In this document: one piece after another, positions 1 to 64,000 of the stretch
How the letters are laid out: the number at the start of each line of letters is the position of its first letter
How positions within the stretch are numbered: the first letter of the stretch is position 1
Source: a virus
Taxonomy: Duplodnaviria > Heunggongvirae > Uroviricota > Caudoviricetes
Length of the DNA: 64,000 nucleotides
Virus record (IMG/VR): IMGVR_UViG_2917886563_000007
Reading direction: 5' to 3' (one strand)
Translations under genes and position numbers: made by a program
Notes under the pieces: model-generated
The model's input: only the letters and a program-made list of their open reading frames with translations
Told to the model about the DNA's origin: nothing
The model's database searches: none

Positions 1-1254
1 ATGCTGGAACAAATGGGCATTGCCGCGAAGCAAGCCTCGTATAAATTAGCACAACTCTCCAGCCGCGAAAAAAATCGCGTGCTGGAAAAAATCGCCGATG
101 AACTGGAAGCACAAAGCGAAATCATTCTCAACGCTAACGCGCAGGATGTTGCTGACGCGCGTGCCAACGGCCTTAGCGAAGCGATGCTTGACCGTCTGGC
201 ACTGACGCCCGCACGGCTGAAAGGCATTGCCGATGATGTGCGCCAGGTGTGTAACCTCGCCGATCCGGTGGGGCAGGTAATCGATGGCGGCATGCTGGAC
301 AGCGGCCTGCGTCTGGAGCGTCGTCGCGTGCCGCTGGGGGTGATTGGCGTGATTTATGAAGCGCGCCCGAACGTGACGGTCGATGTTGCTTCGCTGTGCC
401 TGAAAACGGGTAACGCGGTGATCCTGCGTGGCGGCAAAGAAACCTGCCGCACTAACGCTGCAACGGTGGCGGTGATTCAGGACGCCCTGAAATCCTGCGG
501 TTTACCGGCAGGTGCAGTACAGGCAATTGATAATCCTGACCGCGCGTTGGTCAGTGAAATGCTGCGTATGGATAAATACATCGACATGCTGATCCCGCGC
601 GGCGGCGCTGGTCTGCATAAGCTATGCCGCGAACAGTCGACAATCCCGGTGATCACAGGCGGTATAGGCGTATGCCATATTTACGTTGATGAAAGTGCAG
701 AGATCGCTGAAGCCCTGAAAGTAATCGTCAACGCGAAAACTCAGCGTCCGAGCACATGTAATACGGTAGAAACGTTGCTGGTGAATAAAAACATCGCCGA
801 TAGCTTCCTGCCCGCATTAAGCAAACAAATGGCGGAAAGCAGCGTGACATTACACGCAGATGCTGCCGCAATGGCACAGTTGCAGCCAGGCCCTGCGAAG
901 GTGGTTGCTGTTAAAGCCGAAGAGTATGACGATGAGTTTCTGTCATTAGATTTGAACGTTAAAATCGTCAGCGATCTGGACGACGCCATTGCCCATATTC
1001 GCGAGCATGGCACGCAACACTCCGATGCGATCCTGACCCGCGATATGCGCAACGCCCAGCGTTTTGTTAACGAAGTGGATTCCTCCGCTGTTTACGTTAA
1101 CGCCTCTACGCGTTTTACCGACGGCGGCCAGTTTGGTCTGGGCGCGGAAGTCGCGGTAAGCACGCAAAAACTGCACGCGCGCGGCCCAATGGGGCTGGAA
1201 GCACTGACCACCTACAAGTGGATCGGCATTGGTGATTACACCATTCGTGCGTAA
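1..1254 (+). CDS. proA: gamma-glutamyl phosphate reductase
   Basis: 417-aa ORF whose translation ([20 protein letters not shown]...) matches E. coli ProA as recalled; full length, start at window position 1. Confidence 0.95.
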
Positions 1255-1368
1255 ATAAAATCGGGTGATGCAAAAGTAGCCATTTGATTCACAAGGCCAT
1301 TGACGCATCGCCCGGTTAGTTTTAACCTTGTCCACCGTGATTCACGTTCGTGAACATGTCCTTTCAGG

Positions 1369-1444
1369 GCCGATATAGCTCAGTTGGTAGAGCAGCGCAT
1401 TCGTAATGCGAAGGTCGTAGGTTCGACTCCTATTATCGGCACCA
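1369..1444 (+). tRNA. thrW: tRNA-Thr (thrW-like), integration hotspot
   Basis: 76-nt sequence GCCGATATAGCTCAGTTGGTAGAGCAGCGCATTCGTAATGCGAAGGTCGTAGGTTCGACTCCTATTATCGGCACCA with cloverleaf-compatible arms, CGU anticodon loop region, CCA end. Confidence 0.9.
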
Positions 1445-1649
1445 TTAAATCAATTAGTTACGATTAACACCCCTCTTTGTCTGCATCATGAATTTTTTCG
1501 TGTAACTGCATGTGTAAGTAATTTTCGTAAACGTACATCAACAATAGAACATCCGTATATCTGATTGGTTCAGTCTTGTTGATTTTTTCATCTTGATGAA
1601 ACGATGTTCCAGATATTGATGTCGGACATTTTTAGTGATATGCACGAAA

Positions 1650-1696
1650 TGTTAAGCTGCTATTCTTGCTTAGGCAGCAAGAATAGCAGCTTAACA
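1650..1696 (-). terminator. 21-bp-stem perfect inverted repeat hairpin downstream of the 1767..3032 gene
   Basis: tgttaagctgctattcttgc / gcaagaatagcagcttaaca arms are exact reverse complements with a 5-7 nt loop; minus-strand 3' flank has only a short U run. Confidence 0.4.
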
Positions 1697-1766
1697 GGCC
1701 TATACAGGAGGCGGTTTGGAAACGGAAAATCTAGCACATTTAGGGTGTTATTTAACCAATCCTACA

Positions 1767-3032
1767 TCAGAAATCCTTTTTCAATACCAACACACAGTAG
1801 TAAAGCGTTGTCTTGATCAGATGATTCAAGTTGTGAACTTCTCTAAATAAAAGCAGTGACTTACGAATGAATTCAATGAACGTAATTTCTTGTGCTTTCT
1901 CTCTATTCATCCCTTCTTTGAAAGGGTAATACGTGATGACCTGAGTAGACTCCTTGTACTCATATTTGTAATGGGCTATCCCGTTTCTTAGTCGATTATC
2001 AATTGCCGTTTCATCAATCTTGTAGAAGCATTTATCAATAAACTGGAGTTTGGTTCCCAGGTCGGCATCGGCAAAAGCATTCAATGAAACAGCCTCCCGG
2101 CGCGGCTCATTCCTTCTCGTCACTTTCAAAGAGGGTTCAAATTCATTGTGATCACCGCGATGCAGAAGATTGTTAAGCCCCGCCAATAAGATCAACTGCC
2201 TAGAAAACACTTCTGCTAAGTCTTTATAAAAGTTGTTACAGGTATCAAAATCTGTTGTTGAAATCCTTGCAGCAACCGGGTTGTACTCCCCCTCTTTAAC
2301 GTAGTCATAAAAGAACGTCGCGCGAAATGGCAGATCTAACTCGATGATTTTAGGGTAAAGACTAAGGCAGTCTTGATGCAGATTTTGGAGGAAATTATTT
2401 GCCAGAATCTCATCAATATAAGCGACAGTTTTGTCATGATGATGCGCGTGAAGCCATTGATAAAGACCAGGTAGTTCATTAGAAAGCTCTTCGTTTTGCT
2501 CATGAATAGTAAAAGGGGATGACATGATTGAAGTAGCTGAGTACAACGCGGCCAATACGTCTTGTTTTTTATGAGAACGCAATGTAACCCCGGGTATCTT
2601 GTTGCAGATCCCATCTAACTTATCGATGTCGCCACGTTTGTACTGGGTAATAATGCGCTGCAAGTCTCTTTGCATCGGAAGAAGGCGATTCAATACCTCA
2701 AGGCGTTGAGCAAGATGATAATATGCGTCTTCACCAAGTTCACTGACAACCCGTATGAATGTCGTTTTCCCCATTTCGTACTTGCCAAAGTAGGCAGGGA
2801 AATCTAGATGCAAATCGACAAATGGGTTTTCCCCTTTAAATGGCCCATCAAAATCAACAATGTCCTCTGCCCCTTTTAACGTTCCATCCGGATGGCCAAT
2901 AATGAAAGAAATACATTCCTCACATACCGGGCAAGCAAACTGAAATGGTTGTACTTCTCTGTTGGACATGCCAATCCTGCAATCGATCAATGTACCGCAG
3001 GTATCGCATTTGAAGCATTTGCAGATGTTCAT
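1767..3032 (-). CDS. hypothetical protein with N-terminal Cys-rich zinc ribbon and C-terminal R-x4-H (HEPN-like, Abi-like) motif
   Basis: 421-aa ORF; N-terminus CKCFKCDTCGTLIDC...CPVCEEC; near C-terminus RLRNGIAHYKYEY resembles the Rx4-6H HEPN RNase motif of AbiD/AbiF-like proteins; low-GC codon usage relative to proA. Confidence 0.5.
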   Translation of the reverse strand: MNICKCFKCDTCGTLIDCRIGMSNREVQPFQFACPVCEECISFIIGHPDGTLKGAEDIVDFDGPFKGENPFVDLHLDFPAYFGKYEMGKTTFIRVVSELGEDAYYHLAQRLEVLNRLLPMQRDLQRIITQYKRGDIDKLDGICNKIPGVTLRSHKKQDVLAALYSATSIMSSPFTIHEQNEELSNELPGLYQWLHAHHHDKTVAYIDEILANNFLQNLHQDCLSLYPKIIELDLPFRATFFYDYVKEGEYNPVAARISTTDFDTCNNFYKDLAEVFSRQLILLAGLNNLLHRGDHNEFEPSLKVTRRNEPRREAVSLNAFADADLGTKLQFIDKCFYKIDETAIDNRLRNGIAHYKYEYKESTQVITYYPFKEGMNREKAQEITFIEFIRKSLLLFREVHNLNHLIKTTLYYCVLVLKKDF

Positions 3033-3489
3033 CCTTCCTCACCTTCATCTTTCTGATTAGGCTGTAATTCTACCTTACTGCAACTATGCTTTCACGACGT
3101 GAGGCCTGACTTACCTAGGGGCGGTTTAGAGATCGAGAATTATTGTACGGTATGCCCGTTTTTGAACGGGTGGTGTTATCGCAATAGGGTGTACTCCCCC
3201 GCTATATGGCATTTGGAGTGGCTTTTCCCTAACCGGATAACCTAAACGCGATGCTGCCAAGACGATAATTTAAAACCGATAGCCACTGGCGCTAAATCAA
3301 TCCCTTATGGGCTGGTGTGGTTAAATAACGAGCTAAACATACAAGATTTTCCGTTTCCCAAACTGATCCCAATACATGTCGTTTTGTTGATTGTCGCTCT
3401 ATATGGCTGATTTTAAGATAGCCCTTCCCTGTCTACTTCCATGTGTGGTGTAATCCCTTGCGAGATTAAGGTTTCTTTCGAGAGATAGC

Positions 3490-4149
3490 ATGGAATTATT
3501 CGAAAATTATTTGTCAGCGTTACCTAAAAAAAAGCGATTGAGTGAAGTCAAGTTGACTATCCTGAAGAGATTATGGGGCTCGGATGATATTGATTTTCCT
3601 AAACCTTGGGTCTCATCAATAGAACTACTGGAACTGACAGGGCAAAAGTACTTCGATAGACGAACAAGAGAATTGCGAGATGAACTAGGCTGTGATCTCG
3701 AAAGCTCGTACATTGCGGAGTTCTCGGGGCATGCTTGGCGGCTGAAATCAAGTATGATTGCCCCACCAATGGAAAGGGAATACCTGACAGAATCACAACG
3801 ATCCGGTTTATTTTCTAACCACAGCAATACATGTGCAACATGTGGTAAAACTGTTGCAGGTGGGGTCAGGGGGCTACAAGCGGATCACAAAATACCTTTG
3901 TCACGTGGTGGTGGAAATGAGTTAACCAATTGGCAAGCTCTTTGCCACAATTGCAACGTAGGTAAGAGAAGAGCATGTGAGGGGTGTACTGATGATTGTT
4001 ACACATGCTCATGGGCATTCCCTGAAAAGTTCGGGATTACTACAATGCTCCATCTGCCAGAAGCTGCTTTAAGAAAAGCTCAGCAGCTAGCCGATGCAAA
4101 TGGGATTTCATTAGACGAAATCGTTGCCTACGCAATACGCAAGCTCTGA
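3490..4149 (+). CDS. HNH endonuclease-domain protein (candidate restriction endonuclease)
   Basis: 219-aa ORF; C-terminal HNH motif ...CATCGK...ADHKIPLSRGGGNELTNWQALCHNCNVGK...; convergent with a C5 methyltransferase gene. Confidence 0.6.
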   Translation: MELFENYLSALPKKKRLSEVKLTILKRLWGSDDIDFPKPWVSSIELLELTGQKYFDRRTRELRDELGCDLESSYIAEFSGHAWRLKSSMIAPPMEREYLTESQRSGLFSNHSNTCATCGKTVAGGVRGLQADHKIPLSRGGGNELTNWQALCHNCNVGKRRACEGCTDDCYTCSWAFPEKFGITTMLHLPEAALRKAQQLADANGISLDEIVAYAIRKL

Positions 4150-4215
4150 ATATCATTTGACTCGAGTGGTAACGCCAACTGTTGTTTTTTCATGATGTCA
4201 ACAGCTTCGAGTGCT

Positions 4216-5199
4216 TTACGGATTTGCCTTCCTGTTGCCTCGGCAACAGGGGGGGGGGAAAGCGTTACCGACTTGACGATAAGCAGCTGTTTTTTTACCA
4301 GAGAATTTCCACCAGTCGGGGAAACCTTGGATTCGTGCAGCCATTCTTACAGTCAAACGAGGCATATTTTCAAAACCAGCCCGAACCTTTCCGTCTCTTC
4401 CAACATACCCGATAAACCCCTTTTCAGGGCCATTATCCGCTATGGAATGTCCATTGACTCCAAGCGCTTGCCAGGATCTTTTGGCTCTTGTCGGGCCAAG
4501 ATCTGGCCCCCCATGCTTATGGGAACCGCCAACAAGTGTAGGAGCTATATTATCTGCTGCCTTTCTCCAGGCTTCAGCTCCTTCCCAACCTCCCATTGAC
4601 ATTAAGTCAAAGAGGGCATCACCCACAGTCGGCGGTATCAACGTTTCACTCGGCCAATGAAAATGAGCTGCATATTCACCACGCAATGCGACTAAAAGAA
4701 CACGTGGGCGAAGCTGAGGAACTCCGTAATCAGAAGCATTATGAAGTTTCCAAAAGGTCTTATAACCCATTGCAGAGAAAGCATGATCTAGTTCTTGCCG
4801 ATATTGTTTAAACTTTGGGTCTAACAAACCTGAAACATTTTCAATCATTACTGCTTTTGGCTTAATAGTGTTCACAATTTTGAGCGCTGTCGGAAACAAA
4901 TCACGTTCATCATCTTTGCCAAGTTGCTTCCCTGCTTTTGAGAATGGTGGGCAGGGCACTCCCCCTGCAACCAAGTCAACATCAGAAAAATTATATGCAG
5001 TGTGTTCAGCAAAATGCTTAACGCAACCCTCTATGATATCTCCCCAACCTAAAGAATGGAGGTTATTGTTGAGGCGAAGAGTTTCGCAGGCTGCTGGATC
5101 AATCTCGACGAGTGCGCGGTGAGCGAAGCCAGCGTTATGTAACCCTAGAGCTTGACCTCCTGCCCCTGCACAAATCTCTACAGATGTATATTGTAACAT
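4216..5199 (-). CDS. DNA (cytosine-5)-methyltransferase, C-terminal tail affected by poly-C frameshift
   Basis: 327-aa ORF with C5-MTase motifs: EICAGAGG (motif I), GGVPCPPFSKAG (PC motif IV), MIENV (ENV motif VI), GNAF near the C-terminus; run of 10 C on coding strand right after GNAF PPP. Confidence 0.8.
   Translation of the reverse strand: MLQYTSVEICAGAGGQALGLHNAGFAHRALVEIDPAACETLRLNNNLHSLGWGDIIEGCVKHFAEHTAYNFSDVDLVAGGVPCPPFSKAGKQLGKDDERDLFPTALKIVNTIKPKAVMIENVSGLLDPKFKQYRQELDHAFSAMGYKTFWKLHNASDYGVPQLRPRVLLVALRGEYAAHFHWPSETLIPPTVGDALFDLMSMGGWEGAEAWRKAADNIAPTLVGGSHKHGGPDLGPTRAKRSWQALGVNGHSIADNGPEKGFIGYVGRDGKVRAGFENMPRLTVRMAARIQGFPDWWKFSGKKTAAYRQVGNAFPPPCCRGNRKANP
4249..4258. repeat. homopolymeric G10 (C10 on coding strand) tract inside the methyltransferase 3' end
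   Basis: Counted directly: ...cggcaacaGGGGGGGGGGaaagcg...; a 9-nt tract would give the tail PPPVAEATGRQIRKALEAV..., which looks like a natural motif X tail. Confidence 0.9.
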
Positions 5200-5598
5200 G
5201 CCATTAAACCTGTATATAAAAACAGTTGTATATTTATCTGATCAGAGACCATTACGCAACAAATTGTACAAAACAAGCAGTATCGTCGCCATTGAACCGG
5301 TCAGCTTAGTTACTTGATTACTGTATGACAAGGCAATCTACTACTTTGTTTTGGAATCCTCGATTTATCAGAGGACTAAAATTCATTAGTACTATGGGCA
5401 TCATCTGGATCAGATAAGCATTGTCTAATGCTGGTTGAGTAAAATGCCTCAACTGAGCACGAAAAAAACTACTATCTGTTTACATGATGTTCTGTCCGTA
5501 TGATGTATTGCGTCCACTGTAAGTAGCGGACGCATTATGCAAGGAGTAAATAAAGAAGAAAGATTAGTGATGAAGATTGGGAATGCTGCTCGTAGAAT

Positions 5599-5940
5599 TC
5601 AGCCTCCTAGGTCACTTTGGCTTCGTCGTAACAAGCCAGTTGCCTGTCGTGCTCGCAGGATATCTACCGCTCGAAGATAGGGTGATTGTTCCCGACAGTA
5701 GAACCCTCTGCGATCGATACGAACCAGTTCGTACTTATCTACCAAGAAGTTGACTGCATCGGCCAGGGTAATTCCGGCATCAATATGTTCCTTAATAACT
5801 GTTTTATCACTGAACGGCGTGTCGTTCAGTGTCAGGCCATAGTGCTGTTCCAGCAGGCGTGTCAGTAGCATTTGCCAGACAGCTACGGGCGACAGACAGG
5901 GCTTCGCCGCCCGCGAAATTGTAGCAGGTAGAGTTTTCAT
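5599..5940 (-). CDS. CbtA/YeeV/YkfI-family toxin
   Basis: 113-aa ORF resembling the YeeV/YkfI toxin family (…[15 protein letters not shown]…[14 protein letters not shown]…[11 protein letters not shown]…). Confidence 0.75.
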
Positions 5941-5959
5941 GCTTGCTCTCGTGAATTAG

Positions 5960-6277
5960 TTAGCGTTGAGTGGGATAAACAGCGATGTATGCGTAGCCGC
6001 AACTACCAAGGGTATCGGCTTCGCAGGTGAAACCATTGTGGTACAGGTTGACGCAGTGGGCATGTCGGGGATTCAGTTCACCGGTGATCAGCATCAATTC
6101 CATCTGGCTGATAAAGTGCGGGAAAGTTTCATCCAGTTTCCGGCATTCGGCGTCACTGAACTTACCGATGATGCTGGCCCGGTCAGCCAGGTAATGCAGC
6201 CGGTTCCCCTCCTGCACAAGGCGGGCTCCCAGGCGCGGCGTGATATCCCGCTGCAGGCCCCATGTGGTGTTGCTCAT
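5960..6277 (-). CDS. CbeA/YeeU/YafW-family antitoxin
   Basis: 105-aa ORF directly upstream of the toxin; …CFGARLVQEGNRLHYLADRA…ELMLITGELNPRH… resembles YeeU-type antitoxins. Confidence 0.75.
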   Translation of the reverse strand: MSNTTWGLQRDITPRLGARLVQEGNRLHYLADRASIIGKFSDAECRKLDETFPHFISQMELMLITGELNPRHAHCVNLYHNGFTCEADTLGSCGYAYIAVYPTQR

Positions 6278-6295
6278 TTATAACCTCTTTTATTG

Positions 6296-6529
6296 TCAGT
6301 TCAGGGTGATACTCATCAGGCAGGCATACGGTCCGTTGCGGTCCTGGCGGCGTTGGGCGTATACCGCCAGCACACCGGGAATGTCAGGAACCACCTGACC
6401 GGTGTAATGACAGACGCTACCGTGCCACTGATATTTTCCGGTGCAGTAGCGAAAGATTCGGGACTCAGGATGCTGGCGGTATATCGTCATTGCCCGGCGT
6501 TTACTGATAATTTTCATGTAATACCTCAC
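6296..6529 (-). CDS. YeeT/YkfH-like DUF987 protein
   Basis: 77-aa ORF (…MKIISKRRAMTIYRQHPESRIFRYCTGKYQWHG…) resembling YeeT family; conserved position between RadC-like and antitoxin genes. Confidence 0.65.
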   Translation of the reverse strand: MRYYMKIISKRRAMTIYRQHPESRIFRYCTGKYQWHGSVCHYTGQVVPDIPGVLAVYAQRRQDRNGPYACLMSITLN

Positions 6530-7002
6530 AGCAGACCGTGTCCTGCGAACGAATAGATTTGCCTGCCACCAACAATCAGATGGTCAGGGACACGGATATC
6601 CACCAGTTGAAGTACCTGAGTCAGTCGCTGCGTGAGGGCTTTGTCAGCCTGGCTGGGCGTCGTCTCGCCGGAAGGATGGTTATGCGCCAGTATCACCGCC
6701 GCCGCATTGAAGTGCAGTGCACGTTTGACCACTTCCCGGGGATGAACCTCGGTGCGGTTAATCGTGCCACTAAAGAGCGTCTCATGGGCGATAAGCTGGT
6801 TCTGATTATCCAGATACAGCACCCGGAACTCTTCCCGCTCAAGTGCGGCCATATGCAGTCGCAACCACTCCCGAACGGCGTGAGTGGAGGTGAAGGCTAC
6901 CCCGGGCTCATGCAGATGCCGGTCCAGAATCCTGAGCGCCCGCTGAATGAGACGCCGGTCCTGTGGCGTCATCTCGCCGGGTAAAAAGGAGAGCTGTTTC
7001 AT
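6526..7002 (-). CDS. RadC-like JAB/MPN domain protein (YeeS/YkfG family)
   Basis: 158-aa ORF with HNHPSG…T-P-S-x-AD motif typical of RadC-like JAB domain. Confidence 0.8.
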   Translation of the reverse strand: MKQLSFLPGEMTPQDRRLIQRALRILDRHLHEPGVAFTSTHAVREWLRLHMAALEREEFRVLYLDNQNQLIAHETLFSGTINRTEVHPREVVKRALHFNAAAVILAHNHPSGETTPSQADKALTQRLTQVLQLVDIRVPDHLIVGGRQIYSFAGHGLL

Positions 7003-7017
7003 CCGTTGTTCCTCCGT

Positions 7018-7476
7018 TCAGTCGATGATACGCAGAATGGAGTGAGCTTCAGGATGCTGCAGGGCATAGTCCCGCAAGCGATAATAGTGTGCGGTCATTG
7101 CGTCACATTCTGTACGACAGGCGTGATGGCTGTATTCAATCAGGCAGACCGCGATACCTGCGGCTTCCACACTCATTTCCGCACCATTACCGTTCATGCT
7201 GTTGAACAGATGCCATTTATCACCACCGTCAGCATCAGGGGCCATAAACGCACCGCCATTGCTGAGCGTGTAAAAGGACCAGATACCACCGCTGTACTCA
7301 TCACAGAAGCGCTCCATCCAGCCGAAAATACGGGGTTCCAGCGTTATCCACTGCGGAATAGCGCCAAAATACAGCGGCCAGAAATCGAGGCGCTGTTCGT
7401 CAGGTACTGGTGTTGCAGTGAGGTCAAATTGAGGTTCATTAGCGGACATCAATTCGCGTTTAGTTTGTGTCGTCAT
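7018..7476 (-). CDS. antirestriction protein (KlcA/ArdB-like, YfjX/YafX family)
   Basis: 152-aa ORF; …DEQRLDFWPLYFGAIPQWITLEPRIFGWM…YRLRDYALQHPE… resembles E. coli YfjX/YafX. Confidence 0.75.
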   Translation of the reverse strand: MTTQTKRELMSANEPQFDLTATPVPDEQRLDFWPLYFGAIPQWITLEPRIFGWMERFCDEYSGGIWSFYTLSNGGAFMAPDADGGDKWHLFNSMNGNGAEMSVEAAGIAVCLIEYSHHACRTECDAMTAHYYRLRDYALQHPEAHSILRIID

Positions 7477-7561
7477 GGATATTCTCCGTCAATAAAAACG
7501 CCAGCGACGATGGCTGGCGTATGGGAAATAAAGGGCATGCAGGGATGATGAATGGGTGTGG

Positions 7562-7798
7562 TCAGGAGGAGGATGCTCTGAGGATGCCTGACTTGCGGAT
7601 ATAACGGTTAAGCCCTTCACCGGCATCAGGTTCAAAGCACCACGCCCGCCAGACCATTCGACCTTCAGAGTCTCGAACCACCAGGCGGAAGTGGCTGCAC
7701 TGGTCATCTTCAATAGCGATATTTTTATACCGGCAGGTAACCGCTTCAGCCTGCTGTCGGGTGAACGGTCCCGGTGGCAACATATGAGATTCAGACAT
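7562..7798 (-). CDS. DUF905 protein (YkfF/YfjZ-like)
   Basis: 78-aa ORF …[15 protein letters not shown]…EDDQ…HFRLV…W…FEPDAG… matching the YkfF family pattern. Confidence 0.7.
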
Positions 7799-7875
7799 TC
7801 GGTGTACCTTAAAAGCAAAAGCCCCTGACGCAGACGCGTCAGGGGCTTTGGGAGTATGCAGGTGTCGGGTGATTG

Positions 7876-8286
7876 TCAGTAACCGGTTTGTACCTTATAC
7901 AGCCGCAGGGTTTTACTGCCCCGGACAATTTTCACATACAGGGCATTATCTTTCGTGCCTCGCACAAAACCGGCCTGCACATCGCCCTTACAGTCACCAC
8001 CATCGTAAGGAATGTTGACGCCGGTCTGACGCACCAGATCAATAATCCCGAAGCTTAAGTCCTCACAGGCCGGGCCCGGCAGGTCCTGAATCAGGGCAAA
8101 TTTATGGTCGTCGCTGACACCGGTCAGTGAGCACATGGAGGTGTTGATGTCGTTTCCCTGGCACCAGTACTCCTGGCCGGGATTGTCTTTATCCATCAGG
8201 CTTGCCGGAAGTTGAGCGGCACCGGCACTGAATGCGGCAAGTGACAGAATGAGAGCGGGTACAGCAGAGGTCATTATTTTCAGCAT
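7876..8286 (-). CDS. secreted hypothetical protein (signal peptide, 4 Cys)
   Basis: 136-aa ORF with N-terminal hydrophobic signal sequence ending AAQ. Confidence 0.5.
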
Positions 8287-8352
8287 GGTTTTCTTCCTGA
8301 ATTAATCCAGCCCGCTGTCGGGCAAAATGAGGGAGGTAGGTATCGGGTGTTA

Positions 8353-8790
8353 TCAGAAGCGCCGGTAGCGAAACAGCTCTTTGCCCTGGTACAACGCCAC
8401 CAGGTCGTCATATTCCGGCTTCTTCTGGTTGGGCATAAAGGTCACTACTGTGCCCGGACGGCACAGGTCTTTTACGGTGAGACCGAACTTCTTGTCCGGA
8501 GTAATGGTGAATCCCTTCGACACATCGTTGCGCATGATAGTTATCCAGCCCCACAGGCCGCCTTCGCAGTCTTTAAAAGGTGCTGAACGCACCGTGACCA
8601 TCCCGCCCTGACGGTCAACAGACATGGCTTCGCATTTTCCGGTAACCTGACGATGCGCATCACACCAGAAAATATTCCCGTTGTTGTCATTGACGACAGC
8701 AGGTAGCGTCCGGTTATAGGGCTGGGCCTGAGCCCCTGCACAAAGCAGAAGGCTGCCGGTAATGCCCAGTATTTTAATCAGTGTTTTCAT
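8353..8790 (-). CDS. secreted hypothetical protein (signal peptide, Cys-containing), possible distant paralog of upstream gene
   Basis: 145-aa ORF with signal peptide MKTLIKILGITGSLLLCAGAQA; similar W-C…C…C spacing to neighbour. Confidence 0.5.
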   Translation of the reverse strand: MKTLIKILGITGSLLLCAGAQAQPYNRTLPAVVNDNNGNIFWCDAHRQVTGKCEAMSVDRQGGMVTVRSAPFKDCEGGLWGWITIMRNDVSKGFTITPDKKFGLTVKDLCRPGTVVTFMPNQKKPEYDDLVALYQGKELFRYRRF

Positions 8791-8830
8791 TACGTTGGTC
8801 CTTAACAGGGAAGTATCAGGTAGCGGTGAT

Positions 8831-9367
8831 TCAGGCCCATACAGTCAGTGCCAGCATCACAAGCCATACCCAGAAGTAAGCCGGTTTCTGACCGAGGTTT
8901 TTCGCCCGACGCCACAGATAGAACGGCACCAGCCAGGCCAGTTTGCCGAACGTGGCGGTGTCCACTCCGGCCTTACGCAGGCGTCGTTCATCGAGATACC
9001 CCAGAGCGATATTGAGCAGCAGCGTGATAAACCAGTACTGCCCGCCCGAGACAGCCTCATATGCCTCGTCAAAAGACATTCCGTTCAGCCCTGCAGTCCA
9101 CAGCTCGAGCGCATAACCAATGAAGGGAGCAAATGCCAGCGTCCATACCACTGCACCCGGAATGCGGTTCCCCGGCAGCGCTGGTGGTGTAGTGCTGTGG
9201 AGCAGCGCTGAAGCCAGCGGGGTGGCGGAGACCGGTTGCCAGTCTGTCATGCCCTGTCGCCACACCAGCGTGGCAGCGGTGAGTTCACCGCGCGCAATCA
9301 GGCCAGTGATGTCGTCTTCGGTCACATTGTCGTGACGTATGCCATTTTTCTCGTAATGCCAGGTCAT
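8831..9367 (-). CDS. inner-membrane protein with N-terminal GYF-like (DUF4339-like) domain
   Basis: 178-aa ORF; N-terminal W…G…W motif region followed by hydrophobic helices. Confidence 0.45.
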   Translation of the reverse strand: MTWHYEKNGIRHDNVTEDDITGLIARGELTAATLVWRQGMTDWQPVSATPLASALLHSTTPPALPGNRIPGAVVWTLAFAPFIGYALELWTAGLNGMSFDEAYEAVSGGQYWFITLLLNIALGYLDERRLRKAGVDTATFGKLAWLVPFYLWRRAKNLGQKPAYFWVWLVMLALTVWA

Positions 9368-9392
9368 TGTTTTTCCTTCTTAACAGAGGTAA

Positions 9393-10103
9393 TTAAATCA
9401 GTGTGTTGCCCTGCTCCTCCTCAGAGGGCCCAGGAGACAGGACTTCACGAATACAGCTGAAGTGCGGAAGAGCCCGGATAAAGCCCGCCTGTGTGGTTAA
9501 CTGGCTGAGACGTTTTCGCGGGGTAAAAGTGGTGTTCAGGACTGTCACCGCATGGATGGTCGCCAGAGGGTGCACGGTGATATGCCCGTTAAGTTCACCA
9601 GTGAGGTACCAGCAGCCGTCGAGTGATATCAGGCGGTACGGGGCCAGCCCGTCACAGCGCTCTCCCTCGGCCAGCAGCAGTACCCGCTTGCAGGCGGTAA
9701 TGGCACTGACAAGACGGTAGAACACCAGTGAGATGGACGGTGATATAGTCTGTGGCGGCTGCCACACCAGGCACGGCATCCCTCCTGCAGTGAGCAGCAT
9801 GCCCGCCAGACGCCGGTCCAGCCCCGGAAAAATATCGGCCAGTCCGGCCCGGTGCGCGAAGGTCAGCGCATCGAGCTCGCCCTGTACGCCCCCACCGGTG
9901 CTACGCAGGCGGCATTGCCCCCGTCGATACTCAAGGTCGAGGTACAGCAGCCGTTCACGAAAATCCCGTCGCAGGGTACGGACTGACACACCAAACTCTG
10001 CAGCAAGTCGCGTCATGTTCAGCGTTTCACCGGCAACCAGGCGGCTGATTATCAGTGACAGCCTGACAGCCAGCCGGTCGTGACGGCGCTCTGCCTGTGT
10101 CAT
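9393..10103 (-). CDS. HTH-WYL domain transcriptional regulator (YfjR-like)
   Basis: 236-aa ORF; N-terminal HTH (…LNMTRLAAEFGVSVRTLRRD…) and C-terminal WYL-type region (…LISLDGCWYLTGE…). Confidence 0.65.
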   Translation of the reverse strand: MTQAERRHDRLAVRLSLIISRLVAGETLNMTRLAAEFGVSVRTLRRDFRERLLYLDLEYRRGQCRLRSTGGGVQGELDALTFAHRAGLADIFPGLDRRLAGMLLTAGGMPCLVWQPPQTISPSISLVFYRLVSAITACKRVLLLAEGERCDGLAPYRLISLDGCWYLTGELNGHITVHPLATIHAVTVLNTTFTPRKRLSQLTTQAGFIRALPHFSCIREVLSPGPSEEEQGNTLI

Positions 10104-10311
10104 CTCGAATCTCCGTAATAATTAACTGACTGAATATGAAATGATTCTAAAGAGGGGGGCGGACAGGGTATGGACACGGAATGAACTATTTTTTCTCTGC
10201 CACCGGAGGCAGGCCCGACGCGGCACACCGTGAAATACGGTGATAAAACACTCAATCCAATGGTGGTAAAACGGACAGGGAGTGTCCTTTCCCAACATAC
10301 TGATAACAAGC

Positions 10312-11136
10312 TCAGGACTGAAACCCACTCAGCATCGCTTCCGCTATCACCCAGAGAGCCCGGTTGAGCTTCACATCTCCGTCGATACCACGCACGGCGC
10401 GGGTATGCGTTCGCCCACCTTTTGCACTCCGACCACTGAGCCCGCCCTTAATCAGGTTCTCCTGAATACGCTGGTATGTGGTCCACAGATCATTGCTCTC
10501 ATCCTGCCAGCGGCGTGGGGAGAGTATCTGAGGTGCTGTCACCGGCTGGTGGTCCTCACCGAAACGGTACGTCAGTGCAGCCTGTGCCAGAGCCTGTTGT
10601 GCAGGTGGCGTCAGCATCAGCGACTGCATGGCATCCCGCTTCTCTTCCACACGGTCAAAAATCCCCAGCACTTCATACGCTCCTTCGATCACCTGACTCA
10701 CCACATCCCCTTTGTGCGGCACACGCACCTCGCCAAACGACTCACCGCAGACGAGTCCGTTCTGGCATACCGCACGGAATAATCCCGGTAGCATCTGATA
10801 CGAGCTGGAGCCGTCGTGAGAATTGAGCAGAATAATTTCCGGGACCTGCTTACCGGTAATCTGCCCCTCCCGACGCAGGCGCAGCATGTGCTTTGTATGC
10901 TCGCGACGCCCTGGGTCAGGTACTCGAGTCTGGCAGGCAAAGAACGGCTGAAAGCCTTCGCGCTGCAGGTTTTCAAGTACAGTAATTGTTGGTATCCAGG
11001 TATACCGGGCACTCCGGGACGCATGCTTCTCCTCACTGAACACACTGGGTACCACGCGATACAACTCTTCACGGGTTAACGGCCGGTCACGACGGATAAG
11101 ATTTGCTGCGCCAAAGCGCGAAGCCAGACGGGTCAT
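10312..11136 (-). CDS. DUF932 protein (YafZ/YfjQ family)
   Basis: ORF 10312..11184; likely start at internal Met (MTRLASRFG) giving about 274 aa; resembles YafZ/YfjQ. Confidence 0.7.
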   Translation of the reverse strand: MTRLASRFGAANLIRRDRPLTREELYRVVPSVFSEEKHASRSARYTWIPTITVLENLQREGFQPFFACQTRVPDPGRREHTKHMLRLRREGQITGKQVPEIILLNSHDGSSSYQMLPGLFRAVCQNGLVCGESFGEVRVPHKGDVVSQVIEGAYEVLGIFDRVEEKRDAMQSLMLTPPAQQALAQAALTYRFGEDHQPVTAPQILSPRRWQDESNDLWTTYQRIQENLIKGGLSGRSAKGGRTHTRAVRGIDGDVKLNRALWVIAEAMLSGFQS

Positions 11137-11229
11137 AAGCAGACTCCTCATGATGGAAAATACATACAAAAAGCCCCGCCGCAAAATCGCGGCAGGGCTC
11201 AGGAAACTACGGGTTGGAATGGTTAATGT

Positions 11230-12093
11230 TCAGAAGAAGAAATCCCAGACTGCACGGGCGACTGATACCACGATGTTGCGTACAGACTGGATAACTGTCC
11301 GAACCGGGGCCGGTATGAGTGGCAGGGAACTTACAGTGTCCAGTACCGAGCCTACTGTTTCACCAAAATCGTCACGGGCTTTTTTATTAACGGCATCGGT
11401 ACGAAGAGGAGCACTAAGCTGTACCGCTACCGGGCTACTGGCCTCACGCGGAAGGCAACGAATCATACGCTCTGCCATCACCCGCAGTCCCCAATGCAGA
11501 CGAACCGACACCGCACAGATCGGATTTACTGGTTGGAATAACTCATGCAGCAAGCAGATTTTGCGACTGATGTTCTGCTTTTGCTCCCTGGAGAGCTTAT
11601 CACCGCCGCTGGTGGGTTCAGCCTTATCCGACTGACTGATAACAAACAGCACCTTATGTCGGTAAGCCTCCCCAATTACCTGATGGTAAAATTGTTCATC
11701 CACCCCCAGCGCCCGATCATCAGCCTTAATCAGCCACAGTACCAGGTCGAGCCGGGGAAGTTGTTCGCGATACAGGGCGGCGTATTCAGTATCGCGCAAA
11801 CTACTTTCCCCCACGCCTGGTAGATCAACAAGGGTCATAACGCTCTCGCCCACTTGCAGGCTAAATTGTAAGGGGACGCGTGTGCAGGCGACTACATCGC
11901 TAACCGGTGAAACCTCACTGGCAAACAGGGCATTGCACAACGACGATTTTCCTGCCCCGGTTTTACCCATAATGCCGATCACAGGCTCGTAGTGAGTAAG
12001 CTGGTTTATCTGCTGCAGAATACGCTCCGATGCCCATTGCGGCAGGTCGGAAAGCGAGTCCTGCAGGTCAAGTAGACCTTCAATTTTTTTCAT
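11230..12093 (-). CDS. GTPase (YkfA/YfjP family)
   Basis: ORF 11230..12135; likely start MKKIEGLL; Walker A GKTGAGKSS and DxxG (DLPG) motifs. Confidence 0.75.
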   Translation of the reverse strand: MKKIEGLLDLQDSLSDLPQWASERILQQINQLTHYEPVIGIMGKTGAGKSSLCNALFASEVSPVSDVVACTRVPLQFSLQVGESVMTLVDLPGVGESSLRDTEYAALYREQLPRLDLVLWLIKADDRALGVDEQFYHQVIGEAYRHKVLFVISQSDKAEPTSGGDKLSREQKQNISRKICLLHELFQPVNPICAVSVRLHWGLRVMAERMIRCLPREASSPVAVQLSAPLRTDAVNKKARDDFGETVGSVLDTVSSLPLIPAPVRTVIQSVRNIVVSVARAVWDFFF

Positions 12094-12367
12094 CTCAACT
12101 CCGCTGAAAAGTAAAACATAAAACGGTAAAACCAAATGGTTTTACCGTTTAAAAGGAAATGTTCAGGGGAATGATATATATCTTAATGTTTTTAGAATGG
12201 ATTCATATATGATGTTGATCTTATTCAAGATATCCTAGAGTATCATTCTGTTGATAACATATTGAATTTGGTTAAAATAATTGAGCCTGATATCCCTTTT
12301 TACTGAATTTCAAGAGGTATTGGGTTGTGTTCGTTCGCCCAATTCTATTGATGACAAGGAAAAGCAA

Positions 12368-15300
12368 ATGGTTAGTAGCCAGTATCCCCGGGGTTCAGAA
12401 TGGCATAAGTGGGATTTACATATTCACACTCCAGCATCTTTTCATTGGAATGGCCCGAGATTTAAGTCAGATCCACGCTCACCAGAGAACGCCCCACTAG
12501 TGGATGCAATGATCAATGCTATGAATGCAGCAGAACCAATCGCATTTGCGATTATGGATTATTGGACCTTTGATGGATGGTTTGCGTTAAAACATCGATT
12601 GACGCAAGAAGATGCCCCCAAGCTAGAAAAAACCGTTTTTCCTGGAATTGAATTGCGGTTGATGGCGCCAATGCGTGGAAGGCTAAATGCTCACGTTCTT
12701 TTTTCTGATCATATACCAGATCAGGAGCTTATTGATTTCAAGAGTAAACTAGAGGTTGCTCTAATAAATAAGTCATTATCAGATTCAGCCTTAATCCAAA
12801 TAGCTAGGGAGGCTGCACCAGATAAATTGCGGCATCATAGTCTCAACCAACAAAAGATTCTTCAATCTGATGCTGATGCTCTCAAGGCTGGTTCAATAAT
12901 AGCCGAGGTTACATGTGAGAGTTATCAAAAAGCAATTAACAGTGTCAGCAAAAATCAAGCTATTGGGTACATGCCATTTGATACCAATGATGGGCTTACT
13001 GAAATTGAGCGTAACGCGCATTATGCATTCGCATTAACTCTTTTCAAGACATCACCAATATTTGAAACAAGGGATTATGCTACGTGGGCAGCTTTCGCTG
13101 GTGTAAAGGTCCCTGAAAATGAAAGGTGGTTTGATGCTTTTCAAAAGGCTTTAAATAATAAACCTAGACTTGCTATTTCAGGGAGTGATGCTCACTGCTT
13201 TGTTGGAGAACCTGGTAACAATGATCGCCGAGGATATGGTGACTACCCTTCAGGAAAGGCAACATGGATAAAGGCTAATCCAACATTTGACGGATTAATG
13301 CAAGCAATAAGAGAACCAGCAAAACGTTCATTTATTGGTGCTATTCCTAAAAAACGGAAATTAGTAAGCGAAAACAGAAGTCTATTTATTGAAAAGCTAG
13401 AAGTTAAAAAATCAATTGATTCATCAATCAATGAATCCTGGCTCGACAATACGGATATACATTTAAATCACGATTTAGTCGCTATTATTGGTAATAAAGG
13501 TAGTGGTAAAAGTGCATTGGCTGATATTGCAGCGTTGCTTGGTAACTCTAAACAAAGTCATCATTTTTCCTTCCTAAAGGAAAATCGATTTAGAGGAAAA
13601 ACAGGTGAGCCAGCACGTCACTTCAATGCAAAAATAGTATGGAGTGATGAAAAAGAGTTAACAAAAAACCTTAATGATAATCCAGCAACTGAAAATGTTG
13701 AATTAATAAAATACATTCCACAAGGCCATTTTGAAGAGTTGTGTAATGCTCATGTATCGGGCCAATCAGATGCATTTGAAAAAGAACTAAGATCTGTAAT
13801 CTTCTCACATGCAGATGAATCTATACGCTTAGGTGCTCATGATTTTGAAGATCTGATAGAAAAGCAGGAGAGCTCTCTTCGAAGCCAACTAGAAAGCTAT
13901 CGTAGTGAGATGCATAAACTCAATGAACAAGTAATGTTTATTGAGAGCCAAATGACCGATGAAGCAAAAAAAGCACTTGATGAAATGTTGGCTCAAAAAG
14001 TTAGATTACTGGAAGAGTTGATCAAAGCAAAGCCAGAAGAAGTTCCTGAACCATCTAATGAGCTTACACAGGAACAACAACAAATATCTGAACAGCTATC
14101 AAACATCAATCAAGAATTAGAAAAGTTACAGAAGCAGCAAGAATCAGACCTAGAAGAACTTACAAAGTTAGCCGGAAAGAGAAAAGCAAGCAAGAATATT
14201 AAGGCTGGTTTTGAAATCGTCAAACGTGCAGTTAATCAATTTGTGTCAGAGTTTGATTCAGATGCTAAACTCCTTGGTTTGGATATAGAGAGTTTAGTTA
14301 GAGTTGATGTTGATGAAAAAACTCTCTCTGCATTAGACGATGCTGGTTCACTTCGTGAAAAAGAAATCAAAGAACGTCAATTAACCCAAGTGGCTAGTAA
14401 ACAATTAATTTTGGAGAAAAAAGCTCCACTAAATGCACAGTTGAATGCCCCACAACAAGCATACCAGTTGTTTAAAGAACAGCTCAAAGCTTGGGGTGAG
14501 AAACATGCAGCATTATTAGGAAACAAAGATGATCCAGATACACTCGAAGGTATCAAGCATAGAATATCTAAACTGGAGCAACTTCCAAGTCAACGATTAG
14601 AATTACATGAGAAACGAAACGATTTGACTCGAAAAATTTTTACAATTCTTAATGAGCAAAAAGAGAATCGTGAAACCCTTTTCGAACCAGTACAATCACT
14701 TATTCAAAATAATATTCTTATCCGTGATGAATACAAACTACAATTTAGAGCTGAACTAAGTAGCACTGCAGATCTAATTTCAAATAGATTATTTTCCATT
14801 GTTAAGCAAGCGTCGGGTGAATTTAGGGGCGAATCAGAGAGTCTTTCAGTAATTAAAGACCTTATGGATCGACATGATTTAAATGACCAAGAATCTTTAC
14901 TCATGTTTGTCCAGGAATTGCACAGAAAACTAGAGAGTTCTTCTAAGAATCCAGTTGGTGTAGCTTCATTGTTACGCAAAGATCGTACAGCTAATGAAGT
15001 TTATGACCTTATTTTTGGCTTAGAGTACCTTGAGCCAAGATATACATTAATGTTTCAAGATGCTCAAATAGGACAATTGTCTCCTGGACAAAGAGGGGCC
15101 TTACTTCTGATTTTCTATCTGCTTGTGGATAAAGGAAATACACCAATAATTCTGGACCAGCCTGAAGAGAATCTTGACAATGAAACTATTGTTAGCCTGC
15201 TTGTACCTGTTTTAACGGAAGCAAAGCAAAAACGACAGATTATTATGGTTACACATAATCCGAATCTTGCAGTTGTTTGTGATGCAGAGCAAATTATCCA

Positions 15301-15442
15301 TTGTGAGTTTGATCGCACAAAGGGGCACAAAATAACATATACCCCAGGAGCTATTGAGTGTAGCGTAATTAATAACAAAGTGGTTGATGTTCTTGAAGGA
15401 ACTATGCCTGCATTTGATAATCGTAGAATGAAGTATATGTGA
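12368..15442 (+). CDS. PHP-domain nuclease fused to SMC/Rad50-like ABC ATPase with long coiled coil (Ppl-like candidate antiphage protein)
   Basis: ORF 12281..15442 (1053 aa); best start ATG 12368 after AAGGAAAAG RBS. N-term PHP motifs (WDLHIHTP…, …SGSDAH…), Walker A IIGNKGSGKS, about 450-aa coiled-coil region rich in E/K/Q/L, C-terminal Walker B/D-loop ILDQPEENLD and H-loop MVTHNP. Confidence 0.7.
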   Translation: MVSSQYPRGSEWHKWDLHIHTPASFHWNGPRFKSDPRSPENAPLVDAMINAMNAAEPIAFAIMDYWTFDGWFALKHRLTQEDAPKLEKTVFPGIELRLMAPMRGRLNAHVLFSDHIPDQELIDFKSKLEVALINKSLSDSALIQIAREAAPDKLRHHSLNQQKILQSDADALKAGSIIAEVTCESYQKAINSVSKNQAIGYMPFDTNDGLTEIERNAHYAFALTLFKTSPIFETRDYATWAAFAGVKVPENERWFDAFQKALNNKPRLAISGSDAHCFVGEPGNNDRRGYGDYPSGKATWIKANPTFDGLMQAIREPAKRSFIGAIPKKRKLVSENRSLFIEKLEVKKSIDSSINESWLDNTDIHLNHDLVAIIGNKGSGKSALADIAALLGNSKQSHHFSFLKENRFRGKTGEPARHFNAKIVWSDEKELTKNLNDNPATENVELIKYIPQGHFEELCNAHVSGQSDAFEKELRSVIFSHADESIRLGAHDFEDLIEKQESSLRSQLESYRSEMHKLNEQVMFIESQMTDEAKKALDEMLAQKVRLLEELIKAKPEEVPEPSNELTQEQQQISEQLSNINQELEKLQKQQESDLEELTKLAGKRKASKNIKAGFEIVKRAVNQFVSEFDSDAKLLGLDIESLVRVDVDEKTLSALDDAGSLREKEIKERQLTQVASKQLILEKKAPLNAQLNAPQQAYQLFKEQLKAWGEKHAALLGNKDDPDTLEGIKHRISKLEQLPSQRLELHEKRNDLTRKIFTILNEQKENRETLFEPVQSLIQNNILIRDEYKLQFRAELSSTADLISNRLFSIVKQASGEFRGESESLSVIKDLMDRHDLNDQESLLMFVQELHRKLESSSKNPVGVASLLRKDRTANEVYDLIFGLEYLEPRYTLMFQDAQIGQLSPGQRGALLLIFYLLVDKGNTPIILDQPEENLDNETIVSLLVPVLTEAKQKRQIIMVTHNPNLAVVCDAEQIIHCEFDRTKGHKITYTPGAIECSVINNKVVDVLEGTMPAFDNRRMKYM

Positions 15443-15455
15443 TGTTTGCATAAAA

Positions 15456-15492
15456 CTGCCCATCTATAAGTTTTAGATGGGCAGTTTCTTTC
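15456..15492 (+). terminator. Rho-independent terminator after the PHP-ATPase gene
   Basis: ctgcccatcta…tagatgggcag stem followed by tttctttc. Confidence 0.7.
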
Positions 15493-15623
15493 GAAGTTAC
15501 CGGGGGCACATTGGCAGTGCGATAAATCAATAATATCTTTTATGATATTCGGATTTATATTATGGAATGATATAAGTGCTTATAAACTTTTACTGGAATT
15601 TAATGGGGTTGTATTATAACCAA

Positions 15624-16244
15624 CTACCCTCGACTGCATCCGAAATTTCTGTCACCTTCACCAAATATTTTTGTATCTAACTTGGTTAAATAGTCTAGAC
15701 GGGTGAGAAGGTCGTTATACACAATGTCAAAATCCGGATCGTTAACATTCAATACATATCTACAATTCTCCGGGAAATGAACCAGATTCCTGCAATCCTC
15801 AGGTTCAAGATTAAGAGCACTATACCATGCTCTAGTTATCATATTAGTGAGCGTACCGCTATGTTCATGATGACCCAAGTGATAGTAAGCATCTTTATTG
15901 AAAAATAGACAAGTGTGAAAATGACATTTTCCACTCTGCGTGTATTCCCTTGCCCAGAGTTGGCGTATTGAATTTGGTTTTATTCTAATCCCAGCGCATA
16001 CTCTACGGTTTTCACTAGCAGCTAATATAGCTTTTAATGAATTTATAAAGCGAGATATTGCTCCAGGTTCAAGATTATGAAAACAACAAACTGTGTCGCC
16101 ATTATCAAGGATTTTCGGATAATGAAGATCAACCCTTAACGCCATAGTTTTGGAGAATTGATGAATAGCATTGTTAATCACGGTAGCAATATTGTCTCTA
16201 TAAGAGATGATATGATTGCCATGAGTACCATTATAGATTTTCAT
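15624..16244 (-). CDS. YagK/YfjJ-family protein
   Basis: 206-aa ORF with features of YagK/YfjJ family typical of CP4 islands; Cys/His-rich (…CCFHNLEPG…, …CHFHTCLFF…). Confidence 0.55.
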   Translation of the reverse strand: MKIYNGTHGNHIISYRDNIATVINNAIHQFSKTMALRVDLHYPKILDNGDTVCCFHNLEPGAISRFINSLKAILAASENRRVCAGIRIKPNSIRQLWAREYTQSGKCHFHTCLFFNKDAYYHLGHHEHSGTLTNMITRAWYSALNLEPEDCRNLVHFPENCRYVLNVNDPDFDIVYNDLLTRLDYLTKLDTKIFGEGDRNFGCSRG

Positions 16245-16466
16245 AATAATAAGACCATAGTTGCTCTTATCTTAAATAAGAGCATGTTGATTAATATCTT
16301 TTCTATAGAGCAAATGAATTAATGTTTTGGCAATCACATACAACACTTCTATTAGTTATCAATAGAAACGACAATATATTACCTTTCCACCACCATTTAC
16401 CTATATCAGGTCTGTTCCAGCCTAAAGATTACGAGTGCAATTCGCTCTGCATTTAGCTTTGTACTT

Positions 16467-17912
16467 TTACACGATGTATTGTGTGCTGATAGATTGCATA
16501 TAGTCTATATCAGGACCGATATATAAAGATCTTCCACGTTTAGCTATTCTGATTTTTCCTTGCTGAACTAAAATTTCCAATAAACCATCTGCGACTTTCT
16601 TTCTTCTCAATCGATTAGGTCCAAAGGAGTAAATTAACACTTTGTTAAAATAAATTATGGAGTTGTCTTCGCAATATTTTATAACCCAGTTAAATAATTC
16701 TTCAGAATCAACTTGTTCCTCTTTTTTATCTAGGAGCTTAGGAGGTGAAAATATACGGATATATTCATCTGTAAACCAAAGTGTAATTTCAATTGCTGCC
16801 TCTATGGCTTCTAAAGAAATATCACCTTCCCCATGGTTAAAATAAAATAGAAGTGCTGATATTCTTGCTGCATTTTCTGCAATTTTAGAAGCATAATCTT
16901 TGATGTCAGAAAATAATCCAAATCCAAGCATCCCCATTTCGGACTCTACTTGATTATGAAATTGTATCCATCTTTCTTGTGCTTCCGGAGAAAAGTAGAG
17001 GCAGGTCCGTTTGCTGTTTTTATTTGATGCAATGTTTGTCTTAATAATCTCCATTAATCTCTTATGAAACAATGGAAGATGTTCATTTGAAGTGACTGGG
17101 TTAGTTATTGTTCTGTAACCTTGTTTCGAGTGAGGTTGACAAATCAAAAATCGATTGAATATCCCAATTCCCTTTGCTATATCACCTTTATTTTTAATAT
17201 ATCTGCTAATAACGCTAGGTTGCGCCATCAATCCTGCTGTTAGGGTTGCATTTTTAATTAATCTATCCGGTTCATTCTTTCTTTGCAGTGTGTATGTAGA
17301 ACCATCCCACATTTTGTTGAGGAAGGGTAAGTCACCTAGGATATAGCCATTAAATACAGTTCCTGCTTCATCAGAAAAAATTCCGACAGAACGCCAATGA
17401 CCGGAAAGATAATCTTTTAAAGCAGCGGGTGTCGCGTCATTAAATATCATCCTATATTTTATTGGTTCTTCTGGGTAAGAAGAAAGAAGTTCTTCAAGTC
17501 TTTTACGATGCTCAGAAATATCTCTATTGCAGCGAATGTCTGACTTGATTTTTGCTATAATTAATTTCTTTTCAATATCTATTATTTCAATTGTGTTTTT
17601 GTATGATAGCATTTCATTTAGATGCTTTTCAAATAACAATTCTTCAAATTCATATATCGGGTTAAATATTTGTTTGTAAACACCTGTTTTCCTTTCTCCA
17701 GAATCGGCGATTGTCAACAAATATAATGATGCAGGGCCAGTAATGTTATTTATCCTACATACATCTATACTATTCTGACAGGCTAAAGAAATGGCACTTA
17801 GTATAGCTGAAGAAATCAATGATAGTGGGGCTTGAGTATGCTGTTCTACTTCATAGACAGCATTTCTGGCTAGTGAGGGCAGCGTGTGTACAGGGAAATT
17901 TTTATCTAACAT
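16467..17912 (-). CDS. DUF3987-like protein (YfjI family; primase/helicase-associated)
   Basis: 481-aa ORF in the position and size of YfjI-like genes upstream of AlpA and integrase in P4-type islands; low-GC. Confidence 0.5.
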   Translation of the reverse strand: MLDKNFPVHTLPSLARNAVYEVEQHTQAPLSLISSAILSAISLACQNSIDVCRINNITGPASLYLLTIADSGERKTGVYKQIFNPIYEFEELLFEKHLNEMLSYKNTIEIIDIEKKLIIAKIKSDIRCNRDISEHRKRLEELLSSYPEEPIKYRMIFNDATPAALKDYLSGHWRSVGIFSDEAGTVFNGYILGDLPFLNKMWDGSTYTLQRKNEPDRLIKNATLTAGLMAQPSVISRYIKNKGDIAKGIGIFNRFLICQPHSKQGYRTITNPVTSNEHLPLFHKRLMEIIKTNIASNKNSKRTCLYFSPEAQERWIQFHNQVESEMGMLGFGLFSDIKDYASKIAENAARISALLFYFNHGEGDISLEAIEAAIEITLWFTDEYIRIFSPPKLLDKKEEQVDSEELFNWVIKYCEDNSIIYFNKVLIYSFGPNRLRRKKVADGLLEILVQQGKIRIAKRGRSLYIGPDIDYMQSISTQYIV

Positions 17913-17924
17913 AATAACCTCCTT

Positions 17925-18161
17925 TCATCGTTTTTCTTCAGAAGCGAAGAGAGTGTGGATATAGCTTTGAACGTCATCCCAGAGCCAGTAGTTTTTTTTG
18001 TTAATTTTTTTTGGTCTTACCAAACCAGATGGTAATTGATCTTGGCACAACCATTTTCTGATTGTTTGCGGTTTACAATTCAACAGTTGTGCTAAATCAT
18101 TAGTAGAAACAAGTCGGATGTTGCTTGGAGATGATGCTTCACTTATTTGAAATTTGCTCAT
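17925..18161 (-). CDS. AlpA-family transcriptional regulator / excisionase
   Basis: 78-aa ORF; HTH …LVSTNDLAQLLNCKPQTIRKW… typical AlpA/phage excisionase. Confidence 0.7.
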   Translation of the reverse strand: MSKFQISEASSPSNIRLVSTNDLAQLLNCKPQTIRKWLCQDQLPSGLVRPKKINKKNYWLWDDVQSYIHTLFASEEKR

Positions 18162-18634
18162 GATGCCACCCCGGAGATAAAAACGTGGGCAAATGAAGCA
18201 ATAGGTAGGACGCAGGCTTTGTTTAAGAGATAGGAGGCGTTTAAGGAAAGGATAGAGAATAAGGAGGATGATCTGAGTACACTTGCAGGCTCGGGATCAC
18301 CACCTTCACTTGAACCGGTGGAAAAAGATCCCTTTGCTGACTTGGTGCTACTACGATGCGCTCTCGAGGTATGAGTTTTAAATGGCACTGAACGAGAAAT
18401 CACGTTAGCTAAAGCAATTTTGCATGCCTTGTTTCGTACATTTTTCCGATAAATAGCCTGATCCATTACATGAAGGGCGACTTTCTTATAGTGGTTTTTA
18501 AACCATTGCTCAATGGGGAGTCCATTAGATGATGGTGAATGGTATTGGATTTCAAAATTGATCTCGGGCAGTCCAAGCAGATTCGCCAGAATCTCTTGAC
18601 TATCATCTAACACGGGGTTGTAACTATTAAACAT
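18158..18634 (-). CDS. hypothetical protein
   Basis: 158-aa ORF overlapping AlpA start by 4 nt; no recognised motif. Confidence 0.35.
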   Translation of the reverse strand: MFNSYNPVLDDSQEILANLLGLPEINFEIQYHSPSSNGLPIEQWFKNHYKKVALHVMDQAIYRKNVRNKACKIALANVISRSVPFKTHTSRAHRSSTKSAKGSFSTGSSEGGDPEPASVLRSSSLFSILSLNASYLLNKACVLPIASFAHVFISGVAS

Positions 18635-18762
18635 TCTGATATTTCTCCTCTAGGGTCGTGAACTAATGAGGCGATTTTTATCCAAGTTTCAATATCTGTC
18701 AATAACTCTTTTATTTTTCAGGGTTAATGTAACATATTGATATTTAATGAAATCAACGCGTA

Positions 18763-20160
18763 TCAACACTCGATTTTTTCATAAATAGAGGCCTGTTCTA
18801 AGATCCAGCTCTCAATTTTTTCATGCCATTTACGCAACAAATCTAATGGACGACGACGGTAGTGTTTCTCAGCTAGAGCACTAGGTTTATGGCCCATAAT
18901 CTGCGCAACTATGCCAGTTGGCACTTCGACCCATTCGGCGAGCGTACCAAAACTACGACGTAATCCATGCAGGCTGATGTGTGGTAATTCAGCCTTAGCT
19001 AAGGCCCGATTGTGTGCGGAACGCGGTTCAATAATTTTGCCGCTTTTGCTATTACTCCTGAAAACCCAATCCTCCTTATTTACGTCAGAATTTGGTGTTT
19101 GCACCAATGCGCGTAACAGGTGAGTGACATAAGGAGTAAGAGGTATGATACGTTCGCCTTCGATCTTGTCTTTAATCCGCATACTTGACCATTTGAAATC
19201 GACGTCAGACCACCGAAGTGACGCAATTTCTTCGCGTCGCGCTCCGGTGAGTAAAAGTACCTGGAGATAGGCCGATGCAATGGGATTGTTGAGGTTACGC
19301 ACGGCACTGAACCAGCTTTTTAACTGTTCTTTTTGTAAGCAATCTCCCGCTTTACTCGCTGATACTGGAACCAATTTTCTCACGTTATGATCTTGTGCAA
19401 GATCGCCATGGATTATTCCCTGATATTTTTTCTGGTAATTAACCCATTTGATAAATGCACGCAACAGACGGTAGGCATGAGCAGTGACGGTAGGCCGATT
19501 TTGTCTTTCTGTACTTAGCCATGCGGCAATGTTCTCTGGTGTTAGTTCCGATAACGGTAGGTCGAGCAAGCTAGCCAATGGTCCAGCCGAGGTTGGGCCC
19601 CGGCCTCTTTTTTTACTTTCTCCTCCACGGCTGGACAAGTTCACGTGATCGGCAATATAACGTGCAGAGTAAGGACGTTTAGTTTTTGCGCTGATTCCGG
19701 TTCTCAATTCTTGAAGATAATCTTCCCAAGCGCTTGAGAAGGTTACCTTCGTTTTACGAGATTCAGCCTGCTGTGATTCCGCTTCAGCAATTTTTTCTGC
19801 TTTAGCTATACGCGGATCTATCCCAGTATCGATTAATGTTTGCAGCCGCCTGGCTTCGGCCCTGGCATCATCAATCCTCCAATCGTTAATGTTGCCAATG
19901 GTCATGCGAAGGGTTTTTCCCGCATATACGCTTTGGAACACAAAAGCTTTTGTTCCGCGAGTTGCCCGGCATGCCAGAGTTGTTACATCCGCATCCCAAA
20001 GAAATGCTTGGTTTTTCCCTTCAGTTAAAGCAAATTTTCGAATACGCTCGAAGGTGAGTTTTTGTCTCGGAAGTGCCATTTTTGGGCTCCAGATGAGAAA
20101 GGTTACATCACCATAATGTAACGGCTGGTGTAAGTAAATTAGGGGAATACACATCAACAC
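18763..20160 (-). CDS. tyrosine integrase (P4/IntF-like)
   Basis: 465-aa ORF (alternative start at 20079, MALPRQK); C-terminal catalytic residues …HGLRRSF…IMGHK…Y…; adjacent to the tRNA-derived repeat. Confidence 0.85.
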   Translation of the reverse strand: MLMCIPLIYLHQPLHYGDVTFLIWSPKMALPRQKLTFERIRKFALTEGKNQAFLWDADVTTLACRATRGTKAFVFQSVYAGKTLRMTIGNINDWRIDDARAEARRLQTLIDTGIDPRIAKAEKIAEAESQQAESRKTKVTFSSAWEDYLQELRTGISAKTKRPYSARYIADHVNLSSRGGESKKRGRGPTSAGPLASLLDLPLSELTPENIAAWLSTERQNRPTVTAHAYRLLRAFIKWVNYQKKYQGIIHGDLAQDHNVRKLVPVSASKAGDCLQKEQLKSWFSAVRNLNNPIASAYLQVLLLTGARREEIASLRWSDVDFKWSSMRIKDKIEGERIIPLTPYVTHLLRALVQTPNSDVNKEDWVFRSNSKSGKIIEPRSAHNRALAKAELPHISLHGLRRSFGTLAEWVEVPTGIVAQIMGHKPSALAEKHYRRRPLDLLRKWHEKIESWILEQASIYEKIEC

Positions 20161-20261
20161 CTGTCAATTTTTATCAACAGGTGTGTTTTATAAGTTAATG
20201 TTTTATAATGAACTAATTGTTTTAAGAGTAGGTTTTTAAAGGGGTAAAAGTATAATAACGT

Positions 20262-20310
20262 CGCATTCGTAATGCGAAGGTCGTAGGTTCGACTCCTATT
20301 ATCGGCACCA
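20262..20310 (+). repeat. 49-bp direct repeat of thrW 3' end (att core; pseudo-tRNA)
   Basis: cgcattcgtaatgcgaaggtcgtaggttcgactcctattatcggcacca identical to 1396-1444; flanking approx 20 bp also similar (t(c)taaatcaat(a/t)agttac). Confidence 0.9.
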
Positions 20311-20324
20311 TCTAAATCAATAAG

Positions 20325-21488
20325 TTACACATCATTAGTACCTTCCTTATTTTTTGACTGGGACAAATTTGGGACCGATGGGTTCAGGATCGAGTCTATT
20401 TGCCGTGCGTGTTCGGTAAGGTGATTAGGTGCAAGGTGAGCATATCGACGAACCATTTCGATAGACTCCCAGCCTCCCATTTCCTGTAACACTGACAACG
20501 GGACTCCGGCTTGAACCAGCCAACTTGCCCAGGTGTGTCTCAAGTCGTGAAATCTGAAATCATCAATACCAGCCCGTCTCAGCGCCGCTTTCCAGGCTGT
20601 GTTTGCGTCATACCGCATCTTCCTTACTGTTGGCGCTTTCGTTCCGTCTGGTTTGGTACAGCTTTCCTTGTACACAAATACCCAACGGTGATGATTCCCG
20701 ATTTGTTTTTTCAATACGCGACATGCAGTATCATTCAGCGCAACGCCAATTGCGCGGTTTGATTTACTCTCTTCCGGGTTTATCCATGCCACCCGGCGCT
20801 GCATATCTATTTGTTGCCATTCAAGGTTGATGATGTTCGAGCGTCTTAAACCTGTTGCCAGTGCAAATTCAACAACAGACTTTAATGGCTCCGGACATTC
20901 ATCAATCAGCCTTTGTGCTTCATGAGGCTCCAGCCAGCGGATCCGTTTATTCTTTGGTTGAGGCACTTTAATAATTGGTGCCTTATCCAGCATTTTCCAT
21001 TCACGCTCTGCGGCTCTTAGCAGGGCCTTTATAAATGAAAGATGCGTTGCCTTCGTTGCAACGGACGCTGGTTTTGGCGTGTATTCTGGAACTGGTTTCC
21101 CTTTTTTTCTGCATGCTTCTGCCCTGAGTTTCCAGTTTTCCTCATGACGCCGGTTCGTCATTTTCTGCATTGCTGAATAAATTTTTGATTCAGTAATGTC
21201 TCTTAGTTGCATTCCTGCGAAATGTTGAAGCCAGAATCCGATCCGGCTTTTGTCATCGTCCAGTGATTTTTTATGTGCTTTCTCTTCGAGCCACCTGACA
21301 CACGCCTCCTCGAACGTCATATCAGGTATTTCACCAAGTTTGCTGACCCGCCATGCTTCAGCCTTTAGCTTGTCATGGAGCTCTGTCGCCTGCCTTTTGT
21401 CCTTTGTTCCAAGAGACTGTTTAAATCTTTTACCGTTCGGCAATGTGAAACTGGCGTACCATATTTCACCTCTGCGGAAGAGTGACAT
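20325..21488 (-). CDS. int: tyrosine integrase (P22/DLP12 IntD-like)
   Basis: 387-aa [44 protein letters not shown]… matching P22/DLP12-type Int as recalled; stop codon 14 bp from tRNA repeat. Confidence 0.9.
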
Positions 21489-21715
21489 TTTCTTTCCTCT
21501 GTTATGCCATCACCCGCGCTCACCTGGACAGTATGCAGCGGAGACTGAAGCGCCGCAATGCAGGCTTGTCGTGTTGTGAGGTAAGGAGATTTTGGTTTAG
21601 TGGGGTCTTTGCGTGTTGCCTGTAGGCGGCCTGTTCGTATCCAGTTGGTAGCGGTAGGTCTGGATATCTTGAGAAACTGACAGGCCTCATCGAGTGTGAG
21701 GCTGTATGATTCCAT
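21365..21715 (-). CDS. xis: excisionase (Xis, HTH_17-like)
   Basis: ORF 21365..21745; start at [29 protein letters not shown]… ; overlaps int start as in P22/DLP12. Confidence 0.65.
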
Positions 21716-21965
21716 GGTTACCTCTGCTTTTTGAACGCATGTCACGTAACTTCTTAATGTGTTCTGCCGTTTCGATCTCTTCTGCTATCCGATCTGCATC
21801 AGCTTTATTCACAGGTTCAAAGTCATGATTAAAGCGGAACATGCTGGCGATACATGTTCTGCCTTTTCGGATGTAGTGAACTTTGTTGTGAGTGGAACGC
21901 AGGATTTTGCAGGGAGTGCCGTGTTGGTCGACGTACCAGGTGTTAGGGTAAATCACTCTGAACAT
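21687..21965 (-). CDS. hypothetical prophage early protein
   Basis: 92-aa ORF in int-exo (ea/b2-like) region. Confidence 0.4.
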   Translation of the reverse strand: MFRVIYPNTWYVDQHGTPCKILRSTHNKVHYIRKGRTCIASMFRFNHDFEPVNKADADRIAEEIETAEHIKKLRDMRSKSRGNHGIIQPHTR

Positions 21966-22278
21966 TCTTGGCCTTGTGTTGTGCGGATTGATATTCAGTG
22001 CTGATATTCACCTTTATAGCGAACACCTTTACCGGTTTATCGCCAAAGTGCGGATGTGTGATTGTCTTCACTTCATATCCGTCATACGGAACATCAATTC
22101 TGCGACTGAAATCGTCACGCTTCGGATATCCCTTCGTGATGATCAGACTGCCATACTCGCGGTTAACGAGGCGCTTTTTCCAGTAGTCATTAACAAGGCG
22201 ATACTCTTCCGTTTTCTCTCCGCGAATCATGGCATCGAAGTATTCACTTTTAACAGCAAGTTGCAGGTTAGCCATCAC
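21943..22278 (-). CDS. hypothetical prophage early protein
   Basis: 111-aa ORF in int-exo region. Confidence 0.4.
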   Translation of the reverse strand: MMANLQLAVKSEYFDAMIRGEKTEEYRLVNDYWKKRLVNREYGSLIITKGYPKRDDFSRRIDVPYDGYEVKTITHPHFGDKPVKVFAIKVNISTEYQSAQHKAKNVQSDLP

Positions 22279-22496
22279 TTAATCCCCCTTTGTTTGCGGA
22301 TAAGCTCCAGATCTTGCTGGCAACTGGCACAAGTCCGACAACCCTGAACGGCCAGTCGTCTTCGTTCATCTATCGGATCGCCACACTCACAACAATGAGT
22401 GGCGGATACAGCCAGGTGGTTCAGACGGCGCATTTTTATTGCTGTGTTGCGCTGTAATTCTTCGATTTCTGATGCTGAATCAATGAGGTCTGCCAT
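22275..22496 (-). CDS. TraR/DksA-family C4 zinc-finger protein
   Basis: 73-aa ORF with CxxC…CxxC (…HCCECGDPID…CRTCASCQ…). Confidence 0.65.
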   Translation of the reverse strand: MADLIDSASEIEELQRNTAIKMRRLNHLAVSATHCCECGDPIDERRRLAVQGCRTCASCQQDLELIRKQRGIK

Positions 22497-22592
22497 CTCA
22501 TTAATCCCTGAATTGTTGGTTAATACGCGTGAGGGTGAATGCGAATAATAAAAAAGGAGCCTGTAGCTCCCTGATGATTTTGCTTTTCATGT

Positions 22593-22808
22593 TCACCGTT
22601 CCTTAAAGACGCCGTTTAACATGCCGATCGCCAGGCTTAAATGAGTCGGTGTGAAGCCCATCAGCGTTACCGTTTCGCGGTGCTTCTTTAGTACGCTACG
22701 GCAAATGTCATCGACGTTTTTATCCGGAAACTGCTGTCTGGCTTTTTTGATTTCAGAATTAGCCTGGCGGGCAATGCTGCGAAGGGCGTTTTCTTGCTGA
22801 TGTGTCAT
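22593..22808 (-). CDS. hypothetical small protein
   Basis: ORF 22593..22907, probable start MTHQQENAL (71 aa). Confidence 0.3.
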   Translation of the reverse strand: MTHQQENALRSIARQANSEIKKARQQFPDKNVDDICRSVLKKHRETVTLMGFTPTHLSLAIGMLNGVFKER

Positions 22809-22884
22809 TGAACAAGTCCCATGTCGGCAAGCATAAGCACACAGAATATGAAGCCCGCTGCCAGAAAAATGCATTCCGTGGTTG

Positions 22885-23442
22885 TCATGCAGCCTCCCGA
22901 CGGGCAAGAATCCTTGAGCCGAACGCCATCAACTCGCCACGATCAACGGTCGTAAAGTGGCAGTGTGTACGGGGGTATGGGTGCCAGATAATGAGCATCG
23001 AGCCTTTATTATTTCCACTCACGGGTTTCCCGGTGAGTGGGTTAATAAATGCCAGTCGTCCTGCCGTGATGAATCTGACCTCACTGGCGGTTTGTATCGC
23101 TTCATGAAACCATCCGACAGATGTGTCAGCAGGCAGTAACATTACACATCCCACACTACTGAATTTGTTTTCAGTGGCTGCCTTTTTCACAAAAGGGGAA
23201 ATATTGCTGTATGGTGGATTCAGCCAGACATAACCAGAGGCATATCCCATTGCTTCAGGCCATGAAGTGGTTAATGTGTTCTGCTCCTGTGAGATAAAAA
23301 GCCGACATAGCCGGTTTTTTTCGTTGGCTGCAGCATCAAGTTGAAAAACGAACTCTGCATTAAGCGCAGCAAAAATCTCTGGTGGTGTGCGCCAGCTGTC
23401 GCGATGTTCGGCAGGAGTATTGCTTCCGGTGAAATCAGTCAT
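22885..23442 (-). CDS. phage DNA N6-adenine methyltransferase (Dam-like, orphan)
   Basis: 185-aa ORF with NPPY motif (…VWLNPPYSNIS…) and N-terminal …WRTPPEIF… typical of phage N6A MTases. Confidence 0.75.
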   Translation of the reverse strand: MTDFTGSNTPAEHRDSWRTPPEIFAALNAEFVFQLDAAANEKNRLCRLFISQEQNTLTTSWPEAMGYASGYVWLNPPYSNISPFVKKAATENKFSSVGCVMLLPADTSVGWFHEAIQTASEVRFITAGRLAFINPLTGKPVSGNNKGSMLIIWHPYPRTHCHFTTVDRGELMAFGSRILARREAA

Positions 23443-23593
23443 ACAGCCCCCCGTTTATTATTTATCTCCTCAGCCAGCCGCTGTGCTTTCAGTGGATTTC
23501 TGATAACAGAAAGGCCGGGAAATACCCAGCCTCGCTTTGTAACGGAGTAGATGAAAGTGATCGCGCCTACCCGGATATTATCGCGAGGATGCT

Positions 23594-24274
23594 TCATCGC
23601 CATTGCTCCCCAAATACAAAACCAATTTCAGCCAGTGCCTCGTCCATTTTTTCGATGAACTCCGGCACCATCTCGTCAAAATTCGCCATGTACTTTTCAT
23701 CCCGCTCAACCACGACATAATGCAGGCCTTCACGCTTCATGCGCGGGTCATAGTTGGCAAAGTACCAGGCATCTTTTCGCGTCACCCACATGCTGTACTG
23801 CACCTGGGCCATGTAAGCCGACTTTATGGCCTCGAAACCACCGAGCCGGAACTTCATGAAATCCCGGGAGGTAAACGGGCATTTCAGCTCAAGGCCATTG
23901 CCGTCACTGCATAAACCATCGGGAGAGCAGGCGGTGCGCATACTTTCGTCGCGATAGATGATCGGGGATTCAGTAACATTCACGCCGGAAGTGAATTCAA
24001 ACAGGGTTCTGGCGTCGTTCTCGTACTGTTTTCCCCAGGCCAGCGCCTTAGCATTAACTTCCGGAGCCACACCGGTGCAAACCTCAGCCAGCAGGGTGTG
24101 GAAGTAGGACATTTTCATGTCAGGCCACTTCTTTCCTGAGCGGGGCTTTGCTATCACGTTGTGAACTTCTGAAGCGGTGATGACGCCGAGCCGTAATTTG
24201 TGCCATGCATCATCCCCCTGTTCGACAGCTCTCACGTCGATCCCGGTACGCTGCAGGATAATGTCCGGTGTCAT
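23594..24274 (-). CDS. exo: lambda exonuclease (Red alpha)
   Basis: 226-aa ORF essentially identical to lambda Exo as recalled ([30 protein letters not shown]…). Confidence 0.95.
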
Positions 24275-25056
24275 GCTGCCACCTTCTGCTCAGTGGCTTT
24301 CTGTTTCAGGAATCCAAGAGCTTTCGCTGCTTCGGCCTGTGTCAGTTCTGACGATGCACGAATGTCGCGGCGAAATATCTGGGAACAGAGCGGCAATAAG
24401 TCGTCATCCCATGTTTTATCCAGGGCGATCAGCAGAGTGTTAATCTCCTGCATGGTTTCATCGTTAACCGGAGTGATGTCGCGTTCCGGCTGACGTTCTG
24501 CAGTGTATGCGGTATTTTCGACAATGCGCTCGGCTTCATCCTTGTCATAGATACCCGCAAATCCGAAGGCGAGACGGGCACACTGAATCATGGCTTTATG
24601 CCGTAACATCCGTTTGGGATGCGACTGCCACGGCCCCGTGATTTCTCTGCCTTCGCGGGTTTTGAATGGTTCGCGGCGGCATTCATCCATCCACTCGGTA
24701 ACGCAGATCGGATGATTGCGGTCCTTGCGGTAAATCCGGCATGTACAGGATTCATTGTCCTGCTCAAAGTCCATGCCATCAAACTGCTGGTTTTCATTGA
24801 TGATGCGGGACCAGCCATCAACGCCCACCACCGGAACGATGCCGTTCTGCTTATCAGGGAAGGCGTAAATTTCTTTCGTCCACGGATTAAGGCCGTACTG
24901 GTTGGCGACGATCAGCAATGCGATGAACTGCGCATCGCTGGCATCGCCTTTAAATGCTGTCTGGCGAAGAGTGGTGATCAGTTCCTGTGGGTCGACAGAA
25001 TCCATGCCGACACGTTCAGCCAGCTTCCCTGCCAGCGTTGCGAGTGCTGTACTCAT
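24271..25056 (-). CDS. bet: recombination protein Bet (Red beta)
   Basis: 261-aa ORF matching lambda Bet ([37 protein letters not shown]…). Confidence 0.95.
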
Positions 25057-25061
25057 CCGTT

Positions 25062-25358
25062 TTATACCTCTGAATCAATATCAACCTGGTGGTGAGCAAT
25101 GGTTTCAACCATGTACCGGATGTGTTCTGCCATGCGCTCCTGAAACTCAACATCGTCATCAAACGCACGGGTAATGGCTTTTTTGCTGGCCCCGTGGCGT
25201 TGCAAATGATCGATGCATAGCGATTCAAACAGGTGCTGTGGAAGACCTTTTTCCATGTCGTCTGCCAGTTCTGCCTCTTTCTCTTCACGGGCGATCTGCT
25301 GGTAGTGACGCGCCCAGCTCTGAGCCTCAAGACGATCCTGAATGTAACAAGCGTTCAT
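25062..25358 (-). CDS. gam: Gam (RecBCD inhibitor), short form
   Basis: 98-aa ORF matching lambda Gam C-terminal 98 residues ([21 protein letters not shown]… as recalled). Confidence 0.9.
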
Positions 25359-25433
25359 GGCTGAACTCCTGAAAATGGCTGTGAAAATATCGCCAGCGAA
25401 ATGCCAGGCTGATTAGAAAAACAGGAAAGGGGA

Positions 25434-25640
25434 TTAGTGATTCAGGCCGTTGCCGCGTCCGTCAAGAAAAACTTCCACGAGCAAGTCACGGGTATAAGTG
25501 CGCTCGATGCCGCGATGCAGATAAAGCCGTCCGCGTAAATTAGCTGATGCTGTCCAGGTACCATCTTTGTGTTTGACCAGCATTCCTGGCATGACCGCAC
25601 CGCGATTAACGGTCTGCGCTCCGTAATGTTGATGAACCAT
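25434..25640 (-). CDS. hypothetical protein in kil/cIII position
   Basis: 68-aa ORF downstream of gam; identity to lambda Kil not confirmed from memory; an overlapping 133-aa frame also exists. Confidence 0.4.
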   Translation of the reverse strand: MVHQHYGAQTVNRGAVMPGMLVKHKDGTWTASANLRGRLYLHRGIERTYTRDLLVEVFLDGRGNGLNH

Positions 25641-26197
25641 AAAAACCCCTGCCCGTAAGCTGGGCTGCTGAACATATAGAGACTTCTGCGCGTATTCAGG
25701 CGGTGGATGGCCGCCGGTGTCATAACTAAGCCGCCTCGTTGAAGCGACTGAGGTATGAAGTATCGAGTTGATTTCAGCTGGTCACACCGACGTTCACGCG
25801 TCCGTTTCACCCCTCGCACTCCCCGTAGCCTGCTGAAATTCAAGCTGCGGATCTAAGCGGTCATCGCAACGGTGAAGCGGTAAATCAGGAGATTGCCGCA
25901 TTCCTGTGCCGTTGTGATGGATTTATAATACCTATTGCTATTGATTATATCAATACGTATAAGTATCGAGCGATAGCGTTTGTTGTTATGCTGTTGATAC
26001 TGAAAAGAATTTAATGTTGAGGTTTTTTGTGACATTCGACTCAAAATGGATTTTGCAATTAAATAACCAATTGATAACAATGAAAACATTACGGAGAACT
26101 AGATAGGCCAAATTACTTGCCACGAAGATAGTTGTAAGCGTTGATAACAATGGTATTGAGGAGGGATACCCCCGACAATTGCGTCAGGGGGGAGGGA

Positions 26198-26584
26198 TTA
26201 TTGGGCTTTAATGTAATTTTTCAACTTTGCAGTTTGCTCTACAGCGCTAGGAATGCATCCAAACATATTTGCGCATGAAGTTTGAACAACAATTTCGTTC
26301 TTATCGTTTCCTAAAGGTGTTTTTACAACCTGATATCCAAGCACGGCACTATTTCCAATAGGAGTGTATGTGGAAATTACCGTTTCATCTGCCATCTGAA
26401 TTTTCCAACCAGAATTCATTGCTATCCAAGCTTTGGCTCTCGACCAATATGTATCGCATTGCTCTTTACCTTGACAGTAAACTGGTTGTTGAGCTTGTGC
26501 GGCAATTTGGGGATCTATTTTCTGAGCACATCCAGAGATGCTAATCAGAATAGCTGCTGTAACGAATAGTTTTCTCATTGACAT
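26198..26584 (-). CDS. lipoprotein encoded downstream of repressor (rexAB position); candidate superinfection-exclusion protein
   Basis: 128-aa ORF with lipobox MSMRKLFVTAAILISISGC; same strand as cI, 43 bp downstream of it. Confidence 0.6.
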   Translation of the reverse strand: MSMRKLFVTAAILISISGCAQKIDPQIAAQAQQPVYCQGKEQCDTYWSRAKAWIAMNSGWKIQMADETVISTYTPIGNSAVLGYQVVKTPLGNDKNEIVVQTSCANMFGCIPSAVEQTAKLKNYIKAQ

Positions 26585-26626
26585 TTCCTTTGTTTTGAAT
26601 ATACAACAAATAAATTGGCAAAAAAA

Positions 26627-27318
26627 TTATCCGTGTTTTCTATATGTCTGCGGCATGCTTCCAATGACTTTACCGAAGATGAACACTCGGTTCATCTCGT
26701 CTTTCTCGATCGGGTCCCACGGTGAGTAGCTCTTGTTATCAGAGATAACCAGCAGCTTATCCTTCATCATTTGCAGGCGCTTTACATGGGCTGTGTCGTC
26801 GTACAGAAACGCATAGATACCATCACCGTCGAAAGATTTAACTGTGATATCAACGAACAGCAGATCACCTGGTTCGATCGTTCCTGACATGCTGTCACCG
26901 CGCACGTTAATGATGCGGATATTTTCCGCCTTCCTGCCATCGAACATGTGACGAGCATCGTCAAACGAGTACTCAACCGAGCGTAGAACTTCTACAAACT
27001 CACGATTGATGACACCCGGCCCGGCACTGACTTCTATATCAAGAACGTCAATCTTGAAGTATTTGGAATGGTTGACAGCAGGCTTTTCTGATTGTTGACC
27101 GTCATTTCTCATCGGGCCTATGCCTGACGAGAGCCACTCTGTTCGAACACCCAATGCATTAGCTATTTCAACAATTTTTGTTGAGCCGCGCGCGTTGCCG
27201 CTTGTCAGTCTCCAGATTGTGGGTTGAGCTACGCCAGACGCCTTTGCAAGAGCGCCTTGAGACATTCCAGATTGTTCCATCGCTAGGTTTAAGCGATCAG
27301 CAAGAGTTTCTTTTTTCA
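26627..27318 (-). CDS. cI: prophage repressor (CI-like; HTH + S24 LexA-like peptidase domain)
   Basis: ORF 26627..27388; probable start MKKETLADRLN…; HTH (…MSQGALAKASGVAQPTIWRL…) and C-terminal S24 motif …GDSMSGTI…G…KRL…. Confidence 0.85.
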
Positions 27319-27422
27319 TAAGTTTTAATTTATACGCTTGCGTATTGATGGTCAAAAACGTTTTGCTATTGCTTGAGTTAATACGCATTGCTATTATCTA
27401 TTTATTGCAATACCAATAGGAA
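27319..27422. promoter_or_regulatory. OR operator/promoter region between divergent cI and cro
   Basis: Inverted-repeat sites atacgcttgcgtat and taatacgcattgctatta and related half-sites in a 104-bp divergent intergenic region. Confidence 0.6.
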
Positions 27423-27656
27423 TTGATAATGACAAATCAAACCATTCAACTCGCAATCAGTATTACAGGTAGTCAAAAACGACTGGCAGATCTCTGCGGT
27501 GTAGCCCAACCCACGGTTTGGCGTTGGCTACACGGTGGCGGAATTGATGCCCGCTATGTAATGAAAATTGTCTCAGCCACTGGTGGAAAGATTAAACCAG
27601 CAGATATTCGTCCCGACCTCGCACCATTGTTTAACGCGAGTAATTCTGCCGCCTAA
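27423..27656 (+). CDS. cro: Cro-like HTH regulator
   Basis: 77-aa ORF with HTH (…QKRLADLCGVAQPTVWRWL…), divergent from repressor. Confidence 0.7.
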   Translation: MIMTNQTIQLAISITGSQKRLADLCGVAQPTVWRWLHGGGIDARYVMKIVSATGGKIKPADIRPDLAPLFNASNSAA

Positions 27657-27686
27657 TCTGCGGCGTTAACTGATAAGGCAATTACT

Positions 27687-28226
27687 ATGCAACCACTTAC
27701 ATACCAACAGACTAGCGGATTTAGCCCGACTGCGGTGATAAATCGTTCTCAAACAAAACAGGCGCCAGGCCACGAAAAAATCCGTGATGCCGTTCGCGCC
27801 TGGTCGGCTGCAGATAATCAGGATGTTGTTGCCGCACTCATTGTGAATGAGTATCGGGAGCTGGGCGGCGGCACCATCGATTTCCCTGATGATGTCAGCC
27901 GTGCACGCCAGAAGTTGTTCCGCTTCCTCGATAACAAATTCGATTCTGAAAAATACCGAAATAACGTGCGTGAACTGACCCCGGCAATTCTGGCGGTACT
28001 ACCGCTGGAATATCGCGGCCACCTGGTTGAGCAGGATAGCTTTATGGCTCGGCTGGCTGAAATGGAAAAGGAACTCAGTGAGGCAAAGCAGGCGGTCATT
28101 CTCAACGCACCACGCCACCAGAAACTGAAGGAAATGAGTGAAGGTATTGTGTCGATGTTTCGTGTGGACCCAGATCTGGCTGGTCCACTGATGGCGATGG
28201 TCACCACCATGCTGGGGGCAATATGA
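27687..28226 (+). CDS. hypothetical protein in cII position
   Basis: 179-aa ORF between cro and O; not recognisably CII-like. Confidence 0.45.
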   Translation: MQPLTYQQTSGFSPTAVINRSQTKQAPGHEKIRDAVRAWSAADNQDVVAALIVNEYRELGGGTIDFPDDVSRARQKLFRFLDNKFDSEKYRNNVRELTPAILAVLPLEYRGHLVEQDSFMARLAEMEKELSEAKQAVILNAPRHQKLKEMSEGIVSMFRVDPDLAGPLMAMVTTMLGAI

Positions 28227-29242
28227 CAGGTTCAGAAATGGCGAAAGCCGGTCTGCTGGAACAGAACCGACTTTCAGGTGCAAATCGTAACGCACTCATT
28301 GCGGGAGGAATTATGGCAAACACTGCTGAGATATTCAATTTTCCAGTGCCGGATGTGGCACAAAAGGAGCCGCGCGTGGCAGATCTCGATGATGGTTATA
28401 CGCGCATTGCTAATGAGTTGCTGGAAGCTGTGATGCTGGCCGGATTAACACAGCACCAGCTTCTGGTCTTCCTGGCTGTCATGCGCAAAACATATGGCTT
28501 TAATAAAAAAATGGATTGGGTGAGCAACGAGCAACTTTCCGAGTTAACCGGGATATTGCCGCACAAGTGTTCTGCTGCAAAAAGTGTTCTGGTAAAGCGT
28601 GGGATTTTTATTCAGAGCGGGCGGAATACCGGCATTAATAATGTGGTCAGTGAATGGTCAACATTACCCGAATCAGGTAAGAAAAATAAAGTTTACCTGA
28701 AAGAGGTAAATTTACCTGAATCAGGTAAAAAAAGTTTACCCAAATCAGGTAAAGACGTTTACCTGAATCAGGTAAACACAAAAGACAAACTAACAAAAGA
28801 CAATATAAAACCTTATTCGTCCGAGAATTCTGGCGAATCCTCTGACCAGCCAGAAAACGACCTTCCTGTGGTGAAACCGGATGCTGCGATTCAGAGCGGC
28901 AGCAAGTGGGGGACAGCAGAAGACCTGACCGCCGCAGAGTGGATGTTTGACATGGTGAAGACCATCGCGCCATCAGCCAGAAAACCGAATTTTGCAGGGT
29001 GGGCTAACGATATCCGCCTGATGCGTGAACGTGACGGACGTAACCACCGCGACATGTGCGTGCTGTTCCGCTGGGCATGCCAGGACAACTTCTGGTCCGG
29101 TAACGTGCTAAGTCCGGCCAAACTCCGCGACAAGTGGACCCAACTCGAAATCAACCGTAACAAGCAACAGGCTGGCGTGACAGCCGGAAAACCAAAACTC
29201 GACCTGACGAACACTGACTGGATTTACGGGGTGGAGCTATGA
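28223..29242 (+). CDS. O: replication initiator O (lambda-like C-terminus, distinct N-terminal specificity domain)
   Basis: 339-aa ORF; C-terminal third matches lambda O as recalled (…NFAGWANDIRLMRERDGRNHRDMCVLFRWACQDNFWSGNVLSPAKLRDKWTQLEINRNKQ…); ori iterons inside. Confidence 0.9.
   Translation: MTGSEMAKAGLLEQNRLSGANRNALIAGGIMANTAEIFNFPVPDVAQKEPRVADLDDGYTRIANELLEAVMLAGLTQHQLLVFLAVMRKTYGFNKKMDWVSNEQLSELTGILPHKCSAAKSVLVKRGIFIQSGRNTGINNVVSEWSTLPESGKKNKVYLKEVNLPESGKKSLPKSGKDVYLNQVNTKDKLTKDNIKPYSSENSGESSDQPENDLPVVKPDAAIQSGSKWGTAEDLTAAEWMFDMVKTIAPSARKPNFAGWANDIRLMRERDGRNHRDMCVLFRWACQDNFWSGNVLSPAKLRDKWTQLEINRNKQQAGVTAGKPKLDLTNTDWIYGVEL
28666..28776. repeat. ori iterons (5 copies of ~19-bp tttacctgaatcaggtaaa-like site) followed by A-rich region
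   Basis: Copies at about 28666, 28692, 28711, 28735, 28758; each internally palindromic; followed by A-rich stretch 28777-28812. Confidence 0.85.
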
Positions 29243-29940
29243 AAAACATCGCCGCACAGATGGTTAATTTTGACCGTGAGCAGATGCGCCGGATCGCCAA
29301 TAACATGCCGGAACAGTACGACGAAAAGCCGCAGGTACAGCAGGTAGCGCAGATTATCAATGGTGTGTTCAGCCAGTTACTGGCAACTTTCCCGGCGAGC
29401 CTGGCTAACCGTGACCAGAACGAACTGAACGAAATCCGCCGCCAGTGGGTTCTGGCTTTCCGGGAAAATGGGATCACCACGATGGAACAGGTTAACGCTG
29501 GAATGCGCGTAGCCCGTCGGCAGAATCGACCATTCCTGCCATCACCCGGGCAGTTTGTCGCCTGGTGCCGGGAAGAAGCATCCGTTAACGCCGGGCTGCC
29601 AAACGTCAGCGAGCTGGTTGATATGGTTTATGAGTATTGCCGGAAGCGTGGCCTGTATCCAGATGCAGAGTCTTATCCGTGGAAATCAAACGCGCACTAC
29701 TGGCTGGTTACCAACCTGTACCAGAACATGCGGGCCAATGCGCTTACTGATGCGGAATTACGGCGCAAGGCTGCCGATGAACTGGCCTGTATGACCGCGC
29801 GAATTAACCGTGGAGAGGCGATACCTGAACCAGTAAAACAACTTCCTGTCATGGATGGCAGGCCGCTTAATCGTGTTCAGGCGCTGGCGAAGATCGCCGA
29901 AATCAAAGCGAAATTTGGGCTGAAAGGGGCGAGTGTATGA
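29239..29940 (+). CDS. P: replication protein P (DnaB loader)
   Basis: 233-aa ORF matching lambda P (MKNIAAQMVNFDREQMRRIANNMPEQYDEKPQVQQVAQII…). Confidence 0.95.
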   Translation: MKNIAAQMVNFDREQMRRIANNMPEQYDEKPQVQQVAQIINGVFSQLLATFPASLANRDQNELNEIRRQWVLAFRENGITTMEQVNAGMRVARRQNRPFLPSPGQFVAWCREEASVNAGLPNVSELVDMVYEYCRKRGLYPDAESYPWKSNAHYWLVTNLYQNMRANALTDAELRRKAADELACMTARINRGEAIPEPVKQLPVMDGRPLNRVQALAKIAEIKAKFGLKGASV

Positions 29941-30236
29941 CGGGCAAAGAGGCAATTATTCATTACCTGGGGACGCATAAGAGCTTCTGTGCGCAGGACG
30001 TTGCTGAGGTAACAGGCGCAACAGTAACCAGCATAAATCAGGCTGCGGCTAAAATGGCGCGGGCAGGAATCTTGGTCATTGATGGTAAGGTCTGGCGAAC
30101 GGTGTATTACAGGTTCGCTACCAGGGAAGAACGGGAAGGAAAGGTGAGCACGAATCTGATTTTCAAGGAGTGTCGCCAGAGTGCCGCGATGAAGCGGGTT
30201 TTATTTGTTTATGCGGCGGGGGGAGGAAATCAGTGA
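29937..30236 (+). CDS. ren: Ren
   Basis: 99-aa ORF matching lambda Ren (MTGKEAIIHYLGTH…). Confidence 0.85.
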   Translation: MTGKEAIIHYLGTHKSFCAQDVAEVTGATVTSINQAAAKMARAGILVIDGKVWRTVYYRFATREEREGKVSTNLIFKECRQSAAMKRVLFVYAAGGGNQ

Positions 30237-30511
30237 GGTTGACGATAACTAATATCTGGCGCTATATTCTGTGCGTTGCCGCAAAATCGGCACACGGGAT
30301 TGGCGTCCCGGATAAGGTAATCGCGACTACTACACGCCGCGAGCGTGTTTTTTATTGTCGTAAGCATACGCACATCTGAATTATGGTGGGGCGTGTAGGG
30401 CCGACTTCGGTCGGGCCGGTTGATTACCCCGGTTACGCCAACCCTACATGTCTCACCACCAAACTGATTGGCGTCAGCGGTGGTGGTTAACTTGATTTAT
30501 AGGTAATCATC

Positions 30512-31117
30512 ATGAGCACACAACTAGTCTTTCATCAAACAAAATTCCATCCTGTTAAACACAACAACAGTATCTGGCTTACTGCCGTTGAGATTGCTCA
30601 AGCTCTCGGATATAAAAAATCTGATGCCGTAACTCAGATCTACGATCGAAATTCCGATGAATTTAGGGCAGATATGACTGAGACCCTCAATTTGAGTGTC
30701 TCAGGGAACTACCAGAAAACAATACGCATTTTCTCCCTCCGTGGTGCCCATTTGATCGCTATGTTCGCCCGCACTCCTGTAGCCAAAGAATTCCGCCGCT
30801 GGGTTCTGGATATTCTCGATCGAGAAGTTCAACAATCCCCAATCACAAAACAATTCACTGATAACGAACTTTGCACACTCGCCTGGTTATGGCGAGCAGG
30901 GGATGTGATGTTAACCGCCTGCCAGAATGTTACTCCACTTCTTCAGGTTGCGGAGCATCGCGAAGCCGGTCGCTTTACTTCTATTGAGCAAGAATATCCC
31001 CAGATACTACATAAGGCGCGCGAAATCCTTGCCAGAGAAACGGCACATGTAAGATTCCAGCCGTGGCAGGATGATAAGTGGAGCCGAGTATTGCCGCATT
31101 TGCGTTCTGAGCAGTAG
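30512..31117 (+). CDS. BRO-N domain protein (antirepressor-like)
   Basis: 201-aa ORF; N-terminal BRO-N-like region (…HPVKHNNSIWLTAVEIAQALGYKKSDAVTQIYDRNSDEF…). Confidence 0.6.
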   Translation: MSTQLVFHQTKFHPVKHNNSIWLTAVEIAQALGYKKSDAVTQIYDRNSDEFRADMTETLNLSVSGNYQKTIRIFSLRGAHLIAMFARTPVAKEFRRWVLDILDREVQQSPITKQFTDNELCTLAWLWRAGDVMLTACQNVTPLLQVAEHREAGRFTSIEQEYPQILHKAREILARETAHVRFQPWQDDKWSRVLPHLRSEQ

Positions 31118-31297
31118 CAATAAAGTTTCCGGTGAGAAATGTCACCAGCATTTTGTTATGAAACGGGTATTGGCGGTATATGGGGGCGGGGCTTTAGTTA
31201 TTAGGTGTCGAGAATTAATTGTTTGTAGCAATATAAAAAGGAGCGCTTAAGTCCGTTTATTTTTTTAAGCTTCATATACATAGTGGATAAAAATGAG

Positions 31298-31322
31298 AAC
31301 CACCCGCTGAACGGGTGGTTTT
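31298..31322. terminator. hairpin terminator between convergent moron genes
   Basis: aaccacccgctgaacgggtggtttt with T-run on plus strand. Confidence 0.6.
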
Positions 31323-31395
31323 GCGCAAGTTAAATTTTATAATTTCAGTGAATCTTTACGCTGTAATAATGCAAATGATAGTTGAAAAAACACAA

Positions 31396-32073
31396 TCAGT
31401 CGATGGATTCTCCGTAGGATGCAACTGCCTGAGCGACGCAAAAACGATCAATACACTCTATTTCTCCATAATCACGCAGGCAATAATAAGTATTATTGTC
31501 TTTATCAAAAGCGTAAATGCTACAAATACCCTCAAGCTCACAACTTGCGTCCCATCCACTATTAGATAACGTGCCCCATTCCTGGTAAAGCCCTGCGTTA
31601 ACTTCTCGATTGATAATATGCGGTCCACTATAGTTATCATAATCGTAACTATAGATGTCACGTGCCTCAGGAAAATTCCCGTTCATGTTTTCAATCCACG
31701 GTAAAATATCTTTAACTGAGTTATAAAGTTCAATGCTGTATTTGAAAAAACGCTTCACAATAAAAACATAGATGCCGGCAGATTTGTTTGTTGATTTATC
31801 AGTGGCGAAAATGACAAAAATCTTCCCAACGCACTTTTCATCTACGCCCGGAAAAGTTACTGTGCCATCCTGGCTAACCGCCAGAACATTATTGTCTGCA
31901 TTAGTGCTACAGGTCCATTTTACCTTGTCATTATTAATAGGGTCATTATCAATGACCATCTTGAAGGTTGCTCCTGGGAACAAACTGTTAGGGAAACAGT
32001 AACCACTCTCCATATCATTTTTAATATCATAGATATGGCTATCAACTAACACGCCTGTAATTTTGCTCATCAT
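31396..32073 (-). CDS. hypothetical low-GC moron protein
   Basis: ORF 31396..32118; probable start MMSKITG; Asn/Asp/Tyr-rich, AT-rich codon usage unlike flanking lambda-like genes. Confidence 0.5.
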   Translation of the reverse strand: MMSKITGVLVDSHIYDIKNDMESGYCFPNSLFPGATFKMVIDNDPINNDKVKWTCSTNADNNVLAVSQDGTVTFPGVDEKCVGKIFVIFATDKSTNKSAGIYVFIVKRFFKYSIELYNSVKDILPWIENMNGNFPEARDIYSYDYDNYSGPHIINREVNAGLYQEWGTLSNSGWDASCELEGICSIYAFDKDNNTYYCLRDYGEIECIDRFCVAQAVASYGESID

Positions 32074-32584
32074 TGAACTCTCTTTGTTTGTTAAATAAAA
32101 AGTTTTATTCCTGAACAACGGAACACGCTGATATTAATGCAACCAATGAATTGTTGTTGTTATTTGGAGGTTATATAGTGGTATGAATGTTATTATGCGA
32201 TGTCTCTGAGTGATGGGGTAAGGATTATATGATTCGCTTTTGAGATTTACCTATGTCAGGCGTTGCTGTTCATGTTCGTCCCCGTTGTCAGTCTTCTTAG
32301 TCTGAGCTAATGTCATCATCAATGGGTTATCAGTTTTCTCTGAAGTTATATAATTAATTGAGCGCCATAGCACCATGGGGCATTGTTGAATTTCATCTTC
32401 AATTGATTTTCCATAATCAACTCGCCATAATCATGTCATCGGAGCCTGAACACCTCCGGTGACTTCTGCGCTAAACGGGGACGTTTATGCGCACACACAA
32501 TCTAAACTCTCTTCTCCCTTCACAGATGCAGAAATGCACCTGCGATTTTTTGCATCCAACGTTTGACCTCTGCGGAGGTGAAGC

Positions 32585-33040
32585 GTGAACCTCCCACAAG
32601 ACGGCATCAAATTACATCGCGGCAACTTCACCGCTATCGGTCAGCAGATCCAGCCTTATCTGGAGGATGGCAAATGCTTTCGCATGGTGCTTAAACCGTG
32701 GCGCGAGAGACGCAGTCTTTCCCAGAATGCACTCAGCCACATGTGGTACAGCGAAATCAGTGAGTACCTCATCAGCAGGGGTAAAACGTTCGCTACTGCA
32801 GTATGGGTAAAAGATGCACTCAAACACACATACCTCGGTTATGAAACCAAGGACCTGGTTGATGTCGTAACCGGCGAAATCACTACGATCCAGTCGTTAC
32901 GCCATACCTCCGATCTTGATACCGGAGAGATGTATGTCTTCCTGTGTAAGGTTGAAGCCTGGGCGATGAATATTGGCTGCCACCTGACTATTCCGCAGAG
33001 CTGCGAGTTCCAGCTGCTGCGCGACAAGCAGGAGGCGTAA
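32585..33040 (+). CDS. ninB: NinB/YbcN-family recombination protein
   Basis: 151-aa ORF with NinB-like core (…[21 protein letters not shown]…). Confidence 0.7.
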
Positions 33041-33210
33041 TGGCTACACCGCTTATTCGTGTCATGAGCGGACACATCTACAGAGTACCAAATCGTCGTA
33101 AGCGTAAGCCTGAGCTGAAACCATCCGAAATACCAACACTGCTCGGATATACCGCCAGCCTGGTTGATAAAAAATGGTTGCGACTGGCAGCAAGGAGGAA
33201 TCATGGCTGA
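33040..33210 (+). CDS. ninE: NinE-like small protein
   Basis: 56-aa [31 protein letters not shown]…[13 protein letters not shown], found by manual translation (below ORF-track threshold). Confidence 0.5.
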   Translation: MATPLIRVMSGHIYRVPNRRKRKPELKPSEIPTLLGYTASLVDKKWLRLAARRNHG

Positions 33211-33493
33211 TTTGAGAAAAGCAGCGCGTGGTCGGGAATGCCAGGTAAGAATCCCTGGCGTATGTAATGGCAATCCTGAAACGTCTGTACTGGCACATAT
33301 CCGGCTGGCTGGATTGTGCGGTACCGGTATCAAACCGCCAGACCTGATTGCCACCATTGCATGTTCTGCCTGTCACGACGAAATCGACCGCCGCACACAT
33401 TTTGTCGATGCTGAGTATGCAAAAGAATGCGCGCTGGAAGGTATGGCGAGAACGCAGGTTATCTGGCTGAAAGAGGGGGTAATCAAGGCGTGA
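33203..33493 (+). CDS. DUF1364-like nin-region protein (YbcO-like)
   Basis: ORF 33164..33493; probable start [32 protein letters not shown]…; Cys-rich. Confidence 0.6.
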
Positions 33494-33852
33494 ATACTTA
33501 CTACATCACACTACCCTGGCCGCCGAGCAATAACCGCTACTACCGCCATAATCGCGGGCGCACGCACATCAGCGCAGAGGGGCAGGTATACCGCGATAAC
33601 GTCGCCCGAATCATCAAAGGCTCCATGCTGGATATCGGTCTGGCTATGCCAGTGAAAATCCGTATTGAGTGCCACATGCCGGATCGCCGTCGCCGTGACC
33701 TGGATAATCTGCAAAAAGCAGCTTTTGACGCACTCACCAAAGCAGGTTTCTGGCTGGATGATGCTCAGGTCGTTGATTATCGCGTTGTGAAAATGCCCGT
33801 TACCAAGGGTGGAAAGCTGGAACTGATCATCACCGAACTGGGGGATGAATGA
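33490..33852 (+). CDS. rusA: Holliday junction resolvase RusA
   Basis: GTG start; 120 aa [26 protein letters not shown]… matching E. coli RusA as recalled. Confidence 0.9.
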
Positions 33853-34068
33853 TGTGTGAGTCATATATGGCAGAACTCCTTCGCTACCGCTGGGGGCGCC
33901 TGCGCTTATATCGTTTCCCGGTTCTGTTTTGACCGATTACCGGATACTGAAGAATTACGCCAAAACACTGGCAGAGACAATTGTATGAAGCCAGAGATAA
34001 CGATCGGTTGATGCCGTTTTATTGTTTTTTGCTGCCAATTGGCGTGCTGGTGTAAATGGAGAGCGAGA

Positions 34069-34821
34069 ATGAATCTTGAGGCCTTACCAAAATATTACTC
34101 CCCAAAATCTCCAAAATTGAGCGATGACGCACCGGCGACAGACTCAGGTGGTTTATCAATTACGGATGTGATGGCTGCGCAGGGGATGGTGCAGTCGAAA
34201 GCACCGCTTGGGTTTGCCTTATTCCTGGCAAAAGTTGGTGTTCAGGACCCTCAGTTTGCGATTGAAGGTCTGCTCAATTACGCGATGGCACTGGATAACC
34301 CGACATTGAATAAATTGAGTGCAGAAACACGGTTACAGATTATTCCTTACCTCGTGAATTTTGCCTTTGCTGATTATTCCAGGTCTGCGGCAAGTAAGGC
34401 TCGCTGTGAGCATTGTGCTGGTACGGGATTTCATAATGTATTGCGCGAAGTGGTGAAACATTCCAGAAGCGGGGAATCCGTTATCAAGGAAGAGTGGGTG
34501 AAGGAACTATGTCAGCATTGTCATGGTAAGGGAGAAGTCAGCACAGCGTGCAGAGGGTGTAAGGGTAAAGGTATTGTCCTGGATGAAAAAAGGACCCGGC
34601 TTCATGGCACGCCTGTTTATAAGATTTGTGGGCGTTGCAATGGAAACCGGTTTAGCCGTTTACCAACCACACTGGCGCGGCATCATGTCCAGAAACTGGT
34701 ACCGGACCTGACGGATTATCAGTGGTACAAGGGGTATGCTGATGTTATTGATAAACTGGTTACAAAGTGCTGGCAGGAAGAAGCATATGCAGAAGCACAG
34801 TTGAGAAAGGTGACAAGATAA
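34069..34821 (+). CDS. Q: late antiterminator Q (non-lambda type, zinc-finger rich)
   Basis: ORF 34039..34821; ATG 34069 after GGAG; CxxC…CxxC clusters (CEHCAGTG…CQHCHGKG…CRGCKGKG…CGRCNG); position between rusA and lysis genes. Confidence 0.6.
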   Translation: MNLEALPKYYSPKSPKLSDDAPATDSGGLSITDVMAAQGMVQSKAPLGFALFLAKVGVQDPQFAIEGLLNYAMALDNPTLNKLSAETRLQIIPYLVNFAFADYSRSAASKARCEHCAGTGFHNVLREVVKHSRSGESVIKEEWVKELCQHCHGKGEVSTACRGCKGKGIVLDEKRTRLHGTPVYKICGRCNGNRFSRLPTTLARHHVQKLVPDLTDYQWYKGYADVIDKLVTKCWQEEAYAEAQLRKVTR

Positions 34822-34926
34822 ATAATTTTCGCCGAAGATATCGACATGATGCTTGCATTTTTCAAAAAATATGGATAGGATTTTCTCAACGATGGGCTTT
34901 GTATGTCCGGTGTTGAGAAAAAGTAG

Positions 34927-34950
34927 AAAACCCGCTAATGAGCGGGTTTT
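34927..34950 (+). terminator. tR'-like terminator downstream of Q (late leader)
   Basis: aaaacccgctaatgagcgggtttt hairpin followed by gtgtttt. Confidence 0.6.
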
Positions 34951-35188
34951 GTGTTTTAAATGGGGAGGTGGCTGGATGTCTAAAATAAACATTGCTTCCA
35001 AGTGTACAACTATGCGTTAATGGCTGCGTCGGTTTGAAGAACAGACGATATACGAAGTAGTTTACTAAAGCAGTTCTCATTTCAGGTGTTATTCACTTAT
35101 TCCTTCTTTGAGTCTCTCCAATTAAGTACGAAGTCGTTTCTGTTATACAAATCATTTATGCCGAAAGGCTCAAGTTAAGGAATGTAGA

Positions 35189-35404
35189 ATGTCAAATAAA
35201 ATGACTGGTTTAGTAAAATGGTTTAACGCTGATAAAGGTTTTGGCTTTATTTCTCCTGTTGATGGTAGTAAAGATGTGTTTGTGCATTTTTCTGCAATTC
35301 AGAATGATAATTATCGAACCTTATTTGAAGGCCAAAAGGTTACCTTCTCTGTAGAGAGTGGTGCTAAAGGTCCTGCAGCAGCAAATGTCATTATTACTGA
35401 TTAA
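35189..35404 (+). CDS. cold-shock protein (CspA family; CspB/CspI-like prophage copy)
   Basis: 71-aa ORF with RNP motifs KGFGFI and VFVHF. Confidence 0.9.
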
Positions 35405-35603
35405 AATTCATAGCTTGTCTGTATACGATAACGAAGAAGGCTGATGCCTGAGTAGAGATGCAGATAGAGTTGTGGGTATTGAATCCCATTTTGTGGTGAA
35501 GTGCAGGTTTGCTGCATGAATAGTTTTACAGTAGAAGCTAACTGCTGGCATAGCAATACAAAGTGCGTAAGTGGGTAACTACCACAAAAAGCACCACAAT
35601 CTC

Positions 35604-35626
35604 AAACCCGCGCAGGCGGGTTTTTT
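35604..35626 (+). terminator. Rho-independent terminator after csp
   Basis: aaacccgcgcaggcgggtttttt. Confidence 0.75.
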
Positions 35627-35685
35627 ATTATCTGATTTAAATATATTATTAAAATATAAAAACTCTTTGTAAGTAATCAAAACAC

Positions 35686-35856
35686 TCAGGCAACAGCTTT
35701 AAGATTTGTTTGGAATACTTTGTTGCAATGAGGGCAGATCAAAAGGGCACCTTTTTGTACTCTAGAAAAACTGTGTTCTGATTCTTGGGTACAGTTTGGG
35801 CAGGAACATTTTACGAGATAATTACGGCGTGATTTTGAGTCTTTACGTTCTGACAT
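35686..35856 (-). CDS. small zinc-ribbon protein (2x CxxC)
   Basis: Manual translation of minus strand: MSERKDSKSRRNYLVKCSCPNCTQESEHSFSRVQKGALLICPHCNKVFQTNLKAVA (56 aa). Confidence 0.45.
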   Translation of the reverse strand: MSERKDSKSRRNYLVKCSCPNCTQESEHSFSRVQKGALLICPHCNKVFQTNLKAVA

Positions 35857-36077
35857 AGGCTTTTCCTGTATAAATGGCCGTATACATTACACTAAATAGA
35901 AAAATATATCCCGCATTATTATTTAATAGATGGTTTTTCTTTTAAAATATTTAACCACATTATTTTAATTTTCTGTTTTTTGAGCGTCGTTGAGAACAAC
36001 GTTTGCTGTAAAAACTAACCCGTAGACTCCGATCTTTTCAAACATATTGCACCATCCGTGTACATCGGGGTGAGGAT

Positions 36078-36293
36078 ATGAAATCAATGGATAAGTTAAC
36101 AACAGGTGTCGCCTATGGCACCTCTGCAGGCAGTGCTGGCTACTGGTTTTTACAGTTGCTCGATAAAGTCACGCCATCACAGTGGGCGGCAATAGGTGTG
36201 CTGGGTAGTCTGGTATTTGGCCTGCTGACGTACCTGACAAACCTTTATTTCAAGATTAAAGAAGATAAGCGTAAGGCTGCGAGAGGTGAATAA
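36078..36293 (+). CDS. S: holin (phage 21 S-like pinholin)
   Basis: 71-aa ORF matching phage 21 / DLP12 EssD holin as recalled (…[20 protein letters not shown]…). Confidence 0.9.
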
Positions 36294-36790
36294 TGTCGCC
36301 ATCATTACGCAAGGCTGTTGCAGCTGCTATTGGTGGTGGGGCTGTTGCCATAGCGTCTGTGCTCATCACTGGTCCGAGTGGTGACGATGGTCTGGAAGGT
36401 GTCAGCTACATACCATATAAAGATATCGTTGGCGTATGGACTGTATGTTACGGGCACACCGGAAAAGACATTATGCTCGGTAAAGCGTATACCGAAGCAG
36501 AATGCAAAGCCCTCCTGAATAAAGACCTTGCCACTGTCGCCAGACAAATTAACCCGTACATCAAAGTCGATATACCGGAAACAACGCGCGGCGCTCTTTA
36601 CTCGTTCGTCTATAACGTGGGCGCAGGCAATTTCAGAACATCTACTCTTCTTCGCAAAATAAACCAGGGCGATATCAAGGGCGCATGTGACCAGCTACGT
36701 CGCTGGACATACGCTGGCGGTAAGCAATGGAAAGGCCTGATGACTCGTCGTGAGATTGAGCGTGAGGTCTGTTTGTGGGGGCAGCAATGA
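36293..36790 (+). CDS. R: SAR endolysin (phage 21 R-like lysozyme)
   Basis: 165-aa ORF with N-terminal SAR hydrophobic segment and lysozyme catalytic region (…[16 protein letters not shown]…). Confidence 0.9.
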
Positions 36791-37224
36791 GCAGGGTAAC
36801 CGCGATTATCTCCGCTCTGGTTATCTGCATCATCGTCTGCCTGTCATGGGCTGTTAATCATTACCGTGATAACGCCATTACCTACAAAGAACAGCGCGAT
36901 AAAGCCACGTACATCATCGCTGATATGCAGAAGCGTCAACGTGATGTAGCAGTACTCGACGCCAGATACACAAAGGAGCTTGCTGATGCTAACGCGACTA
37001 TCGAAAGTCTCCGTGCTGATGTTTCTGCTGGTCGTAAGCGCCTGCAAGTCTCCGCCACCTGTGCAAAGTCAACGACCGGAGCCAGCAGCATGGGCGATGG
37101 AGAAAGCCCAAGACTTACAGCAGATGCTGAACTCAATTATTACCGTCTCAGAAGTGGAATCGACAGGATAACCGCGCAGGTTAACTACCTGCAGGAGTAC
37201 ATCAGGACGCAATGCCTGAAATAA
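36787..37224 (+). CDS. Rz: i-spanin Rz
   Basis: ORF 36775..37224; start [17 protein letters not shown] (N-terminal TM) then coiled-coil. Confidence 0.85.
36980..37171 (+). CDS. Rz1: o-spanin Rz1 (nested in +1 frame within Rz)
   Basis: 63-aa ORF with lipobox LLVVSAC and Pro-rich mature region, fully embedded in Rz. Confidence 0.8.
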
Positions 37225-37425
37225 TTTTTTTGCAAATCACAAAGTCAATTTAATGAGCCTCGCGATGCGGGGCTTTTTGCAATAAATGCGTACCGCAACG
37301 CATGTTTTTTACACCGAACCTGCCCCTTTGGAATGGGCCTTTGAGGATACCAGTTAGTGCTGGCGAGCCTCGGTGGGCTGGTTTCCTGTGCGGCAAAGGT
37401 TCGTTTCAAAGAGTAGGTACACGCT

Positions 37426-37923
37426 ATGAAATCATTAACCCTCTTCAATCAACCAATTCGTATCGGTGAAGATGGCATGATCTGCCTCACTGATATGTGG
37501 AAAGCCAGTGGTAAAAGTGAATCTGAATCTCCGTACCACTACCTGCGAAACAAGCAGACCAAAGAGTTCTTAGCCGAGCTGGAGAAAAACCACGAATCTG
37601 TGGTTTTTACTGAGCGCGGTGTACACGGTGGAACATATGGCGGGAAGTTTGTTGCTTATGATTATGCAGCATGGCTAAACCCCGGATTTAAATATGCAGC
37701 CTATAAAGTCCTGGATGACTACTTCACCGGAGAACTTCAGCATCGCAACAGCTTAAGTGCGCAGCTCAATATGAAGTGTCATGAGTTTGATCAGAAAAAA
37801 GATATGGCGAGCTTCTGTGGACAAGGGCTGGCGGCATGGCGCTATACGAAGCCAGTGTTGGTCGCTGAGATTAACTCCCTGGCTAACCAGCTGCAGATAA
37901 CGATCCCCGGGCTTCCGGGATGA
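37426..37923 (+). CDS. KilA-N domain protein
   Basis: 165-aa ORF; N-terminal KilA-N-like region (…IRIGEDGMICLTDMWKASGKSESESPYHYLRNKQTKEFLAEL…). Confidence 0.55.
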   Translation: MKSLTLFNQPIRIGEDGMICLTDMWKASGKSESESPYHYLRNKQTKEFLAELEKNHESVVFTERGVHGGTYGGKFVAYDYAAWLNPGFKYAAYKVLDDYFTGELQHRNSLSAQLNMKCHEFDQKKDMASFCGQGLAAWRYTKPVLVAEINSLANQLQITIPGLPG

Positions 37924-38177
37924 GTGATCGTGTCATTGAATGCGCCTCCAGAGCGGGGCGCGACTTCTCAGAGTTCATGAAAGGCGAGAAGGGCATGATG
38001 GAAGCATTGGCCTCGGTGGATGAGTTTGGCGAGCAGCTGCGCCTCAACGGCTGTGTCAATCATCACTTTGTTAGCTACATGATGCGGAACTCGATCATGC
38101 AGGCATTCATGGACATGGCAAAAGCCGAGAGGAAAGAAGAGCGCCGGCGTAAGCGAGCGGAAGCAAAAGCGAAGTAG
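37920..38177 (+). CDS. hypothetical protein
   Basis: 85-aa ORF overlapping previous stop; basic C-terminus. Confidence 0.4.
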   Translation: MSDRVIECASRAGRDFSEFMKGEKGMMEALASVDEFGEQLRLNGCVNHHFVSYMMRNSIMQAFMDMAKAERKEERRRKRAEAKAK

Positions 38178-38559
38178 CCATTACAAAGCCCATCTACTGG
38201 TGGGCTTGATAATGGCTTATACCCTACACGGGATAACTTAACTGATATCCCTTTTAACGGATAAAGGTATTCAAGCCTGACACATCATGCGCTGTATCGT
38301 CGCTGTATTCCTGCATTAACCATGACCGTAGCCCGACGGGGAACTCCTTCTGCGCGAGTGTGCGGGAATAATCAAAAACGATGCACACCGGGTTTTTACC
38401 GCGTTTATGATTCGCGGGGTTGTCCCTCATGCTCGCCAGTCCTGTGCGGGGGTGGAAGAAACAGGACGTGTATTCAGGTCTGTGCGACCGTGGTCGCACG
38501 ACTTTGGTCGTTCAGATATTAAATCCCATTGCGAAGTAAACCCGAATGGCTGGCGGGTC

Positions 38560-38770
38560 CTTTCCGGCAATCAAGAACGTTACGGGGCGGAAGGCGCGCG
38601 GGTTTTCGCTATTTATGAAAATTTTCCGGTTTAAGGCGTTTCCGTTCTTCTTCTCCGTAACTTAATGTTTTTATTTAAAACACCCCCTGAAAAGAAAGGA
38701 AACGACAGGTGCTGAAAACAGGCCTTTTGGCCTCTGTCGTTTCCTTTCTCTGTTTTTGTCCGTGGAATGA
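38560..38770. promoter_or_regulatory. cos site (cosN/cosB) upstream of nu1
   Basis: Region …GGGCGGAAGGCGCGCGGGTTTTCGCTATTTATGAAAATTTTCCGGTTTAAGGCGTTTCCGTTCTTCTTC… closely parallels the start of the lambda genome as recalled; cosN about 38585-38596. Confidence 0.8.
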
Positions 38771-38773
38771 ACA

Positions 38774-39293
38774 ATGGAAGTCAACAAAAAGCAGCTGGCT
38801 GAAATTTTCGGTGCGAGTATCCGTACCATTCAGAACTGGCAGGAGCAGGGAATGCCCGTTCTGCGAGGCGGTGGAAAGGGTAATGAGGTGCTTTATGACT
38901 CTGCCGCCGTCATAAAATGGTATGCCGAAAGGGATGCTGAAATTGAGAACGAAAAGCTGCGCCGGGAGGTTGAAGAATTACGGCTGGCCAGCGAGACAGA
39001 TCTCCAGCCAGGGACTATTGAGTACGAACGCCATCGACTTACGCGTGCGCAGGCCGACGCACAGGAGCTGAAAAATGCCAGAGACTCCGCTGAAGTGGTG
39101 GAAACCGCATTCTGTACTTTCGTGCTGTCGCGGATCGCAGGTGAAATTGCCAGTATTCTCGACGGGATCCCCCTGTCGGTGCAGCGGCGTTTTCCGGAAC
39201 TGGAAAACCGACATGTTGATTTCCTGAAACGGGATATCATCAAAGCCATGAACAAAGCAGCCGCGCTGGATGAACTGATACCGGGGTTGCTGA

Positions 39294-39319
<26 letters not shown>
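38774..39319 (+). CDS. nu1: terminase small subunit Nu1
   Basis: 181-aa ORF near-identical to lambda Nu1 (MEVNKKQLAEIFGASIRTIQNWQEQGMPV…). Confidence 0.95.
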
Positions 39320-43000
<3,681 letters not shown>

Positions 43001-43020
<20 letters not shown>

Positions 43021-44320
43021 TCTCCCGCATATTGCCAGCATGGCCTTTAATGAGCCGCTGATGCTTGAACCCGCCTATGCGCGGGTTTTCTTTTGTGCGC
43101 TTGCAGGCCAGCTTGGGATCAGCCGCCTGACGGATGCGGTGTCCGGCGACAGCCTGACTGCCCAGGAGGCACTCGCGACGCTGGCATTATCCGGTGATGA
43201 TGACGGACCACGACAGGCCCGCAGTTATCAGGTCATGAACGGCATCGCCGTGCTGCCGGTGTCCGGCACGCTGGTCAGCCGGACGCGGGCGCTGCAGCCG
43301 TACTCGGGGATGACCGGTTACAACGGCATTATCGCCCGTCTGCAACAGGCTGCCAGCGACCCGATGGTGGACGGCATTCTGCTCGATATGGACACACCAG
43401 GCGGAATGGTGGCGGGAGCATTTGACTGCGCTGACATCATCGCCCGTGTGCGTGACATAAAACCGGTATGGGCGCTGGCCAACGACATGAACTGCAGTGC
43501 AGGTCAGCTGCTTGCCAGTGCTGCCTCCCGGCGTCTGGTCACGCAGACCGCCCGGACAGGCTCCATCGGCGTCATGATGGCTCACAGTAATTACGGCGCT
43601 GCGCTGGAGAAACAGGGTGTGGAAATCACGCTGATTTACAGCGGCAGCCATAAGGTGGATGGCAACCCCTACAGCCATCTTCCGGATGATGTCCGGGAGA
43701 CACTGCAGTCCCGGATGGACGCAACCCGCCAGATGTTTGCACAGAAGGTGTCGGCATATACCGGCCTGTCTGTGCAGGCTGTGCTGGATACCGAGGCTGC
43801 AGTGTACAGCGGTCAGGAGGCCATTGATGCCGGACTGGCTGATGAACTTGTTAACAGCACCGATGCGATCACCGTCATGCGTGATGCACTGGATGCACGT
43901 AAATCCCGTCTCTCAGGAGGGCGAATGACCAAAGAGACTCAATCAACAACTGTTTCAGCCACTGCTTCGCAGGCTGACGTTACTGAGGTGGTGCCAGCGA
44001 CGGAGGGCGAAAACGCCAGCGCGGCGCAGCCGGACGTGAACGCGCAGATCACCGCAGCGGTTGCGGCAGAAAACAGCCGCATTATGGGGATCCTCAACTG
44101 TGAGGAGGCTCACGGACGCGAAGAACAGGCACGCGTGCTGGCAGAAACCCCCGGTATGACCGTGGAAACGGCCCGCCGCATTCTGGCCGCAGCACCACAG
44201 AGTGCACAGGCGCGCAGTGACACTGCGCTGGATCGTCTGATGCAGGGTGCACCGGCACCGCTGGCTGCAGGTAACCCGGCATCTGATGCCGTTAACGATT
44301 TGCTGAACACACCAGTGTAA
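43001..44320 (+). CDS. C: capsid assembly protease C (with nested scaffold Nu3 in its 3' part)
   Basis: GTG start (VTAELRNLPHIASMAFNEPL…) overlapping end of B; 439 aa matching lambda gpC; track ORF 42866..44320 starts too early. Confidence 0.9.
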
Positions 44321-44329
44321 GGGATGTTT

Positions 44330-44662
44330 ATGACGAGCAAAGAAACCTTTACCCATTACCAGCCGCTGGGCAACAGTGACCCGGCTCATACCGCAACCGC
44401 ACCCGGCGGATTGAGTGCGAAAGCGCCTGCAATGACCCCGCTGATGCTGGACACCGCCACCCGTAAGCTGGTTGCGTGGGATGGCACCACCGACGGTGCT
44501 GCCGTTGGCATTCTTGCGGTTGCTGCTGACCAGACCAGCACCACGCTGACGTTCTACAAGTCCGGCACGTTCCGTTATGAGGATGTGCTCTGGCCGGAGG
44601 CTGCCAGCGACGAGACGAAAAAACGGACCGCGTTTGCCGGAACGGCAATCAGCATCGTTTAA
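44330..44662 (+). CDS. D: head decoration protein D
   Basis: [27 protein letters not shown]… matching lambda gpD. Confidence 0.95.
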
Positions 44663-44716
44663 CTTTACCCTTCATCAACAAAGGCCGCCTGTGCGGCTTT
44701 TTTACGGGATTTTTTT

Positions 44717-45742
44717 ATGTCGATGTACACAACCGCCCAGCTGCTGGCGGCAAATGAGCAGAAATTTAAGTTTGATCCGCTGTTTCTGCGTCTCTTTTTC
44801 CGTGAAAGCTATCCCTTCACCACGGAGAAAGTCTATCTCTCACAAATTCCGGGACTGGTAAACATGGCGCTGTACGTTTCGCCGATTGTTTCCGGTGAGG
44901 TTATCCGTTCCCGTGGCGGCTCCACCTCTGAATTTACGCCGGGATATGTCAAACCCAAGCATGAAGTGAATCCGCAGATGACCCTGCGTCGCCTGCCGGA
45001 TGAAGATCCGCAGAATCTGGCGGATCCGGCTTACCGTCGCCGTCGCATCATCATGCAGAACATGCGTGACGAAGAGCTGGCCATTGCCCAGGTCGAAGAG
45101 ATGCAGGCAGTTTCTGCCGTGCTTAAGGGCAAATACACCATGACCGGTGAAGCCTTCGATCCGGTTGAGGTGGATATGGGCCGCAGTGCGGCGAATAACA
45201 TCACGCAGTCCGGCGGCACGGAGTGGAGCAAGCGTGACAAGTCCACGTATGACCCGACCGACGATATCGAAGCCTACGCGCTGAACGCCAGCGGTGTGGT
45301 GAATATCATAGTGTTCGATCCGAAAGGCTGGGCGCTGTTCCGTTCCTTCAAAGCCGTCAGGGAGAAGCTGGATACCCGTCGCGGCTCTCATTCCGAGCTG
45401 GAGACAGCGGTGAAAGACCTGGGTAAAGCGGTGTCCTATAAGGGGATGTATGGCGATGTGGCCATCGTCGTGTATTCCGGACAGTACGTGGAAAACGGTG
45501 TCAAAAAGAACTTCCTGCCGGACAACACGATGGTGCTTGGGAACACTCAGGCACGCGGTCTGCGCACCTATGGCTGTATTCAGGATGCGGATGCATTGAG
45601 TGAGGGTATTAATGCGTCTCCTCGTTATCCGAAAAACTGGAAGACATCCGGCGATCCGGCGCGTGAGTTCACCATGATTCAGTCAGCACCGCTGATGCTG
45701 CTGGCTGATCCTGATGAGTTCGTGTCCGTACAACTGGCGTAA
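44717..45742 (+). CDS. E: major capsid protein E
   Basis: 341-aa ORF matching lambda gpE. Confidence 0.95.
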   Translation: MSMYTTAQLLAANEQKFKFDPLFLRLFFRESYPFTTEKVYLSQIPGLVNMALYVSPIVSGEVIRSRGGSTSEFTPGYVKPKHEVNPQMTLRRLPDEDPQNLADPAYRRRRIIMQNMRDEELAIAQVEEMQAVSAVLKGKYTMTGEAFDPVEVDMGRSAANNITQSGGTEWSKRDKSTYDPTDDIEAYALNASGVVNIIVFDPKGWALFRSFKAVREKLDTRRGSHSELETAVKDLGKAVSYKGMYGDVAIVVYSGQYVENGVKKNFLPDNTMVLGNTQARGLRTYGCIQDADALSEGINASPRYPKNWKTSGDPAREFTMIQSAPLMLLADPDEFVSVQLA

Positions 45743-45783
45743 TCATGGCCCTTCGGGGCCATTTTCTCTCTGTGGAGGAGTCC

Positions 45784-46182
45784 ATGACGAAAGATGAACT
45801 GATTGCCCGTCTCCGCTCGCTGGGTGAACAACTGAACCGTGATGTCAGCCTGACGGGGACGAAAGAAGAACTGGCGCTCCGTGTGGCAGAGCTGGAAGAG
45901 GAGCTTGATGACACGAGTGATATTGCCGTTCAGGATACCCTTCTCAGCCCGGAAAATGCGCTGACCGGACATGAAAATGAGGTGGTATCAGCGCAGCCGG
46001 ATACTGTGATTCAGGATACGGCTGAACTGGTCACGGTCGTGGCACTGGTGACGCTGCATACTGATGCACTTCACGCCATCCGGGATGAACCTGTGGCATT
46101 TGTGCTGCCGGGAACGGCGTTCCGTGTCTCTGCCGGTGTGGCAGCCGAAATGACAGAGCGCGGCCTGGCCAGAATGCAATAA
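45784..46182 (+). CDS. FI: DNA packaging protein FI
   Basis: ORF 45745..46182; start MTKDELIARLRSLGEQLN… as in lambda FI. Confidence 0.85.
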   Translation: MTKDELIARLRSLGEQLNRDVSLTGTKEELALRVAELEEELDDTSDIAVQDTLLSPENALTGHENEVVSAQPDTVIQDTAELVTVVALVTLHTDALHAIRDEPVAFVLPGTAFRVSAGVAAEMTERGLARMQ

Positions 46183-46193
46183 CGGGAGGCGCT

Positions 46194-46547
46194 GTGGCTG
46201 ATTTCGATAACCTGTTCGATGCTGCCATTGCCCACGCCGATGAAACGATACGCGGGTACATGGGAACGTCAGCCACCATTACATCCGGTGAGCAGTCCGG
46301 TGCTGTAATACGTGGTGTTTTTGATGACCCTGAAAATATCAGCTATGCCGGTCCTGGCGTGCGCGTTGAAGGCTCCAGCCCGTCCCTGTTTGTCCGGACT
46401 GATGATGTGCGGCAGCTGCGGCGTGGAGACACGCTGACCATCGGTGAGGAAAACTTCTGGGTAGACCGGGTTTCGCCGGATGATGGCGGAAGTTGTCATC
46501 TCTGGCTTGGGCGTGGCGTGCCGCCTGCCGTTAACCGTCGCCGCTGA
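46194..46547 (+). CDS. FII: head-tail connector FII
   Basis: GTG start; MADFDNLFDAAIAHADETIRGYMG… matching lambda FII. Confidence 0.9.
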   Translation: MADFDNLFDAAIAHADETIRGYMGTSATITSGEQSGAVIRGVFDDPENISYAGPGVRVEGSSPSLFVRTDDVRQLRRGDTLTIGEENFWVDRVSPDDGGSCHLWLGRGVPPAVNRRR

Positions 46548-46558
46548 AAGGGGGATGC

Positions 46559-47137
46559 ATGGCCATAAAAGGTCTTGAGCAGGCCGTTGAAAACCTCAGC
46601 CGTATCAGCAAAACGGCGGTGCCCGGTGCCGCCGCAATGGCCATTAACCGCGTTGCTTCATCCGCGATATCGCAGTCGGCGTCACAGGTTGCCCGTGAGA
46701 CAAAGGTACGCCGGAAACTGGTAAAGGAAAGGGCCAGGCTGAAAAGGGCCACGGTCAAAAATCCGCAGGCCAGAATCAAAGTTAACCGGGGGGATTTGCC
46801 CGTAATCAAGCTGGGTAATGCGCGGGTTGTCCTGTCCCGCCGCAGGCGTCGTAAAAAGGGGCAGCGTTCATCCCTGAAAGGTGGCGGTAGCGTGCTTGTG
46901 GTGGGTAACCGTCGTATTCCCGGCGCGTTTATTCAGCAACTGAAAAATGGCCGGTGGCATGTCATGCAGCGTGTGGCCGGGAAAAACCGTTACCCCATTG
47001 ATGTGGTGAAAATCCCGATGGCGGTGCCGCTGACCACGGCGTTTAAACAGAATATTGAGCGGATACGGCGTGAGCGTCTTCCGAAAGAGCTGGGCTATGC
47101 GCTGCAGCATCAACTGAGAATGGTAATAAAGCGATGA
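46559..47137 (+). CDS. Z: tail completion protein Z
   Basis: 192-aa ORF matching lambda gpZ. Confidence 0.9.
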   Translation: MAIKGLEQAVENLSRISKTAVPGAAAMAINRVASSAISQSASQVARETKVRRKLVKERARLKRATVKNPQARIKVNRGDLPVIKLGNARVVLSRRRRRKKGQRSSLKGGGSVLVVGNRRIPGAFIQQLKNGRWHVMQRVAGKNRYPIDVVKIPMAVPLTTAFKQNIERIRRERLPKELGYALQHQLRMVIKR

Positions 47138-47529
47138 AACATACTGAACTCCGTGCAGCCGTACTGGATGCACTGGAGAAGCATGACACCGGGGCGACGC
47201 TTTTTGATGGTCGCCCCGCTGTTTTTGATGAGGAAGATTTTCCGGCAATTGCCGTTTATCTCACCGGCGCTGAATACACGGGCGAAGAGCTGGACAGCGA
47301 TACCTGGCAGGCGGAGCTGCATATTGAAGTTTTCCTGCCTGCTCAGGTGCCGGATTCAGAGCTGGATTCGTGGATGGAGTCCCGGATTTATCCGGTGATG
47401 AGCGATATCCCGGCACTGTCAGAGTTGATCACCAGTATGGTGGCCAGTGGCTATGACTACCGACGCGACGATGATGCGGGCCTGTGGAGTTCAGCCGATC
47501 TGACTTATGTCATTACCTATGAAATGTGA
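47134..47529 (+). CDS. U: tail terminator U
   Basis: 131-aa ORF matching lambda gpU. Confidence 0.9.
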
Positions 47530-47536
47530 GGACGCT

Positions 47537-48277
47537 ATGCCTGTACCAAATCCTACAATGCCGGTGAAAGGTGCCGGGACCACACTGTGGGTTTATAAGG
47601 GGAACGGTGACCCTTATGCGAACCCACTTTCAGACGTTGACTGGTCGCGTCTGGCAAAAGTTAAAGACCTGACGCCCGGCGAACTGACCGCTGAGTCCTA
47701 TGACGACAGCTATCTCGATGATGAAGATGCAGACTGGACTGCGACCGGGCAGGGGCAGAAATCAGCCGGAGATACCAGCTTCACGCTGGCGTGGATGCCC
47801 GGAGAGCAGGGGCAGCAGGCGCTGCTGGCGTGGTTTAATGAAGGTGATACCCGTGCCTATAAAATCCGCTTCCCGAACGGCACGGTCGATGTGTTCCGTG
47901 GCTGGGTCAGCAGTATCGGTAAAGCGGTGACGGCTAAGGAAGTGATTACCCGCACGGTGAAGGTCACCAATGTGGGACGTCCGTCGATGGCAGAAGATCG
48001 CAGCACGGTGACGGCGGCCACCGGCATGACGGTGACACCCGCCAGTGCTTCCGTAGTGAAAGGGCAGAGCACTACGCTGACCGTGGCATTCCAGCCGGAG
48101 GGCGCAACCGACAAGAGCTTCCGTGCGGTGTCTGCGGATAAAACAAAAGCCACCGTGTCGGTCAGCGGTATGACCATCACCGTGAACGGCGTTGCTGCAG
48201 GCAAGGTCAACATTCCGGTTGTCTCCGGTAATGGTGAGTTTGCTGCGGTTGCAGAAATCACCGTCACCGCCAGTTAA
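47537..48277 (+). CDS. V: major tail protein V
   Basis: ORF 47507..48277; start [22 protein letters not shown]… as lambda gpV; C-terminal Ig-like domain. Confidence 0.9.
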
Positions 48278-48292
48278 TCCGGAGAGTCAGCG

Positions 48293-48706
48293 ATGTTCCT
48301 GAAAACCGAATCATTTGAATATAACGGCGTGACCGTCACGCTTTCTGAACTGTCAGCCCTGCAGCGTATTGAGCATCTTGCCCTGATGAAACAGCAGGCA
48401 GAATCCGACAGTAACCGGAAGTTTACTGTGGAAGACGTCATCAGAACCGGCGCTTTTGTGGTGGCGATGTCTCTGTGGCATAACCATCCGAAGAAGACGC
48501 AGATGCCGTCCATGAATGAAGCCGTTAAACAGATTGAGCAGGAAGTGCTTACCACCTGGCCCACAGAGGCAATTTCTCATGCTGAAAACGTGGTGTACCG
48601 GCTGTCCGGTATGTATGAGTTTGTGGTGAATAATGCCCCTGAACAGGCAGAGGACGCCGGGCCTGCAGAGCCTGTTTCTGCGGGAAAGTGTTCGACGGTG
48701 AGCTGA
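48293..48706 (+). CDS. G: tail assembly chaperone G
   Basis: 137-aa ORF matching lambda gpG. Confidence 0.9.
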   Translation: MFLKTESFEYNGVTVTLSELSALQRIEHLALMKQQAESDSNRKFTVEDVIRTGAFVVAMSLWHNHPKKTQMPSMNEAVKQIEQEVLTTWPTEAISHAENVVYRLSGMYEFVVNNAPEQAEDAGPAEPVSAGKCSTVS

Positions 48707-49122
48707 GTTTTGCCCTGAAACTGGCGCGTGAGATGGGGCGACCCGACTGGCGCGCCATGCTTGCCGGGATGTCATCCACGGAGTATGCCGACTGGCACCG
48801 TTTTTACAGCACCCATTATTTTCATGATGTTCTGCTGGATATGCACTTTTCCGGGCTGACGTACACCGTGCTCAGCCTGTTTTTCAGCGATCCGGATATG
48901 CATCCGCTGGATTTCAGTCTGCTGAACCGGCGCGAGGCTGACGAAGAGCCTGAAGATGATGTGCTGATGCAGAAAGCGGCAGGGCTTGCCGGAGGCGTTC
49001 GTTTTGGCCCGGACGGGAATGAAGTTATCCCCGCTTCCCCGGATGTGGCGGACATGACGGAGGATGACGTAATGCTGATGACAGTATCAGAAGGGATCGC
49101 AGGAGGAGTCCGGTATGGCTGA
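48293..49122 (+). CDS. T: tail assembly chaperone G-T (product of -1 programmed frameshift)
   Basis: T frame 48688..49122 lacks own RBS and is in -1 frame relative to G; slippery heptamer GGGAAAG at 48682-48688. Confidence 0.85.
48682..48688 (+). promoter_or_regulatory. -1 programmed ribosomal frameshift slippery site G GGA AAG
   Basis: Heptamer sits with GGA as in-frame G codon six codons before the G stop. Confidence 0.85.
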
Positions 49123-51676
49123 ACCGGTAGGCGATCTGGTCGTTGATTTAAGTCTGGATGCGGCCAGATTTGACGAGCAGATGGCCAGAGTCAGGCGTCA
49201 TTTTTCCGGTACGGAAACTGATGCGAAAAAAACAGCGGCAGTCGTTGAACAGTCAATGAACCGGCAGGCGCTGGCTGCACAGAAAGCGGGGATTTCCGTC
49301 GGGCAGTATAAAGCCGCCATGCGTATGCTGCCTGCGCAGTTCACCGACGTGGCCACGCAGCTTGCAGGCGGGCAAAGTCCGTGGCTGATCCTGCTGCAAC
49401 AGGGTGGTCAGGTGAAGGACTCCTTCGGCGGGATGATCCCCATGTTCAGGGGGCTTGCCGGTGCGATCACCCTGCCGATGGTCGGGGCCACCTCGCTGGC
49501 GGTGGTGACCGGTGCGCTGGCGTATGCCTGGTATCAGGGCAACTCAACCCTGTCCGATTTCAACAAAACGCTGGTCCTTTCCGGCAATCAGTCGGGTCTG
49601 ACGGCAGATCGTATGCTGGTCCTGTCCAGAGCAGGGCAGGCGGCAGGGCTGACGTTTAACCAGACCAGCGAGTCACTCAGCGCACTGGTTAAGGCGGGGG
49701 TAAGCGGTGAGGCTCAGATTGCGTCCATCAGCCAGAGTGTGGCGCGTTTCTCCTCTGCATCCGGCGTGGAGGTGGACAAGGTCGCTGAAGCCTTCGGGAA
49801 GCTGACCACAGACCCGACGTCAGGGCTGACAGCGATGGCGCGCCAGTTCCATAACGTGACGGCGGAGCAGATTGCGTATGTTGCTCAGTTGCAGCGTTCC
49901 GGCGATGAAGCCGGGGCATTGCAGGCGGCGAACGAGGCCGCAACGAAAGGGTTTGATGACCAGACCCGACGCCTGAAAGAGAACATGGGCACGCTGGAAA
50001 CCTGGGCAGACAGGACAGCACGGGCATTCAAATCCATGTGGGATGCGGTGCTGGATATTGGTCGTCCTGATACCGCTCAGGAGATGCTGATTAAGGCAGA
50101 GGCTGCGTTTAAGAAAGCGGACGACATCTGGAATCTGCGCAAGGATGATTATTTTGTTAACGATGAAGCGCGGGCGCGTTACTGGGATGATCGTGAAAAG
50201 GCCCGTCTTGCGCTTGAAGCCGCCCGAAAGAAGGCTGAACAGCAGAGTCAACAGGACAAAAATGCGCAGCAGCAGAGCGATACCGAAGCGTCACGGCTGA
50301 AATATACCGAAGAGGCGCAGAAGGCTTACGAACGGCTGCAGACGCCGCTGGAGAAATATACCGCCCGTCAGGAAGAACTGAACAAGGCACTGAAAGACGG
50401 GAAAATCCTGCAGGCAGATTACAACACGCTGATGGCGGCGGCGAAAAAGGATTATGAAGCGACGCTGAAAAAGCCGAAACAGTCCGGCGTGAAGGTGTCT
50501 GCGGGCGATCGTCAGGAAGACAATGCTCATGCTGCCCTGCTGACGCTTCAGGCAGAACTCCGGACACTGGAGAAGCATGCCGGAGCGAATGAGAAAATCA
50601 GCCAGCAGCGCCGGGATTTGTGGAAGGCAGAAAGTCAGTTCGCGGTACTGGAGGAGGCAGCACAACGTCGCCAGCTGTCCGCACAGGAGAAATCCCTGCT
50701 GGCGCATAAAGACGAGACGCTGGAGTACAAACGCCAGCTGGCTGCACTTGGCGATAAGGTCACGTATCAGGAGCACCTGAATGCGCTGGCGCAGCAGGCG
50801 GATAAATTCGCACAGCAACAACGGGCAAAACGGGCAGCCATTGAGGCGAAAAACCGGGGGCTGACTGACCGGCAGGCAGCGCGGGACGCCACGGAACAGC
50901 GCCTGAAGGAACAGTATGGCGATAATCCGCTGGCGCTGAATAGCGTCATGTCAGAGCAGAGAAAGACCTGGGCGGCTGAAGACCAGCTTCGTGGAAGCTG
51001 GATGGCAGGCCTGAAGTCCGGCTGGAGCGAGTGGAAAGAGAGCGCCACGGACAGTATGTCGCAGGTTAAAAGTGCTGCCACGCAGACCTTTGATGGTATT
51101 GCGCAGAATATGGCGGCGATGCTGACCGGCAGTGAGCAGAACTGGCGCAGCTTCACCCGTTCCGTGCTGTCCATGATGACAGAAATTCTGCTTAAGCAGG
51201 CAATGGTGGGGATTGTCGGGAGTATCGGCAGCGCCATTGGCGGGGCTGTTGGTGGCGGCGCATCAGCATCAGGCGGTACAGCCATTCAGGCCGCTGCGGC
51301 GAAATTCCATTTTGCGACCGGGGGATTTACGGGAACCGGCGGCAAATATGAGCCAGCGGGGATTGTTCACCGTGGTGAATTTGTCTTCACGAAGGAGGCA
51401 ACCAGCCGGATTGGCGTGGGGAATCTCTACCGGCTGATGCGCGGCTATGCCACCGGTGGTTATGTCGGTACACCGGGCAGCCTGGCGGACAGCCGGTCGC
51501 AGGCGTCCGGGAAGTTTGAGCAGAATAACCATGTGGTGATTAATAACGACGGCACGAACGGTCAGATAGGGCCACAGGCGCTGAAGGCTGTTTATGACGT
51601 AGCCCGTAAGGCGGCAATGGATGTCGTGACCGGGCAGATGCGTGATGGTGGTCTGTTCTCCGGAGGTGGGCGATGA
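49115..51676 (+). CDS. H: tail tape measure protein H
   Basis: 853-aa ORF, lambda gpH-like. Confidence 0.95.
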   Translation: MAEPVGDLVVDLSLDAARFDEQMARVRRHFSGTETDAKKTAAVVEQSMNRQALAAQKAGISVGQYKAAMRMLPAQFTDVATQLAGGQSPWLILLQQGGQVKDSFGGMIPMFRGLAGAITLPMVGATSLAVVTGALAYAWYQGNSTLSDFNKTLVLSGNQSGLTADRMLVLSRAGQAAGLTFNQTSESLSALVKAGVSGEAQIASISQSVARFSSASGVEVDKVAEAFGKLTTDPTSGLTAMARQFHNVTAEQIAYVAQLQRSGDEAGALQAANEAATKGFDDQTRRLKENMGTLETWADRTARAFKSMWDAVLDIGRPDTAQEMLIKAEAAFKKADDIWNLRKDDYFVNDEARARYWDDREKARLALEAARKKAEQQSQQDKNAQQQSDTEASRLKYTEEAQKAYERLQTPLEKYTARQEELNKALKDGKILQADYNTLMAAAKKDYEATLKKPKQSGVKVSAGDRQEDNAHAALLTLQAELRTLEKHAGANEKISQQRRDLWKAESQFAVLEEAAQRRQLSAQEKSLLAHKDETLEYKRQLAALGDKVTYQEHLNALAQQADKFAQQQRAKRAAIEAKNRGLTDRQAARDATEQRLKEQYGDNPLALNSVMSEQRKTWAAEDQLRGSWMAGLKSGWSEWKESATDSMSQVKSAATQTFDGIAQNMAAMLTGSEQNWRSFTRSVLSMMTEILLKQAMVGIVGSIGSAIGGAVGGGASASGGTAIQAAAAKFHFATGGFTGTGGKYEPAGIVHRGEFVFTKEATSRIGVGNLYRLMRGYATGGYVGTPGSLADSRSQASGKFEQNNHVVINNDGTNGQIGPQALKAVYDVARKAAMDVVTGQMRDGGLFSGGGR

Positions 51677-52002
51677 AAACCTTCCGCTGGAAAGTGAAAC
51701 CGGGTATGGATGTGGCTTCGGCTCCTTCCGTCAGGGAGGTGCGCTTTGGTGATGGTTACTCCCAGCGCGCGCCTGCCGGGCTGAATGCCAACCTGAAAAC
51801 GTACAACGTGACGATTTCTGTTCCCCGTTGGGAGGCCACGGCGCTGGAATCGTTTCTGGCAGAGCACGGAGGCTGGAAAGCCTTTCTGTGGACGCCGCCT
51901 TATGACTGGCGGCAGATAAAGGTGACCTGCGCAAAATGGACGTCGCGGGTCAGTATGCTGCGTGTTGAGTTCAGCGCAGAGTTTAAGCAGGTGGTGAACT
52001 GA
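51673..52002 (+). CDS. M: tail tip protein M
   Basis: 109-aa ORF matching lambda gpM. Confidence 0.9.
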   Translation: MKTFRWKVKPGMDVASAPSVREVRFGDGYSQRAPAGLNANLKTYNVTISVPRWEATALESFLAEHGGWKAFLWTPPYDWRQIKVTCAKWTSRVSMLRVEFSAEFKQVVN

Positions 52003-52700
52003 TGCAGGATATCCGGCAGGAAACACTGAATGAATGCACCCGTGCGGAGCAGTCGGCCAGCGTGGTGCTCTGGGAGATCGATCTGACAGAGGTCGGTGGA
52101 GAACGTTATTTTTTCTGTAATGAGCAGAACGAAAAAGGTGAGCCGGTCACCTGGCAGGGGCGGCAGTATCAGGCGTATCCCATTCAGGGGAGCGGATTTG
52201 AGATGAACGGCAAAGGAGCCAGTGCCAGACCAACGCTGAAAGTATCTAATCTGCACGGTATGGTCACCGGGATGGCGGAAGATCTGCAGAGTCTGGTCGG
52301 CGGAACGGTGGTCCGGCGTAAGGTTTACGCCCGTTTTCTGGATTCGGTGAACTTCGTCAACGGAAACAGTGACGCCGATCCGGAGCAGGAGGTGATCAGC
52401 CGCTGGCGCATCGAACAGTGCAGCGAACTGAGCGCGGTCAGTGCCTCTTTTGTACTGTCCACACCGACGGAAACGGACGGCGCTGTTTTTCCGGGGCGCA
52501 TCATGCTGGCCAACACCTGCACCTGGAGCTATCGCGGTGATGAGTGCGGTTATAACGGTCCGGCTGTCGCGGATGAATATGACCAGCCGACGTCCGATAT
52601 CACGAAGGATAAATGCAGCAAATGCCTGAGTGGCTGTAAGTTTCGCAATAATGTCGGCAACTTTGGCGGCTTCCTTTCCATTAACAAACTTTCGCAGTAA
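52002..52700 (+). CDS. L: tail tip protein L
   Basis: 232-aa ORF matching lambda gpL. Confidence 0.9.
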   Translation: MQDIRQETLNECTRAEQSASVVLWEIDLTEVGGERYFFCNEQNEKGEPVTWQGRQYQAYPIQGSGFEMNGKGASARPTLKVSNLHGMVTGMAEDLQSLVGGTVVRRKVYARFLDSVNFVNGNSDADPEQEVISRWRIEQCSELSAVSASFVLSTPTETDGAVFPGRIMLANTCTWSYRGDECGYNGPAVADEYDQPTSDITKDKCSKCLSGCKFRNNVGNFGGFLSINKLSQ

Positions 52701-52705
52701 ATCCC

Positions 52706-53449
52706 ATGACAGAGACAGAATCAGCGATTCTGGCGCACGCCCGACGATGTGCGCCAGCGGAGTCGTGCGGCTTCGTAGTGAGAACGCCGGAGGGGGAAAG
52801 ATATTTTCCCTGCGTGAATATCTCCGGTGAGCCGGAGGATTATTTCCGGATGTCGCCGGAGGACTGGCTGCGGGCAGAAATGCAGGGTGAGATTGTGGCG
52901 CTGGTGCACAGCCATCCCGGTGGTCTGCCCTGGCTGAGTGAGGCCGACCGGCGGCTGCAGGTGCAGAGTGATTTGCCGTGGTGGCTGGTCTGCCGGGGGG
53001 CGATTCACAAGTTCCGCTGTGTGCCGCATCTTACCGGGCGGCGCTTTGAGCACAGGGTGACGGACTGTTACACGCTGTTCCGGGACGCTTACCATCTGGC
53101 GGGGATTGAGATGCCGGATTTTACTCGCGAGGATGACTGGTGGCGTAACGGCCAGAATCTCTATCTGGATAATCTGGAGGCCACAGGGCTGTATCAGGTG
53201 CCGTTGCCAGCGGCGCAGCCGGGCGATGTGCTGCTGTGCTGTTTTGGTTCATCGGTGCCGAATCATGCCGCCATTTACTGTGGTGACGGCGAGCTGCTGC
53301 ACCATATTCCTGAACAACTGAGCAAACGAGAGAGGTACACCGACAAATGGCAGCGACGCACACACTCCCTCTGGCGTCACCGGGCATGGCACGCATCTGC
53401 CTTTACGGGGATTTGCAACGATTTGGCCGCCGCATCGACCTTCGTGTGA
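52706..53449 (+). CDS. K: tail tip assembly protein K (JAB/MPN + NlpC/P60-like)
   Basis: 247-aa ORF; …VALVHSHPGG… JAB motif; lambda gpK-like. Confidence 0.9.
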   Translation: MTETESAILAHARRCAPAESCGFVVRTPEGERYFPCVNISGEPEDYFRMSPEDWLRAEMQGEIVALVHSHPGGLPWLSEADRRLQVQSDLPWWLVCRGAIHKFRCVPHLTGRRFEHRVTDCYTLFRDAYHLAGIEMPDFTREDDWWRNGQNLYLDNLEATGLYQVPLPAAQPGDVLLCCFGSSVPNHAAIYCGDGELLHHIPEQLSKRERYTDKWQRRTHSLWRHRAWHASAFTGICNDLAAASTFV

Positions 53450-54018
53450 AAACAGGGGCCGAAGCCATCCGGGCGCTGGCCATGCAGATCCCGGCGTTTC
53501 GTCAGAAACTGAGCGACGGCTGGTATCAGGTACGGATTGCCGGGCGGGATGTCAGCACGTCCGGATTAACGGCGCAGTTACATGAGGCTCTGCCTGACGG
53601 CGCTGTGATTCATATTGTTCCCAGAGTCGCAGGGGCCAAGTCAGGTGGCGTATTCCAGATTGTCCTGGGGGCAGCCGCCATTGCCGGATCATTCTTTACC
53701 GCCGGAGCCACCCTTGCAGCATGGGGGGCTGCCATTGGTGCCGGTGGTATGACCGGCATTCTGTTTTCTCTCGGTGCCAGTATGGTGCTCGGCGGTGTGG
53801 CTCAGATGCTGGCACCGAAAGCCAGAACTTCCCGCATACAGACAACGGATAACGGTAAGCAGAACACCTATTTCTCCTCACTGGATAACATGGTTGCCCA
53901 GGGCAATGTTATGCCTGTTCTGTATGGTGAAATGCGCGTGGGGTCACGGGTGGTATCTCAGGAGATCAGCACGGCAGACGAAGGGGACGGTGGTCAGGTT
54001 GTGGTGATTGGTCGCTGA
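53347..54018 (+). CDS. I: tail tip assembly protein I
   Basis: 223-aa ORF matching lambda gpI; overlaps K 3' end. Confidence 0.85.
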   Translation: MAATHTLPLASPGMARICLYGDLQRFGRRIDLRVKTGAEAIRALAMQIPAFRQKLSDGWYQVRIAGRDVSTSGLTAQLHEALPDGAVIHIVPRVAGAKSGGVFQIVLGAAAIAGSFFTAGATLAAWGAAIGAGGMTGILFSLGASMVLGGVAQMLAPKARTSRIQTTDNGKQNTYFSSLDNMVAQGNVMPVLYGEMRVGSRVVSQEISTADEGDGGQVVVIGR

Positions 54019-54078
54019 TGCAAAATGTTTTATGTGAAACCGCCTCCGGGCGGTTTTGTCGTTTATGGAGCATGACGA

Positions 54079-57000
54079 ATGGGTAAAGGCAGCAGTAAGG
54101 GGCATACCCCGCGCGAAGCGAAGGACAACCTGAAATCCACGCAGTTGCTGAGTGTGATCGATGCTATCAGCGAAGGGCCGATTGAAGGTCCGGTGGATGG
54201 ATTAAAAAGCGTGCTGCTGAACAGTACACCGGTGCTGGACAGTGAGGGGAATACCAACATCTCCGGTGTCACGGTGGTGTTCCGGGCAGGTGAGCAGGAG
54301 CAGACACCGCCGGAGGGATTTGAATCCTCCGGTTCCGAGACGGTACTGGGTACGGAAGTGAAATACGACACGCCGATCACCCGGACTATCACGTCTGCAA
54401 ATATCGACCGTCTGCGCTTTACCTTCGGTGTGCAGGCACTGGTGGAAACCACCTCAAAGGGTGACAGGAATCCGTCGGAAGTCCGCCTGCTGGTTCAGAT
54501 ACAACGTAACGGTGGCTGGGTGACAGAAAAAGACATCACCATTAAGGGCAAAACCACGTCGCAGTATCTGGCCTCAGTGGTGGTGGATAACCTGCCGCCG
54601 CGCCCGTTTAATATCCGGATGCGCAGGATGACGCCGGACAGCACCACAGACCAGCTGCAGAACAAAACACTCTGGTCGTCATACACCGAAATCATCGATG
54701 TGAAACAGTGCTACCCGAACACGGCACTGGTTGGCGTACAGGTGGACTCGGAGCAGTTCGGCAGCCAGCAGGTGAGCCGTAATTATCATCTTCGCGGGCG
54801 CATTCTGCAGGTGCCGTCGAACTATAACCCGCAGACGCGACAATACAGCGGTATCTGGGACGGAACGTTTAAGCCAGCATACAGCAACAACATGGCATGG
54901 TGTCTGTGGGATATGCTGACCCACCCGCGCTACGGCATGGGGAAACGTCTTGGTGCGGCGGATGTGGATAAATGGGCGCTGTATGTCATCGGCCAGTACT
55001 GCGACCAGTCAGTGCCGGACGGCTTTGGCGGCACGGAGCCGCGCATCACCTGTAATGCGTACCTGACCACACAGCGCAAGGCGTGGGATGTGCTCAGTGA
55101 TTTCTGCTCGGCGATGCGCTGTATGCCGGTATGGAACGGGCAGACGCTGACGTTCGTGCAGGACCGACCATCAGATAAGGTGTGGACCTATAACCGCAGT
55201 AATGTGGTGATGCCGGATGATGGCGCGCCGTTCCGCTACAGCTTCAGCGCCCTGAAGGACCGCCATAATGCCGTTGAGGTGAACTGGATTGACCCGGATA
55301 ACGGCTGGGAGACGGCGACAGAGCTTGTGGAGGACACGCAGGCCATTGCCCGTTACGGTCGTAACGTCACGAAGATGGATGCCTTTGGCTGTACCAGCCG
55401 GGGGCAGGCGCACCGCGCCGGGCTGTGGCTGATTAAAACGGAACTGCTGGAAACGCAGACCGTGGATTTCAGCGTGGGCGCAGAAGGCCTTCGCCATGTG
55501 CCGGGCGATGTTATTGAAATCTGCGATGATGACTACGCGGGGATCAGCATCGGCGGGCGCGTGCTGGCGGTGAACAGCCAGACGCGGACACTGACGCTCG
55601 ACCGTGAAATCACGCTGCCATCCTCCGGCACCACGCTGATAAGCCTGGTTGACGGTGAGGGTAATCCGGTCAGTGTGGAGGTCCAGTCCGTCACCGACGG
55701 CGTGAAAGTGCAAGTGAGTCGGGTTCCTGACGGGATAGCTGAATACAGCGTATGGGGGCTGAAGCTGCCGACGCTGCGCCAGCGCCTGTTCCGCTGCGTG
55801 AGTATCCGTGAGAATGACGACGGCACGTATGCCATCACCGCTGTGCAGCATGTGCCGGAGAAAGAGGCCATCGTGGATAACGGGGCGCACTTTGACGGCG
55901 ACCAGAGCGGCACGGTGAATGGTGTCACGCCGCCAGCGGTGCAGCATCTGACCGCAGAAGTCACCGCAGACAGCGGGGAATACCAGGTGCTGGCGCGCTG
56001 GGATACGCCGAAGGTGGTGAAGGGGGTGAGCTTTATGCTTCGCCTGACCGTGGCAGCGGATGACGGCAGTGAGCGGCTGGTCAGCACGGCCCGGACGACA
56101 GAAACCACATACCGCTTCACGCAACTGGCGCTGGGAAACTACAGGCTGACAGTCCGGGCGGCAAATGCCTGGGGGCAGCAGGGCGATCCGGCGTCGGTAT
56201 CGTTCCGGATTGCCGCACCGGCAGCGCCGTCGCGGATTGAGCTGACGCCGGGCTATTTTCAGATAACCGCCACGCCGCATCTTGCCGTTTATGACCCGAC
56301 GGTACAGTTTGAATTCTGGTTCTCGGAAAAGCGGATTGCGGATATCAGGCAGGTTGAAACCACAGCCCACTATCTTGGCACGGCGCTGTACTGGATAGCC
56401 GCCAGTATCAATATCAAACCGGGCCATGATTATTATTTTTATATCCGCAGTGTGAACACCGTTGGCAAATCGGCATTCGTGGAGGCTGTCGGTCGGGCGA
56501 GCGATGATGCGGAAGGTTACCTGGATTTTTTCAAAGGCCAGATAACCGAATCCCATCTCGGCAAGGAGCTGCTGGAAAAAGTCGAGCTGACGGAGGATAA
56601 CGCCAGCAAACTGGAGGAGTTCTCGAAAGAGTGGAAAGACGCCAACGATAAATGGAATGCCATGTGGGGCGTCAAAATTGAGCAGACCGAAGACGGCAAA
56701 CATTATGTCGCGGGGCTTGGCCTCAGCATGGAGGATACAGAGGAAGGCAAACTGAGCCAGTTCCTGGTTGCCGCTAACCGTATCGCGTTTATTGACCCGG
56801 CAAACGGGAATGAAACGCCGATGTTTGTGGCGCAGGGCAACCAGATATTCATGAACGAAGTGTTCCTGAAGTATCTGACGGCTCCCACCATTACCAGCGG
56901 CGGCAATCCGCCGGTATTTTCCCTGACACCGGACGGGCGGCTGACGGCGAAAAATGCCGATATCAGCGGTAACGTGAATGCGAACTCCGGGACGCTCAAC

Positions 57001-57492
57001 AACGTCACGATAAATGAGAACTGTACGATTAAGGGAATGCTCGAGGCTACTCAGGTCAGAGGTGACTTCGTTAAAGCTGTATCTAAGCCATTCCCGAAAA
57101 AAACTGGCTCGTGGGGCGATACGGAAACACCAGGCGGGACGGTTACAGTCACCATTTACGATGATCATAACTTTGATCGCCAGATTATTATTCCGCCCAT
57201 TATTTTTAATGGTGTGGCGTATGACGATCCGGGGAGCGGTAATAACCCGGGAGGTACGCGATACACGGGTTATGGTTTTGAAGTTCGCAAAAACGGCGTA
57301 TTAATCGCATCCAGAGAAACTAAAGGAGCCATTCCCGGTAGTTACAGTGCGGTTATTGATATGCCGAGTGGTGGTGGTAGTGTCACTCTGGAGTTTAAGA
57401 TTTTCCAGAAAGGCAATCAGGGCGCAGGTAACATCACAGACTGTACGGTGATTGTGACCAAAAAAGCTGCTTCCGGTATCAGTATCCGTTGA
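54079..57492 (+). CDS. J: central tail fibre / host specificity protein J, with divergent C-terminal receptor-binding region
   Basis: 1137-aa ORF; N-terminal about 990 aa match lambda gpJ as recalled, last about 150 aa differ. Confidence 0.9.
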
Positions 57493-57552
57493 AATATTTA
57501 TAACCCCAATACGGGCGCCAGAAATGGCGCCTTTTATATTTGTGGAGTGAGT

Positions 57553-59922
57553 ATGGCAGTACAGATTTCAGGTGTGCTGAAAGATGGTGCGGGAAAACCA
57601 ATACAGAACTGCACTATTCAACTGAAGGCAAAGCGTAACAGCACCACGGTACTGGTGAACACGGTGGCCTCTGAAAATCCGGATGAAGCCGGGCGTTACA
57701 GCATGGATGTTGAGTATGGCCAGTACAGCGTTATCCTGCTGGTTGAAGGTTTTCCGCCTTCACATGCCGGAACCATTACCGTCTATGAAGGTTCCAGTCC
57801 GGGGACGCTGAATGATTTTCTCGGTGCCATGACGGAAGATGATGTCATGCCGGAGGCATTGCGCCGTTTTGAGGCTATGGTGGAAGAAGCAGCACGTAAC
57901 GCTGAAGCTGCCTCTCAGAGCGCAGCGGCGGCAAAGAAATCCGAAACTGCAGCGGCATCATCGAAGAACGCGGCGAAAACCTCAGAAACGAATGCAGCTA
58001 ACAGCGCACAGGCGGCAGCGGCCTCACAGACTGCATCGGCAAACTCCGCGACAGCAGCCAAAAAATCAGAAACCAACGCGAAAAATAGCGAAACAGCCGC
58101 AAAGACGAGCGAAACCAACGCAAAGTCCAGCCAGACGGCAGCGAAAACCAGCGAAACGAATGCCAAAGCCAGTGAAACTGCGGCGAAAAACAGCCAGGCT
58201 GCAGCAGCTGAAAGTGAGAGCGCGGCAGCCGGTTCTGCGACTTCAGCAGCCGGATCAGCAACTGCTGCGGTTAACAGTCAGAAAGCAGCGAAGACGAGTG
58301 AAACTAACGCAAAGTCCAGCCAGACGGCAGCGAAGACCAGCGAAACAAATGCCAAAGCCAGCGAAACTGCGGCGAAAAACAGTCAGGATGCAGCGGCCCA
58401 AAGCGAGAGTGCCGCAGCTGGTTCTGCAAGTGCGGCGGCTTCTTCTGCCACTGCATCAGCCAACAGTCAAAAAGCTGCAAAAACCAGTGAAACCAACGCA
58501 AAGGCGAGCGAGACTGCGGCGGCTAACTCGGCGAAAGCATCCGCTGCAAGCCAGACAGCGGCTAAAGCAAGTGAAGATGCAGCCAGGGAGTACGCAAGCC
58601 AGGCAGCTGAGCCGTATAAACAAGTTTTGCAGCCGTTGCCTGATGTGTGGATACCGTTTAATGACTCGATGGATATGATCACCGGATTTGGCCCGGGATA
58701 TAAAAAAATAACAGTGCGCGATGATGTGGTCACTATACCATCCGACAAAATTGTCCCGTTTTCCCGCGCGAGTTCCGCGACCTATATCAATAAGTCCGGC
58801 GCTCTTACCATTGCAGAAATTAATGAGCCACGTTTTGAAAAAGAAGGGCTGTTAATTGAAGGGCAGAGAACTAACTATCTAAAAAATTCTAATACACCGG
58901 AATTGTGGTACTACCACAGTTTACTGGCGAAAGAGTATGGGGTTGATAATTACGGTTTTAATTATGCAACCGTCACCGTGACAGACAGTCTTGTAGGCAC
59001 AACCAGTAGTTATCAGATTCATAGTGTAACAGGAGAGAACAGGTTTTCTCTGTCCATCGGTGAAACCTGCACTTTTTCTGCCCGCTTTCGTGGAGTTAAT
59101 TCACGTTGTCGCGTCCATATATCTCTTGTTATTGGCGAAAATGTTAAAACATCCGTTGATGTATGTCTGGAGCCAGATACAGGTGAGGTTAAGGCGTACG
59201 GTAATAAGGCGCTGGTGACATTCAGAACGGAAAAACAGGGGGACTGGTGTTACTTTGAAACAACATATACCGCCGCAGAGAATATTGACGAAGTGGTATG
59301 CGGTTTTTTTATAACCAATCCTGAAGATGGTGGTTTTTCTTCTGATTCGTCATTAACAATGACTACGCCGCAAATTGAAAAAGGGCCATGCGCTTCATCG
59401 TTTATTATTTCCGGAAACACACCAACCACGCGCGCCAGTGATATGGTTATTTTTTCAACCAGAAATAACATAAGTTCTGTCCCTTTAAGCTGTCTTGTTG
59501 AAATACATAAAAATTGGGACTCTACGCCAAATCAGGCCCCACGAATTTTAACCACTATTGGCGTGGCGACTAATGATGAACAACTGGTATTTGCTTTCAG
59601 GAAGCCTACAAGTCCGGATGTAGAGCCTTTACCTTATGTTCAGTTTGGAGTGAGATCTGCATATCTTAGTCCATCTGTGAAGGCCGGGCGCAAAATGATT
59701 GCTGGTTTTGTCTGTAATAGCTCGACTGAATTTCGTTGCTGTTGTAATGGTTACCTGTCACCTGTTCAGACTTCGTCATGGAAGAATACCGGAGCTGCAC
59801 ATGAAATACGTATTGGGGGAACTTCTGCTGGCGGAGACCGCCACTTGTTTGGTCACGTTCGTAACCTGAGAATATGGCATAAAGAATTAACTGATGCGCA
59901 AATGGGGGAGAGTATTAAATGA
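57553..59922 (+). CDS. stf: side tail fibre protein (Stf-like N-terminus, repeat region, distinct C-terminal jelly-roll-like domain)
   Basis: ORF 57547..59922; MAVQISGVLKDGAGKPIQNCTIQLKAKRNSTTV… as lambda Stf N-terminus; SETNAK/TAAK repeat region; C-terminus ends …HVRNLRIWHKELTDAQMGESIK. Confidence 0.8.
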   Translation: MAVQISGVLKDGAGKPIQNCTIQLKAKRNSTTVLVNTVASENPDEAGRYSMDVEYGQYSVILLVEGFPPSHAGTITVYEGSSPGTLNDFLGAMTEDDVMPEALRRFEAMVEEAARNAEAASQSAAAAKKSETAAASSKNAAKTSETNAANSAQAAAASQTASANSATAAKKSETNAKNSETAAKTSETNAKSSQTAAKTSETNAKASETAAKNSQAAAAESESAAAGSATSAAGSATAAVNSQKAAKTSETNAKSSQTAAKTSETNAKASETAAKNSQDAAAQSESAAAGSASAAASSATASANSQKAAKTSETNAKASETAAANSAKASAASQTAAKASEDAAREYASQAAEPYKQVLQPLPDVWIPFNDSMDMITGFGPGYKKITVRDDVVTIPSDKIVPFSRASSATYINKSGALTIAEINEPRFEKEGLLIEGQRTNYLKNSNTPELWYYHSLLAKEYGVDNYGFNYATVTVTDSLVGTTSSYQIHSVTGENRFSLSIGETCTFSARFRGVNSRCRVHISLVIGENVKTSVDVCLEPDTGEVKAYGNKALVTFRTEKQGDWCYFETTYTAAENIDEVVCGFFITNPEDGGFSSDSSLTMTTPQIEKGPCASSFIISGNTPTTRASDMVIFSTRNNISSVPLSCLVEIHKNWDSTPNQAPRILTTIGVATNDEQLVFAFRKPTSPDVEPLPYVQFGVRSAYLSPSVKAGRKMIAGFVCNSSTEFRCCCNGYLSPVQTSSWKNTGAAHEIRIGGTSAGGDRHLFGHVRNLRIWHKELTDAQMGESIK
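58100..58440 (+). repeat. tandem ~189-bp coding repeats inside stf
   Basis: 58101-58250 and 58290-58440 are near-identical (…gcaaagtccagccagacggcagcgaa(a/g)accagcgaaac…); further degenerate copies upstream. Confidence 0.8.
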
Positions 59923-60200
59923 AAGATTTAACACTCAAATTTGCAGACAGGGCCGACTTTTCGGCCTTCATGGATAGCACGGGCTATTATGATGACGAGT
60001 CGATGCAGGATGATATTCTTATTGACGTGATAGGTAACGTGTACAAAGAAACCGGAGAACTTACTGAAGATGGCGAGCCGGTATGTGTTAAGGAAGACGG
60101 ATATTTTGTAAACATGCGCATCATTAATGATGTGAAAACACCGTCAATATTCGATGAATACGTGGTTGCTGTTGAGCATCAACTTCGTGGCTGGATGTGA
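59919..60200 (+). CDS. hypothetical protein (fibre-associated position)
   Basis: 93-aa acidic ORF overlapping stf stop by 4 nt. Confidence 0.45.
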   Translation: MKDLTLKFADRADFSAFMDSTGYYDDESMQDDILIDVIGNVYKETGELTEDGEPVCVKEDGYFVNMRIINDVKTPSIFDEYVVAVEHQLRGWM

Positions 60201-60209
60201 GGAAGAAAA

Positions 60210-61250
60210 ATGGCTACATCGACAGTAATTCCTGATGACATCAAAACGCTAAAATCCGATGTTAGTAAACTAAAAACTGATCAAGGAAGCTATGCAACAA
60301 AATCATATGTAGACAATAAAACAACATGGAATAGTTATTGTAATGTAATCTATGATCAAAAGTCATTGCCCACAACTGGAACTATATTTAGCGGTAAGAT
60401 GCACTTGTCAAATAAGACAGGAGAAACCGAAAACGCTTATAGTGAGATGTACACCAGAAAAAATATTGACGGCACTAAAGATACAATGACAAGGATTGTC
60501 ACACACAATGGAACAAAAGGTATCTTCTGGGATTTTAGCGATCTTTACGGTGGGACATTGATTTTCCCAGGAAATGAAGGTTACTTGAAAATGGGTAAGT
60601 GCCTCATGTCTTATGGGAATCGTGTTGATAACGCCATGATTAAATTTGATTACACAGACACATTACAAATCAAATATGCTAATCATGGGTCAACCATGAC
60701 ATTAAATACACAGGGAACCGCTCACGCTGGCGTAACAACTCGAATATGGGGCAATTCTAGCCGCCCGGTTGTTTATGAAGTTGGCGTAGATGAGGCTCTG
60801 TATATGTTCTACGCACAGAAAACTACCAGCAATACCTACGAATTAACGGTTAACGGCGCGTGTAATGCAAGTGCATTTAATCAAGGCTCTGACCGGGATC
60901 TGAAAGACAATATTCAGGTGATCGATAATGCAACCGACCGCATTCGTAAAATGAACGGCTATACATACACGCTTAAAGAAAACGGTATGCCTTACGCTGG
61001 TGTTATTGCACAAGAAGCCCTGGAAGCCATCCCCGAAGCCGTAGGGTCTATGATGAAATATCCAGACGGTGGGAGTGGATTAGATGGAGAAGAAGGTGAA
61101 CGGTATTACACTGTAGATTATTCTGGTGTTACTGGCTTGCTTGTTCAGGTAGCCAGAGAGTCAGACGACAGAATAACAGCACTGGAAGAAGAAAACGCAG
61201 AATTAAGACAAAGATTATCTGCAATTGAGGCGACGCTTGTGTCTAAATAA
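60210..61250 (+). CDS. tail fibre/tailspike protein with C-terminal intramolecular chaperone (peptidase S74-like) domain
   Basis: 346-aa ORF; C-terminal …SDRDLKDNIQVIDNATDRIRKMNGYTYTLKENG…AGVIAQEALEAIPEAV…DYSGVTGLLVQVARE…ITALEEENAELRQRL typical of autoproteolytic chaperone domains of phage fibres. Confidence 0.6.
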   Translation: MATSTVIPDDIKTLKSDVSKLKTDQGSYATKSYVDNKTTWNSYCNVIYDQKSLPTTGTIFSGKMHLSNKTGETENAYSEMYTRKNIDGTKDTMTRIVTHNGTKGIFWDFSDLYGGTLIFPGNEGYLKMGKCLMSYGNRVDNAMIKFDYTDTLQIKYANHGSTMTLNTQGTAHAGVTTRIWGNSSRPVVYEVGVDEALYMFYAQKTTSNTYELTVNGACNASAFNQGSDRDLKDNIQVIDNATDRIRKMNGYTYTLKENGMPYAGVIAQEALEAIPEAVGSMMKYPDGGSGLDGEEGERYYTVDYSGVTGLLVQVARESDDRITALEEENAELRQRLSAIEATLVSK

Positions 61251-61286
61251 TATTAAGGGGCCGAGCGCCCCGTTTTATTGGGTAGG

Positions 61287-61586
61287 ATGAAAATGGATAT
61301 AACACCTTTCCTTCATGCACTTTGTGCTGTGGCTGCGCAGGTACTGATTGGCCTTTTTACCGGAAACTGGGCTTACGGAGCTATAGCCGGTTGTACGTTC
61401 TTCATTGCGCGTGAACACACCCAGGCAGAATATCGCTGGATTGAAATGTTCGGGCACGGCAAGCGTATGAATATGCCGTGGTGGGGCGGTTTTGATCCAC
61501 GCGCGTGGGATGTAGCAAGCCTGATGGATTTTTCTGTGCCGGTGGTGGCGTGTCTGCTGGTCTGGGTATTTATCCGTTCAACATAA
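61287..61586 (+). CDS. small membrane protein
   Basis: ORF 61278..61586; two hydrophobic segments (…FLHALCAVAAQVLIGLF… and …FSVPVVACLLVWVFI…). Confidence 0.45.
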   Translation: MKMDITPFLHALCAVAAQVLIGLFTGNWAYGAIAGCTFFIAREHTQAEYRWIEMFGHGKRMNMPWWGGFDPRAWDVASLMDFSVPVVACLLVWVFIRST

Positions 61587-61894
61587 AAAGTCGCAGCAAC
61601 TTGTCATGGCGGAATACTGCGGCTGGCTGGTGAGCTATCGATAGTGCGAGTATGGAATGATTTCCAGCCATTATAGATTTTACGTATTTTTTTGCATGAG
61701 AGGATTTGCACCACCTCCCACCGACCATCTATGACTATACGCCACCATTTCTAGGGCTGCTATGTGCCAGAAGCGGACATTATGACAGCCAGGAAGCCCT
61801 TATCTGAACGAAAAAAATAATGTCGTTGGGATGGTTTACTTTACAATGTCAGTTTTAAACAGCCTACAAAACAGGTGATCACGTGCATGCCAAC

Positions 61895-62785
61895 ATGATT
61901 GAATACCTAAATATTTTCATACAGGTTGTTGAGCAGGGTAGCTTCACTAAAGCTGCTGATGTACTTCAGATCCATCGCCCCACCGTGAGCAAAGCAATAC
62001 AGCAGATAGAGCATGATCTGGGTGTAAAACTCATTTATCGCACAACCCGAAAGCTGAGCGTTACTGCTGAAGGGGATGAGTTCTATCATCATGCCAGGCA
62101 TGTCCTGGCCGAAGTTAATGACATGATGGCCAGTTTTTCACCGACTCTTCCACCGCGAGGACGCCTGAGACTTGATGTGCCCCTGGCGCTGGCGCATTCC
62201 ATATTGATCCCTAATCTTAGGCATTTTCAGACACTGTATCCAGGTATTGAAGTTGTGCTGGTTTCTTCGGATAAAAAAACTGATTTGATCACGGAAGGCG
62301 TAGATTGCCTTATCCGCCTGGGTGCGCTTCAGGATTCTAGTTTTATATCCAGACGTCTTGGTGACATCCGGATGGTTACCTGTGCAGCCCCGTCTTACCT
62401 GCAGCAGCATGAGCGGCCAGAAACACTTGCGGATCTGGATAAACATCGGGCAATTAACTTTTTTAGCGACCACAGTCGTGACGTCATGGAATGGAAGTTT
62501 ATCGAAAACGGGAGCATTGTTTCGCTACGTCCTGCGGGCAGCCTGCTGGTTGATAATTCCGATATTCTGCTTTCCTGTGCTCTGGCTGGTCTGGGCATTA
62601 TCCAAGCTACCTATGATGCCGTTGCTCCCCATATTGCTTCCGGCGCTCTTGAAGAGATTCTGCCGCAATACCCATCGGTGTCAAAGCCCGTGTCAGTGAT
62701 GTATCCCGACAGGCGCTACCTTTCTCCAAAAGTGCGCGTCTTTATCGACTGGTTCAGTGATGTTCTGGCCACGCAGATCCGCTGA
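61895..62785 (+). CDS. LysR-family transcriptional regulator
   Basis: ORF 61883..62785; N-terminal HTH (…GSFTKAADVLQIHRPTVSKAIQQIE…LGVKLIYRTTRKLSVT…). Confidence 0.85.
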   Translation: MIEYLNIFIQVVEQGSFTKAADVLQIHRPTVSKAIQQIEHDLGVKLIYRTTRKLSVTAEGDEFYHHARHVLAEVNDMMASFSPTLPPRGRLRLDVPLALAHSILIPNLRHFQTLYPGIEVVLVSSDKKTDLITEGVDCLIRLGALQDSSFISRRLGDIRMVTCAAPSYLQQHERPETLADLDKHRAINFFSDHSRDVMEWKFIENGSIVSLRPAGSLLVDNSDILLSCALAGLGIIQATYDAVAPHIASGALEEILPQYPSVSKPVSVMYPDRRYLSPKVRVFIDWFSDVLATQIR

Positions 62786-62934
62786 AGCAGGCGGATTGTT
62801 AATGGATAATTAATACTGAAGTTCCCTCTCAGCTATTTCTGGTGTGTTTGTAACAACGTAGATTGTTCACAAATGATTCGGGCATCCCTTCGGCATTATT
62901 CTGAAGGAGTGCCTTTAACTGAAGAGAGCTGAAT

Positions 62935-63927
62935 ATGTCTAAAGTTATTACCTTTAACCGTACCGGAGGCCCGGAAGTGCTGGAATTTGTTGATGTACAG
63001 GTGCCTGCGCCGACAGCGGGTGAAGTGCAGATCCGCGTACATGCGATAGGTATCAACCGTGCAGAAATCATGTACCGCAACGGCCAGTATGTTATTGAGC
63101 CGGAATTTCCGGCACGTCTTGGTTATGAAGCGGCTGGCGTTGTGCAGGCCGTAGGTGAGAATGTTGATGAGTTTACCATTGGAGATCTGGTCAGCGTTAT
63201 CCCTTCATTTATGTTTAATGAATACGGTATGTACGGTGAAGTGGTCAATGCACCTGTGCATGCTATCGTGAAGCATCCTGAAAACCTTTCTTTTGAGGAA
63301 GCCGCTGCAAGCTGGATGATGTATGTCACCGCTTATGGTGCGCTGGTTGAATATGGCAATCTTCAGGCTGGTCAGAATGTTGTGATCCGCGCAGCATCAA
63401 GCAGCGTAGGTCTGGCTGCCATACAGATAGCTAACATGCTGGGTGCAAACCCAATTGCACTCACTCGGACCTCTGAAAAAAGTGAAATGCTACTGAAAGC
63501 TGGCGCAGCTGCCGTCATTGCTACTGCAGAGCTGGATATGGTTGCTGAAATCAATCGAACAACAGATGGCGTAGGTGCCCATATTGTTTTTGATCCCGTC
63601 GGCGGGCCGGACGTGGCAAAACTGACGCAGGTGATGGCATCACAGGGCATGTTTTTCCAGTATGGCGCGCTCGATAGCCGTGACATGCTTGTGCCTGTAT
63701 TTAATATTCTCGGTAAGCATCTCACTCTGCGTGGATATGAGCTGTTTGAAATCACGACTGATTCTGAAAAAATGGCGCGCGCAAAATCCTTCATAACAGA
63801 AGGCTTACGAGCTGGCAAACTGAAACCGGTCATCGATAAAACGTTCCCGTTCGAAGAGATTGCAGACGCCCAGCGCTATATGGAGGCCAATGGCCAGGTA
63901 GGCAAAATAGTCGTGACCGTTGAGTAA
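62935..63927 (+). CDS. zinc-type alcohol dehydrogenase / quinone oxidoreductase family protein
   Basis: 330-aa ORF; MDR fold signatures (…GEVQIRVHAIGINRAE…, …AASSSVGLAAIQIA…). Confidence 0.8.
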   Translation: MSKVITFNRTGGPEVLEFVDVQVPAPTAGEVQIRVHAIGINRAEIMYRNGQYVIEPEFPARLGYEAAGVVQAVGENVDEFTIGDLVSVIPSFMFNEYGMYGEVVNAPVHAIVKHPENLSFEEAAASWMMYVTAYGALVEYGNLQAGQNVVIRAASSSVGLAAIQIANMLGANPIALTRTSEKSEMLLKAGAAAVIATAELDMVAEINRTTDGVGAHIVFDPVGGPDVAKLTQVMASQGMFFQYGALDSRDMLVPVFNILGKHLTLRGYELFEITTDSEKMARAKSFITEGLRAGKLKPVIDKTFPFEEIADAQRYMEANGQVGKIVVTVE

Positions 63928-64000
63928 TCCTTACCACAGCATTTTATAAATGAGCCTGGTGAAGCCTGGATATTATCCAGGCTTCGATGCAATGGCTCCG

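Follow-up and report, generated by a model that had tools for sequence, protein, structure and literature searches.

The gene thrW is among the most-used integration hotspots of E. coli and its relatives, and in the 64-kb stretch of DNA analysed here (the window) the 3' part of this tRNA gene occurs a second time at a distance. This raises the question of whether the two copies bound an integrated element, of which kind, and what lies on its far side. We find that 1445-20261 is very probably an integrative island of the CP4-6/IntF family, inserted site-specifically in thrW and sharing the middle att copy with an adjacent prophage.

The repeat and the island ends

The features on which this reading depends are as follows.

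1369-1444, + strand: thrW, intact tRNA-Thr(CGT) (the sole ARAGORN tRNA call; Rfam tRNA, 71.8 bits)
1396-1444: attL identity block, the 3' 49 nt of thrW
1445-1609, no strand: non-coding island P' arm next to thrW, starting with TTAAATCAATTAGTTACG, the island-type thrW 3'-flank motif
18763-20160, - strand: IntF-type (P4-family) tyrosine integrase, 465 aa, intact (Pfam Arm-DNA-bind_3 and Phage_integrase)
20161-20261, no strand: island P arm, between int and the identity block, carrying TGTTTTATAA twice
20262-20310, + strand: partial thrW copy, a hybrid junction of island attR and prophage attL

The tRNA gene is identical to K-12 thrW at 76/76 nt. The preliminary description reported an exact 49-bp repeat of 1396-1444 at 20262-20310, which is borne out: the exact match comprises the 49 nt of tRNA and one further T (1396-1445 = 20262-20311), a 25-nt core with up to 3 mismatches occurs at two places in the window (0 expected, 100 shuffles), and a search at that tolerance found no third copy within the 64 kb. 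The block spans the tRNA from position 28, on the 5' side of the anticodon stem, to the CCA end, and has the same length in K-12 and E. coli ET245. The similar flank of about 20 bp reported earlier is also present, though imperfect: past the tRNA end TTAAATCAATTAGTTAC faces TCTAAATCAATAAGTTAC, with one indel and one mismatch over about 18 bp.

This flanking similarity is the one observation in favour of deriving the repeat from a larger duplication, from chance or from an artefact of recombination, and we consider such an origin scarcely credible. Versions of the motif T-AAATCAA-nn-GTTAC are found in every thrW 3' flank (chromosome, island arm and phage arm), so a larger duplication is not its source; on the left, identity stops abruptly at tRNA position 28; the DNA of the island and that of the adjacent prophage show no similarity beyond the att block; and precise empty sites exist. 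On the last point, alignment to empty thrW sites, proposed earlier as a check, gave a clear result: the outer flanks of the K-12 element, once joined, reproduce the ATCC 8739 empty site at 800/800 bases, and thrW is unoccupied in 948 of 5426 E. coli genomes, a result that holds for the island family, the right neighbour in Escherichia sp. E4736, the source of the window, being another element. Together with the left flank at 20262, which matches the int-proximal arm of this island type in ET245, these K-12 flanks uphold the earlier view that an integrated element is delimited by the repeat.

The 18.8 kb between the copies thus has the layout of a CP4-6/IntF-type insertion: the 3' end of thrW as target, a direct repeat, an intact tRNA at one end and, at the other, an IntF-orthologous integrase that adjoins the partial copy and is transcribed away from it. 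The integrase had been placed at the distal end, and this is where it lies, inside the island and 101 bp from the partial copy. It is 89% identical to K-12 IntF and 95% to the ET245 integrase, its R308, H398, R401, H424 and Y434 align with the catalytic residues of XerD, and its candidate starts are a GTG at 20160 or Met27. In 8/8 close IntF relatives (at least 86% identity; from the five genera Citrobacter, Scandinavium, Kluyvera, Enterobacter and E. coli) a partial thrW copy without the full tRNA lies 120-150 bp upstream of int. Both arms have counterparts in ET245: window positions 1-1609 are collinear with its island at 93.7% identity, and the last 36 nt of the P arm match the arm at its attR at 35/36. 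The TGTTTTATAA repeats in the P arm may bind integrase; for arm-type sites, the yield was limited to one direct repeat of 10 bp within the P arm and a single inverted match of 9 bp linking the two arms, too weak to be claimed as binding sites.

In the mechanism that we propose, the partners would be thrW and an island attP holding a 49-bp copy of the 3' part of thrW, from the anticodon stem to CCA. Site-specific recombination by the tyrosine recombinase would bring the island into the chromosome, rebuilding an intact tRNA at the left (attL) and leaving the 49-bp partial copy at the right (attR) beside int. Excision should accordingly yield an attP junction reading ...GGGGTAAAAGTATAATAACGT, the 49-bp block and TTAAATCAATTAGTTACGATT..., and a scar of thrW followed by TCTAAATCAATAAGTTACACATC....

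A second element and a shared junction

Beyond 20310 the sequence belongs to another mobile element, not to the chromosome, a point that the preliminary description had missed.

20311-64000, continuing past the window end, no strand: lambdoid prophage, also thrW-targeting (ORFs, Pfam)
20325-21488, - strand: prophage int, starting 15 bp after the partial thrW copy
61883-63927: LysR and ADH cargo of the prophage

Its genes include exo/bet, a CI-like repressor, O/P replication genes, Q, terminase, a lambda-like tail and tail fibres. The integrases of island and prophage have no similarity detectable by BLASTP. With arms assigned by comparison with genomes that carry a single element, the middle copy reads as island P arm, 49-bp block and phage P' arm, and its right flank is the post-thrW sequence of E. 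coli AR_0061 save for two substitutions. A third copy lies on the source contig at 65,934-65,982 in window-extended coordinates, 1,934 bp past the window end (a distance of about 500 bp, predicted from E. coli NCTC9041 and GDSC2BY4G, proved wrong); it is the attR of the prophage, a 46-bp block with a phage P arm, and beyond it the E4736 contig continues into a third thrW element. The locus is therefore a tandem array, with three copies of the att core and internal junctions that each join one element's P arm to the next element's P' arm. The lambdoid phage, with its unrelated integrase, uses a 46-bp version of the block and has integrated directly beside the island. E. coli isolate 12 has the reverse order, phage P arm, 46 bp and island P' arm; since island-first and phage-first integration give the same junctions, the order of events is not recoverable from sequence.

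Given this neighbour, the second copy could be solely the attL of the prophage, the 18.8 kb to its left being chromosomal or degenerate DNA. The prophage int does begin 15 bp after the copy, and in 77 E. coli genomes thrW is followed immediately by the int end of the phage. We nevertheless hold this to be very improbable: the block is 49 bp, the island length, where phage attR sites have 46 bp; the 36 nt to the left of the copy match the island attR arm of ET245, where the phage is absent; the interval has its own intact IntF orthologue in the position typical of the family; and in ET245 and K-12 the island alone lies between the same 49-bp repeats.

Tandem occupancy of thrW is not without precedent: in Shigella flexneri, integration of SfI and SfX in tandem, and its order, were established experimentally (PMC3306764). 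There too, a hybrid att site joins two elements that have the thrW att core and lie head-to-tail (PMC3306764). SfI and SfX are, however, related serotype-converting phages (PMC3306764), whereas in the array here a lambdoid prophage stands between a non-phage island and a third element, each element has its own kind of integrase, and both orders of island and phage are found in nature. The island itself is thus of little import, CP4-6 being long known and tandem thrW occupancy already demonstrated, but the locus is a clean worked example of three unrelated integrases that target one stretch of 46-49 bp in a single tRNA gene, and of how stacked thrW elements can be read junction by junction as one element's P arm and the next one's P' arm.

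Backbone, relatives and mobility

The island is of a very common, well-described type, CP4-6 being familiar since the K-12 genome; what is new is its combination of cargo. Its backbone is that of the CP4 elements, with conserved order (Pfam; tblastn against K-12, ET245 and isolate 12). All genes listed here are on the - strand; assignments in the first block, down to 12135, come from Pfam, PHROGs and tblastn.

5599-5940, -: cbtA-like toxin
5960-6277, -: cbeA-like antitoxin
6296-6529, -: ykfH-like
6526-7002, -: RadC/JAB
7018-7476, -: antirestriction protein
7562-7798, -: ykfF-like
7876-8286 and 8353-8790, -: two PHROG-8968 proteins
8831-9367, -: GYF_2
9393-10103, -: DeoR
10312-11184, -: DUF932 (yafZ-like)
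11230-12135, -: GTPase (ykfA-like)
15624-16244, -: YagK/YfjJ (Pfam YagK_YfjJ_C, 3e-53)
16467-17912, -: YfjI, DUF3987 helicase-like (Pfam DUF3987, 1e-88; PHROG 'DNA helicase', 3e-79)
17925-18161, -: AlpA-like, 78 aa (PHROG excisionase/regulator, weak at 1e-4)
18158-18634, -: yagN-like (tblastn and gene order)

The block 5599-12135 is 77-97% identical to K-12 ykfI-ykfA and 81-97% to ET245 by tblastn, in the same order. The int-proximal module (15624-18634) keeps the gene order of K-12 yagK...ykgV-yagN-intF and of ET245 while having diverged from both, with 26-62% identity for YfjI and 34-57% for YagK. CbtA/CbeA, RadC, the antirestriction protein, DUF932 and the GTPase form the CP4 block for maintenance and anti-restriction; the helicase-like YfjI and Rep-like YagK make up a putative replication module; and Int, with the AlpA-like protein as regulator or excisionase, would carry out integration and excision, the latter presumably under AlpA-like control.

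The likeness to K-12 CP4-6 extends to the attB in thrW, the 49-bp block and the order of ykfI-yafW-ykfH-ykfG-yafX-ykfF...yafZ-ykfA. The earlier comparison of geometries also stands, K-12 having thrW (+), intF (-) and a partial tRNA beside it, with the CP4-6 annotation starting 49 nt before the end of thrW. The differences are as follows: CP4-6 measures 34.3 kb against 18.8 kb, IS elements and the argF, xylonate and mmuPM cargo are missing from the island here, yagL/yagM give way to a YfjI (DUF3987) gene, a TrlF-family ATPase gene occupies the central slot and the P arm sequence differs. The thrW-proximal cargo had likewise been described as unlike that of K-12, and rightly so: there ykfI directly follows thrW, whereas in the present island the toxin gene is separated from thrW by a 421-aa gene and an HNH/C5-methylase pair.

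The closest relative found is the thrW island of E. coli ET245 (NZ_CP100978.1, 3,608,5xx-3,628,8xx), which shares the P and P' arms, the HNH/C5-methylase pair, the integrase and the backbone. It lacks a 1.8-kb insertion and its 421-aa gene, has a multiubiquitin/ThiF/DUF6527 cluster and other genes but no TrlF in the central slot, carries a YagK/YfjI/AlpA module with 26-58% identity to the one here, and is bordered on the right by chromosome (yagP'-paoD) and not by a prophage. Satellite phage P4 also offers parallels: the integrase is of the P4 family with Arm-DNA-bind_3, the attachment site is the 3' end of a tRNA gene, and a putative AlpA-like small regulator and a helicase-like gene for replication lie close to int. 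Of the traits of P4 satellites the island has the integrase and the DUF3987 'DNA helicase', with a weak AlpA-like match (1e-4) and no primase domain detected; among its ORFs (20 searched against Pfam, 10 of them also against PHROGs) no Sid, Psu, Delta or cos-related functions were detected, and on this result and the lack of DNA similarity to the adjacent prophage a P4-like satellite was rejected.

Could the island, having arrived site-specifically, now be a fixed, immobile relic between thrW and the prophage, kept for its cargo? CP4 elements are classed as cryptic, scans of the island ORFs with Pfam and PHROGs found no capsid, conjugation or transfer genes, and the 1.8-kb insertion, about 165 bp into the P' arm, could disturb arm-type sites. 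Yet Int is intact, as are the identity block and the proximal arm at either end; island variants occupy the same site in five genera, which requires recent mobility of the family; and K-12 CP4-6, though far more decayed, can still excise, in 1-27 per 100,000 cells (PMC3105296). We therefore judge a relic possible but the less likely state, and suggest that the E4736 copy is probably still able to excise.

Exchangeable cargo

The remaining genes fall into two intervals.

1610-3401, - strand: 1.8-kb insertion, absent from ET245
1767-3032, - strand: 421-aa gene, within the insertion
1650-1696: hairpin with a perfect 21-bp stem, downstream of the 421-aa gene
3490-4149, + strand: HNH endonuclease, type II R-M (Pfam HNH, 9e-11; PADLOC REase_II, 5e-21)
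4216-5199, - strand: C5 cytosine methyltransferase, type II R-M (Pfam DNA_methylase, 2e-65; PADLOC MTase_II, 5e-112)
12368-15442, + strand: TrlF-family PHP and ABC/SMC-like ATPase (NCBIfam TrlF_fam_ATP, 678 bits against a cut-off of 350)

The endonuclease and methylase genes are convergent, and the pair is common to ET245 at 97-99% amino-acid identity; an ORF at 4192-4599 (+), which runs into the methylase gene and matches no family, was treated as spurious. The TrlF-family gene lies in a region with a GC content of 0.36-0.40. PADLOC Ppl matches the C-terminus of its product (1.6e-18), but the Ppl_antiphage model reaches 76 bits against a cut-off of 1000, and the protein is therefore a TrlF-family member and not Ppl; a literature search for 'TrlF' returned spectroscopy papers only. 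The 421-aa protein matches no Pfam, NCBIfam or PADLOC model; its N-terminus is zinc-ribbon-like, and its helical body shows a HEPN-like fold and the invariant motif Rx4H. Judged by these families, the cargo (the 421-aa gene, the R-M pair and the TrlF/Ppl-like PHP-ATPase) looks like anti-phage defence. One may go further and see the island as a mobile chassis for exchangeable anti-phage genes, with the 421-aa protein as founder of an undescribed single-gene abortive-infection system, a proposal that we advance tentatively and think rather unlikely. The HEPN-like gene is nevertheless the sole part of the island that could lead to something new, and elsewhere it is inserted singly, in prophages of Proteus and in further elements throughout the Gammaproteobacteria.

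The exchangeable cargo occupies two slots, one next to thrW (R-M pair and 421-aa gene) and one between the GTPase gene and yagK (TrlF/Ppl-like). CP4-type islands thus have two defined slots for cargo, filled with defence-like genes in both E4736 and ET245. In the GTPase-yagK slot, K-12 has perR...argF and ET245 a ubiquitin-like/ThiF cluster where the TrlF gene lies here.

The thrW island and its attachment site

The element at 1445-20261 (the island), recognized in a preliminary description, is real and was correctly interpreted; it belongs to a common, well-known type, to which our analysis adds a tandem context, resolved att arms and a cargo inventory. The window begins with the proA start codon, and its sole tRNA gene (tRNA search of the whole window) is thrW:

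1369-1444, + strand: tRNA-Thr(CGT)
1396-1444: 3'-terminal 49 nt of the tRNA, starting at tRNA position 28 (5' side of the anticodon stem)
20262-20310: exact second copy of these 49 nt (the middle copy)

The repeat was thus described exactly, and the following base (T) is identical too. When up to three mismatches are allowed, a 25-nt core matches twice in the window, at the two copies, and never in 100 shuffles. The reported 20 bp or so of similar flank is also present, in imperfect form (about 18 bp beyond the CCA end, with one indel and one mismatch), because the chromosomal, island and phage DNAs able to follow thrW all carry a version of one motif.

The repeat might conceivably have belonged to a larger duplication unrelated to site-specific integration. 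This is not the case: an 800-bp query joining the K-12 left flank of CP4-6 (proA-thrW) to the right flank of the partial copy is found at 100%, in a single piece, in ATCC 8739 and other strains, and the thrW site is unoccupied in 948 of 5426 complete E. coli genomes. In addition, a scan of species-representative genomes for the integrase yielded eight loci at ≥86% identity (Citrobacter, Scandinavium, Kluyvera, Enterobacter, E. coli and one mislabelled MAG), and at every one of the eight a thrW 3' fragment lies on the other strand, 120-150 bp upstream of the integrase gene; at none of them is the tRNA beside int complete, and the fragment is absent beside more distant integrases (≤55% identity). 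Together, empty sites and int-linked fragments show that a site-specific element uses the repeat as its att identity block.

The best-supported account of the island is the standard tRNA-targeting route of tyrosine recombinases. All partners share 1399-1445, so strand exchange has to lie within this stretch. The element carries a copy of the tRNA 3' part, and integration therefore restores the tRNA; excision of the island only would recombine 1396-1444 with 20262-20310. K-12 CP4-6 does excise, in 1-27 per 100,000 cells (PMC3105296); thrW is listed with the most heavily used tDNA hotspots (PMC7545054) and E. albertii thrW loci are similarly variable (PMC11878020). A P4-like satellite label was rejected: Pfam and PHROGs scans of the island turned up no gene resembling psu, sid or delta, and the island has no DNA in common with the neighbouring prophage.

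Tandem elements at thrW

Rightward of 20310 the sequence is not chromosomal, a point missed in the preliminary description: it is a second mobile element, a lambdoid prophage whose integrase end directly abuts intact thrW in 77 E. coli genomes. Comparing junctions across genomes resolved all att arms, P and P' being the element-side flanks of the identity block.

Att arms at thrW
Chromosomal right arm (B'): TTAAAATCAAAGAGTTACCCC...
Island arm adjoining int (P): ...GGGGTAAAAGTATAATAAC(G/T)T
Island arm adjoining thrW (P'): TTAAATCAATTAGTTACG...
Phage P arm: ...GCGGATTCTTAT(A/G), giving a 46-bp identity block
Phage P' arm: T(C/T/A)TAAATCAATAAGTTACACATCA...

In the middle copy, the island P arm, the 49 bp and the phage P' arm form a hybrid junction serving island and prophage alike. 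The mirror arrangement is found at thrW of E. coli isolate 12 (NZ_CM194533.1; positions 3869-19914 of the retrieved locus, L005), where thrW is followed by a phage remnant, the phage P arm with 46 bp and the island P' arm, and a CP4-6-type island. Therefore both stacking orders occur, as expected if each element integrates independently into any available copy. Experimentally, phages SfX and SfI have been made to integrate in tandem at thrW (PMC3306764).

The exact ProA and TrlF proteins of the window were found in Escherichia sp. E4736 only, and proA+thrW is 95.7% identical to E. coli, which fits a source in a cryptic clade of Escherichia. The ADH gene at the window end led to contig PDHX01000024.1, which matches the window without differences over 5,066 bp and was used to read past the window end, continuing its numbering. 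A third thrW copy lies there at 65,934-65,982, as phage P arm plus 46-bp block; two E. coli genomes had predicted it about 500 bp past the window end, a position that proved wrong. Beyond it, too, the chromosome does not resume: the P' arm of a third kind of element comes next, with 99% identity across 806 bp to the one occupying thrW in E. coli c1-17. The E4736 thrW locus is thus a tandem array of three elements or more. The c1-17 element has its own integrase gene at the far end, adjoining yagP'-paoD; in E4736 (third copy and element at 13000-20993 of the retrieved stretch L043, about 65,934-73,900 in extended numbering), it is interrupted by an IS3-family insertion (transposase), a 4.6-kb segment is inverted relative to c1-17, and no integrase was seen in the approximately 8 kb read.

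Gene content and cargo of the island

The gene order was established from an ORF listing with Pfam, PADLOC, NCBIfam and PHROGs.

Island genes
1767-3032, - strand: 421-aa protein, no family (ORF listing and family searches)
3490-4149, + strand: HNH endonuclease, convergent with the next gene
4216-5199, - strand: C5 cytosine methyltransferase
5599-12135, - strand: backbone block (CbtA-like toxin, CbeA-like antitoxin, DUF987, RadC/JAB, antirestriction protein, DUF905-like, two PHROG-8968, GYF_2, DeoR, DUF932, GTPase)
12368-15442, + strand: TrlF-family PHP + ABC-type ATPase, low GC (NCBIfam)
Then, left to right: YagK/YfjJ, YfjI (DUF3987, helicase-like), 78-aa AlpA-like protein, YagN-like protein
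18763-20160, - strand: integrase, 465 aa (Arm-DNA-bind_3 and Phage_integrase domains)

The distal integrase beside the partial copy had been likened to K-12 CP4-6, and the MG1655 annotation agrees: CP4-6 runs from 49 nt before the thrW end to just beyond intF, which lies on the strand opposite thrW and adjoins the partial tRNA copy, followed by yagP-paoD. The island integrase is 89% identical to K-12 IntF and retains R308, H398, R401, H424 and Y434, aligned to the XerD catalytic residues. The backbone genes are collinear with those of K-12 (77-97% protein identity); the backbone of the closest relative found, the thrW island of E. coli ET245, is closer still, and ET245 also has the HNH/methylase pair. 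A discrete 1.8-kb insertion (1610-3401) with the 421-aa gene sets the window apart from ET245; moreover, the cargo between the GTPase gene and yagK differs, in that ET245 has a multiubiquitin/ThiF/DUF6527 cluster and K-12 has perR to argF where the island has TrlF. The description as a cargo-swapped variant is therefore accurate. GC content is mosaic: 0.43-0.46 in the first 5 kb, 0.52-0.59 in the backbone and 0.33-0.41 at 12-19 kb.

The AlpA-like protein (weak PHROG match, 1e-4) may be an excisionase or regulator. In the island P arm (20184-20208), TGTTTTATAA occurs twice, 15 bp apart, and CAATTAGTT of the P' arm (1451-1459) recurs inverted at 20211-20219 of the P arm; these repeats could be integrase arm-type sites, as candidates too short to claim.

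The HNH/methylase pair fits type II restriction-modification models. The 1024-aa ATPase clears the NCBIfam TrlF equivalog cut-off (678 bits vs 350) and is only partially similar to the anti-phage protein Ppl. Pfam calls no PHP domain in it; we take the N-terminal DLHIHT to be the motif typical of such domains. Its gene is a low-GC insert in the central cargo slot; near-identical copies of the protein, itself known in exact form from E4736 only, occur in Enterobacter ludwigii and Yokenella.

Among the cargo, the 421-aa protein alone has no assigned family. Its 315 homologues (50-96% identity) are Gammaproteobacteria-wide and none is named; in Proteus prophages, the gene stands alone on the opposite strand, flanked by the Q antiterminator and the lysis genes. 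A confident AlphaFold model (pLDDT 89, pTM 0.90) has no match in the PDB (Foldseek), and R349-N-x-I-A-H354 is invariant in 35 homologues; a HEPN-type RNase of abortive infection is a reasonable, unproven reading. An inverted repeat with a perfect 21-bp stem (TGTTAAGCTGCTATTCTTGCT...AGCAAGAATAGCAGCTTAACA, 1650-1696) lies immediately downstream of the gene, close to the left end of the 1.8-kb insertion, and is probably the gene's terminator.

The neighbouring prophage

The first gene right of the middle copy encodes the prophage integrase:

20325-21488, - strand: integrase, 387 aa

It has no detectable similarity to the island integrase. Genes for exo, bet, a CI-like repressor, O/P replication, Q, terminase, portal, a lambda-type tail and tail fibres are present, and the third thrW copy at 65,934-65,982 sets the prophage length at about 45.6 kb. 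The attR-proximal cargo comprises LysR, ADH and two small genes; the LysR regulator and zinc-dependent alcohol dehydrogenase, both complete (61883-63927, + strand), lie between the tail-fibre genes and attR, as in E. coli NCTC9041 and GDSC2BY4G; serotype-converting thrW phages have gtrABC at this cargo position. Rfam matches at 30277-30463 and 35028-35420 (+ strand) comprise isrK, C4 antisense RNA and a cspA-type thermoregulator leader, and the 791-aa side tail-fibre gene carries tandem repeats of 21 nt (7 aa) and 189 nt at 58042-58521 (+ strand).

Follow-up and report, generated by a model that had tools for sequence, protein, structure and literature searches.

The window analysed here is a stretch of DNA of 64,000 nt (64 kb). 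It starts on the left with proA (1–1254), which is followed by thrW, a tRNA-Thr(CGT) gene detected with ARAGORN on the plus strand (1369–1444). The 25 nt at the 3′ end of thrW (1420–1444) are the left attachment-site core of an integrative island. This 25-mer is repeated exactly, in direct orientation, at 20286–20310 on the plus strand (0 copies expected by chance), and an island of 18.9 kb is thus bounded. The repeat is the right end of the island and also the left end of a tandem lambdoid prophage. The integrase gene at the far end of the island (18763–20160) and the integrase gene of the prophage (20325–21488) are both on the minus strand. The island contains a CbtA/CbeA pair, DUF987, RadC, an antirestriction gene, DUF932 and a GTPase, which is the backbone of the CP4-6 element of Escherichia coli K-12. 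The toxin CbtA (5599–5940, minus strand, Pfam 5e-63) and the antitoxin CbeA (5960–6277, minus strand, Pfam 7e-53) are the equivalents of ykfI and yafW, and according to the K-12 annotation the conserved CP4-6 backbone begins at this gene pair (5599–6277).

When comparing the window to E. coli K-12 with blastn, we observed that the homology ends at position 1462 and restarts at 5522. The thrW-proximal tip of the island, 1463–5521, is thus a variable cargo segment. It has a GC content of 0.37–0.49, compared to 0.51–0.59 in the flanks. Its contents are a gene for a 421-aa protein and, next to it, a gene for an HNH nuclease and a gene for a C5 cytosine DNA methyltransferase. The HNH/methylase pair is cargo on a cryptic prophage-like island.

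The nuclease gene (3490–4149, plus strand) encodes a protein of 219 aa, a putative Type II restriction endonuclease, that matches the Pfam HNH family with residues 115–159 (9e-11). The protein has the beta-beta-alpha-metal core of the HNH/His-Me finger nucleases (PF01844), including the catalytic His and Asn. We distinguish a winged helix (residues ~19–90), the HNH core (residues ~100–180) and a C-terminal ribbon-helix-helix-like (RHH) region (residues ~183–219). The core comprises D132-H133, N147 and N156 together with two Cys4 zinc sites (C115/C118/C152/C155 and C163/C166/C170/C173). These catalytic residues and all eight zinc cysteines are invariant in 39 aligned homologues and are all kept in the window protein, in which no damaging changes were found on comparison with the homologues. 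The C-terminal strand-helix-helix is matched by RHH_1 in 10 of the 39 family members (best 1e-5), weak matches to Pfam ICEA (NlaIII-like) occur in five members, and weak matches to Endonuclease_7 in all. The predicted architecture is therefore a winged helix, an HNH domain with two zinc sites and an RHH region, apparently a build without a solved or named relative.

The best profile match of the nuclease is the PADLOC model REase_II (PDLC03478; 5e-21, 73 bits), which is covered nearly from end to end (profile positions 45–210 of 219). The best sequence match in the PDB is EcoKMcrA (E=0.01), and this alignment covers only the HNH core of about 50 residues (nuclease residues 107–156 against EcoKMcrA 209–262). 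The family is large, with 348 matches at E ≤ 0.001, and matches from other phyla are still 56–67% identical. No full-length homologue was found in 50,697 phage records or 72,556 plasmid records; there was no plasmid match at all, and the phage matches covered the HNH core only. A reading as a homing endonuclease or phage HNH protein was rejected on this basis. Upstream of the nuclease gene we found no inverted repeat and no operator-like repeat, and promoter-like and terminator-like matches were at chance level only.

The methylase gene is located on the opposite strand (4128–5199, minus strand) and would encode 356 aa if it were in frame. As written, it is frameshifted and only an ORF of 327 aa is left (4216–5199). 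The product matches Pfam DNA_methylase (2e-65), TIGR00675 dcm (5e-44) and PADLOC models of MTase_II (PDLC03304, 5e-112) and DruM (1e-136). The match to the C5 cytosine DNA methyltransferase family (PF00145) reaches 221.7 bits over residues 5–319, and motif IV (GGVPCPPFS) includes the catalytic Cys. Among the methylase orthologues examined, motifs I, IV (PCP), VI, VIII and X are conserved; motif IX was read by eye from the alignment.

The frameshift is caused by a run of 10 G (4249–4258; 10 C on the coding strand), which covers the F-P-P-P codons of motif X and is the sole G/C homopolymer of at least 7 in the 64-kb window. The frame departs directly after the motif X residues GNAFPPP. In the alignment, intact relatives of 356 aa continue there with VAEATGRQIRKAL, whereas the window reads CCRGNRKANP followed by a stop codon, so that the last 39 residues are replaced. 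When one G is removed in silico, a methylase of 356 aa that ends at 4128 is obtained. In this repaired reading, the two genes overlap tail to tail by 22 bp (4128–4149), and the identical overlap is found in loci of E. coli, Citrobacter, Dryocola and Dickeya. The preliminary description had reported a 219-aa HNH protein and a C5 methyltransferase encoded convergently and 66 bp apart. Both ORFs and their orientation were confirmed, but the gap of 66 bp (4150–4215) only exists because the frameshift ends the methylase ORF early, and the native layout is an overlap of 22 bp. Since the motif X helix and the C-terminus are lost through the frameshift, the window as written has no intact methyltransferase with all motifs; it would have one if the tenth G were a sequencing error. 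The methylase as written cannot form a working restriction-modification (R-M) system with the nuclease, and the pair as written is therefore not a working one. This copy is either mis-sequenced or non-functional.

To describe the pair beyond the window, one genome per species was scanned, which resulted in 50 loci from many phyla that were analysed by tblastn and ORF reconstruction. A C5 methylase adjoins the HNH homologue in 48 of the 50 species loci. In 46 of the 50 it is orthologous to the window methylase (47–98% identity), and in two more it is another C5 methylase. The identities of nuclease and methylase covary (for example 99/98, 80/85, 71/79, 61/67 and 39/50%). The arrangement of the two genes varies: they converge in about 37 pairs, with gaps between −70 and +60 and often an overlap of 4 or 22 bp, diverge in nine and follow each other in tandem in one or two. 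In spot checks of a cyanobacterium, Vibrio and Micavibrio, we found a convergent HNH-methylase pair with entirely different flanking genes, and we thus conclude that the pair moves as a unit. Furthermore, decay is one-sided. In four loci (L037, L043, L050 and L056), the nuclease gene is truncated or frameshifted and the methylase gene is intact. The reverse, a broken methylase beside an intact nuclease, was found in none of the 48 loci that have both genes. A linkage that persists through rearrangement, co-divergence and one-sided decay are what is predicted for a toxic nuclease from which a methylase protects.

Of the 5426 complete genomes of E. coli, 56 have both genes; their location is chromosomal throughout and, in the genomes inspected, next to thrW. 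Carriage of a single gene was not observed among the 5426 genomes; two genomes keep only a remnant of about 125 nt from the 5′ end of the nuclease gene. The pair is present in pathogenic lineages, namely O111:H8/H- and part of O157:H7. Outside E. coli, a Citrobacter sp. has a proA that is 82.6% identical, an island of 92% nucleotide identity and an R-M pair of ~98–99% protein identity. As its R-M pair is far closer than its proA, horizontal transfer is indicated.

The domain content, the conserved linkage and the pattern of decay lead us to propose that the HNH nuclease and the C5 methylase probably constitute a two-gene Type II R-M module. The features of such a module are present at this locus and in its family: the nuclease and the methyltransferase are encoded by separate adjacent genes, the catalytic site of the nuclease is intact, and the two genes are inherited jointly without the nuclease outliving the methylase, as seen from the covarying identities, the one-sided decay and the presence of both genes or neither in E. 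coli. With two strong family matches and a linkage that is conserved across phyla, the feature is, judging from these comparisons, far beyond chance. The suggestion made in the preliminary description, a candidate Type II R-M pair in which the restriction enzyme is of the HNH type, is thus well supported at the level of the family, where it agrees with the orthologous methylase in 46 of 50 loci, the covariation, the direction of decay and the PADLOC REase match; it does not extend to the window copy as written, of which the methylase is frameshifted.

In the proposed mechanism, the methyltransferase would 5-methylate cytosine in a site of the host DNA, probably a palindromic one, and the 219-aa nuclease would cleave the same site when it is unmethylated. 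The winged-helix domain of the nuclease may bind and read the site. The C-terminal RHH region, which would be obligately dimeric, could hold two nuclease subunits on the palindrome and may in addition be autoregulatory. Cleavage would be carried out by a one-metal HNH site that is braced by the two zinc clusters. The module moves as a unit and here occupies the variable cargo slot by thrW on a CP4-6-like integrative island.

Two other functions of the HNH protein have to be considered. It might be a DNA-repair nickase, that is, a functional analogue of Vsr that corrects the T:G mismatches arising from deamination of 5mC. A small endonuclease gene that overlaps the gene of a C5 methylase is a common arrangement, as in dcm-vsr, and the four loci that lost the HNH gene function and kept the methylase would be tolerated under a nickase model as well. 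However, a harmless nickase should sometimes outlive its methylase, and this is seen in 0 of 48 loci. Moreover, no similarity to the Vsr family was found in Pfam or NCBIfam, and neither the sequence nor the fold is that of Vsr, the predicted fold being a winged helix plus HNH. Among the profiles, a Type II REase model fits best and over nearly the full length, and a winged helix combined with a dimeric RHH would suit a duplex palindrome better than the sensing of mismatches. We therefore consider a repair function very unlikely.

The protein might instead be a Type IV enzyme that requires modified DNA, either of the McrA kind or of the winged-helix (wH)-HNH kind, and that lies next to the methylase without sharing its specificity. 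Many members of the family are named 'McrA' by JGI pipelines, labels that we take as generic pipeline names, and EcoKMcrA is the best sequence match in the PDB (E=0.01). Yet the alignment to McrA is confined to the HNH core of ~50 residues and does not include the domain that reads 5mC, and the gene is almost never solitary. An enzyme dependent on 5mC and encoded next to a 5mC methylase would be self-destructive, and one dependent on G6mATC would kill Dam+ Escherichia hosts. Fusions of a winged helix and HNH of 224–283 aa have been shown to be 6mA-dependent (PMC11037411), which favours this reading. The same study expects modification-dependent wH fusions to be stand-alone and reports that 87% of them are without a methylase among the three adjacent genes on each side (PMC11037411); in the family described here, 46 of the 50 loci have an adjacent C5 methylase that evolves along with the nuclease, which contradicts this expectation. 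We consider a Type IV enzyme very unlikely as well. A grouping of the nuclease with homing, Vsr or McrA-type enzymes, which the preliminary description had regarded as evidence against an R-M pair, was thus not found: the similarity to EcoKMcrA (E=0.01) is limited to the HNH core, Vsr is not matched, and full-length homologues are absent from the phage and plasmid records searched.

Returning to the Type II R-M module, we examined how rare the 10-G allele of its methylase is. Every intact relative examined has a run that is shorter by one base, or no such run. Each of the 56 complete E. coli genomes that carry both genes has 292 nt in place of the 293 nt of the window. The nuclease protein of the window is indexed in 370 blocks of a public assembly collection, from which seven loci were read out; all seven have 9 G and a methylase of 356 aa next to the identical HNH protein. 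Likewise, E. coli ET245 and the O157:H7 strain 4276 have the same 219-aa nuclease and a 356-aa methylase that overlaps the nuclease gene by 22 bp. No record of the truncated 327-aa product was found anywhere we searched, and no independent copy of the frameshifted allele. A run of 9 G is present in ET245, in the Citrobacter sp. and in loci L065–L071, that is, only in the sub-lineage of the window. In O157:H7 the tract is interrupted, with no run of at least 6, and farther orthologues encode FPPP without a long run. We also considered a conserved phase-variation tract as a feature of the family and rejected it, as only one sub-lineage has the run; O157 and O111 have an interrupted tract, and the remaining relatives lack it.

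If both genes are taken literally, a cell in which the nuclease is intact and the adjacent methylase frameshifted should not survive, so that the copy is either mis-sequenced, silenced or in some way rescued. In our estimation, the tenth G is somewhat more likely than not a homopolymer miscall in the assembly. The tract is the longest G/C homopolymer of the window and hence the site most prone to miscalls. One metagenome contig (contig_1538_polypolish, locus L064) has 8 G and lacks one further nucleotide inside CCAGGATC, a sequence overlapping both a Dcm and a Dam site. We take this contig to be a nanopore assembly, going by 'polypolish' in its name only, and errors at methylated motifs are associated with nanopore base-calling. 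The two deletions suggest that the G tract is a hotspot for miscalls.

A real tenth G is nevertheless quite possible, if somewhat short of probable. It would stem from very recent slippage; the methylase would be a pseudogene, and the nuclease would be silent or would be tolerated through +1 slippage that makes some full-length methylase. A +1 ribosomal shift at any CCC-C of the C10 run would restore exactly the wild-type protein. The sequence as given does have 10 G, and the length of the tract varies among close relatives (8, 9 and 10). Furthermore, indel errors appear to be uncommon in this assembly: the large phage ORFs of the window are intact, and their lengths of 641, 533, 853 and 1137 aa are those of the phage lambda counterparts. 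As these long ORFs have the expected length, the assembly is not generally riddled with indels, and a real mutation stays plausible. On the other hand, an intact nuclease with a broken methylase is found in none of the 48 other loci, the window nuclease has no damaging change, and the seven loci with the identical nuclease as well as the 56 E. coli genomes are all in frame. The 8-G relative L064, with its deletion in CCAGGATC, would also be an instance of a nanopore-type error. The apparent spacing of the genes and the short methylase both stem from one homopolymer base, so the source reads matter before any biology is built on them.

The third gene of the cargo segment encodes the 421-aa protein (1767–3032, minus strand), which consists of an N-terminal beta domain with CxxC...CxxC and a helical domain. 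The helical domain contains an invariant R349-N-x-I-A-H354, which corresponds to a HEPN-type Rx4H motif (RNxxAH). The gene lies on an insert of about 1.8 kb (1610–3401) that is absent from ET245 and from a Citrobacter sp. Copies elsewhere lie in defence hotspots, in one case with a DUF4145 gene as neighbour at a cargo site of a P2 prophage, in the other next to Gabija-like OLD and UvrD genes and toxin-antitoxin pairs. To regard the 421-aa protein as a HEPN-like defence candidate is reasonable but unproven. The region near thrW had been described as a compact 'defence islet', and this is plausible given the invariant RNxxAH of the 421-aa protein, the occurrence of its gene in defence hotspots elsewhere and the absence of the variable cargo (1463–5521) from K-12 CP4-6.

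If the Type II R-M module is confirmed, it would add a predicted restriction enzyme family with a winged-helix/HNH/RHH build and without a structural representative, with a reach that includes proteobacteria, cyanobacteria, spirochaetes and other phyla. It would also imply an extra 5mC motif in the methylome, and a barrier to DNA uptake, in O111:H8/H-, in part of O157:H7 and in the Escherichia assemblies that have the exact nuclease of the window. A further-reaching version is conceivable, in which this novel family of Type II restriction endonucleases uses its RHH region both as a dimerisation clamp and as a built-in repressor of the convergent, overlapping pair, and in which the methylase of the Escherichia/Citrobacter sub-lineage, through a C9 tract prone to slippage at its Pro-Pro-Pro codons, gives a protection that is dosage-sensitive or switchable. 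We regard this version as unlikely.

The kind of system is well known, the nuclease architecture is somewhat unusual, and the pair is widespread, with a member here that is uncharacterised. In the literature on this HNH/methyltransferase pair at thrW, on its RefSeq accessions and on O111 methylomes, we found no description of the pair. The O111 strains 95JB1 and 95NR1 carry both genes; in their methylome, the only one published for strains with the pair, the methylase is not listed, and m5C was not detectable by that study. M.EcoGIX was considered as a related enzyme and turned out to be an unrelated plasmid enzyme. The systems described in papers on methanotrophs are different ones as well (a TGGCCA methylase, and a GCGCGC system with a 340-aa nuclease).

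When comparing the pair to known systems, the closest in kind are the Type IIP R-M systems with an HNH (beta-beta-alpha-Me) nuclease and a C5 methylase. For instance, Hpy99I/M.Hpy99I also combines a small Cys4-zinc HNH nuclease with a separate methylase beside it in a mobile two-gene unit. Other HNH enzymes of Type II are KpnI, SphI, NlaIII/IceA1 and PacI. The sole links that we found to catalogued Type II enzymes are the PADLOC models PDLC03478 (REase_II) and PDLC03304 (MTase_II), which we understand to be built from Type II enzymes in REBASE. A score of 73 bits against PDLC03478 marks the nuclease as a remote relative and not as a member of that cluster.

The 6mA-dependent Type IV enzymes of the wH-HNH kind (SruGXI and others; PMC11037411) are similar in size and also have an N-terminal winged helix followed by HNH. 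However, most of the SruGXI-type enzymes occur alone and are toxic to cells that are Dam+, whereas the family described here is nearly always paired with a C5 methylase that co-evolves with it, is found in enterobacteria that are Dam+ and possesses an additional zinc cluster as well as an RHH region at the C-terminus. A likeness to Druantia type II comes from the methylase, which matches the PADLOC model of DruM at 1e-136. This match is the only Druantia II component that was found. The helicase DruE has about 1,800–2,100 aa, and as no ORF in the window is longer than 1137 aa, there is no room for a helicase of that size. In addition, the conserved partner of the methylase is the HNH gene, and the resemblance to Druantia is thus limited to the clade of the methylase.

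Lastly, the island itself resembles CP4-6 of K-12. Both are integrated at thrW and have the same order of the backbone, which comprises the toxin-antitoxin pair ykfI/yafW, ykfH, the radC-like ykfG, the antirestriction-like yafX, DUF932 and a GTPase. They differ in the segment between thrW and ykfI, which in K-12 CP4-6 is only ~380 bp long, whereas the island in the window holds 4 kb of cargo there, namely the 421-aa gene and the R-M pair. In CP4-6-like islands, the tip next to thrW would be a cargo slot for defence genes.

The restriction-modification pair (window 3490-5199), which consists of a 219-aa HNH nuclease and a convergent C5 cytosine methyltransferase, lies in a CP4-6-like island of 18.9 kb. 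The 3'-terminal 25 nt of thrW (1420-1444) recur without mismatch at 20286-20310, and the island is flanked by these two direct repeats. At the second repeat copy, a lambdoid prophage is integrated in tandem with the island, with its integrase encoded at 20325-21488. This neighbouring prophage also carries a gene for a phage-type Dam adenine methyltransferase (22885-23442, minus strand; PF05869, 2e-56), adjoining a YqaJ-like recombinase gene.

When comparing window 3402-8150 to locus L009 from Citrobacter sp. Res13-Sevr-PEB04-36, we found the same island tip beside thrW. Although proA of this locus has only 82.6% identity to that of the window, the proteins of the restriction-modification pair are ~98-99% identical. 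We thus conclude that the pair has been exchanged between genera. For the proA-thrW region (window 1-1460), the best identity among 5426 complete E. coli genomes was 96.3%; the host of the window is probably a non-coli Escherichia or a member of a cryptic clade. An identical nuclease is present in assemblies including GCA_013745515.1 and GCA_000408805.1. Furthermore, the pair was found in two E. coli O111 genomes, 95JB1 and 95NR1; the methyltransferases of these outbreak strains have been tabulated (PMC6602927, Table 3), and the C5 methylase of the pair is missing there.

The closest metagenomic relative is L064 (ENA contig_1538_polypolish, 7563-7800), where the methylase is called at 252 aa only. 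Its G tract within the methylase gene has 8 G, and a second change is a 1-nt deletion within CCAGGATC, which overlaps with both a Dcm and a Dam site. We read this as nanopore base-calling error at methylated motifs.

The island also has a counterpart of K-12 yafX (7018-7476, minus strand), which belongs to an antirestriction family and is separated from the restriction-modification pair by a few genes. Closer to thrW, an insert (1610-3401) carries the gene of a 421-aa protein (1767-3032, minus strand) that has no family match in databases. This protein combines an N-terminal beta domain containing a double CxxC with an invariant HEPN-type RNxxAH motif, and is a candidate single-gene defence protein. 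Its homologues are found beside DUF4145 in a P2 prophage cargo site, and also with Gabija-like OLD and UvrD genes as neighbours. Lastly, a low-GC patch of the island (GC 0.34-0.41) includes the gene of a 1053-aa SMC_N/AAA_21 ATPase (12281-15442, plus strand), which may be a further defence cargo gene; compared to the PADLOC models, this ATPase matches Ppl, mad3 and AriA weakly.

What the first reader, a model, noticed from the sequence alone, without database searches (positions are those of the whole stretch)
4249..4258. Homopolymeric G10 tract scrambles the methyltransferase C-terminal tail (possible phase variation or frameshift inactivation)
A run of 10 G (10 C on the coding strand) lies right after the conserved GNAF of the methyltransferase. 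As sequenced the protein ends PPPCCRGNRKANP. With 9 nt the tail would read PPPVAEATGRQIRKALEAV…, which looks like a natural motif X tail and would extend about 41 codons, overlapping the convergent HNH gene end. Either this is a slipped-strand switch controlling the methyltransferase next to a nuclease, or a homopolymer sequencing error.
Basis: seen in the sequence. Interest (0 to 1): 0.6.

Follow-up and report, generated by a model that had tools for sequence, protein, structure and literature searches.

The report
Probable sequencing miscount in methyltransferase gene
The run of ten Gs that breaks a DNA-methyltransferase gene is most likely a one-base miscount by the Ion Torrent sequencer, because every relative, including a separately assembled copy of the same clone, has nine Gs and an intact gene, so the finding is ordinary and not a genetic switch.

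Summary
The G10 run at 4249-4258 is real in the window and does scramble the methyltransferase tail as described. With nine Gs the protein is identical, residue for residue, to a 356-aa protein recorded on 62 public contigs.

- **Origin of the run.** It is made by the Phe-Pro-Pro-Pro codons (TTC CCC CCC CCT) of motif X. Sister alleles encode the same residues with runs of only 2 or 8 C, so the tract is incidental and not conserved.
- **Relatives.** All 22 distinct relatives with this allele read G9.
- **Homologues.** All 119 with motif X keep the helix PPPVA(E/K)..G..I..AL. None has the G10-frame tail.
- **Source.** The window is Escherichia cryptic clade II strain E4736 (PDHX01000024.1), sequenced only on Ion Torrent, which cannot count homopolymers longer than 8.
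- **Same clone.** A Logan assembly of another run is identical over 8,478 bases except for G9 here.
- **Neighbour.** The gene is the modification half of a Type II restriction-modification pair. The HNH nuclease beside it is intact, so a true loss of methylation should be harmful.

Verdict: probably a homopolymer sequencing artefact (about 0.7), possibly a private slippage mutation (about 0.2). An evolved phase-variation switch is unlikely (about 0.05). Low interest.

The parts
4249..4258 (-). G10 on the + strand (C10 on the coding strand), spanning the last base of the Phe codon and three Pro codons of motif X (GNAFPPP). Relatives with this allele have 9.
   Evidence: C9 in 24 loci held (22 distinct records). 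C10 only in the source contig (L108/L113).
4216..5199 (-). C5 cytosine DNA methyltransferase ORF as sequenced (327 aa), ending in the out-of-frame tail CCRGNRKANP.
   Evidence: Pfam PF00145 E=2e-65. TIGR00675 dcm. PADLOC MTase_II. 60% identical to M.NgoMIV.
4128..4247 (-). Displaced natural C-terminus (VAEATGRQIRKALEAVDIMKKQQLALPLESNDIQSLRIA*), read only if the tract is 9. It contains the conserved helix that follows motif X.
   Evidence: translation; 119 of 120 homologues have PPPVA[EK]..G..I..AL; it aligns with the C-terminal helix of M.HaeIII (1DCT).
3490..4149 (+). Convergent HNH endonuclease gene (219 aa), the probable Type II restriction partner. It is intact.
   Evidence: Pfam PF01844. 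PADLOC REase_II PDLC03478 E=5e-21. Exact protein listed in 370 blocks of the public collection. All family-invariant residues present. Linked to the methyltransferase across taxa.
1369..1444 (+). tRNA-Thr (CGU), thrW, the insertion site of the genomic island that carries the R-M pair.
   Evidence: Annotation of relatives.
1767..2969 (-). 400-aa ORF of unknown function between thrW and the R-M pair. It served as the handle that found the source assembly.
   Evidence: No Pfam, NCBIfam or PADLOC hit. Exact protein listed in 74 blocks.

Best explanation
The tract is an incidental homopolymer, and the tenth G is most probably not in the DNA. In one allele lineage of this methyltransferase, the motif X residues Phe-Pro-Pro-Pro are spelled TTC CCC CCC CCT, which makes a C9 run. 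The window comes from an Ion Torrent-only draft assembly, and Ion Torrent infers homopolymer length from signal strength and is unreliable above 8 bases. The true gene is then most likely the intact 356-aa methyltransferase (identical to P0122), the modification half of a Type II restriction-modification pair whose HNH nuclease gene converges on it with a 22-nt overlap. Shown: the anatomy, the identity of the G9 frame with a widespread protein, the uniformity of G9 in relatives, the sequencing platform, and the G9 reading in an otherwise identical clone. Inferred: that the extra base arose in base-calling or assembly and not in the cells.
For: 1. The repaired protein equals P0122 exactly (356 aa, 62 contigs). 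2. All 24 loci held with this allele (22 distinct records) read C9. C10 occurs only in the source contig. 3. The source is GCA_004745245.1 / PDHX01000024.1, 100% identical to the window over 7,969 bp. It is Escherichia cryptic clade II strain E4736, sequenced on Ion Torrent single-end reads at about 100x and assembled with MIRA plus SPAdes (PMC6639607). 4. [quoted passage not shown] 5. L120, a Logan assembly of run SRR8835208, is identical to the window over 8,478 bp except for G9 here, and encodes P0122. The same run's proA contig (L114) is 100% identical to the source. 6. A Logan assembly of run SRR6053163 (L115) differs from the source contig only by a 1-bp indel that splits proB. Indel calls in these data therefore depend on the assembler. 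7. The HNH partner is intact: its exact protein is widespread and it keeps all invariant residues. A real loss of the methyltransferase should therefore be selected against, by established post-segregational-killing logic for Type II systems. 8. The exact 327-aa product is absent from the 15-billion-protein collection.
Against: 1. Bragg et al. report that long homopolymers on Ion Torrent are mostly under-called (PMC3623719). A true G9 would more typically be read as G8, so an over-call to G10 goes against the usual bias. 2. The assembly is otherwise clean. The A8 run inside the HNH gene is correct, and all other 1-bp indels against relatives in about 40 kb are intergenic by my mapping onto annotated gene coordinates. 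3. I could not verify which strain or platform run SRR8835208 comes from, and no raw reads could be inspected. 4. The same +1 product on the other protein backbone is recorded once (P0142, an ENA metagenome contig), which would also fit genuine recurrent slippage.
Confidence: 0.7

Rival explanations
1. The +1 insertion is genuine and private to this isolate. Replication slippage in the C9 run produced C10 in strain E4736 or in the sequenced culture, which makes the methyltransferase a recent pseudogene. Survival beside the intact nuclease would need low nuclease expression, residual activity, or leaky restoration of the frame. A +1 ribosomal shift of tRNA-Pro on CCC-C within the tract would recreate the exact wild-type protein.
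For: Indel rates rise exponentially with homopolymer length in E. coli (PMC8510543), so a 9-10-base G/C run is an intrinsic hotspot. The direction of the change (+1) is opposite to the usual Ion Torrent under-call. The assembly shows no other coding frameshift. The same C10 product exists once on another backbone (P0142). CC[C/U]-[C/U] sequences are slippery, with up to 1% +1 frameshifting at the most shift-prone position (PMC4519876), so some full-length enzyme could still be made.
Against: An otherwise identical clone has G9. The platform cannot count runs of this length. The nuclease is intact. About 1% of the normal methyltransferase level is unlikely to protect a whole chromosome (inference). 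The lost helix is conserved in every homologue that retains motif X and in M.HaeIII, so the truncated protein is probably inactive.
Confidence: 0.22
2. The tract is an evolved slipped-strand phase-variation switch (a contingency locus) that turns the methyltransferase ON and OFF reversibly, as in the phase-variable methyltransferases of Helicobacter, Neisseria and Haemophilus.
For: A long G/C homopolymer lies inside a methyltransferase ORF. Two datasets of one clone differ only in tract length, which is also what is seen between laboratory stocks of H. pylori strains (PMC3936762). In H. pylori JHP1272 a poly-C run likewise encodes a poly-proline stretch.
Against: The tract is not conserved. 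Alleles of the same gene spell FPPP as TTT CCT CCT CCT, TTT CCC CCC CCT or TTC CCC CCC CCT, and no other family member has a C run longer than 6. All 22 distinct relatives with the C9 allele are in frame. The deviants are an Ion Torrent draft, a nanopore-type metagenome contig (L101, G8, with a second indel inside a Dcm/Dam motif), and the one metagenome contig that encodes P0142 (known only as a protein). C8 and C11 frameshift products are absent from 15 billion proteins. The switch would sit at the 3' end of the gene, beside an intact restriction nuclease. Reviews describe such switches mainly for Type I and III systems (PMC12707154). Escherichia has mismatch repair (general knowledge).
Confidence: 0.05
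3. The short G10-frame tail is a natural, functional variant ending of the enzyme.
For: Motif X up to GNAFPPP is retained. Pfam still matches residues 5-319.
Against: None of the 119 homologues that keep motif X ends this way. The shortest natural tails still contain the whole helix: 21 residues from the G of GNAF, and M.NgoMIV ends 5 residues after it. The out-of-frame DNA downstream still encodes the conserved tail perfectly. That shows the shift is very recent or unreal.
Confidence: 0.02

Closest known systems
Homopolymer-length miscalls of flow-based sequencers (Ion Torrent, 454), which create false frameshifts in draft assemblies
   Same: Single-base length difference in a run longer than 8 bases. 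Ion Torrent-only data. The gene is intact in every relative and in a second assembly of the same clone. A second assembler-dependent indel (in proB) occurs in the same data.
   Different: The usual bias for long runs is under-calling, whereas here the run is one base too long. The rest of the assembly is clean.
Slipped-strand phase-variable DNA methyltransferases (phasevarions; H. pylori JHP1272/HP1353-1354 poly-C/poly-Pro switch)
   Same: A G/C homopolymer of 9-10 bases inside a methyltransferase ORF, encoding prolines. A one-base change turns the reading frame off.
   Different: The tract is not conserved between alleles. There is no spread of tract lengths among strains. It lies at the 3' end of the gene. 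The system is Type II with a separate, intact nuclease. The host is mismatch-repair proficient.
M.NgoMIV / R.NgoMIV Type II restriction-modification system of Neisseria gonorrhoeae (GCCGGC)
   Same: The methyltransferase is 60% identical along its full length, including most of the variable target-recognition region and the C-terminal helix.
   Different: There is a 14-residue insertion in the variable region and a 25-residue longer C-terminus. The partner nuclease is an unrelated HNH protein with a winged-helix N-terminal domain instead of R.NgoMIV, and it is convergent instead of co-directional. The specificity was not determined.

Membership tests
SSR-driven phase-variable methyltransferase (contingency locus) | Hypermutable simple repeat within the ORF or promoter | tested here: met
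   G10 (G9 in relatives) inside the ORF.
SSR-driven phase-variable methyltransferase (contingency locus) | Several tract lengths, both ON and OFF, among closely related strains | tested here: not met
   C9 in 24 loci (22 distinct records). The deviants are the Ion Torrent source (C10), a nanopore-type metagenome contig (C8) and one metagenome-derived protein.
SSR-driven phase-variable methyltransferase (contingency locus) | Repeat maintained across alleles and lineages despite synonymous alternatives | tested here: not met
   FPPP is spelled with C runs of 2, 8 or 9 in close alleles. Elsewhere in the family the run is 6 or shorter.
SSR-driven phase-variable methyltransferase (contingency locus) | OFF state tolerated (orphan methyltransferase, or nuclease absent, inactive or co-switched) | tested here: not met
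   The HNH gene is intact, identical to a widespread allele, and keeps all invariant residues. Its activity was not assayed.
SSR-driven phase-variable methyltransferase (contingency locus) | Measured reversible switching with matching methylation change | not testable with these tools
   Needs colony resequencing and methylome data.
Type II restriction-modification system (m5C methyltransferase + HNH nuclease) | C5 methyltransferase with the conserved motifs | tested here: met
   PF00145 E=2e-65, TIGR00675, PADLOC MTase_II. Motif IV (PCPPFS) and motif X (GNAFPPP) are visible in the translation. The helix after motif X is intact only in the G9 frame.
Type II restriction-modification system (m5C methyltransferase + HNH nuclease) | Adjacent nuclease gene of a restriction-enzyme family | tested here: met
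   PADLOC REase_II PDLC03478 E=5e-21 over nearly the full length. Pfam HNH.
Type II restriction-modification system (m5C methyltransferase + HNH nuclease) | Linkage of the two genes conserved across unrelated hosts | tested here: met
   An HNH homologue (55-99% identity) is convergent and abuts the methyltransferase in Citrobacter, Dryocola, Dickeya, Thiothrix, Neptuniibacter, cyanobacteria, Victivallis and Moraxellaceae loci.
Type II restriction-modification system (m5C methyltransferase + HNH nuclease) | Site-specific cleavage blocked by the cognate methylation | not testable with these tools
   Biochemistry is required.
Programmed frameshift or transcriptional-slippage gene | Out-of-frame arrangement conserved in homologues | tested here: not met
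   Homologues encode a single continuous frame through this site.

The most novel reading that the evidence does not exclude
The G9/G10 difference between two datasets of one clone is real. In that case a Type II m5C methyltransferase in a mismatch-repair-proficient Escherichia switches ON and OFF by slippage in a poly-proline-coding C tract while its HNH restriction partner stays intact. OFF cells would survive because +1 ribosomal slippage of tRNA-Pro on the same CCC-C tract regenerates a trickle of wild-type enzyme.
Probability: 0.05. Interest if true: 0.6.

Novelty: not a real feature. Interest (0 to 1): 0.1.

Why it matters
It matters mainly as a caution. A frameshift at the longest homopolymer of a flow-sequenced draft should not be read as biology until the platform and sister assemblies have been checked. 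Tracing the window to its source assembly through neighbouring-gene look-ups settled this case. If the extra base were real, it would be an unusual example of a restriction-modification system that loses its protective half while keeping its nuclease, in a host not known for repeat-driven switching. The present evidence makes that unlikely.

Tried and rejected
- **Exact look-up of the 327-aa product** found nothing.
- **PLSDB plasmids** gave no match to the locus.
- **Species-representative genomes** did not contain the source strain, but did give the family-wide codon and neighbour survey.
- **Metagenome pattern scan** allowing 6-13 bases across the tract found 7 loci, none with a deviant length.
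- **Two papers** on HNH/methyltransferase systems (PMC8989522 and PMC11473606) describe unrelated systems.
- **HNH structure.** The AlphaFold model (mean pLDDT 79) matched only winged-helix regulators weakly in the PDB. No hit reached E=0.001, so it did not identify a solved restriction-enzyme relative. The sequence search gave only the McrA HNH core at E=0.01.
- **A generally noisy assembly was rejected.** The other indels against relatives are intergenic.
- **The short tail as a natural ending was rejected**.
- **The Logan contig of run SRR6053163 that covers the tract could not be displayed**, because similar places are collapsed by the look-up tool.
- **Not verified:** the mapping of SRR6053163 and SRR8835208 to strains and platforms.

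Full report
**The observation.** Window 4249-4258 is a run of ten G, the only homopolymer of nine or more bases in the 64 kb. It lies on the antisense strand of a 327-aa ORF (4216..5199, minus strand) that is a C5 cytosine DNA methyltransferase (Pfam PF00145, E=2e-65; TIGR00675). On the coding strand the sequence reads GCT TTC CCC CCC CCC TGT TGC ..., so the protein ends GNAFPPPCCRGNRKANP*. Removing one base gives GNAFPPPVAEATGRQIRKALEAVDIMKKQQLALPLESNDIQSLRIA*, 356 aa. That ORF ends at 4128 and overlaps the 3' end of the convergent HNH gene (3490..4149) by 22 nt. On composition alone the run is only mildly unusual. It exists because three proline codons follow a TTC codon.

**Which frame is natural.** Of the 120 best, 119 retain motif X, and all 119 continue with PPPVA(E/K)xxGxxIxxAL. 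The remaining entry is a truncated fragment. The shortest natural tail still contains that whole segment, and none has the G10-frame ending. In M.HaeIII (PDB 1DCT) the segment aligns with the C-terminal helix that follows motif X. The repaired protein is identical, residue for residue, to P0122, a 356-aa protein recorded on 62 contigs. The displaced tail is still perfectly encoded downstream in the other frame, so the shift is either very recent or not real.

**Where the tract comes from.** Close alleles of the same gene spell Phe-Pro-Pro-Pro in three ways:
- TTT CCT CCT CCT in the E. coli O111/A39 clade, which accounts for 56 of the 58 complete E. coli genomes that carry the locus.
- TTT CCC CCC CCT in L110.
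- TTC CCC CCC CCT in the lineage to which the window belongs.

Across about 50 more distant family members the longest C run at this site is 6. The homopolymer is thus a by-product of synonymous codon choice in one allele lineage. It is not a maintained repeat.

**Tract length in relatives.** Look-ups through the methyltransferase protein would be biased towards in-frame copies, so I also reached the locus through its neighbours: the exact HNH protein, the adjacent 400-aa ORF, CbeA and RadC. I added a gapped DNA pattern scan of metagenome contigs and megablast against complete E. coli genomes.
- Of the loci held with the homopolymer allele, 24 (22 distinct records) read C9.
- C10 occurs only in L108 and L113, which are the same contig.
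- One locus, L101, reads C8. It is a 'polypolish' nanopore-type metagenome contig that also has a 1-bp deletion inside CCAGGATC, a Dcm plus Dam motif, and so looks technical.
- Exact look-up of the six possible frameshift products (C8, C10 and C11 on the two backbones) among 15 billion proteins found one, the C10 product on the other backbone. It is on a single 4.6-kb ENA metagenome contig, against 145 contigs for its in-frame parent.

**The source of the window.** L108, contig PDHX01000024.1 of GCA_004745245.1, is 100% identical to the window over 7,969 bp, including G10. No methyltransferase gene is on record for that contig. The accession leads to a genome announcement (PMC6639607). [quoted passage not shown] It was sequenced only on Ion Torrent (single-end 35-400-nt reads, about 100x) and assembled with MIRA and SPAdes. 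This also explains why proA is only about 95% identical to any complete E. coli genome. [quoted passage not shown]

**An independent reading of the same clone.** The window's exact RadC variant exists on only four contigs. The one displayed, L120, is a Logan assembly of run SRR8835208. It is identical to the window over 8,478 bp (window 2525-11002) with a single difference, G9 instead of G10, and it encodes P0122 and the same HNH protein. The same run's proA contig is 100% identical to the source. A Logan assembly of another run, SRR6053163, matches the source except for a 1-bp deletion that splits proB, which is intact in the GenBank assembly. Indel calls in these data therefore depend on the assembler. 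Judging by accession numbering, these runs are probably the project's own. I could not verify that.

**What the gene pair is.**
- The HNH protein (219 aa) matches a PADLOC Type II restriction-enzyme model over nearly its whole length (E=5e-21).
- It keeps every invariant residue of its family, including the D-H catalytic pair and two four-cysteine clusters.
- It is found convergent and abutting the methyltransferase, at 55-99% identity, in Citrobacter, Dryocola, Dickeya, Thiothrix, Neptuniibacter, cyanobacterial, Victivallis and Moraxellaceae loci.
- An AlphaFold model shows a confident N-terminal winged-helix-like domain, a zinc/HNH core and two C-terminal helices, but it has no close solved relative.
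- The methyltransferase is 60% identical to M.NgoMIV. I identified M.NgoMIV through its downstream neighbour R.NgoMIV (PDB 1FIU). A GCCGGC-like specificity is therefore possible, but that is an inference.

This is an ordinary Type II restriction-modification module on the thrW island. By the established logic of such systems, losing the methyltransferase while keeping the nuclease should be harmful. That argues against a fixed, genuine OFF allele.

**Weighing the explanations.**
- *Artefact, about 0.7.* It accounts for the platform, the G9 reading in the identical clone, the uniform G9 in relatives, the intact nuclease and the perfectly preserved out-of-frame tail. Against it: long runs on Ion Torrent are usually under-called, not over-called, and the assembly is otherwise clean, since the other indels against relatives are intergenic and the A8 run in the HNH gene is correct.
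- *Genuine private slippage mutation, about 0.2.* Indel rates rise exponentially with run length (PMC8510543). If real, the allele might be slightly leaky, because CCC-C is a classic +1 frameshift site for tRNA-Pro, with up to 1% at the most shift-prone position (PMC4519876). A +1 shift anywhere in the tract would regenerate the exact wild-type protein. That step is inference.
- *Evolved phase-variation switch, about 0.05.* This would resemble the H. pylori poly-C/poly-Pro methyltransferase switches (PMC3936762). It fails on three tested criteria: tract conservation, a spread of tract lengths among strains, and tolerance of the OFF state.

**Verdict.** The feature is most probably a homopolymer miscount in an Ion Torrent draft, lying on an incidental proline-codon run in an ordinary Type II methyltransferase gene. 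Interest is low. The decisive test is accurate resequencing of strain E4736 across the tract, or inspection of its raw reads.

Noticed in passing
window 3490-4149; L028 5940-6800: The same methyltransferase family (60% identity to M.NgoMIV) is paired with unrelated nucleases in different hosts. In Escherichia and many other bacteria the partner is a convergent HNH/winged-helix protein. In Neisseria gonorrhoeae it is the co-directional R.NgoMIV.
   Followed up: partly
window 1767-3032 (minus strand): A 400/421-aa ORF with a cysteine-rich N-terminus and no Pfam, NCBIfam or PADLOC hit lies between thrW and the R-M pair. Its exact protein is listed in 74 blocks of the public collection, usually in the same position.
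   Followed up: no
window 12281-15442 (+): A 1053-aa SMC_N/AAA_21 ATPase in the same island gives weak to moderate PADLOC hits (Ppl 1.6e-18, mad3, AriA). It may be a defence-related gene.
   Followed up: no
L102 (Logan SRR9693746, 8 contigs): In the O111-type allele, the HNH gene ends differently (212 aa) from about window position 3957-3964 onward, and the methyltransferase lies on the same strand. This could be an inversion or an assembly artefact at the convergent overlap.
   Followed up: no
L101 (ENA ERZ27273442 contig_1538_polypolish): This nanopore-type metagenome contig is 99.55% identical to the window. It reads G8 at the tract and has a 1-bp deletion inside CCAGGATC (Dcm plus Dam motif), giving a 252-aa truncated methyltransferase (P0013). 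It shows how database 'variants' of this gene arise technically.
   Followed up: yes
L115 (Logan SRR6053163) versus L113 position 4231: A 1-bp deletion (CTGAACG to CTGACG) splits proB in one assembly but not in the GenBank assembly of the apparently same clone.
   Followed up: yes
L119 (ENA ERZ27238671 k111_5121): At the island position next to CbtA, where the R-M pair sits in the window, this contig carries a 984-aa ORF with no domain hit instead, which suggests cargo exchange at this spot.
   Followed up: no
window 18763-21488 and about 21500-64000: Two tyrosine-integrase genes lie back to back (465 aa with an Arm DNA-binding domain, and 387 aa). They are followed by a lambdoid prophage (replication, lysis, terminase, portal, tail genes) that is 95-98% identical to E. 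coli prophages.
   Followed up: partly
window 17992-18012: Two T8 runs separated by 5 bases lie in an apparently intergenic stretch upstream of the island's DUF3987 gene. Like the G run, their lengths are at the limit of what Ion Torrent data can support.
   Followed up: no

Follow-up and report, generated by a model that had tools for sequence, protein, structure and literature searches.

The island and its cargo gene

The window, i.e., the whole stretch of 64,000 nucleotides analyzed here, contains an 18.9 kb P4-type, CP4-6-like integrative island inserted at a tRNA-Thr gene, with a host flank that is 96% E. coli-like. Its left boundary, attL (1415..1444, + strand), is the 3' end of tRNA-Thr(CGT), as called by ARAGORN, and its right boundary, attR (20281..20310, + strand), is an exact 30-nt copy of that end situated just beyond a P4-type integrase gene (18763-20160, - strand), whose product combines the Arm-DNA-bind_3 and Phage_integrase domains. 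The integrase and the exact repeats uphold the P4-type island proposed in an earlier sequence-only reading of this DNA. The island backbone, comprising cbtA/cbeA/radC/DUF932/GTPase and yagK/DUF3987/AlpA modules, is syntenic with the thrW island of E. coli ET245, in which the slot of the gene considered here holds other cargo (multiubiquitin/ThiF/DUF6527). This gene, which codes for a PHP-ABC ATPase, has a GC content of 0.36-0.40, as against 0.53-0.59 in the adjoining backbone, and was not found in 5,426 complete E. coli genomes; it is horizontally acquired cargo in a variable slot of the island. A Type II restriction-modification (R-M) pair lies inside the same island.

The PHP-ATPase gene is an uninterrupted ORF on the + strand (12368-15442, with the stop codon ending at 15442), which from the ATG at 12368 encodes 1024 residues, in agreement with the length given in the earlier reading. 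The program-called ORF begins at TTG 12281; since a Shine-Dalgarno-like AAGGA, read directly from the sequence, lies 7 nt before the ATG (12356..12360, + strand) and the homologs begin at the same methionine, we take the ATG as the start. The ORF, its translation, the match to the NCBIfam model NF045780, and an AF2 model together identify a complete gene for a PHP-nuclease/ABC-ATPase fusion of the TrlF family. A consensus scan returned as its best-scoring site a sigma-70-like promoter candidate (TTGATA-16-TAAAAT, 10 of 12 positions; 12251..12278, + strand) some 90 nt ahead of the ATG, which is a consensus match only, as promoter-like sites are not significantly enriched relative to shuffled sequences. 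At the other end, RNA folding revealed an intrinsic terminator (15453..15492, + strand) with a 14-bp stem (arms 15453-15466 and 15474-15487), a 7-nt loop, and a U-rich tail (dG -24.1 kcal/mol, z -6.31; none of 200 shuffles was as stable), as the earlier reading had anticipated. It sits between the PHP-ATPase gene and the convergent yagK-like gene, while the neighbor on the opposite side is divergent. The flanking gaps hold no plausible partner ORF, and neither a methyltransferase nor a helicase remnant adjoins the gene. At this locus the PHP-ATPase gene stands alone, as had been claimed, with a promoter-like site and a terminator to itself, and it occupies the variable cargo slot of an island that carries an integrase.

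Domain architecture of the PHP-ATPase

The AF2 model of the full-length protein (pLDDT 91.3, pTM 0.77) bears out the proposed architecture of an N-terminal PHP fold and, after it, a Rad50/SMC-class ABC ATPase whose two lobes are separated by a long helical insert. The motifs singled out earlier (WDLHIHTP, GSDAH, GNKGSGKS, ILDQPEENLD, and MVTHNP) are all present and strongly conserved. In an alignment of 144 homologs, each less than 60% identical to the query, D16, H18, H20, D64, E95, D274, H276, K381, Q452, S905-P-G, D930, Q931, E933, D937, and H963 are invariant or at least 94% conserved; these motifs are not chance occurrences.

Residues 8-335 (12389..13372, + strand) are predicted to adopt the PHP phosphoesterase/nuclease fold, with an inserted helical subdomain at approximately residues 115-260. 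This assignment comes from the modeled structure and from weak profile matches to PHP proteins rather than from the Pfam model: PF02811 gave no match at E<=1 with the whole protein or at E<=10 with residues 1-345, so that an HMM check suggested for the domain came out negative even as the domain itself was borne out. Its HxH motif (H18 and H20; 12419..12427, + strand), which contributes putative metal ligands, lies within WDLHIHTP (residues 15-22), is 94-98% conserved, and shares its hhalign columns with H12/H14 of the phage-defense protein Ppl; a BLASTP patch likewise places residues 9-30 opposite Ppl 3-24. GSDAH (residues 272-276; 13181..13195, + strand) corresponds to the C-terminal DxH motif by which the PHP fold binds metal: D274 and H276 (100% and 99% conserved among the homologs) align with Ppl D210/H212, and the weak profile matches pair the motif with GSDAH in PsfC and GSDSH in YcdX. 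The nearest PHP structures include EndoQ, an endonuclease, and RNase AM, a 5'-3' exoribonuclease, so that the domain might act on DNA or on RNA and with either polarity.

The set of invariant Ppl PHP residues is not complete in this protein. H12, H14, D47, E86, H94, D210, and H212 of Ppl have equivalents in H18, H20, D64, E95, H109, D274, and H276, whereas H48 and H155 are unmatched: the former gives way to Tyr65, a position at which 87% of the clade has Tyr and 13% His, and neither the clade alignment nor hhalign places a conserved His opposite the latter. The metal stoichiometry, substrate, and polarity of this site could consequently differ from those of Ppl.

The predicted N-terminal lobe of the ABC ATPase (residues 340-482; 13385..13813, + strand) is detected by Pfam AAA_29/SMC_N and, in profile searches, by Rad50, SMC, and AriA; it carries a conserved Walker A motif, GNKGSGKS (residues 375-382; 13490-13513, + strand), and a conserved Q-loop glutamine, Q452 (13721-13723, + strand). 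The C-terminal lobe (residues 875-1024; 14990..15439, + strand), detected by Pfam AAA_21 and 34% identical to Ppl 771-885, supplies an invariant LSPGQ signature (15077-15091, + strand), the Walker B/D-loop segment IILDQPEENLD (15146-15178, + strand; ILDQPEENLD being residues 928-937), and a conserved H-loop, MVTHNP (residues 960-965; 15245-15262, + strand). AAA_21 scores above its gathering threshold (34.9 versus 27) and SMC_N just below (34.8 versus 40), while profile and fold searches with the ATPase both rank Rad50 and SMC first, with further fold matches to MukB, JetC, LmuB, and AriA. The Walker A, Q-loop, signature, Walker B, D-loop, and H-loop elements, divided between two lobes by the helical insert, are those of a Rad50/SMC-class ABC ATPase. 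The canonical glutamate directly after the Walker B aspartate is absent: Gln931, invariant in 144 of 144 sequences, follows Asp930 (D930-Q931-P-E933) and lies opposite the catalytic glutamate of the LolD DEP motif in an alignment with that protein.

The insert between the lobes, earlier described as a coiled coil of roughly 450 residues, is shorter and differently built. DSSP applied to the AF2 model places it at approximately residues 484-860 (13817..14947, + strand), i.e., some 370-380 residues, with four long helical segments (493-553, 568-635, 651-717, and 726-789) and shorter helices in place of a two-helix coiled coil. P556 and P562, at its first turn, are at least 94% conserved, and a motif scan of the entire protein found no CxxC zinc hook.

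Relationship to Ppl and the TrlF family

The proposed match of the architecture to the single-gene Ppl defense system proved correct in part. Profile-profile comparison with the Ppl family (hhalign probability 100%, E 8.1e-45, 824 columns, query 7-1024 against Ppl 13-904, 19% identity), three collinear BLASTP patches against F-plasmid Ppl (WP_000233113), and searches that start at Ppl and grade continuously into TrlF-named proteins all show it to be a full-length, collinear, albeit distant, relative of Ppl with the same architecture. However, it is not Ppl as curated: the equivalog model NF042955, which requires 1000 bits, gave 76.5 in two stretches, the best of which covers only the C-terminal third, as compared with 1330.5 bits for F-plasmid Ppl and 1146.3 for a 36%-identical Shewanella Ppl. 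The PADLOC Ppl model PDLC02208, applied as a plain HMM, matched only partially (E 1.4e-18, 64.4 bits, three stretches, the best at residues 899-1019), and the N-terminal 345 residues alone had no PADLOC match. The wide margin by which the curated model fails and the 19% identity make the transfer of mechanism from Ppl weak.

By contrast, NF045780, 'TrlF family AAA-like ATPase', scored 678.7 bits over residues 8-1023 (model positions 1-943 of 944), where its cut-off is 350, and the closest relatives are named TrlF family in RefSeq. The model is an umbrella wide enough to accept authentic F-plasmid Ppl as well, along with clades of about 890-930 residues; on these model scores the appropriate label is the NCBIfam TrlF family, within which our protein belongs to a distinct clade of about 1024 residues. 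The name 'TrlF' is uninformative on function, and 'AAA-like' does not do justice to the PHP domain; a literature search on TrlF-family proteins found no paper and no published function. The Spaf_1101 family (NF045781) was rejected, with 115 bits against a cut-off of 475 and a match confined to the C-terminal part.

Phyletic distribution and gene neighborhoods

The sister group to which the protein belongs comprises 1,354 clusters at 50% identity (E<=1e-30), and the homologs are sporadically distributed across more than 10 phyla. Matches were found in 1153 plasmid records, 830 of them conjugative, and members also occur on integrative elements and in small variable islets, with immediate neighbors enriched for R-M and defense families. 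The homologs are found in mobile or defense contexts rather than in housekeeping repair operons. The majority of loci are solo, including eight of the approximately nine close relatives (>=64% identity) for which the neighborhood was inspected.

The single-gene description, which holds at our locus, does not extend to the family as a whole. In at least 8 of 63 loci, to which the Vibrio locus described next is to be added, a particular N6/N4 methyltransferase lineage is directly adjacent in an operonic arrangement, with or without a helicase. The closest named homolog, an 82%-identical protein of V. parahaemolyticus, is encoded 54 bp downstream of a Mod (N6_N4_Mtase) and a ResIII helicase, and in loci L022-L024 (52-53% identity) a SNF2 helicase, the PHP-ATPase, and an N6_N4 MTase follow one another with overlapping stop and start codons. 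The methyltransferases of Vibrio, L022, and L054 are mutually homologous (40-51%) despite differing gene orders and phyla.

Comparison with related systems

Ppl and the window protein share the order of PHP domain, ABC N-lobe, long helical insert, and ABC C-lobe; the HxH, E, H, and DxH residues of the PHP domain; the GxxGSGKS and SPGQ motifs; the unusual D-Q-P-E Walker B; and a stand-alone gene on mobile elements. They differ in that the window protein is about 130 residues longer, with an enlarged PHP helical subdomain and a longer insert, and in the PHP-site substitutions noted above. The likeness to SbcCD suggested earlier is a loose one. In common with Mre11-Rad50/SbcCD, the protein pairs a metal-dependent nuclease with an SMC-class ABC head that bears a helical arm, but here the nuclease is a PHP domain in cis rather than a separate calcineurin-like Mre11/SbcD, and the locus has no SbcD-like neighbor. 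Moreover, conserved Pro556/Pro562 at the first turn take the place of a zinc hook, four helical segments of about 65 residues that of one long antiparallel pair, and Gln that of the catalytic Glu; the gene is also mobile-element cargo and not a core gene.

An ABC/SMC-like ATPase sensor combined with a nuclease effector is also found in OLD, GajA (Gabija), AriA/AriB (PARIS), PtuA/B (Septu), LmuB/LmuA (Lamassu), JetC/JetD (Wadjet), and mad3 (MADS). These differ in deploying TOPRIM, HNH, Cap4, or other nucleases in place of a PHP effector, and the window protein is a single polypeptide. HMM matches to mad3, AriA, GajA, PtuA, JetC, and LmuB were weak, and none of the models for OLD, GajA, AriA, PtuA, LmuB, JetC, or mad3 matched at the family level. 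OLD, Gabija, and PARIS were considered and rejected: there was no TOPRIM match, and the AriA and GajA matches were confined to the ATPase region. The homologs in operons with Mod and ResIII/SNF2 helicases recall Type III or DISARM-like R-M systems; in these operons the PHP-ATPase would supply the nuclease. The window locus differs in its lack of those adjacent genes, and canonical Type III systems rely for cleavage on a PD-(D/E)xK motif inside Res itself and not on a PHP-ABC ATPase.

Proposed function and mechanism

With moderate confidence, we take the protein to be most likely an autonomous anti-phage or anti-mobile-DNA nuclease of the PHP-ABC-ATPase (TrlF/Ppl) superfamily, broadly Ppl-like and carried as island cargo. 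Ppl was first described as an uncharacterized single-gene anti-phage system (Gao et al., 2020), and a later study reports E. coli Ppl to be a single-gene 3'-5' ssDNA exonuclease that bound NTPs inhibit and that becomes active upon NTP depletion together with 3'-OH ends (Xu et al., 2026, Mol Cell 86:180). From sequence and structure prediction, the PHP domain would be a metal-dependent phosphodiesterase with H18, H20, D64, E95, H109, D274, and H276 as ligands, and the two lobes would assemble into a Rad50/SMC-type head with a long helical arm. By homology to Ppl and the Rad50/SMC ATPases, two heads would engage through nucleotide held between Walker A and LSPGQ; as an invariant Gln, not Glu, follows the Walker B Asp, hydrolysis is probably slow, and the head might act more as a sensor or switch of nucleotide occupancy than as a motor. 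Head and arm may then recognize a DNA feature exposed by the invader, such as ends or 3'-OH overhangs, and this recognition would license the PHP domain in cis, with degradation of the invader DNA and arrest of its replication.

Autonomy is not guaranteed, given the placement of the 82%-identical Vibrio homolog in a Mod-helicase operon. The protein could instead be the nuclease subunit of a multi-gene R-M-like system of methyltransferase, helicase, and PHP-ATPase, of which the window copy would be an orphan, perhaps inert, released from its normal regulation, or in need of host functions encoded elsewhere. The Vibrio operon, the overlapping genes of L022-L024, the adjacency in 8 of 63 loci, and the homology of the methyltransferases across gene orders and phyla all favor such an origin. 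Yet we regard it as rather unlikely, as most loci, among them those of nearly all the close relatives, carry the gene alone, with the full-length ORF intact and the catalytic residues invariant; the window gene comes with a promoter-like site and a terminator of its own and has no methyltransferase or helicase remnant beside it; and Ppl, of the same architecture, has been described as a single-gene system.

It is also unlikely, in our estimate, that the protein primarily serves the mobile element, either in competition between such elements (Wadjet-like exclusion of plasmids) or in the upkeep of the island or plasmid through the processing of DNA ends or secondary structures. The abundance of the family, including Ppl, on conjugative plasmids near replication, partition, and toxin-antitoxin modules would fit this role, as would the presence of MukB and of JetC, a component of Wadjet, which acts against plasmids, among the best full-length structural matches, and the gene adjoins the yagK/DUF3987/AlpA/integrase module, with which it has low GC in common. 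However, linkage to replication or transfer genes is not conserved, the neighbors differ among loci, and the syntenic ET245 island functions without the gene; furthermore, activity against mobile elements overlaps with defense and does not exclude it. Housekeeping repair of chromosomal hairpins or double-strand breaks by a one-polypeptide SbcCD/Mre11-Rad50 analog is far less credible. While a Rad50/SbcC-like ATPase is indeed fused to a nuclease domain, and the PHP domains of Pol III alpha, PolC, and PolX serve in exonucleolytic proofreading, the gene is missing from the E. coli genomes searched, has foreign GC in an att-bounded island, is sporadic in distribution with plasmid and island locations, neighbors R-M and defense genes in place of repair operons, and encodes no zinc hook.

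Beyond the preferred reading of an autonomous defense nuclease, we tentatively raise a broader and more doubtful possibility, namely that the clade is a portable nuclease module with two modes of deployment. In the solo mode, as here, invader DNA may be recognized by structural or metabolic cues. In the other, it may provide restriction in R-M-like systems of a class so far undescribed, which would unite the conserved N6/N4 methyltransferase, a SNF2 or ResIII helicase, and the PHP-ATPase; methylation would shield self DNA, and PHP would do the cutting instead of a PD-(D/E)xK, HNH, or PLD nuclease. In either mode, the invariant Walker B Gln would turn the head into a switch governed by nucleotide occupancy.

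Ppl belongs to a small number of defense nucleases in which sensor and effector are joined in a single polypeptide, and its mechanism has only lately been reported. The sister group to which the window protein belongs is much larger and more diverse than Ppl, and its window member is rejected by the curated Ppl HMM and matched by that of PADLOC in the C-terminal region only. If this clade proves active, the census of Ppl-type immunity would grow substantially, and the clade would bear on whether NTP gating and DNA-end sensing persist with an altered PHP metal site. In addition, the recurrent coupling to one methyltransferase lineage across phyla suggests that the nuclease module may also serve R-M-like systems.

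A remote TrlF-family relative of Ppl

The 1024-aa protein encoded at 12368-15442 matches the NCBIfam TrlF_fam_ATP model over its full length with 678.7 bits (cut-off 350); its scores are 115 bits on the Spaf_1101 model (cut-off 475), 76.5 bits on the Ppl_antiphage model (cut-off 1000) and 64 bits, as a partial match, on the PADLOC Ppl model. Using the authentic ppl product of the F plasmid (WP_000233113) for comparison, BLASTP recovers only three collinear patches, namely the HxH motif, the stretch from GSDAH through Walker A, and that from the signature motif through the H-loop. In a profile-profile comparison, 100 sequences of the window clade and 27 of Ppl align over their whole length (824 columns, 19% identity) with a probability of 100% and an E-value of 8e-45. 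When a search is seeded with Ppl, the Ppl-named proteins (to ~35% identity) grade into full-length matches at 29-33% that are named TrlF, and the TrlF model gives the F-plasmid Ppl a score of 476 bits. On the Ppl model, intermediate clades reach ~610-635 bits and the window clade only 76-94 bits. We conclude that TrlF is the umbrella family, with Ppl as one clade within it, and that the window protein is part of a distant ~1024-aa TrlF clade, Ppl-like in architecture without being a curated Ppl. The sequence-only reading, which had likened this gene to Ppl, holds for the most part as regards architecture and superfamily, but the protein fails the curated Ppl model and its proper label is TrlF. 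The family is one already catalogued, with a known nearest characterised relative in Ppl.

According to text citing Xu et al. (2026), E. coli Ppl is reported to be a 3'-5' ssDNA exonuclease, with NTPs inhibiting it at both domains and NTP depletion combined with 3'-OH ends acting as the trigger. Bas63 gp130 is reported to counteract it. The literature on 'TrlF' yielded only TRLFS spectroscopy and an unrelated trlF of tropolone biosynthesis, and the origin of the NCBI name was not found; an expansion of 'Trl' as 'Type III restriction-linked' was considered and dropped for want of evidence. The Aravind-group papers on Dnd and BREX mention neither PHP nor Ppl. On IncF plasmids (loci L012 3766-6447 and L011 3679-6354), we observed one or the other of two proteins: Ppl (891 aa) or a distinct TrlF-family protein of ~893 aa. 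Similarity between them is only patchy (36% over ~140 C-terminal residues), and a single plasmid defence slot may have the two as alternative alleles.

The PHP domain and the SMC-like ATPase

All motifs quoted for this protein by the sequence-only reading are present in their places. The Pfam PHP HMM, proposed as the check on the N-terminal domain, gives no match to the whole protein, nor to isolated residues 1-345 at E<=10; hence, structure was needed to support the assignment. A profile of 28 N-terminal domains searched against PDB sequences has four PHP proteins as its best, marginal matches (E 0.002-0.11), with HxH and GSDAH as the aligned motifs. The AlphaFold model of the domain from the 28-domain alignment (pLDDT 92.7, pTM 0.90) is predicted to adopt the PHP fold: its top 22 Foldseek matches in the PDB are all PHP enzymes, including RNase AM, TM0559, BAD_1165, Cv1693, the PHP domains of Pol III alpha, PolC and DnaE1, and EndoQ. 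Across 144 homologues, each <60% identical to the window protein, D16, H18, H20, D64, E95, D274 and H276 are conserved at 94-100% and H109 at 83%; all of these but D16 are the seven putative metal ligands. Where Ppl and canonical PHP domains have 'DH' (D47-H48 in Ppl), the window protein has D64-Y65, and Ppl H155 is without a conserved His counterpart in the window clade.

As for the C-terminal ATPase, Pfam AAA_21 matches above its gathering score, but SMC_N falls slightly below its own. A single-sequence phmmer search of the PDB returned generic ABC ATPases only, and no Ppl structure was found there by sequence or by fold. The full-length AlphaFold model (pLDDT 91.3, pTM 0.77) has fold matches to Rad50, MukB, SMC heads, JetC, LmuB, RecN and AriA, in agreement with the profile matches to Rad50, SMC6 and AriA, and the Rad50/SMC-like affinity proposed from sequence is thereby upheld. 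The helical insert (~484-860) is predicted to comprise four long helical segments with breaks at 554-567, 636-650 and 718-725, and it lacks a CxxC hook. The absence of a TOPRIM domain rules out membership of OLD, Gabija or PARIS.

Residues K381, Q452, S905-P-G, D930, Q931, P932, E933, D937 and H963 of the ATPase are essentially invariant in the 144 homologues. The Walker B segment (15146-15178, residues 927-937) has the unusual reading D930-Q931-P-E933, the DQPE found also in Ppl, and Q931, which is present in all 144, aligns opposite the catalytic Glu of LolD's DEP. In ABC ATPases, a Glu-to-Gln change here preserves nucleotide-dependent engagement of the heads and cripples hydrolysis. This natural 'EQ' head thus suggests slow hydrolysis or nucleotide sensing. 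Given the Gln at the catalytic-Glu position, we infer a switch or sensor in place of a motor, while E933 could act as a substitute catalytic base.

A cargo gene in a P4-type island at tRNA-Thr

The PHP-ATPase gene is an unbroken plus-strand ORF, running from an ATG at 12368 to a stop at 15442. This start has an AAGGA Shine-Dalgarno-like sequence ahead of it and coincides with the N-terminus of the homologues. A promoter-like site, TTGATA-16-TAAAAT by sequence match, lies at 12251-12278 (plus strand), and the terminator ascribed to the gene was recovered as a 14-bp hairpin with a U-tract at 15453-15492 (dG -24.1 kcal/mol, z -6.3). The gene is flanked upstream by a divergent GTPase gene (11230-12135, minus) and downstream by a convergent yagK/yfjJ-like gene (15624-16244, minus); both gaps were checked for hidden small partner ORFs, and none was credible. 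A perfect 13-bp hairpin (AAACGGTAAAACC/GGTTTTACCGTTT) at 12121-12150 sits exactly where high-GC backbone meets low-GC cargo, overlapping the TTG at which the GTPase ORF nominally starts; either a terminator or a scar of the junction is conceivable.

Past proA (1-1254, plus) and tRNA-Thr(CGT) (1369-1444, plus) come a 421-aa ORF (1767-3032, minus), an HNH/Dcm Type II R-M pair (3490-5199), and a minus-strand backbone of cbtA, cbeA, radC, an antirestriction-like gene, WYL/DeoR, DUF932 and the GTPase (5599-12135). On the far side of the PHP-ATPase gene, the minus strand carries the yagK-like gene, DUF3987, AlpA, a 158-aa ORF and a P4-type integrase (15624-20160). Since the final 30 nt of the tRNA-Thr recur exactly at 20281-20310, the island spans 1445-20310. 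Its description as a P4-type element holds. GC content, 0.53-0.59 in the backbone, drops to 0.33-0.40 over 12-18 kb.

The proA-thrW flank is ~96% identical to E. coli, and megablast of the PHP-ATPase gene against 5,426 complete E. coli genomes gave no match. In the syntenic thrW island of E. coli ET245, the corresponding slot (L017 14488-20513) is filled by genes for a hypothetical protein, a wHTH regulator, a multiubiquitin-domain protein, an E1-like enzyme of the ThiF family, DUF6527 and a BRO protein; with its multiubiquitin/ThiF/DUF6527 operon, it looks like a defence-type ubiquitin-like conjugation system. This different content indicates that the slot receives variable cargo. The island with its PHP-ATPase gene is also present in one assembly at NCBI and in two from Logan; an exact-protein look-up of the yagK-like neighbour for alternative cargos retrieved only the same island.

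Several further features of the locus were recorded. The R-M pair, shared with the ET245 island, consists of an HNH endonuclease (3490-4149, plus; PADLOC REase_II, E 5e-21) and a convergent C5 cytosine methyltransferase (4216-5199, minus; PADLOC MTase_II/DruM-like). The 421-aa ORF directly adjoins tRNA-Thr/attL and has no match in Pfam, PADLOC or PDB sequences; against complete E. coli genomes its flanks alone match, the syntenic ET245 island lacks it, and hypothetical proteins encoded on plasmids of Yersinia ruckeri share 97% identity with it. We count it as the island's second unique cargo gene. The 236-aa DeoR-HTH backbone protein (9393-10103, minus) matches the PADLOC WYL model (E 4.5e-18); WYL regulators are frequent controllers of defence or mobile-element genes. 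Just past attR, the stretch 20311-~60000 contains in tandem a second tyrosine integrase (20325-21488, minus) and a lambdoid prophage with Dam, YqaJ exonuclease, RecT, a CI-like S24 repressor and structural genes of high GC, making a two-element array at thrW. A probe of 16-30 nt from the tRNA end found no far att site for the prophage.

Family spread, methyltransferase-coupled loci and function

The family comprises 1,354 clusters at 50% identity (E<=1e-30). The best 78 loci of >500 matching stretches in species representatives span Proteobacteria, Bacteroidota, Firmicutes, Actinomycetes, Verrucomicrobia, Chloroflexi, Nitrospirae, Planctomycetes and Patescibacteria. Plasmid records with matches number 1153, 830 of them conjugative. 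Solo close relatives occur in a Serratia chromosomal islet with regulator genes on both sides, on Providencia plasmids between ParE and ParA, in Microbulbifer, in a Pantoea integrative element and on a V. cholerae IncC plasmid. Over 63 loci, the gaps to the neighbours have medians of 124 and 157 nt, a co-oriented neighbour within 60 nt being found upstream in 15 and downstream in 15. The commonest immediate neighbours are of defence type: N6_N4_Mtase (8), ResIII (6), DEAD/Helicase_C, Type I S subunits (4), SNF2 (3), DUF2130 and Schlafen/AlbA_2. At one locus with a 49%-identical homologue (L026 3272-5896), an 875-aa SMC_N/AAA_23 ATPase without PHP lies directly upstream on the same strand, across a 95-nt gap.

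We consider the window protein to be, probably, an autonomous defence nuclease, with a nucleotide-gated head and arm and a fused PHP nuclease. The SMC-like head and arm would recognise exposed DNA features of invaders, and this recognition would license the nuclease. The analysis itself shows the motifs, folds, homology, mobility and defence-type surroundings; from these we infer its substrate, polarity, trigger, NTP gating and phenotype. The reading as a housekeeping SbcCD analogue was rejected on distribution and context, and a housekeeping repair enzyme is highly improbable. A function in mobile-element competition or maintenance, to which the plasmid settings might also point, we regard as unlikely.

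The single-gene claim is borne out by the solo window copy but fails family-wide, as some homologues stand in methyltransferase/helicase operons. A V. parahaemolyticus relative with 82% identity, in an mnmE island, lies 54 bp after Mod and a ResIII helicase (L002 5685-13075), and N6_N4 MTases accompany homologues at L022 3062-10750, L024 191-7979, L054 4742-10654, L076 2931-8999, L077 4102-9030 and L092 3128-9096, in many cases together with DUF2130 or a helicase of the ResIII or SNF2 type. At L022-L024 (52-53% identity to the window protein), the order is SNF2 helicase, PHP-ATPase, N6_N4 MTase, and stop codons overlap start codons; at L054 and L076, it is DUF2130, PHP-ATPase, MTase. The window protein might then be an orphaned subunit of such a methyltransferase-helicase-nuclease system, which, with solo relatives in several genera, we hold to be quite unlikely. 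The Vibrio, L022 and L054 MTases are homologous to one another (40-51% identity), so that one MTase lineage recurs with the nuclease across phyla and gene orders. These operons could constitute an undescribed R-M-like system, in which the PHP-ATPase would be the nuclease.

Follow-up and report, generated by a model that had tools for sequence, protein, structure and literature searches.

The tRNA gene thrW is a recognised integration hotspot (PMC7545054). The serotype-converting Sf phages, with the exception of Sf6, all integrate into this gene, and one of them, SfIV, can be induced from its lysogen by UV, forms plaques and uses a 46-bp att site (PMC3851460). The att core published for SfI, SfII, SfV, SfX and P22 is ATTCGTAATGCGAAGGTCGTAGGTTCGACTCCTATTATCGGCACCA, and a PCR-sequenced attP has been reported for SfI (PMC3636060). 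Elements can also be stacked at this gene: laboratory work has produced tandem lysogens of SfX and SfI at thrW, in which SfI had inserted into the SfX attL (PMC3306764). The layout described here is thus already documented, and our locus is a natural example of it with different partners rather than evidence of a new mechanism.

The stretch of DNA that we analysed, hereafter the window, is 64,000 nucleotides long and very probably carries tandem integrative elements at thrW, a CP4-6-type island followed by a lambda-like prophage, with one repeat serving both as the attR of the island and as the attL of the prophage. The thrW gene itself is intact (1369–1444, plus strand); ARAGORN identifies a tRNA-Thr with the anticodon CGT, and the Rfam tRNA model scores 71.8 bits. 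Its upstream neighbour is proA, which is ~96% identical to the E. coli gene; the host is an Escherichia. The final 49 nucleotides of thrW (1396–1444, plus strand), which we call copy 1 and which correspond to the island attL, are duplicated exactly at 20262–20310 on the same strand (copy 2), the match extending to 50 nucleotides if the next T is counted. At up to three mismatches these are the only two copies of the 49-nucleotide repeat in the window, and none of 100 shuffled sequences contained a match. Copy 2 was also considered as a second tRNA gene and rejected, since ARAGORN and Rfam recognise the full thrW only.

The DNA between the two exact 49-bp direct repeats (1445–20261) constitutes the CP4-6-type genomic island, with a repeat-to-repeat unit of 18,866 bp. 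According to Pfam its cargo includes a Dcm-type methylase, YagK/YfjJ- and DUF3987/YfjI-type genes, and a 1053-residue SMC/AAA_21 ATPase that resides in a low-GC block (GC 0.34–0.38 over 12–18 kb). The island shows partial matches of 90% to CP4-like islands of E. coli, and the best E. coli island match covers 49%. Its tyrosine integrase is an IntF-like, P4-type protein of 465 amino acids with Pfam Phage_integrase and Arm-DNA-bind_3 domains (18763–20160, minus strand); the gene lies at the thrW-distal end of the island and points its 5' end towards copy 2, and E. coli matches are annotated as intF. The segment 18728–20328 is colinear with K-12 CP4-6 from intF through the repeat at 82% nucleotide identity, and the corresponding end of CP4-6 in K-12 consists of intF, ~110 bp, the identical 49-nucleotide block (CGCATTCG...CACCA) and then host DNA. 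This alignment, and the identical repeat within it, bears out the original prediction that copy 2 represents the attR of the island. In seven complete E. coli genomes an intF and a P22-type int abut in the same way. CFSAN051542 was considered as a closed example of the tandem and set aside: there IS5 cuts the P22-type int-xis down to a stub, more islands come after it, and the genome bears out the abutting of the two int genes, not the full architecture.

On its right-hand side copy 2 looks like the end of a phage. The final 46 nucleotides of the repeat (20265–20310) are exactly the published SfI/SfII/SfV/SfX/P22 core, and this core adjoins a phage integrase gene whose stop codon (20325–20327) begins after a gap of 14 nucleotides (20311–20324), precisely the spacing that had been claimed. 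The identity block is 49 nucleotides for the island-type repeat versus 46 nucleotides for the phage-type core, with the extra CGC of copy 2 on the island side, while a third copy beyond the window (see below) shows the phage-type TATA-ATTCG junction. The left flank of copy 2 together with the 49-nucleotide block matches the intF-attR end of CP4-6 in K-12, and the right flank matches the P' sequences of SfIV and P22. The left core-type site of this attL departs from native thrW in the sequence upstream of its CGC triplet, a difference that may bear on the efficiency of excision; in genomes that lack the island, the same Int and P' adjoin the intact thrW. Judged by these flanks, copy 2 is a hybrid site, with the P-side flank of the island at left and the P' arm of the phage at right. 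The P' arm (20311–20400, plus strand) overlaps the 3' end of int and shows 99% identity to the corresponding side of the SfIV attP, which agrees with the assignment of the repeat as prophage attL.

The prophage integrase (20325–21488, minus strand) is a protein of 387 amino acids of the SfIV/SfII/P22 type, specific for thrW. Its match to the Pfam Phage_integrase profile PF00589 (E 5e-48) covers 171 of the 172 profile positions, and inspection locates the catalytic residues in GLRR at 213–216, H314-D-L-R317, W340 and Y349; an arm-binding N-terminal domain was not detected in this protein by Pfam. In the phage collection its identity amounts to 99.7% with SfIV Int, 90.2% with P22 Int and 100% with the C-terminal 205 residues that are known of SfII Int. 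By these identities its closest relatives are SfIV and SfII and not P22 itself, a refinement of the P22-type label that the original prediction had given it together with thrW as its target. The assembly collection has 266 indexed blocks with this exact protein, for which 10 other assemblies are listed; among these listed matches the identical Int directly adjoins thrW-proA-proB in nine of ten places, and the tenth (L019) is another tandem, in which a second integrase and the remnant of a P22 tailspike intervene. The 5' end of int is overlapped by the gene for a Xis-like excisionase of 116 amino acids with an HTH_17 domain in Pfam (21365–21715, minus strand), whose start codon at 21715 coincides with the end of the region that the original prediction had singled out. 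The xis region is 93.7% identical to that of SfIV at the nucleotide level, and the same int-xis gene pair is found in other thrW prophages.

The body of the prophage (21716–61586) is lambda-like and looks complete, as judged from Pfam matches, ORF maps and the called genes of a contig (L007) that extends the window to the right. It carries exo/bet, an S24 repressor, O/P replication genes and a lysozyme, and its head and tail genes include a gpA terminase, a lambda-type portal B, capsid E, tape measure H, J and side tail fibres; a small membrane ORF lies at 61278–61586. It is followed by a short conserved segment (61617–61780) that is present in many lambdoid prophages and flanks a variable cargo slot. 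Matches to the prophage in other E. coli reach ~61780 and then give way to unrelated cargo, such as an OLD-type nuclease or hypothetical genes, and the matches in the complete E. coli genomes NCTC9041 and GDSC2BY4G begin at 61617–61623, behind a different gene. The segment was tested as an att remnant and rejected, as it resembles neither the core nor the arms and is common in lambdoid prophages that are integrated elsewhere. To its right, the window encodes a LysR-family regulator (61883–62785, plus strand) and a Zn-dependent alcohol dehydrogenase family protein (62935–63927, plus strand), both assigned by Pfam, and its last nucleotides (63928–64000, plus strand) are the start of a final ~2 kb of prophage DNA that runs off the window and continues in L007.

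The right junction was the point at which the original prediction had to stop, as it could not find a third core at the supposed right end of the prophage (61587–61894). The failure to find one is reproducible: neither a pattern search allowing three mismatches nor blastn-short with 7-nucleotide words detected a third core copy in the 64-kb window, and Smith-Waterman alignments of the core and of the full attR against 61400–62000 and 60000–64000 scored no better than shuffled sequence. The placement of the right end, on the other hand, does not hold. Via the exact dehydrogenase protein (62935–63927) we located the contig L007 (PDHX01000024.1 of GCA_004745245.1), which is 100% identical to window positions 52935–64000 over 11,066 bp and, by virtue of this overlap, should represent the window's own genome or a clone of that genome. 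Past the window end L007 contains two AT-rich ORFs (147 and 210 amino acids), in neither of which Pfam found a match, followed by a P arm of ~277 bp and then the 46-nucleotide core at contig positions 13003–13048, 1,937 bp beyond the window (virtual positions 65937–65982). This copy 3 is read from the contig and not from the window, the identity of the two extending over the 11-kb overlap. By its core and arm copy 3 is the attR of the prophage, and the search within the window evidently failed because of the position of the window edge and not because of prophage decay. The prophage can thus be traced through the LysR and dehydrogenase genes and a further 1.94 kb to copy 3, and its borders fall at 20265 and ~65982 rather than at ~61.6 kb. 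Core to core the unit measures 45,672 bp. Lambda heads package ~38–52 kb, so a prophage of 45.7 kb fits lambda-like packaging.

Since copy 3 lies beyond both the LysR and the dehydrogenase gene, the interval 61883–63927 is to be counted as phage cargo and not as host flank. The pair occurs between tail-fibre genes and a P arm with core in L007, L008, L001 and L006; L008 and another assembly, L009, have the layout of L007, and the contig of L009 stops within the core. In NCTC9041 and GDSC2BY4G the pair is located between prophage tail genes and the thrW repeat, and it is past this repeat that the host genes yagP'/paoDCBA start. Among 5,426 complete E. coli genomes the pair is found in three, twice in thrW prophages and once in a tRNA-Phe island, that of strain G3/10; this distribution is that of mobile cargo, and the pair appears to behave as such. 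LF3-1 was considered as a clean reference with a single prophage and set aside, its right arm being broken by IS26 and resistance genes.

If copies 2 and 3 are the attL and attR of one phage, then joining their prophage-side flanks across the core should rebuild its attP, and it does. A construct that begins with the 127 bp preceding copy 3 and runs through the core into window positions 20311–21500 is colinear with the SfIV gtrA-attP-int region and identical to it at 1351 of 1364 positions (99%), where the SfIV attP of GenBank (KC814930) is itself an in silico join of the prophage ends at the core and the contiguity of the site is provided by the P22 record LC730322.1. Against the contiguous attP of that complete P22 genome the same construct is colinear and 79% identical, with a core that matches at 46 of 46 positions. 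The comparison with related thrW prophages, which had been put forward as a check, thereby shows an intact SfIV-type P arm in front of copy 3. Each arm of the reconstructed site contains two TGGGAC motifs, all four in the same orientation; those of the P' arm are direct repeats at 20359–20364 and 20370–20375. All four positions are kept in P22 despite the 79% identity, and the background frequency of the motif is 0.16 per kb in the whole window, counting both strands. It is plausible, on the strength of this conservation, that the motifs are candidate arm-type binding sites for Int.

The stacking at thrW continues to the right of copy 3. The following 2 kb of L007 are 98% identical to the DNA that directly follows an intact thrW in E. 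coli SC477 and HD12481, where it opens an element of ~11–12 kb that encodes HTH, capsid and baseplate proteins and has its own tyrosine recombinase at the far end; beyond this element SC477 has a degenerate repeat and a lambdoid prophage with a P22-type int. Only these first 2 kb of the third element match in L007, after which the sequence runs into an IS3-family insertion. The thrW locus thus comprises a stack of three elements or more, in which copy 3, too, is probably an att site shared by its neighbours.

From the architecture and homologies observed at the locus we infer the recombination activity and the position of the crossover. By analogy with its family, a tyrosine integrase would exchange strands within the 46-nucleotide block that is shared with the 3' half of thrW, starting from the anticodon loop, assisted by arm-type sites on both sides for which the conserved TGGGAC motifs are candidates, and the 116-residue Xis would direct excision between copies 2 and 3. 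Each of the two elements should be able to excise on its own: loss of the island would yield the common arrangement with thrW beside int, and loss of the prophage the K-12-like arrangement with intF beside the repeat. The order in which the elements arrived cannot be deduced from the structure, because both orders give the same product.

Several other accounts of the locus deserve consideration. The absence of any att-like sequence at 61587–61894 or elsewhere in the window, and the metabolic rather than viral appearance of the LysR and dehydrogenase proteins, would be expected if the right arm of the prophage were truncated near 61587–61894, with attR lost and the two genes part of the ordinary host chromosome. 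Such a truncation is scarcely credible given that both the identical contig and two sibling assemblies have an intact P arm and a 46-bp core past the two genes, that yagP'/paoDCBA of NCTC9041 and GDSC2BY4G start only after the thrW repeat, that a cassette present in three of 5,426 complete genomes, one of them in a tRNA-Phe island, makes for poor host chromosome, and that this very position holds unrelated cargo in other lambdoid prophages. Neither a truncated right arm nor a different att site for the prophage, the two observations that would have spoken against the original prediction, was found. A subtler history, in which the P arm, copy 3 and the LysR-dehydrogenase genes stem from an earlier element with a P22-type int and were fused to the present prophage by a deletion that took out an internal att copy, is quite unlikely, even if arrays with several P22-type integrases do exist (L019, SC477 and CFSAN051542), the same cargo also stands behind a different right arm, with a GIY-YIG gene and pinE, in NCTC9041 and GDSC2BY4G, and the extra 1.4 kb of AT-rich ORFs between the dehydrogenase and the P arm is present here but not in those two genomes. 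The interval from the tail fibres to the P arm shows no leftover fragment of an int, xis or att site, however, and modular exchange of cargo at the conserved junction 61617–61780 explains the pattern without a deletion; in any case such a history would leave the present structure unchanged, with an attL and an attR that match one type of Int and enclose 45.7 kb.

A different kind of doubt concerns the present state of the elements, which could be fixed relics whose att copies are scars and whose integrases no longer excise either of them. Sequence alone demonstrates no activity, CP4-6, the relative in K-12, is a cryptic prophage according to the MG1655 annotation, and the DNA past copy 3 is interrupted by the IS3-family element. 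We nonetheless regard decay of this kind as unlikely: all three repeats are free of mutations across their 46–49 nucleotides, the Int differs by approximately one residue from that of the inducible phage SfIV, and xis, both att arms and all of the lambda-like modules that were checked are intact. At the speculative end, and very unlikely in our estimation, the array may act combinatorially: as each internal att copy is a hybrid site, an integrase might now and then recombine copies that are not neighbours, such as copies 1 and 3, which would excise island and prophage as a single circle or swap cargo between elements, and could allow the phage module to mobilise the IntF island. In a milder version, the LysR and dehydrogenase genes together with the two AT-rich ORFs might form an exchanged module; this would amount to a new phage-borne conversion or defence module occupying the gtr slot and exchanged with tRNA-Phe islands. 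The reading of two elements in tandem that share copy 2 thus remains the one that we favour, and its value lies chiefly in annotation, as it supplies the true borders of the prophage and moves two metabolic-looking genes from the host flank to the phage cargo. Among the known cases of stacking at thrW it is one more natural example, which unites a lambdoid phage with a P4-type island and a further element.

How the locus relates to the systems that are already described can be judged element by element. [quoted passage not shown] In SfIV the slot next to attP is occupied by the O-antigen modification genes gtrA, gtrB and gtrIV, whereas here it holds LysR, the Zn-dehydrogenase and two further ORFs; the head and tail genes of our prophage are of the lambda type, and the likeness to SfIV is drawn on the int-xis-attP module. 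The Salmonella phage P22 shares the core, the thrW target, a colinear attP and TGGGAC repeats in both arms, but its arms are ~79% identical and contain five copies of the motif against four here. P22 is moreover a short-tailed phage that carries gtrABC. The P arm has further relatives: the region at ~12726–12937 of L007 shows 87% similarity to the phage 21 att region, and a 117-bp segment nearer the core (~12874–12990) is 88% identical to the right end of DLP12 in K-12 (ompT-envY), which lends support to the P22/DLP12-type label of the original prediction. DLP12 itself is inserted at argU, with intD, and not at thrW.

The island is most readily compared with K-12 CP4-6, with which it shares an integrase at the thrW-distal end facing an identical 49-bp repeat, as well as YagK/YfjJ-type genes. 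The cargo of the two is mostly different, and where our repeat borders on a prophage, that of K-12 borders on host DNA (yagP, paoD). As a whole the arrangement most resembles the tandem of SfI and SfX (Sun et al. 2011, PMC3306764), which is likewise organised head to tail at thrW with one shared att copy, and in which the incoming phage used the att site of the resident element and not a naive attB. In that case both partners are phages with one type of att site and their order of entry is known, whereas the locus described here combines an island with a P4-type integrase, a phage and a third element.

The third thrW repeat lies beyond the end of the window, and what follows on its right (13050-20993 of the overlapping contig L007, virtual window positions ~65984 onward) does not belong to the host chromosome, as comparison with two loci that carry the element following thrW (L024 9001-20050 and L026) shows. 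Over its first 2 kb this DNA is 98% identical to the left end of an element of 11-12 kb located immediately behind thrW in the E. coli genomes SC477 and HD12481. This element encodes a capsid protein, a baseplate protein and a distal tyrosine recombinase, a gene content that suggests a possibly satellite-like element. Its counterpart in the genome of the window is broken by an IS3-family insertion, and the remainder diverges.

The cargo slot extends beyond the window, where the dehydrogenase gene is separated from the prophage P arm by two AT-rich ORFs, one of 147 aa and one of 210 aa (11325-11768 and 11934-12566 in both L007 and the sibling assembly L008, minus strand). A Pfam search of both ORFs returned zero matches, they are missing from the loci of E. 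coli NCTC9041 and GDSC2BY4G, which otherwise resemble this one, and L007 has a frameshift in the 210-aa ORF when compared with L008. The pair may form a small module for defence or a toxin-antitoxin system. In the island, a low-GC block (12000-18000, GC 0.34-0.38) includes a gene for a 1053-aa protein (12281-15442, plus strand) with weak matches to SMC_N and AAA_21 (AbiEii-like ATPase), which may serve in defence against phages. The island of ET245, the best E. coli match to that of the window at 49% coverage, additionally encodes ThiF, multiubiquitin and JAB-domain genes.

The host (assembly GCA_004745245.1) may belong to a divergent or cryptic Escherichia lineage. The best identity of proA (window 1-1368) among 5,426 complete E. 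coli genomes is ~96%, and identity is ~90% for the IntF region at the integrase end of the island versus 99% for the prophage int gene.

Three Rfam matches fall on the plus strand of the prophage. Those to isrK (30277-30353, 61 bits) and C4 antisense RNA (30379-30463, 74 bits) both exceed the gathering score and are adjacent to each other downstream of the replication genes, while the full-length match to the cspA thermoregulator (35028-35420, 156 bits) implies a putative phage-borne cold-shock protein gene with its own 5' UTR. Repeats occur within two prophage genes. In the 791-aa side tail fibre gene, 21-nt (7-aa) tandem units are nested inside 189-nt units (58042-58521) and encode a repetitive Ala/Ser/Thr/Lys-rich segment. 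The O-like replication gene contains five copies of the palindromic 19-nt unit TTTACCTGAATCAGGTAAA (28663-28776), a pattern typical of the iterons in lambdoid origins.
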